The notes under the pieces were generated by a model. The model worked only from the letters and a program-made list of their open reading frames with translations. It was not told the DNA's origin and did no database searches. The translations under genes were made by a program, and so were the position numbers. Below, one piece after another: positions 1 through 32,114 of a DNA stretch of 32,114 bases. Position 1 is the stretch's first letter; the number at the start of each line of letters is the position of its first letter. Source of the stretch: a bacterium (GTDB lineage Bacteria > Electryoneota > RPQS01); NCBI GenBank assembly GCA_018814465.1, contig JAHIZR010000060.1, forward strand, positions 1 through 32,114. Reading direction: 5' to 3'.

Positions 1-15
1 GAGAAGATGGATATG

Positions 16-44
16 AAAGCCCTCGGTTGAGATCGGGGGCTTTT
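16..44 (+). terminator. Intrinsic terminator-like hairpin (repeated AAAGCCCTCG...CGRGGGCTTT family)
   Basis: aaagccctcggt-tgag-atcgggggctttt; similar copies at 3889 and 24532. Confidence 0.6.
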
Positions 45-142
45 AATGTTTGAATGAAGCGGGATTTCGGGTAATCAGTCGCGTACTAATATTTTCTTCC
101 CACTACCCACCCCAGTAAGCGAGTACTCGCGCTTATAAATTT

Positions 143-214
143 GTTCCGGCAGGGTACCGTGCCCGAAAATTCTCGTATTGTCGGAGCTGTTCGGCGCTTA
201 GAGCCTGCGCGGCG
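143..214 (+). repeat. Long hairpin repeat, degenerate copy
   Basis: gttccggcagggtaccgtgc...ggcgcttagagcctgcgcggcg; closest to the copy at 4011. Confidence 0.7.
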
Positions 215-250
215 GGAAGGTAAAATCTGAAGGAAGAGACCCCCCTTTTG

Positions 251-288
251 TCCCCCCGTGAACGGGGGGAGAATATGAAAGCCCTCGG
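251..288 (+). repeat. TCCCYCCGTGAACGGRGGGA palindrome followed by GAAAGCCCTCG module
   Basis: tccccccg-tgaa-cgggggga then gaaagccctcgg; also at 3862 and 24505. Confidence 0.75.
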
Positions 289-477
289 GCGTGTGCGGGC
301 ACCCACCACGGCGAAGCAGACGGAGGGTGATTCAGAGGTTGATTAGATGCTGGATTTTACTATATTAGTAAGGTTATAGGTGGATTTTCCACCGGGGACG
401 GTGGGAGGTAGTAAATATAACTGTAAGTATTTGTATATATAAGTAATTAGAATTAGATCAGCAGGAGTTGACAGAAA

Positions 478-2775
478 ATGGCACTGGCCACGAATTTAGG
501 ATTTCCGCGGATTGGACCGAAGCGCGAACTGAAAAAGGCGGTGGAAAGCTACTGGGCGGGCAGGATTAATCGCGAAGAGTTGATGAACACGGCGGCGGAA
601 ATTCGGCAGGGAAACTGGAAACTGCAGCAAGAGTCAGGGCTGGACTATGTGCCATGCGGGGACTTCTCATATTATGACCATATGCTGGATACGATCGCGA
701 TGGCGGGAGCCGTGCCGGAACGCTACGGCTGGTCAGGCGGGGACGTCGACCTCGAAACTTATTTTGCGATGGCGCGCGGGATTCAGTCGAAGGGGAAAGA
801 CGGGCTGGATGCGCCGGCGATGGAGATGACAAAGTGGTTCGATACCAATTATCACTATATCGTTCCGGAATTCTCCAGCAAAACCAAGTTCAAGCTCTCG
901 TCAACGAAAGTCATTGATGAGTTCAAGGAAGCGGCAAGTCTCGGCATCAAGGCGCGTCCGGTGCTGGTCGGTCCGGTGACTTTTCTGTTATTGGGCAAGG
1001 CGCATGCGGATGACGTGAAGCCGCCGGCACTGTTAGATGATCTGCTGGAAGTTTATGTCGAAGTCTTAAAGCTGCTGCGTGAAGCCGGAGCGGAGTGGGT
1101 ACAGCTTGACGAACCGTGTCTGGTGCTGGACCTGACGAAGGAGGCGCGCGCGGCCTATCGGACCGCTTATGAAAAGCTGACGAAGGCCGTGCCGGGGCTG
1201 AAGATTCTGCTGGCGACCTATTTTGATGAGTTGCGCGAGAATATGAAGCTGGCGTTCAGTCTGCCGGTGGCGGCGGTGCATTTGGATCTGGTGCGCGCGC
1301 CGCAGCAGTTGGATGCGGCATTGAAAACGATTCCACGAAAAATGGCGCTGTCGGTGGGAGTGGTGGATGGACGGAATGTCTGGAAGACGGAATTCGACAA
1401 AGTGATCAATACGGTTCATACGGCGGCGGATGTGCTGGGAAATGAACGGGTGATGGTGGCTCCGTCGTGCTCGATGCTGCATTCGCCGGTGGATCTGAAG
1501 GCCGAAAAGAAGATGGACGGCGAGATCAAACAGTGGCTCGCTTTCGCGACGCAAAAGGTGTCTGAGATTGCTGTTATTACTAAGGCAGTCAACAAAGGGG
1601 AAGCCGCGGTAGCCGAAGAGCTGAAGGCTAACCGGGAAGCTTGCGCGAACCGTAAGACCTCGCGGAAGATTCATAACGATGCGACGAAAAAGCGTTCAGC
1701 GGCGGTAACTGACGCGATGATGAATCGCAAGTCGCCGTTTGCGGCGCGCCGCAAAGTGCAGCAGGAAGCACTGCAACTGCCGGCGTTCCCGACAACGACG
1801 ATCGGCTCTTTTCCGCAGACGCCGGAAATTCGCGCGATTCGAGCGGATTTCAAGAGTGGGAAGAAGAGCCTTGATGAATACAACGCCGCGATGAAAAAAG
1901 AGATCGAGTACGCAATCCGTTTTCAGGAAGAGATCGGCATAGATGTGCTCGTACACGGCGAAGCGGAACGGACGGATATGGTGGAGTATTTCGGGGAACG
2001 GCTGAACGGATTCGTGTTCACGACCTTCGGCTGGGTGCAGAGCTACGGCTCGCGCTGCGTGCGACCGCCGATTATTTTCGGAGATGTTTTCCGCGAGAAA
2101 CCGATGACGGTGGAGTGGGCGATTTACGCGCAATCGCTCACGAAACTGCCGGTGAAGGGCATGCTGACCGGACCGGTGACGATTCTGCAGTGGTCATTCG
2201 TGCGCGATGACCAGCCCAGAAGCGAAACCTGCCGGCAGATCGGCCTGGCGATTCGCGATGAAGTGGTGGATCTGGAGGCGGCGGGGATTCAGGTGATTCA
2301 GATTGACGAGCCGGCGATTCGTGAAGGATTGCCGCTGCGGAAGGATCGCTGGAACGAGTATCTGGAATGGGCGGTGAATTGCTTCCGGCTGTCGGCGTCT
2401 GGTGTGCGCGATGAAACGCAGATTCACACGCATATGTGCTACTCGGAGTTCAATGATATGATCGAAGCCATCGGCCGGATGGACGCGGATGTGATTTCGA
2501 TGGAGACGTCGCGTTCGCAGATGGAACTATTGCAGGCGTTCCGGGATTATAAGTACCCGAATGAGATCGGTCCGGGCGTCTATGATATTCATTCACCGCG
2601 CGTGCCCTCGGAAGCGGAGATGGAAGCGCTGCTGCGCAAAGCGTGCGAAGTTATTTCCGCCGATCAGCTCTGGGTAAATCCGGACTGCGGCTTGAAGACG
2701 CGCCGCTGGGAAGAAGTGAAGCCGTCGCTACAGCGGATGGTTTCGGCGGCGAAGAAGCTGAGGGCGAAGGGATGA
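478..2775 (+). CDS. metE: Cobalamin-independent methionine synthase
   Basis: 765 aa; LGFPRIG N-terminus, EMTKWFDTNYHY, HTHMCYSEF and WVNPDCGLKTR zinc-ligand motifs; RBS caggag. Confidence 0.98.
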   Translation: MALATNLGFPRIGPKRELKKAVESYWAGRINREELMNTAAEIRQGNWKLQQESGLDYVPCGDFSYYDHMLDTIAMAGAVPERYGWSGGDVDLETYFAMARGIQSKGKDGLDAPAMEMTKWFDTNYHYIVPEFSSKTKFKLSSTKVIDEFKEAASLGIKARPVLVGPVTFLLLGKAHADDVKPPALLDDLLEVYVEVLKLLREAGAEWVQLDEPCLVLDLTKEARAAYRTAYEKLTKAVPGLKILLATYFDELRENMKLAFSLPVAAVHLDLVRAPQQLDAALKTIPRKMALSVGVVDGRNVWKTEFDKVINTVHTAADVLGNERVMVAPSCSMLHSPVDLKAEKKMDGEIKQWLAFATQKVSEIAVITKAVNKGEAAVAEELKANREACANRKTSRKIHNDATKKRSAAVTDAMMNRKSPFAARRKVQQEALQLPAFPTTTIGSFPQTPEIRAIRADFKSGKKSLDEYNAAMKKEIEYAIRFQEEIGIDVLVHGEAERTDMVEYFGERLNGFVFTTFGWVQSYGSRCVRPPIIFGDVFREKPMTVEWAIYAQSLTKLPVKGMLTGPVTILQWSFVRDDQPRSETCRQIGLAIRDEVVDLEAAGIQVIQIDEPAIREGLPLRKDRWNEYLEWAVNCFRLSASGVRDETQIHTHMCYSEFNDMIEAIGRMDADVISMETSRSQMELLQAFRDYKYPNEIGPGVYDIHSPRVPSEAEMEALLRKACEVISADQLWVNPDCGLKTRRWEEVKPSLQRMVSAAKKLRAKG

Positions 2776-2819
2776 GGGAAGAAAGAAGAAGGATGAAGGA
2801 TGAGGGATGAGGGATGAAA
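2771..2819 (+). repeat. Purine-rich heptamer tandem repeat (GAWGARR x7)
   Basis: gatgagg gaagaaa gaagaag gatgaag gatgagg gatgagg gatgaaa, starting at the metE stop. Confidence 0.8.
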
Positions 2820-2852
2820 GGAAGCACCTTCCTCTATAACTATCTAAAATAT

Positions 2853-2923
2853 GATTCCGGCCGGGTTGCGCACTTCCACTCGCTCGTTTACAGGAAGTAT
2901 TCTGTGCTTAACCCGGCTCGGCG
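2853..2923 (+). repeat. Long hairpin repeat
   Basis: gattccggccgggttgcgcac-N29-tgtgcttaacccggctcggcg. Confidence 0.9.
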
Positions 2924-3002
2924 AGCCTTTTCGCCAATTCTCCTATGATAATCAGGGGATACGATCCGGTAGAGATTATTATCAACAAAGATAGAATGGA
3001 AC

Positions 3003-3842
3003 ATGAGTAAACGAATTATTGTCGGACTGGACGGAAGCCTGTTCGCGGAAGCGGCGATGGACGCAGCGATCGATCGCGCGTCGCGCTGCGATGGTACGAT
3101 CGTCGGAGTCGCGGTGATCGATCAACCGGGGATCGAGCATTCCGAAGCCGGCGCGGGAGCCGGAGCGGCTTACTTTGCGAGAGACATCATCGACAAGAAG
3201 ATGTCCGAGGCATTGGCGAAGACGCGCGATTTATTGATTCACTTTGCGGACCGGTGCCGAACAGCGGAAGTCAAATATGAGCTGGCCCGCGAGGAAGGAG
3301 TGCCGTTCGATGCGTTGGTGGAATACGGCAGGGCGAGCGATATGATGATCGTCGGTCAGCATACGCACTTTCAATATGACACGGATGCGCGGCCCGGGGG
3401 GACGGTGAAGCGGTTGATGAATCATCCGGTCGTGCCCGTGCTGGCGGTTCCGGAGAAATGGATCGCACCGCAGCACGTGATCATTGCTTATGACAGTTCG
3501 ATCCATACGACACGGGCAATGCGGGCGTTTGTGCATCAACAGAATATCGTTCCGTTCGCCGAAGATGTAACGCTGCTTTATGTCAATGACGAGGATGTAG
3601 ACGCAGTTATCCGGCATGAACTTGATTTGGCTGAGAAGTATTTGCGCGCGCACGGATTGAAAGTAAGCAGGATGAGCCGAAAGGGGAAGGTGGGGCGGCT
3701 ATTAGTGGAAGCCGCGCAGGAATTCAATCCCTGCATGATCGTGATGGGGTCCTCGCGGCAGAGTTGGTTGACGGAGCTGTTGAGCGGATCGGTGGAGGAG
3801 CAGCTGATTAAGCACAGTATCCCGGTGTTTGTGTTCGAATAG
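3003..3842 (+). CDS. Universal stress protein, tandem USP domains
   Basis: RIIVGLDGS N-terminus; second domain VIIAYDSS...IVMGS...LLSGSV...IPVFV; 279 aa. Confidence 0.9.
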   Translation: MSKRIIVGLDGSLFAEAAMDAAIDRASRCDGTIVGVAVIDQPGIEHSEAGAGAGAAYFARDIIDKKMSEALAKTRDLLIHFADRCRTAEVKYELAREEGVPFDALVEYGRASDMMIVGQHTHFQYDTDARPGGTVKRLMNHPVVPVLAVPEKWIAPQHVIIAYDSSIHTTRAMRAFVHQQNIVPFAEDVTLLYVNDEDVDAVIRHELDLAEKYLRAHGLKVSRMSRKGKVGRLLVEAAQEFNPCMIVMGSSRQSWLTELLSGSVEEQLIKHSIPVFVFE

Positions 3843-3861
3843 AAGAGATTATTTCCCTTGA

Positions 3862-3881
3862 TCCCTCCGTGAACGGAGGGA
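3862..3881 (+). repeat. TCCCYCCGTGAACGGRGGGA palindrome
   Basis: Perfect stem tccctccg-tgaa-cggaggga, with a compensatory change relative to the copy at 251. Confidence 0.8.
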
Positions 3882-3888
3882 GATAAAG

Positions 3889-3922
3889 AAAGCCCTCGGT
3901 GAAGATCGAGGGCTTTAATTTT
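3889..3922. terminator. Probable bidirectional intrinsic terminator
   Basis: aaagccctcggt-gaag-atcgagggcttt between convergent genes. Confidence 0.65.
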
Positions 3923-4010
3923 TGAGTGAAGCAGGAGTCCGGATAATCTATTCGCGACACGCGGGAGCGTGCTGCTTAGTACTGAATGACATTAGGTAGG
4001 CTCGCGTGAA

Positions 4011-4083
4011 GATTCCGGCAGGGTTGCGCGCCTACTTGAATCTCGTAATGGAAAAGATGTTCGGCGCTTAACCCTGCTCGGCG
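4011..4083 (+). repeat. Long hairpin repeat
   Basis: gattccggcagggttgcgcgc-N31-ggcgcttaaccctgctcggcg. Confidence 0.9.
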
Positions 4084-4164
4084 GATTTCTTGACGATTAC
4101 GCTCCAACCTTTTGTTCGTCGGCACTAATACTCTGTTTCCCCTATGACAATTGGAGGCGATGCT

Positions 4165-7100
4165 CTATTCGGGAGGGGGAGTGGAATCCGCGATAATCAG
4201 GAAGAATTTCAGATCTTCCTCCGAGATCTGGTGGACATAGAATGTGTCAGAAGTCGTCGTTATTCTGGTGGACGCATCGGGAATGAAATTAAGCGAGTCG
4301 CCCATGTATACATGGTAGCTCTGCGCATCCACAGCAGGCTGCCAGCGCAGAATCAAGTCCGTGTCTGCGACCGCGAGGGTTAAATTCTGAGGCGGATCGG
4401 GGATCAGGATGAAATCAAATTCATCCGCGCCAATGTCGGGAGGATTGCCTCTGGTTTGACCGTCAATATCAACAGTGACGGGAACACTTTCGTCACCAAG
4501 ATCGTCGAAGTCGGGGAAGGAATCGTCTATGTGCAGATCTTCAGCGCTCAGAAAACGCGGATCCAGCGAAACACTGTTCAAATCATAGCCGGTGCTCTGC
4601 CATTCGCTGAGAGTCGGGTACTCCGTGGTACCGACAGCGCCGATTTGAAACAACGGAGAGGTTCCGTAGAGGTTGTTGTAGTCGGAACTCTGCGCGCCGC
4701 CGCCGAGCGCATAGATGCCGCGGGAAGCAACATCCGATTCCAGAGAGACGATGTTGTTATTGCGGATGTCATTGTCGCTGCCGGCGAAGATCAGGATGCC
4801 TGAGATTTCATTCGGGGACGGAGACTCATCGATCAGAATGGAGTTATGATAGATATAACTTGCGCCGACGGATAAATAGATGCCGGCGATTTTCAGCGAC
4901 TGCACGGCGGAGAAATCATAGATGAAATTGTTATAAGCCGTGACGACGCCGCCTGCCGCCGGTGAACTGTAGATGCCGACGGCGCGGTTGGTGACACTGC
5001 CCGAAGCATCGGCGAAACCGTGAATCCGATTGCCGCAGATCTCGACCGAACCGCCGCTGTTCAGGTGGGTGACGAAGATTCCATAACAGACAGCGGAAAG
5101 AGTCGAGGAAGATCCGGGAATGATCTCATTATCGCGGACGACGCAGTCCACCTGATCATCTATATAGATTCCGTACCTTGCATGCTGAATCACGCAATTT
5201 CCGATCTGCGTACCGTAAGCCTGAAAACCGGGTTCTTCGGCTTTCAAGGAAACGCCCGAGTAGGCGCCGGTGATCAGCACACGATCCAACGAGTTGAAAT
5301 CGCAATTCCGGATTTCAAAGCGGGCACCGAAGGATTCGATATTCGCGGAATCGGGGCCGAGTAAAGCCGCGCGGCTAAACTTGTTATGCGAGCTGTTGGT
5401 TTTAATGAGCAATGCTCCTGTACAGGAGCCCTGCGCGACGAGGTTGATACCCTCCATATCCAAATAGCAGGCGCCGTCGAGAGTGACCACCGCCTCACCC
5501 ACTGAAGCTTTGATATAGACAGAGGCGGTGTCGTCATTGGCGGGTTTGATTCGCACGGAAGCGAGAGTGGAAGATCCCGGAAGAGCGGAGATGGAAATGG
5601 ATTCGCAATAGTCGCCGGGAAAGAGTTCAATCACGACAGGATTCTGAACGCCACGGATTTCGAGAGATTGTACCGCCTGACCGAGGCTGGCGAAATCGGA
5701 CGTGCCGCCGCCAATCTGATAGGTTCCCATGAGCGGCGCTCCGGCAATGATGACTTCGAGATCCGTCCGATCATTAGCAGGAACCATATCTCCCATCAGA
5801 AGCGACCGAATCGAGAGCAGTCCGCCCAGCAGTTCGGCCTCGGGTGTGAACCAATCGAAAGCTATCACGGCGGATTCTCCAGCAAGCAACGAGACCAGTT
5901 CTTCATCCTGAACGATGTCATTAAAGAGCAACTGAACCGGGACACCGGTTTGAGCATCGCCGCCCAGATTGGTCACTTCAACACTGAATTGATAAGCAGT
6001 CAAAGCGCTGTATTGTGAGGCGGGTTCGGAAAACCAGCCGACCGAAAAATCGGCAGACGGCACGGAATAATTGTATTCGTCGGCGCCGATGTCCGGCGGA
6101 TTGTCGCGCGGTTCACCGTCGATGTCAAGCGACACCTCGGGAAGGAATTCACCGATGCCGTCGAGCGCAGAGGAATAGGGCTGAATATGCAGATCGGCCG
6201 GGGAAACGAAGCCGGGATTTTCAAACAGGCTTGTCGTATCCAGATTCCGGATTTCCGCCCACTCGGCTAACGTCTGATAGACTGAATCGATGCTAAAGAG
6301 TGCGAAAGAGAATGAATCACCCTCGCAGGGTGAATAATAGACGTTGTTTTGCGACGAGAGGGAGCCATTCTGGTATTTCCAGCAGAAGGCGCGGCTGCCG
6401 CATTCGCTGACTTCGACAGCATTATTGCGGGCATCCATGAAGGTGGAAGAACCATTTACGGAGAGCGCATAGATACCGGCGGCGCCGGGGAGACCGGACA
6501 TGCAGATACTATTATGGTAGACTTTGGAGAATCCGCTGCCGGCCTGAATGCCATAGACCGCGCCTCCGCCCGAAATGTTCCAACCGGCAATAAAATTATT
6601 ATAGATCAGTCCCATGCCATCATTCGCAGCGGAGAAGATACCATGCACATCGGCATCTCCCTGCGCGCCAGTGATGGTATTCCCTTCCACGAGTGTGCTG
6701 TCCCCCGCAAGCAGCGACGCGATATAAACGCCGTAGCCGTGATAGGTCGAGTGCTCGAAGCCGGGGGAAATCGTGTTGCGGAGGATTTCGCAGTTCTTCT
6801 GTCGGAGCAGGAAGATACTGCGAACGGAGTTGGTGATCACGCAGGATTCGATAACCGTGCTGCTGTCAGGATTTGCCGAGGAGCCGTCCAGCTTGAAGCC
6901 GTGATAGCAGTTCGACACTGTCAGATCATCGAAGCGGTTGCCGTGACAGCCGCCGCCGGTTACGCGAGCGCCGATCGTGGAAATGTCCGAGGGTGAGAAG
7001 GATTTCAGAGAGCCGTTGCAAACGGTGTTATAGCTTGCTTCGCCCTGAAGCAACAGAGCGACATTGTTGGGTTCGGCTGCTTCGATGGAAATCCCGTCAA

Positions 7101-9150
7101 GCGTGACAAAGCGTGCGCTGTCAAGAACCATCGTGGCCGGACCGGCATCGGAGATCAGCTTTACGGGGCCTTCGGTGTCGATTGATTTGCGGAATTGAAC
7201 CGGCCGGTCGGGAGCGATGCCGTTGATTCTCGGTATGACAACACTTTCATTGTAGGTCCCTGAAGCAATAAAGAATGTGACTGTGTCGGAGATTCCACGC
7301 TCGCCCAACGCCTGCATGGCAGCGGAAAAAGTCGCGAAGTCCGCATTCAGACCGCCCAGACGGTACGCTCCATGAAGCGGCTGCCCGAGTACGGAGATGA
7401 ATGTCGAAAGCGTATTGTCAGCGGGATTTTGATCATCGGGCAGGATGATTTCGACTCGCAGTTCACCGGAAGAGGGCGCAAATCCGGTTGCCCAAGTGAT
7501 CGAGAACGTGTCTGTTTCCAGAGGAAGCAGTGTGATGAGTGTTTGCGCTTGCGGATTGTCCAGATAATAAACGCGAAGCGGCACATCGGATTGGATCTGG
7601 GAGCCGCGGTTTTGAGCCACGACGTCAACACTTACATTAGAGAGTTCGGGGCAGATCGTGCAGGAGTTTGACAATTCGAGAACCGCAAAATCAGCAGGCG
7701 GGGCGGTAAATCCATATTCGTCCGCTCCCCGGTCGGGCGGCTGGCTGCGCTCATCGTCGTCGATATCGGTGAGAATGTAGGAGATGGGCGTTCCGTTCTG
7801 ATGGGCGAGTCCACCGCTGGCGGCGAGATGCAAGTCCGTTTCACCGGTGAATACAGGGTCGCCAGTCAGACTTTGAAAATCACCGCCGGAGCAGGACTGC
7901 CATGACGTCAGGTCAGGACGATCAACGTTGCCGCACTTGCCCAGGATGTAGCCGATACCCGTACCGTGAAAAATATTGAAATCCGAATTGATAATACCGG
8001 TAGGAGATTGAATGAAGATGCAGTAGGCGGCGCCGGACTGGACATTATTGAAGAGGATGTTGTTGCGAAGCTTGGCAACCAGAGACGGATTGAAGTTGTT
8101 ATGATGAACGCAGTAAGAGCCGCCGGTCGCCGAGACATCGTTGATGTAGATTGAATTCGAATAGATCTCGCACATCCCGGACGCCCAATCCAGCGCTCGA
8201 ATCTGGGAGCCGCCGGTGTTTGCGAAGCCATAGATGAAGTTATTGTATGCTCGCACGAGAGATGTTGTGGAGCCGGCGATGATCTTGACGGCAACCGCGC
8301 GTGAATTGGAGGTGACCAGATCGTGGATGCGGTTGCAGCGGACGGAGACGGTATCAGACGCGGAAAGTGTTCCGACATAGACGCCGTCGATTTCGCCGGA
8401 CAAACCCGCATTTACTTGAATCTCGCATTGCTCGATGACGAGGCGCTGCTGATGATCAAGATAGACTCCGCGCTGAACGCTGTCAATAACACAGTTGGCG
8501 ATTCTTGAATCAAGACCGGAAACGGAAGAGGAGGAAAGGTGGATGCCGTCGGCGGCGTTGATGACAGTCAGATTTTCGAGTAGGAGACTATCGCTGGCAG
8601 ATCCACGGCTCTCGACCGCATATGACGTACTGAGAGCCGTGCCGCTGCCGCGGATCACACCGTTTCCAAACGCGATGTTGGAACAGCCGTTTTCGAAGAT
8701 CAGCGCGCGTTGTCCGGGATCGCCCTGGCAGGTAACAGAGATTCCATGGAAACTGATATATGACGCTCCGGAGAAGGTAATCACACCCGTGTTGTTTGCG
8801 CCGGCGGAAGTTATAGTAACCGTGCTGTCGGGATGGGACGATACGAATTCAAGCCATGCAGCGGGAGAACTGCCTGCAACCGGAGGGAATGTCAGGGACT
8901 CTGTATAAGTGCCGGGATAGACGAAGATCGTGGTCGGACCGGAAATGCCATCAGCTGACAATGTGTCGAGTAAAGCGGCAAATGTAGGGAAGTCATCATT
9001 CCCGCCGCCGAGATCATACGTGCCGGATAACGAGAGAGTGGGGGAGGGGAGCGAGGACGGTAATGACTCTAAGCGGTCAACAGGCGCGCTAACGAGGAGG
9101 AGAGGAAACAGAATGAGACAAATGAACAGCCACTTTACGGCGGAGTTCAT
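4165..9150 (-). CDS. Large secreted protein: three beta-helix modules separated by CARDB-like Ig domains, FN3-like C-terminal domain
   Basis: Signal peptide from ATG 9150 (track start 9192); three units GTYxxGG..DF.....DLH(I/L)...DIDxxxRxxPPDxGADE; two CARDB-like V.NxG...P.(D/N)(N/D) domains. Confidence 0.8.
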   Translation of the reverse strand: MNSAVKWLFICLILFPLLLVSAPVDRLESLPSSLPSPTLSLSGTYDLGGGNDDFPTFAALLDTLSADGISGPTTIFVYPGTYTESLTFPPVAGSSPAAWLEFVSSHPDSTVTITSAGANNTGVITFSGASYISFHGISVTCQGDPGQRALIFENGCSNIAFGNGVIRGSGTALSTSYAVESRGSASDSLLLENLTVINAADGIHLSSSSVSGLDSRIANCVIDSVQRGVYLDHQQRLVIEQCEIQVNAGLSGEIDGVYVGTLSASDTVSVRCNRIHDLVTSNSRAVAVKIIAGSTTSLVRAYNNFIYGFANTGGSQIRALDWASGMCEIYSNSIYINDVSATGGSYCVHHNNFNPSLVAKLRNNILFNNVQSGAAYCIFIQSPTGIINSDFNIFHGTGIGYILGKCGNVDRPDLTSWQSCSGGDFQSLTGDPVFTGETDLHLAASGGLAHQNGTPISYILTDIDDDERSQPPDRGADEYGFTAPPADFAVLELSNSCTICPELSNVSVDVVAQNRGSQIQSDVPLRVYYLDNPQAQTLITLLPLETDTFSITWATGFAPSSGELRVEIILPDDQNPADNTLSTFISVLGQPLHGAYRLGGLNADFATFSAAMQALGERGISDTVTFFIASGTYNESVVIPRINGIAPDRPVQFRKSIDTEGPVKLISDAGPATMVLDSARFVTLDGISIEAAEPNNVALLLQGEASYNTVCNGSLKSFSPSDISTIGARVTGGGCHGNRFDDLTVSNCYHGFKLDGSSANPDSSTVIESCVITNSVRSIFLLRQKNCEILRNTISPGFEHSTYHGYGVYIASLLAGDSTLVEGNTITGAQGDADVHGIFSAANDGMGLIYNNFIAGWNISGGGAVYGIQAGSGFSKVYHNSICMSGLPGAAGIYALSVNGSSTFMDARNNAVEVSECGSRAFCWKYQNGSLSSQNNVYYSPCEGDSFSFALFSIDSVYQTLAEWAEIRNLDTTSLFENPGFVSPADLHIQPYSSALDGIGEFLPEVSLDIDGEPRDNPPDIGADEYNYSVPSADFSVGWFSEPASQYSALTAYQFSVEVTNLGGDAQTGVPVQLLFNDIVQDEELVSLLAGESAVIAFDWFTPEAELLGGLLSIRSLLMGDMVPANDRTDLEVIIAGAPLMGTYQIGGGTSDFASLGQAVQSLEIRGVQNPVVIELFPGDYCESISISALPGSSTLASVRIKPANDDTASVYIKASVGEAVVTLDGACYLDMEGINLVAQGSCTGALLIKTNSSHNKFSRAALLGPDSANIESFGARFEIRNCDFNSLDRVLITGAYSGVSLKAEEPGFQAYGTQIGNCVIQHARYGIYIDDQVDCVVRDNEIIPGSSSTLSAVCYGIFVTHLNSGGSVEICGNRIHGFADASGSVTNRAVGIYSSPAAGGVVTAYNNFIYDFSAVQSLKIAGIYLSVGASYIYHNSILIDESPSPNEISGILIFAGSDNDIRNNNIVSLESDVASRGIYALGGGAQSSDYNNLYGTSPLFQIGAVGTTEYPTLSEWQSTGYDLNSVSLDPRFLSAEDLHIDDSFPDFDDLGDESVPVTVDIDGQTRGNPPDIGADEFDFILIPDPPQNLTLAVADTDLILRWQPAVDAQSYHVYMGDSLNFIPDASTRITTTSDTFYVHQISEEDLKFFLIIADSTPPPE

Positions 9151-9777
9151 CTGAATCAAGGACGTGGATGATATTAAATTCTTAGTTAACAAACCTATCG
9201 CTGGTCAAAATCTGTTCATCAGGTCGGGTGCAAAATAATCCCGCACAGCAAAAAATGGCATCCGTCAGAAATTGGATATGATCATGATAACCTAAAAGTT
9301 AGCATGATATCCTGTATAGTCATAACTCGACATAATAAGATAATATGGAATAGCGATTCTGTAAAGCGAAATCATAGGAATAATTGAGATTTATTGGCTG
9401 TGAATCTAACACATTCATCCTCACCAATTCCTTGTTTTAGCTTGAAGTTCACAGTAAAAACTATTATCTTAATTGCTTAGAGGTATAGGCTTAAACTATT
9501 GATATCATATAAGTAAGATATGTTCTCGACAGAGAATGATAGCAGATTGCAGCAATCAAGAAGCCGTACAGGCAGGTATTTCAACGAGGATCCGATTAGT
9601 GACCCAGTAAATATCGCTGTTTTCAGAATGCGGGAGAGAATTTTTATGGGAAAGCCTCCTGCCCAAAAGAGCGAGGATCGCGGGTGAGATTGCGAGAGGT
9701 TCAATCCCGGCGCGGAGAGCGGAAGCAGATCGATTGAATTGAGACCACTCACACTTTTCTAATATTTTCATGTTTAT

Positions 9778-9808
9778 TTGACAGGTTGTTTCCTGAATTC
9801 GTTATCGT
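9778..9808 (+). promoter_or_regulatory. Possible sigma70-type promoter of the M32 peptidase gene
   Basis: TTGACA at 9778; best -10 (TATCGT) is at non-ideal 19 nt spacing. Confidence 0.3.
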
Positions 9809-9863
9809 TAGTCAGATTTGTTAAGGATAGCGATTCAAGGAGACGAAAAAGAAGGATACTTTC

Positions 9864-11372
9864 ATGATGGATACACGCACGGCTTACGAAGCACTGATAA
9901 AGGAATATAAAGCGGTCTCGACGCTCGGATCGATCGAGGGTTTACTGCATTGGGATCTGCAGACGATGATGCCGCGGAAGGGAGCGGTGATTCGCGCGGA
10001 TCAGATGGCGATTATTTCGGGTTTGGCGCACCAGAAGCTGACTTCTGACAAGGTGCGGGATCTGCTGGGGACGCTGAACACCGCGGAGAATACGCTTAGT
10101 GACGAAGAACGCGCGAATCTGCGCGAGATCGACCGGGATTTCACGCGCGCAACGAAACTGCCGCAGGAGCTGGTGGAGGAGCTGACTCGTCAACGGTCGA
10201 AGTGCCACAATGTCTGGGAAGCGGCGCGCGAAGCCGGAGACTTCTCAAAATTTGCCCCGGATCTGGAGAAACTCGTTGACTTGACCAAGCAGCAAGCGGA
10301 GTGTCTCGGATATGAGGATACGCCGCTGGATGCGCTGATCGATGAGTATGAACCGGGAGCGACGGCGGCGTCGCTAACGACGATGTTCAATGAAGCAAAA
10401 AAGACGACGATTCCGCTGCTGAATAAAATTCTGGGATCTGCGGTTAAAGCCAATTTCGATTTTCAGAAGCAAACCTTTCCGCAACCAAAGCAGAAGGCTT
10501 TCGGGGAAGAGATCACAACGGTGATCGGATTTGACAAGTTGGGTAGCCGGCTTGATTCAGCCGTGCATCCGTTCTGCTCGGGAGGCCGGGGCGATATTCG
10601 AATCACAGCGCGCTATAACGAGCATGCTCCGCAGCAGGCGATTTTCGGGATTATTCATGAAACCGGACATGGTTTGTATGAGCAGGGAGTGAGGGAGGAT
10701 ACGCTGGGGACGCCATTGTCACAGCCGCTGAGTTATGGACTGCATGAATCGCAGAGCCGAATGTGGGAGAATATCATCGGCCGCAGTCTGCCGTTTTGGA
10801 AATTAAGCTATCCGATTCTGACGAAGTATTTCGGGGCAGAGTTAAAGGGCGTCAGCGTTGAAGACTGGGTGCTGGCGATCAACCATGTCGAGCAGAGTTT
10901 TGTGCGGGTCGAGGCCGACGAACTTACTTATGATTTGCATATCATTCTGCGGTTCGAGATCGAACGTGAGCTGTTTGCCGGAACGATTTCGGTGGCGGAT
11001 TTGCCGACGGTGTGGAACAAGAAATTCGAGGACTACTTGGGCTTGACTCCTCCGAATAACGGCAAAGAGGGTGTGATGCAGGATATTCATTGGGCGATGG
11101 GAAGCTTCGGATACTTTCCGTCCTATAGTGTGGGAAACATCGCGGCGGCGCAGTTCTGGGCGAAGATGAAGGAAGATATGCCGAAGCTGGAACAGCAGAT
11201 AGAAACAGGCGACTTCAAGGATATTCTGAATTGGCTTATCGTGAACGTACATGAACAGGGCCGCCGCTATTCACGCGATGACCTGATGAAGCGCGCGACG
11301 GGGACTCCGCTGGATGTCAAGCACTATGCGAACTATTTGACGGAGAAGTTCACGAAGCTGTATCGGGTGTAA
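9864..11372 (+). CDS. Carboxypeptidase M32 (carboxypeptidase Taq family)
   Basis: 502 aa; HPF, DIRIT, HETGH (HEXXH), HESQ, RVEADE, QDIHW, GYFPSY motifs. Confidence 0.95.
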   Translation: MMDTRTAYEALIKEYKAVSTLGSIEGLLHWDLQTMMPRKGAVIRADQMAIISGLAHQKLTSDKVRDLLGTLNTAENTLSDEERANLREIDRDFTRATKLPQELVEELTRQRSKCHNVWEAAREAGDFSKFAPDLEKLVDLTKQQAECLGYEDTPLDALIDEYEPGATAASLTTMFNEAKKTTIPLLNKILGSAVKANFDFQKQTFPQPKQKAFGEEITTVIGFDKLGSRLDSAVHPFCSGGRGDIRITARYNEHAPQQAIFGIIHETGHGLYEQGVREDTLGTPLSQPLSYGLHESQSRMWENIIGRSLPFWKLSYPILTKYFGAELKGVSVEDWVLAINHVEQSFVRVEADELTYDLHIILRFEIERELFAGTISVADLPTVWNKKFEDYLGLTPPNNGKEGVMQDIHWAMGSFGYFPSYSVGNIAAAQFWAKMKEDMPKLEQQIETGDFKDILNWLIVNVHEQGRRYSRDDLMKRATGTPLDVKHYANYLTEKFTKLYRV

Positions 11373-11373
11373 G

Positions 11374-11408
11374 GATGAAGGCGGAAGGATGAAGGATGAA
11401 GCCTGAAG
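11374..11408 (+). repeat. Heptamer tandem repeat (GATGAAG-like x5)
   Basis: gatgaag gcggaag gatgaag gatgaag cctgaag directly after the stop codon. Confidence 0.75.
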
Positions 11409-11410
11409 AA

Positions 11411-11485
11411 GATTCCGGCAGGGTTGCGCTGAAAATATGTTGTGCCTGCAAGAAAAAGGAATTGGCTGCTTAACCCTGCTCGGCG
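11411..11485 (+). repeat. Long hairpin repeat
   Basis: gattccggcagggttgcgc...gctgcttaaccctgctcggcg. Confidence 0.9.
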
Positions 11486-11495
11486 GGAAGGATAG

Positions 11496-11566
11496 AATTC
11501 CGGCCGGGTTGCGCACCATTACAGATTTGTTTGCTGAACATTCTCTGTGCTTAGCCCGGCTCGGCG
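11496..11566 (+). repeat. Long hairpin repeat, tandem with the previous copy
   Basis: aattccggccgggttgcgcac-N29-tgtgcttagcccggctcggcg. Confidence 0.9.
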
Positions 11567-11590
11567 GAGATGGTTTTTTGAAGGTGGATA

Positions 11591-11851
11591 ATGGCACTCT
11601 ATTTTGTTATCGGTGTATTAGTCGTGGCTGCTGTGATTGGGTGGTTGGCGAACGTGTCAACGCATAATCGGTATCTTGAAGCTGCTCATCTGGGCTTTCC
11701 GCTAATCGTTATTGTGATTTGCTTTCGGTTATTCTTGCAGGGATATCCTTACTATGCAGTCGGGCTCTTCGTTTTTTACGGTGTCATCTTTTCCATATCA
11801 GTAGTACTGCGAGCAAAAAGGCGAAGAGCATATAACCGTACGTGGAAATAA
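11591..11851 (+). CDS. Small hypothetical membrane protein (about 3 TM helices)
   Basis: 86 aa; RBS aaggtgga; three hydrophobic stretches and a basic tail RAKRRR. Confidence 0.65.
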   Translation: MALYFVIGVLVVAAVIGWLANVSTHNRYLEAAHLGFPLIVIVICFRLFLQGYPYYAVGLFVFYGVIFSISVVLRAKRRRAYNRTWK

Positions 11852-11869
11852 AAAAGAGGTGGGAATTAT

Positions 11870-11904
11870 GAAACCTGAAACTCGAAACGAGAAACTTGAA
11901 AGGA
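11870..11904 (+). repeat. Heptamer tandem repeat (GAAACNN-like x5)
   Basis: gaaacct gaaactc gaaacga gaaactt gaaagga. Confidence 0.7.
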
Positions 11905-11929
11905 TACATCCGATAGATGTATTTCTCCA

Positions 11930-11963
11930 GATTCCGGGCACCCGGGGACGGGCGCCTCGGCGG
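11930..11963 (+). repeat. Short hairpin variant
   Basis: gattccgggcacccg-ggga-cgggcgcctcggcgg; identical 34-mer at 24579. Confidence 0.9.
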
Positions 11964-11971
11964 AACATTAT

Positions 11972-12043
11972 GTTCCGGGTAAGGTTGCGCATCTAAAAAT
12001 GATACGATAACCGAGCGATTTCTGCGCTTAGCTCGGCTCGGCG
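11972..12043 (+). repeat. Long hairpin repeat with a decayed left arm
   Basis: gttccgggtaaggttgcgcat-N30-tgcgcttagctcggctcggcg. Confidence 0.85.
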
Positions 12044-12050
12044 AGAAGGG

Positions 12051-12076
12051 AACCCACACCCCGGAGGGTGTGGGTT
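12051..12076. repeat. Perfect 11-bp hairpin between convergent genes (REP-like or terminator)
   Basis: aacccacaccc-cgga-gggtgtgggtt; no clear U-tract. Confidence 0.6.
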
Positions 12077-12098
12077 AGTATGGATGAAGGGGAATGTG

Positions 12099-13364
12099 CT
12101 ATTTGATGTTGAAGTCGGGATTGTCTTGATTAAAGATTTTTTCATTGAGCTCGCCTTCGGACTTGGCGATCACGACAGCGGCGGCGGAATCCCCCGTAAT
12201 ATTGACGGCAGTCCGCATCATATCAAGCAAGCGATCCACGCCGATAATGAGCGCGATACCCTCGACGGGAAGGTTAACGGAGATGAGCACCATTGACAGG
12301 GTGATCAGACCGACACCGGGTACTCCGGCGGCGCCGATGGAGGCGAGCGACGCGGTTAAGACTACTGTGACCAGATCGGGGATCGTCAGGCTGATATTAT
12401 AGACTTGAGCGATGAAGGCCGCCGCGACTCCCTGCATGATCGCCGTGCCATCCATGTTGATGGTTGCGCCGAGCGGCAGAGCAAAACTGGCGATGCCGCT
12501 GGAGACACCGTTTCGAGTTTCATTGACTTCCATCGTGACCGGGAGTGTGGCATTGGATGAAGAGGTCGAGAAGGCGACGGTCATCGCGGGAAACATGTTC
12601 TTGTAAAACTGCACGGGAGAGACACGGCCGATTACTGTGAGTAGCGCGGGATAGACAAGAGCAAGCTGCAACAAAAGCGCGGCAATCAGCGTCAAAACAT
12701 AACTAAGCAAGGGCAGGAGCACATCGAGTCCCTGCTCGATAAAAACCTTCGAAATAAGCGCGAACACACCGGGAACAGCCAGCCAGAGAACGATTTCCAC
12801 TACGCGCATCATCATGTCATTCAGTACTTCCAGGATGCGCATCACCGGCTCACTCTTCTTTCCTATCTGAGCCAGTGCAATCCCCACGATCAGTGCGAAA
12901 AAGATAATCTGCAGCATGGAGCCTTCGACCATGGACTGAAAGGGATTCTTGGGAATCATGTCCACGAATACATCCATGATGAAGGGAGCTTCCTTTGGAG
13001 TGAAGGAGGCATCTGTCGGGATCGTTATAGACTCTCCCGGGCGCACAATACCGGCGGCGAGTGTGAGTGCGATAGTCACCGCGATCGCTGTTGTAACCAT
13101 ATAGAGAACAACGACTTTTATACCAACCCTACCCAATTTCTTAGGATCGCCGACGGAAGCAGCTCCATAAGTGAGGGAGATCAGGACAATGGGCACAACC
13201 AGCATCGTAATCGCACGGAGAAAGATGCTGCCGATGGGCTGGAAAAGCCACTTAACCAGACCGTCATTGAATTCGGCTGAAAAAGCGTTGTGGGCCACGA
13301 TGCCGAAAATCAAGCCGGCGCCCAATGCGATTAATATCCAGGATGTAAGAGATAATTTTTTCAT
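12099..13364 (-). CDS. Dicarboxylate/amino acid:cation symporter (DAACS, GltP/GltPh-like)
   Basis: FSTSSSNATLP, GATINMDGTA, GAAGVPG and DRLLDMMRTAVN motifs; likely start MKKLSL at 13364. Confidence 0.93.
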   Translation of the reverse strand: MKKLSLTSWILIALGAGLIFGIVAHNAFSAEFNDGLVKWLFQPIGSIFLRAITMLVVPIVLISLTYGAASVGDPKKLGRVGIKVVVLYMVTTAIAVTIALTLAAGIVRPGESITIPTDASFTPKEAPFIMDVFVDMIPKNPFQSMVEGSMLQIIFFALIVGIALAQIGKKSEPVMRILEVLNDMMMRVVEIVLWLAVPGVFALISKVFIEQGLDVLLPLLSYVLTLIAALLLQLALVYPALLTVIGRVSPVQFYKNMFPAMTVAFSTSSSNATLPVTMEVNETRNGVSSGIASFALPLGATINMDGTAIMQGVAAAFIAQVYNISLTIPDLVTVVLTASLASIGAAGVPGVGLITLSMVLISVNLPVEGIALIIGVDRLLDMMRTAVNITGDSAAAVVIAKSEGELNEKIFNQDNPDFNIK

Positions 13365-13401
13365 GGAGCCGCTACTCAAGTATTGTAAATCACAACAGCA
13401 G

Positions 13402-13435
13402 AATTCCGGGCGCCCGAAGACGGGCGGCCCGGCGG
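13402..13435 (+). repeat. Short hairpin variant
   Basis: aattccgggcgcccg-aaga-cgggcggcccggcgg between divergent genes. Confidence 0.75.
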
Positions 13436-13521
13436 ATTCCAATAGACAGGTTCTAAGTTAGAGAACCGAATCATGAATCGCAACAGGAAAGCAGCATAGA
13501 ATTAACTTCAATCGGAGAAAA

Positions 13522-15828
13522 TTGATTTTGAATGCCAACTCGAAGCAGAGGCGCTCGATTCCGGACTCAGCTCGCGCCAACATCCTGAGTTCGATATGCG
13601 TACTATTGGCGCTTCTTCTGGGCGGAGTTTGCCCGAACTCCGCAATGGCGCATGTAACAATTTCCGGCAAAATCCATGATCTGGAGACCGGAGAATCCAT
13701 CCCCGGCGTGGCCGTGATGGTCAAGGGTACGACCCGCGGCGATGCCGCTAATGTGGAGGGATTTTTCTCGATTCCGAATCTGGAGGCCGGCGCAAATACG
13801 CTGATCTTCTCGGCGTTGGGATACGAGCGGAAGGAAATGATGATTGAGCTCGCGGATGGCGAGAGCATTAATATTCTGACCGATATGAAGCCTATGGCAT
13901 TGAAGATGGGCGAGGTCGAGATCGTCACGGAATACGAAAACGAGGATCCGAAGTTTGCTCCCGAGGTCGCGCGAATCCGGGTTTCAGCCAAACAACTAAG
14001 CAAAGTTCCGCAAGTTGCCGAGGCTGATCTGTTTCGCGCGCTGCAAATCATGCCGGGCGTGCTGCCTTCATCCGACTTTTCGGCGGACCTGAATATTTGG
14101 GGCGGCTCGGCGGATCAGAACCTGATTCTATTAAACGGCATCAATGTTTATAAGCCCTCTCACTTGGGCGGATTCTTCTCCATCTTTAATATGGACGCCA
14201 TTAAGGATGTCAAGCTGATCAAGGGAGGTTTCGGAGCAAAATACGGCGGCAGATTATCGGCTGTGGTGGATATCTCCGACCGGGAAGGCAACCGCAACGA
14301 AACACATGGAAAGGTTGGCGTTTCCTTCTTATCTTCGCAGGCAATGTTTGAAGGACCGCTGCCAAAAGGATCATGGATGGTGGCGGGGCGGCGCACCTAT
14401 GTCGATGGCGCGACGAAGCTGCTCAAGGACTGGAAAGTAGTTAGCGACGATTTCCCCTATTATTTTTATGATTTCAATGCGAAAGTTACTCGAGATTTTG
14501 AAAACGGAGATCGCCTGACGCCTTCGGTGTATTATGGAGATGATATCTTTAAGATTACTTCATCCTCGAATGACCGTATTCGGTTGAACTGGGGCAATCG
14601 TACCTATAGTCTGCCCTATGTGCATATTTTCTCGCCGAAGCTTTATTCGAGACACACGCTTGCGGGGAGCCATTTTAATGCCCGTCAGCGCTTTGAAACG
14701 ACAGATGCCTGGTTCGAGTGGGAAAACGAAATGCGGGATTTCACGGCCAAGAGTGAATTCACTTGGTATCCTAATGCGCGGAATACAATTGAATTCGGCG
14801 CGCAGAGCAAGTATATTGATGCCAGTTTATTGGTCCAGGATCAGAATCGCGTGTACTTAGACGCAAATCCTGACGGCAATCTGGCTTCTGTATACGTTTC
14901 CGACAACTATCGGGTAACTGAAAAGTTTACGGTCACTCCCGGTTTGCGATATGAATATTTCTCACTGTCCGATCAGCACGAGCCGCAGCCGCGACTGGGC
15001 TGGCGATATGATTTGAATGATCATTCGACGCTCAGCGCCGCTTGGGGAATGTATACTCAATATCAGCAATTGGTTTCTTTCGGCAGCGGGTTTGTTTCGA
15101 TTTTCGATTCCTATGTTCCATTGGATGAATCGTTTGAACCGAACCGAGGATATCAATATGCGCTGTCTTATGTAAACGAGCGAATCGGACCTTTCCGATT
15201 TACCTGGGACATCTATTATAAGAAGTTCCGGAACGTGATTGAGTTTGAGATTCGGCAGGAAGATGACGGTGACTCCGAACTGAACGACATGTTCATGACG
15301 GGTGACGGCTATGCGTATGGCATCGATGCGCTGCTCGAAGGAACTTGGGGAAGCTACGACGTCTTCATTGGTTATGCGCTTGGGCAGAGCCGGAGGTCAT
15401 TCAGTAAAATCGACAGCGGGCTGGTTTACCCAACACATTTTGACAAGCTGCATAACTCGAATGTTACTTTAAGCCGGAAGATTCGCAAGCGGGCGAAGTT
15501 AGAGGTTCGCTGTTCCTACAGCTCCGGCAAGCCGCAGGATCGTCCGGTGGCGGCTTACAGTCCCGGTTTGGACTTGCCCGGGCACTTCTTCGAACGCGGC
15601 CGGAAGAACGCCTATCGCGTTCCCGATTATTTCAGATTAGATGTGGCCTATCGTCTGCGATATGACTTCAAGCGGTGGAGCTTCTCGCCGTATATCGAGT
15701 TCATCAATCTAACCGGCAGGAAGAACCGGCTGGCAGAACAGATCAGTGTAGAGACCAATCCTCCCACAACGGATTGGATAAACCAGCTTCCATTCATCCC
15801 CTCGATCGGCTTCACGGCGGAGTTTTAA
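13522..15828 (+). CDS. TonB-dependent receptor with N-terminal CarboxypepD_reg-like domain
   Basis: TISGKIHDLETGESIPGVAV, plug region with GGFGAKYGGRLSAVVDI, C-terminal Phe; TTG start uncertain. Confidence 0.9.
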   Translation: MILNANSKQRRSIPDSARANILSSICVLLALLLGGVCPNSAMAHVTISGKIHDLETGESIPGVAVMVKGTTRGDAANVEGFFSIPNLEAGANTLIFSALGYERKEMMIELADGESINILTDMKPMALKMGEVEIVTEYENEDPKFAPEVARIRVSAKQLSKVPQVAEADLFRALQIMPGVLPSSDFSADLNIWGGSADQNLILLNGINVYKPSHLGGFFSIFNMDAIKDVKLIKGGFGAKYGGRLSAVVDISDREGNRNETHGKVGVSFLSSQAMFEGPLPKGSWMVAGRRTYVDGATKLLKDWKVVSDDFPYYFYDFNAKVTRDFENGDRLTPSVYYGDDIFKITSSSNDRIRLNWGNRTYSLPYVHIFSPKLYSRHTLAGSHFNARQRFETTDAWFEWENEMRDFTAKSEFTWYPNARNTIEFGAQSKYIDASLLVQDQNRVYLDANPDGNLASVYVSDNYRVTEKFTVTPGLRYEYFSLSDQHEPQPRLGWRYDLNDHSTLSAAWGMYTQYQQLVSFGSGFVSIFDSYVPLDESFEPNRGYQYALSYVNERIGPFRFTWDIYYKKFRNVIEFEIRQEDDGDSELNDMFMTGDGYAYGIDALLEGTWGSYDVFIGYALGQSRRSFSKIDSGLVYPTHFDKLHNSNVTLSRKIRKRAKLEVRCSYSSGKPQDRPVAAYSPGLDLPGHFFERGRKNAYRVPDYFRLDVAYRLRYDFKRWSFSPYIEFINLTGRKNRLAEQISVETNPPTTDWINQLPFIPSIGFTAEF

Positions 15829-15830
15829 TC

Positions 15831-16673
15831 ATGAAAAAAATATACATTGCCTCAATCTTATCAACTCTCTTGGCGCTCAGCTTCACGTCATGCGACAGCG
15901 AACCGGAAGAGAATTTTGTCGAGAAAATTGTTGTTCAGGGAACCATGTATACAGGTCTACCGATGCAGGTTGATCTGGCAAAGTCCCTCTATTGGAATCT
16001 GTACTATGATCAGGATGCGCAAAGACTGACGGGAGCGATTGTGCGCATGATCGTTGATGACGGGACAGAGTACGAACTGACGGAAGAAAATTCCGGCATT
16101 CCCGGAACCTATAAGGCGGCAGCCGACGCGCCGATGGTCGAACAAGGGAGCAAATACGATCTTTATGCAGAGCATGACGGTCGCGTTGTTACTGCCACGA
16201 CCACGGCTGTTGCCGAGTTCAGTTTCGACTGGATTAGTCTGCCGCGAAACGATCCGAACAATCCGGATACATTGATGTTCGGAGTGGATTCACTGGGACT
16301 TGCTGTGCTCTGGACAGACAATCCGGTGAACTTCGGCTACGCGTTTCTGTTTGAGAATCTGGAACCGGATTGGTTTGAGGATTATCGCCAGGCCAGCGAT
16401 AATTTAGGCAAGGCGGAGTCGCCGCTTTCGGCGTGGGTTGTGCAGGATCGCGAGGACTTGCTGATTCCCTGGGTGGCGCTGCTCATTACAGGCAACTACC
16501 GCTTTCGGATGTATTCCTGTGATCCGGCGCTTTGGAATTATTTTGGAACGGTGGCGGTTAACAGCGCAGACAATGAGCCTGTGTCGAATGTCGAAGGCGG
16601 CTTAGGTGTTTTCTGTGCTGTGGGCGCAGATACGGCTTATTTTTATTTGGACAGCCAACTGGGGCCGCAGTGA
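15831..16673 (+). CDS. Lipoprotein partner of the TonB receptor (DUF4249-like)
   Basis: ATG 2 nt after the receptor stop; MKK plus hydrophobic stretch plus FTSC lipobox; C-terminal SNVEGGLGVF motif. Confidence 0.8.
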   Translation: MKKIYIASILSTLLALSFTSCDSEPEENFVEKIVVQGTMYTGLPMQVDLAKSLYWNLYYDQDAQRLTGAIVRMIVDDGTEYELTEENSGIPGTYKAAADAPMVEQGSKYDLYAEHDGRVVTATTTAVAEFSFDWISLPRNDPNNPDTLMFGVDSLGLAVLWTDNPVNFGYAFLFENLEPDWFEDYRQASDNLGKAESPLSAWVVQDREDLLIPWVALLITGNYRFRMYSCDPALWNYFGTVAVNSADNEPVSNVEGGLGVFCAVGADTAYFYLDSQLGPQ

Positions 16674-16694
16674 AGGAGAAAGGAGAAAGGATAA

Positions 16695-17246
16695 ATGAAT
16701 AGAGAAGAAGCCTGGGCATTGCTCTGTGAATGGACAGAGAACGATGCCTTAAGAAAACATGCGTTGGCCGTCGAAGCGGCGATGCGCTTCTATGCCCAGA
16801 AGTTCGGCGAGGATCCTGATGAGTGGGGAATCGTCGGACTGCTGCATGATTTCGACTATGAAAAGTATCCGACGATGGAAGAGCATCCCTATAAGGGCGT
16901 CGAGCATCTAAGATCGATCGGTGTGCCGGAAAGCTGGTGCGAAGCGATTTTAGCGCATGCTCCTTATACCGGACAGAAGGCGGAGTCGACTATGGCGAAA
17001 TCACTTCTGGCGAGCGATGAGCTTACGGGATTGATCGTGGCGACAACCTTAGTACAGCCCTCCAAGAAAATCGCCGATTTGAAGCCGAAGTCCGTGAAGA
17101 AGCGCATGAAGGAAAAAGCATTCGCCAAGAAAGTCAACAGGGAAGATATCATTCAAGGGGCGGAGATGCTGGGCATCCCGCTGGAAGAACATATCGAAAA
17201 TGTCGTGAATGCCATGCGCGATTCCGCCGAGGCGCTGGGATTGTAG
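16695..17246 (+). CDS. HD/HDIG-domain metal-dependent phosphohydrolase
   Basis: LRKHALAVE, GLLHDFDYE, AILAH, SDELTG; strong RBS. Confidence 0.9.
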   Translation: MNREEAWALLCEWTENDALRKHALAVEAAMRFYAQKFGEDPDEWGIVGLLHDFDYEKYPTMEEHPYKGVEHLRSIGVPESWCEAILAHAPYTGQKAESTMAKSLLASDELTGLIVATTLVQPSKKIADLKPKSVKKRMKEKAFAKKVNREDIIQGAEMLGIPLEEHIENVVNAMRDSAEALGL

Positions 17247-17271
17247 CAGCAGCTTTCAATCGAACGTAATG

Positions 17272-17302
17272 CCGGGTGGAAGATCAATTCCACCCGGTTT
17301 TT
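17272..17302 (+). terminator. Intrinsic terminator
   Basis: ccgggtggaa-gatcaa-ttccacccgg followed by ttttt. Confidence 0.85.
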
Positions 17303-17316
17303 GTTGGAAAAGCGCA

Positions 17317-17345
17317 TTGACTTCAAAACCGAAATTTTCTATATT
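17317..17345 (+). promoter_or_regulatory. Sigma70-type promoter
   Basis: TTGACT-N17-TATATT. Confidence 0.7.
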
Positions 17346-17378
17346 AGGATTATCCAATCTTATAAAGCGGGTATAGAA

Positions 17379-19511
17379 ATGAGAAAGATGTTGTCGATTA
17401 CAGTCGTGATGTGCATGTTCATCGGCGCGGCTATCGCACAAGACAGCTTGAACGTGCGTCAGATGAGCAGGCTTGAGGATTATTGGGATGCAACGCAAGC
17501 ACTCGAAATCGTCGACACTCTGGCCTTCGTGGCAACCGGCCGGACGGGATTACGGATCGTCAGCTTTGCGGACACAGCGAATCCGATAGAGGCAGGTTAT
17601 ATTCTTTTTCCGACAAGTGTCGTCGATGTAGCGGTGAGGGGCAATTATGCATTTGTAGCCAACTATCGATTTACAGTTGTTGATATATCGAATCCAGCCT
17701 CACCGACCGAAATAGGAAGCCTGCAGTCCGTATCAGCGGAAAATATCTGCCTGTCCGGTGACTACGCATATGTCTCTGATAACTGGGGCGGTCTGAATAT
17801 TCTTGATATTGCCGATCCCGCTAATCCATCGTTAGCAGGTTCCTTAAACCTTCCGGATGATGCAATGGATTTTGATGTGGCGGGAAGTCTGTTGTATTCA
17901 GCAACCTCGGATGCAGGACTGTTAATTATCGACATAAGCGATCCGGCTAATCCGGAACAAATCGGCGCTTTCGATACTCCCGGTTCGGCGATGGGGGTTA
18001 CTGTGGAAGGCAATTACGCTTTTATCGCTGACTATAATGAAGGTCTTCGGATTATTAGCATCTCTAATCCATCCAATCCACAGGAGGTGGGTTATATCGA
18101 TGACATCGGCAGTGCAAACGATGTAGCGGTATCTGGAGCGTATGTATATGTTGCCGACCGCAACTGGCAGAGTGGCCTTTATATTATTGACATCACGAAT
18201 CCCGCGGCACCGGAAGAAGCTGCCTTGCTTGAGCTGCAGGACTTCACACTCAGCCTGGAAGCTGCCGGCAATACTGTTTTTATCGCCGAGGAGTTTTCCG
18301 GCTTGCGGATTATCGATGTGTTCTCACCATCAACTCCTGCGGAAGCAGGCTGCTTCTGGGGAAAGGGACGTGCCAATGCAGTCGCAGTCTCAGGCGATTT
18401 TGTGTATTTGGGAGGAGGGAGCGAGTTGCGAATTATCAGTATTGCCGATCCCGAGGCTCCGCTGGAAATCGGAAACTGTGAAACGCCGGGTGCAATTGGC
18501 GGGATTGCCGTATCGGGGAATTTTGCCTATGTTGCAGACAACAGGGAAGGACTGCGAGTGATCGATATCTCAAATCCGGCGCTTCCATCTGAGATCAGTT
18601 TTTCTTCGGCGGGGAACGAAGCAAATGATGTAGCGGTGCAAGGCAATTATGCCTACGTTGCTGATGAGGAAAGAGGTCTAATAGTGATAGATATTACCGA
18701 TCCTCATGCGCCGATAGAAGCAGCTTGTATCGGAACGCCCAATATTACGCAGGATGTTGCGGTATCAGGAAATTATGCATATCTCGCGGACGGTCTGGGA
18801 GGGCTTCGCATAATCGACATGACAAATCCATCCAGTCCCTTCGAAGCAGGCGCTTTCGAAGACATCCATAATGCGTGTGGTGTGGCGGCATGCGGCAACT
18901 ATGCATATGTGGCGGATCGAGGTCTGACGAGCGGTCTTTGGATTATTGATGTGACGAATCCCGCGACTCCCTTCGAGACCGGACGATATCAGACTTCCGG
19001 GCATGGCAACGACGTTGCAGTACTCGGCCACTATGCCTATATCGCTGATGATGATGAAGGTTTGAGAGTTATTGACATTTCTGATCCAACAGCTCCTTTT
19101 GAATCCGGCTATTACGATACTCGAGGAACGTCCATGGATTTAGCCGTAGCGGGCGACTATGCGTATGTAGCGGATTATATCTATTTCGGAATCTACGATT
19201 GTTCGGAGGCTTTAGTCGAATCAGGCAGCAACGAAATCCCGAGCCCCAACTCCGTAAGGCTTTATCAGAGTTATCCGAATCCATTTAATCCGACAACGAC
19301 AATTCGTTTTGACCTAACGATGACAAGCGAGGTGTCGCTGGAGGTCTATAACATAGCAGGGCAAAGAGTGGAGACTCTTGCCGAAAGTCCGATGCTGCCG
19401 GGAACACATGTGTTTGAGTTTGATGGGTCACAAGTTTCTTCAGGGACGTATTATTATACTCTGCGAACAGGCGCGTTTCTGGAGACGAAACAAATGGTGC
19501 TGATTAAATGA
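17379..19511 (+). CDS. LVIVD-repeat beta-propeller protein with T9SS type A-like C-terminal sorting domain
   Basis: Signal peptide MRKMLSITVV; 14 repeats of VAVSGNYAYVAD..GLRIIDISNP; SYPNPFNP...KQMVLIK. Confidence 0.9.
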   Translation: MRKMLSITVVMCMFIGAAIAQDSLNVRQMSRLEDYWDATQALEIVDTLAFVATGRTGLRIVSFADTANPIEAGYILFPTSVVDVAVRGNYAFVANYRFTVVDISNPASPTEIGSLQSVSAENICLSGDYAYVSDNWGGLNILDIADPANPSLAGSLNLPDDAMDFDVAGSLLYSATSDAGLLIIDISDPANPEQIGAFDTPGSAMGVTVEGNYAFIADYNEGLRIISISNPSNPQEVGYIDDIGSANDVAVSGAYVYVADRNWQSGLYIIDITNPAAPEEAALLELQDFTLSLEAAGNTVFIAEEFSGLRIIDVFSPSTPAEAGCFWGKGRANAVAVSGDFVYLGGGSELRIISIADPEAPLEIGNCETPGAIGGIAVSGNFAYVADNREGLRVIDISNPALPSEISFSSAGNEANDVAVQGNYAYVADEERGLIVIDITDPHAPIEAACIGTPNITQDVAVSGNYAYLADGLGGLRIIDMTNPSSPFEAGAFEDIHNACGVAACGNYAYVADRGLTSGLWIIDVTNPATPFETGRYQTSGHGNDVAVLGHYAYIADDDEGLRVIDISDPTAPFESGYYDTRGTSMDLAVAGDYAYVADYIYFGIYDCSEALVESGSNEIPSPNSVRLYQSYPNPFNPTTTIRFDLTMTSEVSLEVYNIAGQRVETLAESPMLPGTHVFEFDGSQVSSGTYYYTLRTGAFLETKQMVLIK

Positions 19512-19602
19512 GCACAGTGTAACCATTGTGCGCAGTATTATTTCATAATAGCGATTCTCTTCGCCTTTTTCGATTCCTCTACGGCGCGGAGGGCAATGAG
19601 AA

Positions 19603-19638
19603 AAAAGTCAAGCACTCAGGGATGGGTGCTTGACTTTT
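19603..19638. terminator. Bidirectional terminator-like hairpin
   Basis: aaaagtcaagcac...gtgcttgactttt. Confidence 0.7.
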
Positions 19639-19658
19639 CTTATTAGAGTACCTATACT
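19630..19658 (+). promoter_or_regulatory. Sigma70-type promoter
   Basis: TTGACT-N17-TATACT. Confidence 0.7.
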
Positions 19659-19720
19659 GATAATCCGGGTCCCACCTGCATAGACGAAATCGAGTAAATT
19701 CACCACGTTCGGAGGCTGAC

Positions 19721-21691
19721 ATGAAGTCTGCACCTCTTGCCTTTCTGCTTGTTCTAACTTTAACAATTTCAGCATTTTCAGTAAATTATCCGGAGCATGC
19801 CCGGATTAAAGGACCCGTCCTGCTGACCGGAATGGAAGACACTTCATTCCCCGAAAACTATCAGGCGCCGCGCTCGATGAATTTCACCCTGGATGAGGGC
19901 ACACCGGGATCCGTGTATTATACGGTCGGAACCACTTATTATGACAATCAGCACAACGGCACCGCCGGGAAACAGCTTGCGGTGGATCAGGGTGGTTTTG
20001 TGCATCATGTCTGGACAAAGGGATTGGAGGCCGGTTCAGCGACCCGGCACGTTTATTACCGGTGCTGGGAGCCGTCAAGTGGCGAGTTCATTCAAGGTGA
20101 TGAAACTCAAATCGATGCTTCCAATCGCGCCGGTTTTGTCACGGTGGCGGCGCGGCCGGACGGATTCGCATTTCCGGCTTTTCATCAGATTCTGGTTCCG
20201 GGCGGCGATCCGCATGCAGCGGTGGCGATAGATTTCTTGCCCAGATCCGGCGCATATCTGTCTTCACAGATTCCACTGCTGCCGAATGAGGCAATGGTGA
20301 TCTGGCCGAAAATCGATATCGATATTGAAGGAAATGTGCATACGGTCAGCACGGAAAGCGAAGGGGATGGATTAGAGTATTATGCGAAGGGATTTCCGCA
20401 GTACGATGAATTCGGTTTCGGCGAGGGCATTCTGTGGCCCGATGGTTTTATGCAATGGGATTCTTCGACTTTCATCACGCTGGATGTCTCGACTTCCTGG
20501 CATTCCAACCGCGTCGCCGTGGCTTGGATTAAGGATCCTATCGGACTGCAATTTGCCGATTACGGCGACTATGACGGCTATAATGTCTGGCTGAAGATTT
20601 CGGAAGACGGCGGAGTGAATTGGGGAGAATCGATTCCGGTGACGAATATTCCGCCGATTGATACGATGTGCGTCTTGCTGGGCGGAGATCCGACAATCTG
20701 CAATGCCGATACGATGCACCCCTGGCTGGACTGTTCAGTGCTGCTGGACGATAACGATGTCGCACATGTGGCGTTTTCCGCCTCCGGCAATTTCTATTGG
20801 GATGACTCGGGGGCTGTCAATGTTAATGCGGGGCTGGTATTCAGCAGTATCTGGCACTGGGGAGAGGATCGCGAAGAGTTCAACATCATCAACGAAGCAT
20901 GGTTCAGTCACACTTCCGTGTCGCTCGGTGTGAATAATCTGATGACGCACCGCCCGAATCTGGCCATTGATACCATCACGGGATATCTATATTGTTCGTT
21001 TGTGGAATTCGACAGCGTGCAAATCAGCTTGGGCGGCTATCCCAGCGGCGATTCCTATATGTCGGTGTCAACCGACGGGGGGCAAACGTGGGCGGAGAAG
21101 ACCAATATCTCTAATACCGTCGGATCCAATGGCGGCATTGATACTCCGGCGGGTGAGTGCGCGAGCGAGCGTGACGTGATGCTGGCGAAGTTTGTCACGG
21201 ATGGAATCATTCATGTGCAGTACCAGCTTGATCTTGACAACGGGACTTCGATCATGGATACTCCGGAAGGAGTGCCGACAAACAACCCGATTATTTATCA
21301 GAGAATTCCGGTCGAAGATATTCCGACAACTCCGATTATCAATCCGTTCCGCGCGTTTCGTGCGGATTCCACCGGCTATCCGTGGGTGTTGGGGATCGCG
21401 GAAAGGAATCGTGAAGCTGTTCCGCACGATTTCACCTTGTATCAGAATTATCCGAATCCGTTCAATCCGACAACTCATATTCAGTTCGACCTGCAAAGTC
21501 AGACACAGCCTGTCCTGACCGTGTTCGATGTGATGGGCCGCGAGGTCGCCAGACTACTGAACGGGCAGACGATGTCCGCGGGAACACATGTCGTGGAATT
21601 CGACGCGACCGGATTGTCCTCGGGAGTCTATTTCTATCGTCTGGAGACTCCGCTGCACAATACGACACGGAAGATGATGCTGATAAAGTGA
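19721..21691 (+). CDS. Secreted Asp-box/BNR-type propeller protein with T9SS type A-like C-terminal domain
   Basis: RBS ggagg; signal peptide; SEDGGVNW and STDGGQTW Asp-boxes; QNYPNPFNP...RKMMLIK. Confidence 0.85.
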   Translation: MKSAPLAFLLVLTLTISAFSVNYPEHARIKGPVLLTGMEDTSFPENYQAPRSMNFTLDEGTPGSVYYTVGTTYYDNQHNGTAGKQLAVDQGGFVHHVWTKGLEAGSATRHVYYRCWEPSSGEFIQGDETQIDASNRAGFVTVAARPDGFAFPAFHQILVPGGDPHAAVAIDFLPRSGAYLSSQIPLLPNEAMVIWPKIDIDIEGNVHTVSTESEGDGLEYYAKGFPQYDEFGFGEGILWPDGFMQWDSSTFITLDVSTSWHSNRVAVAWIKDPIGLQFADYGDYDGYNVWLKISEDGGVNWGESIPVTNIPPIDTMCVLLGGDPTICNADTMHPWLDCSVLLDDNDVAHVAFSASGNFYWDDSGAVNVNAGLVFSSIWHWGEDREEFNIINEAWFSHTSVSLGVNNLMTHRPNLAIDTITGYLYCSFVEFDSVQISLGGYPSGDSYMSVSTDGGQTWAEKTNISNTVGSNGGIDTPAGECASERDVMLAKFVTDGIIHVQYQLDLDNGTSIMDTPEGVPTNNPIIYQRIPVEDIPTTPIINPFRAFRADSTGYPWVLGIAERNREAVPHDFTLYQNYPNPFNPTTHIQFDLQSQTQPVLTVFDVMGREVARLLNGQTMSAGTHVVEFDATGLSSGVYFYRLETPLHNTTRKMMLIK

Positions 21692-21760
21692 TTCCGGCCT
21701 GGTTGCGCACATCAAATGACTCGATGGTTGTACGATCTCTGTGCTTAGCCCGGCTCGGCG
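21690..21760 (+). repeat. Long hairpin repeat overlapping the stop codon
   Basis: gattccggcctggttgcgcac-N29-tgtgcttagcccggctcggcg. Confidence 0.9.
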
Positions 21761-21795
21761 GATATTGTTGCACAACGATTTCTTATTTGGGATAG

Positions 21796-21815
21796 GTGCT
21801 TAGCCCGGCTTGGCG
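21796..21815 (+). repeat. Isolated right arm of the long hairpin repeat
   Basis: gtgcttagcccggcttggcg. Confidence 0.8.
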
Positions 21816-21859
21816 AATTACACCGAACGATTACCGCAAACATCAGATGAGGTTACACC

Positions 21860-23224
21860 ATGAACTGCCGACTGCCTGCTGCCTTACTGATCGCGCTTCT
21901 TATACTAAATCATACGGAGACCGAAGCACGACCGATACCGTCCGCCCTTGACTCAACAGACCGAGTAACTTATGTGTATGACGGCCCGCCGGTATTTTTC
22001 GGACCGACCAACGCGACTGTTGAAATCGAAGTGGCGGACGTCTTTGACATCAATGATGTAGACGTCCTCGTTTCCATCCAGCATACTTGGGATTCCGATG
22101 TCACGCTGCGATTGGAAAATCCCGCGGGAGAAACAGTTGTTTTAGTGGATTTCGCCGGGGAAAGCGGCCATAACTTCACGAATACCGTCTTCAACGATGA
22201 TGCGGCGCAGTCGATTATGCAGGGTTCCGCTCCCTTTACCGGAAGTTATCGGCCCTTAGAGCCGCTTTCGCGATTCAACGGAGGAAGCGGAACGGGAACC
22301 TGGATTCTGCATCTCGAAGATACGTTCCCGAGTGTGGATGACGGAATGCTGTCGGTTTTCGAACTGACACTCGGGGGACGAATCGGGGGAGTTGTCCGCG
22401 GCCGCGTGACTGAGCTGGCAACACAACTGCCAATGAGCGGAGTGCGGCTCGAGTATATTGACACACCCTATTCCACGATCACGGACGAACAGGGATATTA
22501 TCTGCTGAATTCGGCGGAAGGCACATTTGATCTGCTTGTTTCCTATCCCTTCTGGTGCTCGGAAGAGGTGGCCTCGATTGAGGTGACGGAGGATGATACG
22601 CTCGATTACGACTTCCAATTAGGGAAACCGGAAGCGGAATTGTCGATCAGTTCTCTGAATATTCTGGCGATACAGAACGAGATTTCGACCGAATCCTTTG
22701 AAATCAACAACACGGGCAACTGTCCGCTTGACTGGTCACTGTTGATCGAGGAAGACTGGATCACTTCGAACACGATGAGCGGAGCGATCCCCGGCGAAAC
22801 AGGTTGGGATTTCGAAATAAATGTCGATGCAAACGATCTGGAAATCGGAGACTACCTTTCGCGCATCGTGATCACTCATAACGCTGAAGGGTCTCCGCAT
22901 TCGATACCGGTCTTTGTCAGCGTGATTGCGCTGGAGGCAGGCGATTCGCATGCGATTCCGCAGGGCTTTGCTTTGCTGGGCAGCTATCCGAATCCTTTCA
23001 ACGCAGCGACATCCATACGTTACGCGCTTCCGTCACAGAGTGATGTGCGGCTTCTGTTGTATACGAATACGGGCCGGCTGATCAAGGAGATGACGGAGAA
23101 CCGTGCAGCGCCGGGGATTCATGAATTCCGACTCGATCTTTCGACCGCGGCGAGCGGGCTGTATTTCGCTCAACTGACGGCGGGCGATTTTTCAGCTGTG
23201 CAGAAACTTATCCTGATTAAATAG
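21860..23224 (+). CDS. Secreted protein: proprotein convertase P-domain, CarboxypepD_reg-like, BACON-like Ig, T9SS type A-like CTD
   Basis: IQHTWDSDVTLRLENPAG...GTWILHLED (P-domain); GVVRGRVTE; SYPNPFNA...QKLILIK. Confidence 0.85.
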   Translation: MNCRLPAALLIALLILNHTETEARPIPSALDSTDRVTYVYDGPPVFFGPTNATVEIEVADVFDINDVDVLVSIQHTWDSDVTLRLENPAGETVVLVDFAGESGHNFTNTVFNDDAAQSIMQGSAPFTGSYRPLEPLSRFNGGSGTGTWILHLEDTFPSVDDGMLSVFELTLGGRIGGVVRGRVTELATQLPMSGVRLEYIDTPYSTITDEQGYYLLNSAEGTFDLLVSYPFWCSEEVASIEVTEDDTLDYDFQLGKPEAELSISSLNILAIQNEISTESFEINNTGNCPLDWSLLIEEDWITSNTMSGAIPGETGWDFEINVDANDLEIGDYLSRIVITHNAEGSPHSIPVFVSVIALEAGDSHAIPQGFALLGSYPNPFNAATSIRYALPSQSDVRLLLYTNTGRLIKEMTENRAAPGIHEFRLDLSTAASGLYFAQLTAGDFSAVQKLILIK

Positions 23225-23250
23225 CCAACTACTGTTACCATTTAAATGTT

Positions 23251-24354
23251 GTGCCTATGATATCCATTTCTTCAAACATCGAATCTCTGATTCCTTACCA
23301 GCCCGGACGCAGCGTCGAGGAAATCCGGGAGTTGTATGGTCTCGAGCATATCGTCAAGCTGGCTTCGAATGAGAATCCGCTCGGGCCCGCGCCCAAGGCG
23401 CTGCTGGCCGCCGAAGAGGCGCTGCTGAATATGCATTTATATCCGCGAACGGGAGTGCGGCTGCGGGAGAAGCTCGCGGCGATCCACGGAGTTGCGACCG
23501 ATAATGTGATGGTCGGCGCCGGCTCGGAGTCCGTGCTGTTGAGCCTGATTCGCGCCTACCTGACACGGGATGATGAGGTGCTGACGGCGGAGGGAACTTT
23601 TATTGCCATCTACGTTCAAACGAAATCACAGGGAGTGGGTCTGCGGACAGTGCCCCTGAAGCAATATCGTTTCGATCTGGATGCTTTAGCGGATGCCATA
23701 ACCGATAAGACGAAGCTGATTTATTTTGCGAATCCGAATAATCCCACAGGGACGATTTTTACCCGCGCCGAGTTCGAGAAATTCATCGAGCGTGTTCCGA
23801 AGCATATTCTGGTCGTTTTCGACGAAGCCTATTTCGATTATGCGAAGGAAAATCCGGACTATCCGAATTCGCTGGAGTACCGCCTCGATAATGTGGTCAC
23901 ACTGCGGACTTTTTCGAAATCCTACGGATTGGCGGGAGCGAGAATCGGCTATGGATTCGCGCATCCGGAAATCTGCCGCAACGTGAGAAAAGTACATTTG
24001 CCGTTCGATCCGTCTTTGCTCGCGGAAGCGGCGGGGGTCGGGGCGCTGGATGACGCGGAATTCCTGGAGCGAACGATTCAGGTAAATCGAGCGGGGAAAG
24101 CGTTTCTGGAAGAGTGCTTTAAGGAGATCGGTTTGCCGGTTGTACCGACGGAGGCGAATTTCTTCATGGCTGCGTTCGGAACCGAGGCGGAGGCGATAAA
24201 CTTTACCGAGGACCTGCTGAAGCAGGGTGTGATTGTGCGTTATCTGAAGGCGTTCCGGCTGCCCAACTGCGTGCGGATCACCATCGGAATCCAGGAAGAG
24301 AATGAGTTTCTGATGGAGGCCATGAGAAAGGTTTATAGTCCGGTGACGGTGTGA
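23251..24354 (+). CDS. hisC: Histidinol-phosphate aminotransferase
   Basis: KLASNENPLG, NPNNPTG, DEAY and LRTFSKSYGLAGARIGY (PLP lysine); start GTG 23251 or ATG 23257. Confidence 0.92.
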   Translation: MPMISISSNIESLIPYQPGRSVEEIRELYGLEHIVKLASNENPLGPAPKALLAAEEALLNMHLYPRTGVRLREKLAAIHGVATDNVMVGAGSESVLLSLIRAYLTRDDEVLTAEGTFIAIYVQTKSQGVGLRTVPLKQYRFDLDALADAITDKTKLIYFANPNNPTGTIFTRAEFEKFIERVPKHILVVFDEAYFDYAKENPDYPNSLEYRLDNVVTLRTFSKSYGLAGARIGYGFAHPEICRNVRKVHLPFDPSLLAEAAGVGALDDAEFLERTIQVNRAGKAFLEECFKEIGLPVVPTEANFFMAAFGTEAEAINFTEDLLKQGVIVRYLKAFRLPNCVRITIGIQEENEFLMEAMRKVYSPVTV

Positions 24355-24389
24355 TTCTACCCCCCTTTTCCGAGTCTATTCCAAAATAG

Positions 24390-24460
24390 GATTCCGGCCG
24401 GGTTGCGCACCTCAAATGACTCGATTACTGGACGATTTCTGTGCTTAGCCCGGCTCGGCG
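24390..24460 (+). repeat. Long hairpin repeat
   Basis: gattccggccgggttgcgcac-N29-tgtgcttagcccggctcggcg. Confidence 0.9.
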
Positions 24461-24504
24461 AACCTTTTTACACGGCGATTTCTTGTTATGATATAGGTTC
24501 TTTG

Positions 24505-24527
24505 TCCCTCCGTGAACGGGGGGGAGA
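24505..24527 (+). repeat. TCCCYCCGTGAACGGRGGGA palindrome
   Basis: tccctccg-tgaa-cggggggga. Confidence 0.75.
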
Positions 24528-24531
24528 TAAG

Positions 24532-24559
24532 AAAGCCCTCGCAGATGCGGGGGCTTTTT
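24532..24559. terminator. Probable bidirectional intrinsic terminator
   Basis: aaagccctcgca-ga-tgcgggggcttttt between convergent hisC and the TolB-like gene. Confidence 0.7.
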
Positions 24560-24578
24560 CAATAATATATCGCCATAG

Positions 24579-24612
24579 GATTCCGGGCACCCGGGGACGG
24601 GCGCCTCGGCGG
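24579..24612 (+). repeat. Short hairpin variant
   Basis: Identical to 11930-11963. Confidence 0.9.
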
Positions 24613-24619
24613 GCAAGGA

Positions 24620-25516
24620 TCACTCGGTCAAATCAATCTGGAAGATGCGGCCGCCGTCGGTGAATACGAGCTTGGTGCCGTCGGGATTGAGCGCGGGATA
24701 TTCGGGATCGTAGTGCGTGGGAATCTCGAGCGCGACATGCTCGTGTTTTTCGATATCGTGAACGCGGATGATGGTTTCATCGCGAATATCAACGAGGCAG
24801 GCCAGATACTTGGAATTGAGCGACCAGCTCGGCCAGCGTCCGGCGCCGAGTTCGGTGCGGTCTCCGGTTTTCAGCGCGACCAGATAGAGAATCGGTTCGG
24901 GAGTGGTGGCGACAATTGCGACATAATTGCCATCGGGAGATATTTCGAAGCCGCGCACCGGTTCGTTTTCCGGAGAGGTAAAGATGCGAGTGCTATCGGC
25001 TGACTCGACCCAAAGGACTTGTGTTTCGCGATTCCAATAGGGTCCGGCGGTGCGGGGCCGGTCCTGATAATCATAGAAGGGACCGTCCGGTGAAAAGCGG
25101 TACCATACTGAATTTTCAAACAGATAGGGGCCGAGAATCTCACCCATATTGTTCGTGCGCGTGACCGGATCAAAGAGGTGAATGGATGTGGAGAGCAGGC
25201 GCAGCGGTTCTGCCGGGTGAGCCTTGATGCGGATGCGATAGACGATACGGTCATCCTGACTATTCGGCTCAAAAACGAAGCGGCGACCGATGGAATCTCC
25301 CCGCGCGGCCCGAGAGGGCTTAAAGGAGTGCAGCAGGTCGAAACTCCAGATTTCGTTCTGATTCAAAGCCGAGAAAGCCAGTGAGTTGCCGTCGTTCGAG
25401 TAGATCGGATTCAGCCAGTGAAAAGGTTTGGCATCGACGATAAGCTGCGGCTCGGCGGCTTGAAGGAGTGAAGCAAGAAGGCTGAAGGTGATAAAAAATA
25501 ATCGTTTCATGGTCAT
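24620..25516 (-). CDS. Secreted TolB-like / PD40 beta-propeller protein
   Basis: Signal peptide MKRLFFITF (ATG 25510 or 25516); PIYSNDG, ISPDGNYVA, PSWS, PALNPDGTKLVF. Confidence 0.75.
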   Translation of the reverse strand: MTMKRLFFITFSLLASLLQAAEPQLIVDAKPFHWLNPIYSNDGNSLAFSALNQNEIWSFDLLHSFKPSRAARGDSIGRRFVFEPNSQDDRIVYRIRIKAHPAEPLRLLSTSIHLFDPVTRTNNMGEILGPYLFENSVWYRFSPDGPFYDYQDRPRTAGPYWNRETQVLWVESADSTRIFTSPENEPVRGFEISPDGNYVAIVATTPEPILYLVALKTGDRTELGAGRWPSWSLNSKYLACLVDIRDETIIRVHDIEKHEHVALEIPTHYDPEYPALNPDGTKLVFTDGGRIFQIDLTE

Positions 25517-25658
25517 TCCGGCGCGATAGAAGAGCTTGAATTTCGGTGGGAACGCTGATAAGATAAGGATAAGTTCGCAGAGTCGCTATTGCTATATCAA
25601 ATTCCCTCGTAAGTCGCTCCTGTCCAATAAGTAAGGAGGGTTTTAAACGTTTCATAGC

Positions 25659-25687
25659 TTGACTGGAGCCTAAAAATGTTTTATCTT
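25659..25687 (+). promoter_or_regulatory. Sigma70-type promoter upstream of the giant gene
   Basis: TTGACT-N17-TATCTT. Confidence 0.6.
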
Positions 25688-25770
25688 ACATTTACTATTC
25701 CTTTTCTGCGCGCCTGCGCGATTTTTTCGATTTCTAAATAATTAATAATAAAAACCATGCCAAGGTACTG

Positions 25771-25810
25771 AGCCAAGCGGAGCCGACCGGAGCCGACCGG
25801 AGCTACTCGC
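25771..25810 (+). repeat. 10-nt direct tandem repeat x4
   Basis: agccaagcgg agccgaccgg agccgaccgg agctactcgc. Confidence 0.7.
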
Positions 25811-25949
25811 CGTATTTTGTGTATCGGCGAATAGCGGTTGGTTAGTTTATGGTAACTTCAATACTGCTCTCGGTTTATACCGCTGTCAGTTCCGATGGTT
25901 CCACACCCAAGCCGGTTCAAGTGGATTGGTCTCTTGAGGAGGAGAACAA

Positions 25950-28900
25950 ATGATACGAATGAAAAGTCTTTGGATTATCGCCTGTATGCTGGCGCTCGCG
26001 ACGGGCATGGCTTTCGGCCAGGGCGCGGTTTTTAATTTTGTCTGGACGGATGTAAACAGTCCTGGATGGTATGAACTCACCTATTGTGATACGCCTCCCG
26101 AGTGGGATGTTGTCCTGCAGGACGGAACTCCGGTCCGCCTTATGAAGGACCGTGACAACAGCGGTACTACAGGTCTATCTTATTCTCCTGCTGATACTGT
26201 CTGCACGATTGGTACACTCGGTGTTCAAGGCGAAGTGACAATCAATGAGTTTGTCTTCAATTCCGCCACCATCCCCCGCGCTTTGGGCAGCTTTCTATCC
26301 CCGTACATTCAATACATGGGTGGCGTCCCCGCGTTCCAGCCTGTATATTTGTTAGTGGGGTGCTATGACACTACCGGAGTGGATTCTGTCTTTGTGCCGA
26401 TGTGGGCTTCGTGTGATTTCTTGTTTTCTTCCGGTCCTTCTCAAGAAATTATTTCGTGTCCTAATGACGGCGCGTTTGGCCGCCCCTGCTGGACTCGTGT
26501 GGGCTGCTGTGAGCCGCCGCCGTCGTGCGAAGCCGTGCAAGACAGTCTTGTGAGGGGATTTGAAGCGTCGACCACGGATTGTGATTCCATTCGCATGACG
26601 TGGGATGCTTACGATTCCACTGCCACCGCGGCTTTGGGGTATGACGGTGTGGATTCGCTGATCATCAAGCGGGCCGGAACAAAGATCGGAAGCGTGCCAT
26701 GGTGGGCGACATATTTCGCACACTATCCTCCCGCCGAACAAACCTACTATGATTTCACGATCCAAGTGAAAAGATACTGCTCTGAGACGCTGCTATCGGA
26801 AGCCGATACATCACGGGGAATCATGCCGCGATATCCATCGGGTACCCCTGTCCTGCAGGACGCGAGCGATAGTTATTGCGATTCGGTTGTCTGTTACTAT
26901 GACATGCCAGCCGGCACTCCACAGGGCTGGGATTCCACCGCGCTCTTGCGCAACGGCCTAATCGTGACATACGCACCGGAGGGCTTCGGAGGCCAGACCG
27001 GCATCAGAATTGTACATTATAATGCGCCGATCGGTCCGGCGAACTATACGGTCGCCGGCTGGAACCATACTTGCGGCATTGGCGCGCAGTCGAACGCCTC
27101 GTCCGGTGAAGCGGGCGGTGCGCCGCCGGAAGTGCAGAATGTGAACGCGAGTGACAGCGACTGCACGCATCCGACCTATGTATCGATTACCTGGACTGAT
27201 TTGAACGTAAATGAAACGGGCTACCGGGTGTATCGCGATGGAAATCGAATTGGTCCATTGCTTTCTGCCAACGCAAATTCCTACTACGATTATAGCGGCG
27301 CTGCAGGACAACCCTATTCCTATTCAGTGCGCGCGTTCAGTGCCTGTGATTCGAGCCAGACGGTAACGCCGAACACTGGCACGCTGCCGGTACTGCCGCC
27401 GCAAGTGACGGGTTTCGCGGCATCGGATACGCTCTGCGACATGATCCGTCTTACTTGGAACGATGTGTCGGACGAGACGGGCTATGCGGTGATCAAGTCT
27501 GCGCCTGCGCTGGCGGAGACGGTTTATGTCGGACCGAATACGACGCAGTATGATGTAGTCGGAACATTTGGCACTACGACCATTGTGCCGCTAACGGCAT
27601 ACACTTTCAAGGTGGCGGCGGGGAATGCGTGTGGTTTTGGAACGGCCAGTACGACCAATACGGGCACGCTGCAGCGCAGGCCGAACCCGGTGACGAATCT
27701 TCTGCCGGGGACAAGCACATGTAATTATGCGAGGATCACGTGGAGCCAGACCGGCATTTCGAATGAGAAGGGTTTTAAGATTTATCGCGATGCAGTGGAG
27801 ATTGACACGGCAAATATAGACGCAACCTTCTACAACGACACAAATGCAACGCCGGGAGTGGCGCACAACTACACCGTAGCGGCTTATAACCAGTGTGGCG
27901 ATACGACGGCTGTGGGGCCGGTAGCGGCAACCAGACTCGCGCCGCCGGATGCTCCGACGACTTTTAATGCGACAGACGCCGAGTGCGGGATGGTCACGTG
28001 TACGTGGGACGATGTGGCCGATGAAACCGGGTATACGGTCTACCGGGATGATGGCGCTGCGCGAACCGTGACGACTTTCCCCGTCAATCCGAATATTACA
28101 ACTTATAACGACGTAACCGCACAAGCGGGCGAGGTGTACACCTATTGGGTAACGGCAACGAATGCCTGCGGGGAGAGCGACAGCAGTAATTTCGATGACG
28201 GCGCGCTGCTGCCGCTGCCGGGACAGCCGGTGATTGCGTCGAGCGACGTGGACTGCGATTCGGTTTATTTCTGCTGGAATTATCTTACGGAAGTGGATTC
28301 CTTCAATGTCTTCGATGACGGTGTTTATATCGGTACGACAACCGATACTTGCTTCGCCTATGCTCCGACCGACAGCCTTGACCATTTTTATCAGGTGGTC
28401 GCTTACAACGACTGCGGCAATGGCGACAGCTCGCTGGTGACGACGCTGGCGAGACTGGGTCTGCCGGGAATGCCCACCGGATTCGGCACGATGCAAGGCT
28501 ACAACTGCGACAATGTGACGTTGATTTGGATGGGAGACGCCTACGGACACGATGGATTCCTGATCTATGAAGGGGCGCTGCTGCGAGCGACTTTAGGTCC
28601 GACGGATACGTTCTGGGTGGATGACACAATCGCTCCCGGTGAATGGAGAGCATACTGGCTGAAGGTATTCAACGCCTGCGATACAATTGCTTACAGCGAG
28701 GTGGCCGGTCAGCGTTTGGCGCCGCCCGTCATGGTGGAAGATGTTGCGGCAACAGACGATATCTGCGCACAGGTGACGATTACCTGGACCGATCCGAACG
28801 ACACGGAAGAAGGCTTCCAGATCGTGCGCGATGACATGATTGCGCGCACCGTGGATACGGTCGCGACCATTACCGATCCGGATGCCGTAACCTATGATGA

Positions 28901-31900
28901 CCTGACCGCTTCATCGGGAACTTGGTATGAGTATACCGTGTTTGCCTATAACGAATGCGGATTGAGCGATCCCAGCGAAGCGGACAGCGGAGTCGTGCTG
29001 CCGCTGCCGGACGCGGTGACCGGATTCACGGTTGCTGAGCAGTGCAGTCTACTCTGGTTCGGTTGGGATGTTTCGGAGTTTGCAGAGTATTACCAAGTCT
29101 ACAGAGATCTTGGCGAATTAGTTGCCACGGTAACTGATACCTTATATGGAACGACGGATCTCGGTCAGCATAACTGGCATGTGATCCCGCAAAATACCTG
29201 CGGTTTGGGCGTGTCCTCAGATACCTTGAATCGAACCGCGTTAACGGCACCGCTGGCGATTGATGACCTGCTGGCGAATGATGACGGCGGTGCAAGAACG
29301 CAGGTTGACAACTGCGATCACGTGACGCTGACCTGGACCGATCCGGCGAATGCGGATACGATCTTTATCTATCGCGACGCCACGCAGATTGATTATGTGC
29401 TCTTCGGAGTGGAGACGTATACCGATGACCTGCTGGCTCCGGCGGATTATGAGTACTATGTCATCGCGAATAACGAATGCGGCGCAACGGGCGAATCCAA
29501 TCACGTCAATGCGACGGTGTACCCGCCGCCGACGGCTCCGACGAATGTCGTTGCTTCCGACACATCATGCGCGCAGGTTTATATTACATGGGATGCGGCG
29601 ACGGGAACGTTTGATGAATACATTATCTATGCGGATAGCGTAGAAATCAATCGTGTGTTTGCCGGCACGACCGCACTCTTCCACACGACTGCCATTCCCG
29701 GTGACACGGCGCTCTATCAAGTCTCAGCCTACGATGATGTCTGCGGTGAATCCGAGTATTCCGCAGGTGATGAGGGAACTCGTCTTGAAGGTCCGTCGAT
29801 TCCGGCGGACGTAGCCGCGTCGGATGATCTTTGCGATATGATCACCGTGACTTGGACGGCGTCCACCGGTACTTTCACGGAATACCGTATCTATCGGGAT
29901 GGAACGCTGGTCGGAACGGTTGACGGAGCGACGACGACATTCGATGATGATACGTTGTCGGCTTCAGGAACCTACAGCTATACGATTACGGCTTGGAGTG
30001 CCGAGTGCGGCGAGACAGCGGATTCCGATCCGGATGACGGTACGATGCTGCCGCAGATGGGTCAGGCGACCGGCTTGACGGCTTCCATGGATGACTGCGA
30101 TGGTGTTGTGTTGAATTGGGACGCGTATGAAGGCGCAGACGAGTATTATGTCTATCGTGAAGGCACCGCAATCGATACCGTTGACACAAATGAAGCGTTT
30201 GACGACGATGTGGTACGCGGCGTGACTCATTCGTATACTGTCAGTGCGGTTAACCGCTGCAACGAGGGAACGCAATCCGAAGCAGCGAATGGAATGCGTA
30301 AGGACTTCCCGGCCGCGATTACCAACCTGACGGCGAGCGATACACTCTGTGATGAAATCTGTCTCGAATGGGATGATGTCGAAGAAGAGACCGGATATTA
30401 TATCTATCGCGAAACGCTGCTGCTTGACTCGACCGTGATGGATGACGCGGACTTCTGCGATACGACGGTTGTTCCCGGAACGACTTATAATTATGTCGTG
30501 CGAGCGAAGAATGAATGCGGTGAAGGCGATCCTTCCGAGAGTATTCCGGGAGTCGGGATTGCCGGTCTGCTTCCCGTGAGCAATGTGATCACGACGCCAT
30601 CCTGCGATGATGTTACTCTTACATGGGATGACATCGAAGGAGAGACAGGTTATCAGCTCTATTACAGCATTGACGGATCCAATTTCTTAGAATTGGCAAC
30701 CGTTGAAGCGGACGTCGTGACTTACGTTGACACCGCAATCGTCGCCGGAGAGTGCCATGAATATACCGTTGCCGGCATCAACATCTGCGGAGTCGGCGCG
30801 GAATCGAGTGTAGTCGAAGGCTGCCGTAAGGATGTGCCGATTATCGTTCCCAATGTTGTCGCATCGACGACTGTCTGTGATTCGGTTCTGATTTCATGGG
30901 ATGATGTCGGTACCGAAACAAGCTTCGACATTCAAAGAGATTTTGTTGATCTTATAATCGGATTGCCTGCCGACTGCCTGAGCTACTATGATGCGACAGC
31001 AGAACCTAACGTTTCCTATTCCTATGTTGTGCGCGGTGTCAACGAATGCGGTGTAGGTTTCTTCTCCGACGAAGCATTCGGTATGGCGGCGGATATTCCG
31101 GCGCAGGTGCAGAATGTTCAGGCCACATCGGATCAGTGCTCGACCGTGGTGATCACTTGGGATGACCTTCCCGATGAAACCGGCTATTCGATCTCTTATG
31201 GTTCCGATCCCTACACAGGATTGGGAAGCGTTGGTGCGGACGTCACGGAATTCACTGCTGTCGGTTTCGTGGGCGCGGAGAATTTCTCCGTTGTCGCATC
31301 GAATCAGTGCGGTACGAGTATACGGTCCGCGCTGGCACCCGGTGAAGGGTTGGATGTGCCGCCTGTTGTAATGAATCTCGCGTTTACCGTCAATTGCGGA
31401 GCGGTGAATCTGACGTGGGACTTCCCCGCAACGGCGGACAGCTTCAGAGTGTTGCGCAGAGCGGACGGTATCACCGACTTCGATACATTGGCAACCACTC
31501 CGTTGAGCAGTCATTCGGATGAACCGGGTGTCGGGACTTGGGAATACGCGATTCTGGCTCTGAACGAATGCGGTTTTGCCCCTGATATTTCGAATATCGT
31601 CAGTGTGGAAATCATTCCGGCGCTGGATCAGGTGGTTAATTTCACCGCATCGCATGACAGTTGTCATTGTGTTTATCTGTCGTGGGATGATGTCGAGAAT
31701 GAGACTCAATATCAAATCTACTGTGATGCGGAACTGATTGCTACAACAGTGGCGAACAACACGGACACATCTATCTGTGATGGGACTACGCCTTGCAGCT
31801 ATCAAGTAAGAGCCATCAACGAATGTGATGAAGGTCCGTTCTCGGATGCCGTCATCGGTTCGTATGATGTAGAGCCGGAGGCGCCGACGGGTGTAAGCGC

Positions 31901-32114
31901 GTCGGATGATAACTGCGATCACATTATGGTTATCTGGGATCCGGTTGACTTCTGTGACGGTTACCTTGTTTTCTGTGACGACGATTTCGTTGATACTGTT
32001 TTAAGCACAGCCGATGAGTTCTTGGAGCACGATACGACAGCGGGCACCTATGATTATCACGTTGTTGCCTACAACCACTGCGGCAACTCGCCCAATAGCG
32101 CAACCGATTCGGGA
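25950..32114 (+). CDS. Giant secreted Cys-rich fibronectin type III repeat protein (3' end outside the window)
   Basis: RBS gaggaggag; ATG 25950; signal peptide MIRMKSLWIIACMLALATGMAFGQ; the frame stays open to 32114 (2055 codons), which explains its absence from the track; 21 repeats of ASDxxCDx(I/V)xLTW...ETGYx(I/V)YRDG...YxYxVxAxNxCG. Confidence 0.92.
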   Translation, partial: MIRMKSLWIIACMLALATGMAFGQGAVFNFVWTDVNSPGWYELTYCDTPPEWDVVLQDGTPVRLMKDRDNSGTTGLSYSPADTVCTIGTLGVQGEVTINEFVFNSATIPRALGSFLSPYIQYMGGVPAFQPVYLLVGCYDTTGVDSVFVPMWASCDFLFSSGPSQEIISCPNDGAFGRPCWTRVGCCEPPPSCEAVQDSLVRGFEASTTDCDSIRMTWDAYDSTATAALGYDGVDSLIIKRAGTKIGSVPWWATYFAHYPPAEQTYYDFTIQVKRYCSETLLSEADTSRGIMPRYPSGTPVLQDASDSYCDSVVCYYDMPAGTPQGWDSTALLRNGLIVTYAPEGFGGQTGIRIVHYNAPIGPANYTVAGWNHTCGIGAQSNASSGEAGGAPPEVQNVNASDSDCTHPTYVSITWTDLNVNETGYRVYRDGNRIGPLLSANANSYYDYSGAAGQPYSYSVRAFSACDSSQTVTPNTGTLPVLPPQVTGFAASDTLCDMIRLTWNDVSDETGYAVIKSAPALAETVYVGPNTTQYDVVGTFGTTTIVPLTAYTFKVAAGNACGFGTASTTNTGTLQRRPNPVTNLLPGTSTCNYARITWSQTGISNEKGFKIYRDAVEIDTANIDATFYNDTNATPGVAHNYTVAAYNQCGDTTAVGPVAATRLAPPDAPTTFNATDAECGMVTCTWDDVADETGYTVYRDDGAARTVTTFPVNPNITTYNDVTAQAGEVYTYWVTATNACGESDSSNFDDGALLPLPGQPVIASSDVDCDSVYFCWNYLTEVDSFNVFDDGVYIGTTTDTCFAYAPTDSLDHFYQVVAYNDCGNGDSSLVTTLARLGLPGMPTGFGTMQGYNCDNVTLIWMGDAYGHDGFLIYEGALLRATLGPTDTFWVDDTIAPGEWRAYWLKVFNACDTIAYSEVAGQRLAPPVMVEDVAATDDICAQVTITWTDPNDTEEGFQIVRDDMIARTVDTVATITDPDAVTYDDLTASSGTWYEYTVFAYNECGLSDPSEADSGVVLPLPDAVTGFTVAEQCSLLWFGWDVSEFAEYYQVYRDLGELVATVTDTLYGTTDLGQHNWHVIPQNTCGLGVSSDTLNRTALTAPLAIDDLLANDDGGARTQVDNCDHVTLTWTDPANADTIFIYRDATQIDYVLFGVETYTDDLLAPADYEYYVIANNECGATGESNHVNATVYPPPTAPTNVVASDTSCAQVYITWDAATGTFDEYIIYADSVEINRVFAGTTALFHTTAIPGDTALYQVSAYDDVCGESEYSAGDEGTRLEGPSIPADVAASDDLCDMITVTWTASTGTFTEYRIYRDGTLVGTVDGATTTFDDDTLSASGTYSYTITAWSAECGETADSDPDDGTMLPQMGQATGLTASMDDCDGVVLNWDAYEGADEYYVYREGTAIDTVDTNEAFDDDVVRGVTHSYTVSAVNRCNEGTQSEAANGMRKDFPAAITNLTASDTLCDEICLEWDDVEEETGYYIYRETLLLDSTVMDDADFCDTTVVPGTTYNYVVRAKNECGEGDPSESIPGVGIAGLLPVSNVITTPSCDDVTLTWDDIEGETGYQLYYSIDGSNFLELATVEADVVTYVDTAIVAGECHEYTVAGINICGVGAESSVVEGCRKDVPIIVPNVVASTTVCDSVLISWDDVGTETSFDIQRDFVDLIIGLPADCLSYYDATAEPNVSYSYVVRGVNECGVGFFSDEAFGMAADIPAQVQNVQATSDQCSTVVITWDDLPDETGYSISYGSDPYTGLGSVGADVTEFTAVGFVGAENFSVVASNQCGTSIRSALAPGEGLDVPPVVMNLAFTVNCGAVNLTWDFPATADSFRVLRRADGITDFDTLATTPLSSHSDEPGVGTWEYAILALNECGFAPDISNIVSVEIIPALDQVVNFTASHDSCHCVYLSWDDVENETQYQIYCDAELIATTVANNTDTSICDGTTPCSYQVRAINECDEGPFSDAVIGSYDVEPEAPTGVSASDDNCDHIMVIWDPVDFCDGYLVFCDDDFVDTVLSTADEFLEHDTTAGTYDYHVVAYNHCGNSPNSATDSG

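Follow-up and report, generated by a model that had tools for sequence, protein, structure and literature searches.

The hairpins dispersed through the window, by which we mean the whole stretch of 32,114 nucleotides analysed, are most probably (at roughly 85%) REP-type elements: small single-hairpin DNA repeats that are not autonomous and rely for their spread on a dedicated transposase of single-stranded DNA, the REP-associated tyrosine transposase (RAYT), which is an HUH/Y1 enzyme belonging to class 2 of TnpAY1. The sequence-only reading of this DNA had proposed a family resembling REP or PATE elements. Its REP-like part, with an associated HUH nuclease, is borne out by the RAYT genes, their bracketing and the relatives; the variant reading as PATE or IS200/IS605 ends is not supported, since the enzymes fail the IS200 equivalog and each element is a single hairpin.

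The eight long copies and the half copy reported in that reading were recovered at their coordinates by arm matches, alignment and a covariance model, and their intergenic position agrees with the ORF list, the copy at 21690 sharing 2 nt with the stop codon of ORF 19721–21691. The gap between the arms, put earlier at 29–32 nt, measured 29–33 nt, which leaves the lower bound standing and replaces the upper one. The 5' arm consensus has 6 sites in the window at three mismatches or fewer and the 3' arm consensus has 8, against chance expectations of 0.01 and 0.02, respectively, and every one of these matches lies on the + strand. The covariance model identified the copies at 143 (62 bits) and 11972 (58 bits) as diverged full copies. 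A short form of 34 nt sharing the foot of the long hairpin (family D18) had been overlooked. The features, with their model scores in bits, are:

143–215, + strand: long hairpin, diverged, of the subtype with the GGGTACCG 5' arm (covariance model R1 match at 136–220, 62.3 bits; alignment)
2853–2923, + strand: long hairpin, 71 nt, downstream of the metE-like ORF 478–2775 (Pfam); 85.1 bits, MFE -29.6 kcal/mol, z -3.7
4011–4083, + strand: long hairpin, 73 nt, between convergent ORFs; 83.2 bits, z -3.9
11411–11485, + strand: long hairpin, 75 nt, first member of a tandem pair; 77.8 bits
11496–11566, + strand: long hairpin, 71 nt, second member of the tandem pair, 10 nt past the first; 84.7 bits, z -3.5
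11930–11963, + strand: short 34-nt form with the same foot, whose 32-nt ATTCCGG-to-CTCGGCG core is that of the RAYT-bracketing copies on C137 (family D18)
11972–12043, + strand: long hairpin, diverged (3' arm match; covariance model, 58 bits)
13402–13435, + strand: degenerate copy of the short form (82% identity to the reference copy), located at the 5' edge of a - strand ORF (family D18)
21690–21760, + strand: long hairpin, 71 nt, beginning at the stop codon of ORF 19721–21691; 82.2 bits
21795–21815, + strand: half copy, a lone 3' arm (3' arm match with 1 mismatch; alignment)
24390–24460, + strand: long hairpin, 71 nt, the top model match in the window; 88.9 bits, z -3.9
24579–24612, + strand: short 34-nt form, 100% identical to the copy at 11930 (family D18)

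All forms of the element have the same foot, 5' AG-ATTCCGG and 3' C-T-CGGCG. In this foot AG-ATT forms the 5' tail and CGG the 3' tail, while the basal stem, CCGG/CCGG, contains a single bulged T. Long and short forms alike have A/G-G-ATTCCGG on the 5' side. Both the bulged T and the internal loop noticed earlier are real, the former lying in the foot and the latter in the medium and long forms, where its 3' arm is always CTTA(A/G). The size classes are short (32–34 nt), medium (38–45 nt) and long (71–75 nt), and differ in the apical part: a tetraloop in the 32–45-nt forms, a core of about 30 nt in the long form of the window, and a still larger top in relatives, where the element reaches about 104 nt in total. 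Each element is one hairpin without a left-end/right-end pair.

The compensatory arm changes already pointed out hold in an alignment of 47 sequences. At pair 16-128, 40 sequences have CG, 5 have AU and 1 has GC; at pair 26-117, 24 have AU and 14 have GC. Pair 20-124 shows UA 24 times and UG 18 times, and 42/47 sequences have GU at pair 22-121. Stem cells are paired in 96% of cases, as against at most 45% with the 3' partners slid, counts which are biased towards the model's structure since the alignment was fitted to it. Changes on both sides occur in just 4 of 16 pairs and separate subfamilies, which implies few independent events. The two strands are predicted to fold equally well: with RNA parameters the means are -26.56 for the top and -26.26 for the bottom strand, the top being the more stable in 62/130, and with DNA parameters the mean is -13.18 for both. 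Since they fold alike, the case for strand specificity depends on the asymmetry of the tails and on the bias in skew described below.

The search for a RAYT/TnpA(Y1) gene flanked by copies, proposed in the earlier reading, was successful. Three Y1_Tnp genes are present in the assembly (PF01797 above cut-off). All three exceed the cut-off of 80 bits of the NCBI equivalog model NF047646, 'REP-associated tyrosine transposase' (with 86.1, 108.8 and 87.9 bits), and fail the IS200 equivalog NF033573 (30.7, 20.8 and 26.5 bits; cut-off 55). In an alignment of 26 sequences PDH.H, W101, Y122...N126-P127 and W141-S-S are invariant or nearly so, giving an HuH motif together with the Y---NP tyrosine motif that passages of PMC6006769 describe as the class 2 signature. 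Sequences at least 40% identical to RAYT1 were found only inside the order, where the lineage has 1–11 diverged RAYT paralogues per genome, at most 60% identical. Comparison of RAYT1 with the PDB gave no sequence match to E. coli TnpA-REP, and only ISDra2-type transposases were recovered (E = 0.0075).

On contig C137 of the same assembly a 160 amino acid RAYT gene (L001 730–1212, - strand) lies between two identical inverted stretches of 39 nt (697–735 and 1218–1256), with a third at 200–238; the ATTCCGG-to-CTCGGCG core of these stretches is the window's 32-nt short form, with the same foot as the long one. A model built from long copies only detected the short copies flanking RAYT genes in a 136-kb search (at L045, 21.1, 20.1 and 18.9 bits; E 2e-4 to 1e-3). 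Among the RAYT-clade loci of species representatives, foot-bearing hairpins stand on both sides in 13/37 and on at least one side in 20/37; at the two-sided loci the upstream copy is on the - strand and the downstream copy on the + strand, with which the model matches agree. In other genera, the medium forms flanking RAYT genes at L049, L055 and L064 are the arms of the long form with a short loop, and long forms of 62–104 nt flank them at L062, L065 (= L099), L070, L092 and L095. In this assembly no RAYT is bracketed by the long form itself, and its link to RAYT therefore rests on the shared foot and on the relatives. As the assembly (3.29 Mb) is 90.6% complete and in 513 contigs, a further RAYT could be unassembled.

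Assembly-wide we counted about 148 long and 30 short copies. The nhmmer search gave 148 near-full matches, and the covariance count of 148 is a lower bound, 150 of about 1379 first-look candidates having been scored. On a crude ORF map, 137/148 copies fall outside ORFs and 11/148 inside one. The covariance model found the family in all 29 genomes of the order that were searched (23/23 of the same family and 6/6 of a second family), at 1–95 copies per genome, and in 0/11 genomes outside the order. At the orthologous aminotransferase locus none of 23 relatives has a downstream copy as in the window and two have an upstream copy; at this single locus examined, the insertions are not orthologous. 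In addition, in a strain of about 95% identity (run X3) one contig joins 11918 to 12100, a putative skip of the short copy and the 11972 copy. The relative G020 (96% complete, 4 contigs) has 78 copies, many of them near-identical, which form local clusters and tandem arrays, a dense cluster sitting among normal-sized genes; no Y1 gene was found in it despite these copies. G009 (98% complete) has one copy, and again no Y1 gene was found. The range of 1–95 copies, together with the single copy in G009, shows that the element is dispensable.

The orientation of the copies follows GC skew and not gene direction. Adjacent copies more than 300 nt apart lie on the same strand in 26 cases and on opposite strands in 6. 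The GC skew of the flanks, taken on the element's strand, is positive for 87/112 long copies (p = 3e-9), for 54/70 when one copy per contig is used, and for 23/29 short copies. Skew also correlates with gene strand in this genome (r = 0.50), and the bias is seen both where the neighbouring genes are co-oriented (47 vs 6) and where they are anti-oriented (48 vs 20). It amounts to about 3:1 and is not absolute. On contig C2 of G020, 18/24 copies agree with the local 10-kb skew, and the cumulative skew minimum lies about 20 kb from dnaA, which supports the G-rich strand being the leading strand; to the right of the putative origin 6/10 copies run against the replichore trend. The same strand polarity has been reported for IS200/IS608 (extract of PMC3971601). 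We suggest that the strand reading ATTCCGG...CTCGGCG would fold while exposed as single-stranded DNA in the lagging-strand template of a replication fork, and we infer that a RAYT would bind the foot, cleave beside it through its tyrosine and re-join it elsewhere. One of the RAYT paralogues would presumably move the long form in this way. Copies with an intact foot would keep propagating while the apical core drifts.

In the window alone the hairpins could pass for a structured RNA element maintained for a role in transcripts (a 3'-UTR stabiliser, a terminator or a small RNA): all eight copies are in sense orientation downstream of a + strand gene, with none in three divergent intergenic regions, and compensatory changes preserve the hairpin, as do G-U wobbles when the + strand is read (pairs 20-124 and 22-121). 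Moreover, the E. coli REPs are reported (PMC6006769) to affect mRNA stability and termination. We nevertheless consider this very unlikely. Genome-wide, orientation is not tied to transcription, since the crude ORF map, with the 11/148 copies inside ORFs set aside, gives 29 sense and 40 antisense copies in tandem gene contexts and 12 between divergent genes. No T-run follows the element (T makes up 22–37% of the 3' flank at +3 to +10), the insertions are not orthologous beside the same gene in the 23 relatives, and the two strands are predicted to fold equally well. A comparison with Rfam gave 0 matches in the window at gathering thresholds, and the long hairpin had no match even when E was allowed to reach 1; over 24360–24640 the latter setting returned only weak leader- or sRNA-like matches, which fall on a neighbouring terminator-like repeat. 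A secondary effect on transcripts carrying a copy may exist.

The strand bias might also be read as the product of selection on a chromosome-architecture or replication signal domesticated by the host, the RAYT merely maintaining it. KOPS and Chi are skewed motifs comparable in logic, the family persists across the whole order, the bias of about 3:1 appears in two genera, and conservation is far stronger in the arms than in the cores; G020, in addition, keeps its copies well preserved with no Y1 gene found. No result here, however, requires a host function, and the contrast between arms and cores is also expected if propagation needs an intact foot. Copy number falls to one in G009, with no Y1 gene found, and the local clusters and tandem arrays resemble products of transposition more than spaced signals, so that we regard such a signal as highly improbable.

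That the hairpins are ends or miniature derivatives (PATE/MITE) of IS200/IS605 elements, or integron attC sites, is extremely unlikely. The attC sites are imperfectly paired hairpins that contain extrahelical bases, vary in their centre and are used as folded single-strand substrates, a design which they have in common with IS200/IS605 ends and which our hairpins recall. IS608 and ISDra2 further resemble the present system in having a Y1 HUH enzyme, in their subterminal hairpins with a guide sequence on the 5' side of the foot, and in an orientation bias whereby the active strand reads the way the fork moves; single-stranded DNA transposition of IS200/IS605 is coupled to the lagging-strand template (extract of Gomez 2014, PMC3971601; Ton-Hoang 2010 as cited). 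The elements described here, however, are non-coding single hairpins with no distinct left and right ends, the three Y1 proteins pass the RAYT equivalog and not the IS200 one, and the RAYT paralogues, at most 60% identical, are unlike active IS copies. Against attC sites, the copies occur one by one on more than 100 contigs, beside housekeeping genes of normal size. The element ends do not seem to carry the R boxes (R''/R') of attC.

As first reported, the core diverges far more than the arms, with a mean pairwise identity of 0.56 (shuffled 0.50) against 0.83 in the 132/148 copies that could be anchored. The notion of a scaffold presenting a variable loop of about 30 nt as a guide or specificity element draws on the narrow core length (modes of 31 nt in 46/132 and 35 nt in 31/132) at an identity which barely exceeds the shuffled value, but is scarcely credible. 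Single linkage at 65% identity unites 121/132 cores in one similarity network, a sign of drift from common ancestors. When the 132 cores were compared by BLAST with the genome, all copies being masked, the matches were limited to other repeat families, weak copies that had escaped masking, and stretches of 15–16 nt at E of about 0.05, i.e. repeats and chance, and a guide role is therefore not supported. In G020, from a related genus, most copies close the same arms on a 4–6-nt loop, which indicates that the core is dispensable to the family.

The REP-type reading may be set against described systems. With E. coli REP/BIME and TnpA-REP (RAYT, YafM; a REPtron of TnpAY1 subclass 2.2; Ton-Hoang 2012 and Messing 2012 as cited in parts of PMC6006769) the elements have in common a small gene for an HUH/Y1 protein bearing the motifs DHLH and Y---NP, its bracketing by inverted copies of an imperfect bulged hairpin, more than 100 extragenic dispersed copies (single, tandem or clustered), and several repeat subfamilies per genome. 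They differ in having a 5' tail AG-ATT instead of the canonical GT[AG]G guide tetranucleotide, with neither a GTAG nor a CGTC tag at either end, and a CGG tail that is conserved on the 3' side. Hairpin length runs from 32 to about 104 nt, the apical part being replaceable, and the genomes carry several diverged RAYT paralogues, RAYT1 being too distant for a sequence match to the E. coli structure. The REP size range given in a portion of PMC6006769 is 21–65 nt, which accommodates the short and medium forms and is exceeded by the window's long form.

TnpAY1 subclass 2.6, class 3 and the TIRYT/TIRtrons likewise have RAYT-class genes, flanking repeats without GTAG, and copies elsewhere in the genome, the feet of subclass 2.6 and class 3 being non-GTAG ones such as CnGA (sections of PMC6006769 and PMC3733652). 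Subclass 2.6 and class 3 possess NH[LIV]H or NHVH, whereas the motif here is DHLH; the TIR motif GGGGWSAS of the TIRYT/TIRtrons is absent here.

The REPIN-RAYT systems of Pseudomonas (Bertels and Rainey 2011, PMC3116915, in part) are similar in their hairpins of about 70–110 nt with highly conserved ends and a less conserved spacer, in the retention of length and pairing through compensatory changes (here 4 pairs with double changes), in vertical persistence within a lineage, and in decay or persistence after RAYT loss. A REPIN, being a doublet in which one REP occurs twice in inverted orientation, has symmetric ends, whereas the present element is one asymmetric hairpin; a doublet was rejected because the ends differ (5' AG-ATT-CCGG, 3' C-T-CGG-CGG with the bulged T) and the short form is the long form's foot, not its half or arm. 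The hairpins represent a known kind of system, REP/RAYT, which is non-canonical in foot and size, in an unusual long and modular form whose foot is the conserved unit and in which everything above is free to vary.

All eight long copies named by the sequence-only reading are present in the window, as judged by alignment and by R1, a covariance model of the long hairpin whose sources were the 8 window copies and 2 copies of contig C405; its half copy was borne out as a lone 3' arm. The two arm consensus patterns had 6 and 8 matches in the window, all on the + strand, against 0.01 and 0.02 expected by chance. The repeat finder (family D18) added a 34-nt short hairpin, which had been missing from that list. 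The repeats and neighbouring features of the window are as follows.

143, 2853, 4011, 11411, 11496, 11972, 21690 and 24390: long hairpin copies
21795: lone 3' arm of the long hairpin
11930 and 24579: 34-nt short hairpin with ends as in the long elements
13402: degenerate copy of the 34-nt short hairpin
247-300, 3858-3911 and 24501-24554: second repeat family: G/C hairpin (loop GTGAA), then AAAGCCCTCGG and a second stem
2762-2817, 11365-11406 and 16674-16715: purine-rich GGATGA/GAAGGA tracts right after stop codons (family D7)
17301-19511 and 25950-32114: large repeat-rich ORFs

Compared with shuffled sequence, five of the eight long copies fold far better (z of -3.5 to -3.9 for four, -2.1 for copy 21690); copy 11411 and the diverged copies 143 and 11972 do not. 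The second repeat family has 24 copies genome-wide, counted with 3 mismatches or fewer to the 22-nt core, often ~100-150 nt from a long hairpin, and its weak, sub-threshold leader- or sRNA-like Rfam matches suggest a terminator-like structure. Two of the purine-rich tracts lie just upstream of hairpin copies, and long copies generally have A/G-rich sequence on their 5' side. One of the large ORFs has a ~126-nt periodic repeat (families D2, D9 and D12); the other (>2055 aa, open at the window end) has repeated domains (families D5, D6 and D13-D17), and ORFs neighbouring them carry type IX secretion C-terminal sorting domains.

The assembly behind the window (3.29 Mb, 513 contigs) is 90.6% complete. 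In it the pattern ATTCCGG...CTCGGCG has 157 exact matches, 87 of them of 69-75 nt and 30 of 32 nt. The covariance model gave at least 148 matches at E <=0.01, a lower bound since scoring covered the 150 first-look candidates only, and an nhmmer profile independent of it gave 159, of which 148 were near full length. The long form has several subtypes in this genome, differing in upper stem and core. Tandem copies were also considered as a source of a fixed spacing or target motif; their spacers, 0-40 nt long, show no favoured length, and the sole pattern seen is that many finish with CGGG ahead of the next copy, so that no cleavage site can be derived from them.

The family is defined by an asymmetric foot: an AG-ATT 5' tail, a CCGG/CCGG basal stem with a bulged T, and a CGG 3' tail. 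In an alignment of 47 sequences (own-genome copies, and one or two per genome from 11 related genomes), which was fitted to the model and thus favours its structure, 96% of stem cells are paired; sliding the 3' partners by 1-3 columns lowers this to 45% or less. Changes on both sides occur in 4 of the 16 pairs (25 cells), and 3 pairs are invariant. These double changes are the compensatory changes named by the sequence-only reading, and since they mark off subfamilies they represent few events. The bulged T and the G-T/C-T internal loop are indeed constant, the loop having an invariant CTTA(A/G) on its 3' arm. When 130 copies were folded with RNA or DNA parameters, the top and bottom strands were predicted to be equally stable, and G-U wobble was accordingly dropped as proof of a top-strand fold. 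The hairpin, which had not been recognised from its sequence, matched no Rfam family at gathering or relaxed thresholds.

Three Y1_Tnp genes were found in the assembly, all falling above the NCBI REP-associated tyrosine transposase equivalog and below the IS200 model.

RAYT1, contig C137, 160 aa: between two identical inverted 39-nt stretches, with a third one nearby
RAYT2, contig C107 (locus L002): direct copies of its own unrelated 29-nt palindrome, which has 11 copies genome-wide
RAYT3, contig C405 (locus L003), 49% identical to RAYT1: two other hairpins as nested inverted pairs, with 9 and 4 copies genome-wide

The core of the 39-nt stretches around RAYT1, from ATTCCGG to CTCGGCG, is the 32-nt short form of the window. 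On the same contig, RAYT1 is adjoined by an ORF of at most 178 aa (locus L001, 257-793, - strand) without a Pfam match. This ORF has a foot-bearing copy on either side, at 200-238 and at 697-735, and the second copy overlaps its annotated 5' end. Read on the other strand, one of the RAYT3 hairpins has the same design with the bulged T replaced by G, and one genomic copy of it begins with the ATTCCGG foot. An alignment of 26 RAYTs retains PDH.H, W, Y...NP and WSS; Y---NP is given as the class 2 signature in the excerpted text of Quentin et al. (PMC6006769). A PDB sequence search with RAYT1 matched ISDra2-type transposases only (E = 0.0075), and not the E. coli RAYT.

Among the three RAYT genes of this assembly none is bracketed by the long form, which is tied to the RAYT by the shared foot, by the bracketed RAYTs of relatives and by the medium and long forms that flank some of these. 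A model made solely from long copies detects the short copies flanking RAYT1 at E values of 2e-4 to 1e-3 (136-kb search). In relatives, foot-bearing hairpins lie on both sides of the RAYT-clade gene at 13 of 37 loci and on at least one side at 20 of the 37, as counted by a regular expression with a stem check, with which a covariance-model search agrees; a further 30 RAYT loci, mostly duplicates of these, were left uncounted. The flanks at loci L049, L055 and L064 are medium forms, having the long form's own arms with a short closing loop, and those at L062, L065, L070, L092 and L095 include long forms of 62-104 nt. The related genome G024 (96% complete, 20 contigs) has 93 copies and one RAYT1-clade gene flanked by 32-nt copies, as well as one further weak Y1 match at the cut-off.

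Core lengths have modes at 31 nt (46/132) and 35 nt (31/132), the remaining 16 of the 148 copies having been left out because they could not be anchored on the foot. As proposed earlier, the cores diverge far more than the arms, with mean pairwise identities of 0.56 and 0.83, respectively (0.50 for shuffled cores); at 65% identity, 121 of the 132 cores fall into one single-linkage group. The accompanying suggestion that the variable core might serve as a guide did not survive. Beyond other repeat families, a handful of weak copies left unmasked and chance matches of 15-16 nt, BLAST of the cores against their own genome, with all copies masked, returned nothing. The core is dispensable in the related genome G020, where most copies consist of the same arms and internal loop with a 4-6-nt closure (45-, 40- and 39-nt forms) and a few have loop insertions. 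Taken together, the identity network, the lack of genomic targets and the short-loop copies indicate, as far as sequence comparison goes, that the core is an apical extension which drifts and can be dispensed with, rather than a presented guide. It resembles the Pseudomonas REPIN spacer, described in the excerpted text of Bertels and Rainey (PMC3116915) as less conserved, with length and pairing kept and with compensatory changes. The apical part of natural copies ranges from 4 to ~75 nt, and some copies hold apparent further REPs within the loop. On contigs C248, C242 and C221 of the own genome, a few long copies have foot-bearing short hairpin-like or other-repeat sequence as core, and these replacements may be nested insertions into the loop.

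The family is restricted to one order. In a search whose filters tighten above 40 genomes, the model matched all 23 genomes of the same family and all 6 of another family in that order, at 1-95 copies per genome, and it matched none of the 11 genomes taken from further families of the class and phylum. RAYTs with 40% or more identity to RAYT1 number 1-11 per genome inside the order, and outside it matches reach at most 34%; across GTDB, with one genome per species, the nearest beyond the clade are Acidobacteriota-type RAYTs at no more than 39% identity. Neither G020 (78 copies, 96% complete) nor the relative G009 (1 copy, 98% complete) yielded a Y1 gene. Within G020 seventeen copies are packed in 20 kb; six 45-nt copies stand in tandem with a 59-nt period at 14686-15025 of locus L199 (G020:C1:1455001-1475000), and four 40-nt copies with a period of ~173-222 nt at 13822-14430 of locus L204.

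Insertions are non-orthologous at the single locus tested, that of the aminotransferase gene upstream of copy 24390 (24 order loci searched of 30 returned, comprising our own and 23 relatives): a copy lies downstream of the gene in 0 of 23 relatives and upstream in 2 of 23. A contig of a ~95%-identical strain omits 11919-12099, which holds a short copy and copy 11972, with or without other letters in its place. A joint from 2824 to 2966, in the run on this strain's public contigs (X3), replaces copy 2853 by 31 other letters and was not counted, its side being only 20 letters long. Public contigs terminate at hairpin copies, and in practice the repeats break up assemblies of this lineage.

Copy orientation was compared with a crude gene map (ORFs >=100 aa, 148 copies). 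Eleven of the 148 copies lie inside an ORF, 19 between convergent genes, 12 between divergent genes and 37 at contig ends; in tandem gene contexts 29 are sense and 40 antisense, and therefore the direction of transcription does not set copy orientation. A sense-strand 3'-UTR reading, for which the window offered 8 of 8 copies downstream of + strand genes, was rejected on these genome-wide counts. Neighbouring copies more than 300 nt apart are on the same strand in 26 of 32 cases. There is a 3:1 strand bias: read on the element's strand, the flanks (up to 5 kb out, leaving aside the nearest 200 nt on either side) have positive GC skew for 87 of 112 long copies, for 54 of 70 with one copy per contig, and for 23 of 29 short copies. 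GC skew in this genome also follows the gene strand (r = 0.50, coding strand +0.053), and the bias persists beside both co-oriented (47 vs 6) and anti-oriented genes (48 vs 20). In G020 the sign of the skew matches the majority copy orientation in 16 of 20 sampled 20-kb regions, and over the whole of its contig C2, local 10-kb skew agrees with 18 of 24 copies. The dnaA gene of this contig lies ~20 kb from the cumulative-skew minimum and was rejected as a simple origin marker. A second skew reversal occurs 120 kb off and orientations are mixed rightward of dnaA, 6 of the 10 copies on that side having the opposite orientation, so that the contig is not a clean replichore.

The excerpted texts of PMC3971601 and PMC6006769 describe the active strand of IS200/IS608 as the leading-sequence strand, that is, the lagging-strand template. 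The hairpin family is similar, in that the top strand defined by the foot coincides with the G-rich, leading-sequence strand, which places it on the lagging-strand template. Our literature search found no such strand bias reported for REPs, its one match concerning IS elements. We infer that the RAYT would recognise the foot when folded in single-stranded DNA at the replication fork, and would then cut the foot-bearing strand and re-join it. Copy lineages with an intact foot would go on propagating as the apical part drifts, and after loss of the RAYT the copies might linger, as in G020, or vanish, as in G009. It is a good deal less probable that the RAYT reads the foot only, leaving the apical part as a free cargo slot in a natural foot-plus-cargo mobilisation of single-stranded DNA, with the strand-biased copies, still well preserved in a genome that yielded no Y1 gene, perhaps adopted by the host for a replication-linked role.

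The hairpin/RAYT system of this order would work like the REPtron of E. coli and the REPIN-RAYT systems of Pseudomonas. Unlike canonical REPs, the hairpins lack a GT[AG]G tag and, in the long form, are over 65 nt long, and since their ends are asymmetric they are not REPINs. RAYT-class genes with atypical, non-GTAG flanks are already on record as subclass 2.6 and class 3 in the excerpted text of PMC6006769, and we therefore regard the system as a variant within known REP/RAYT systems. Literature searches found no description of such repeats for the KSB1 lineage, the listed REPIN/RAYT papers concerning other groups.

These results extend REP/RAYT biology to an uncultured FCB-type lineage, apparently KSB1/Calditrichota-like. 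Specialists may find interest in the constant foot and replaceable apex, in the strand bias and in the well-preserved copies of G020, which looks Y1-less. With a foot constant across the order and over several RAYT paralogues, and an apical part ranging from a tetraloop to ~75 nt, the family is a natural experiment on which parts the enzyme requires. Should closed genomes bear out the 3:1 strand bias, it would amount to population-level evidence for REP spread via the lagging-strand template.
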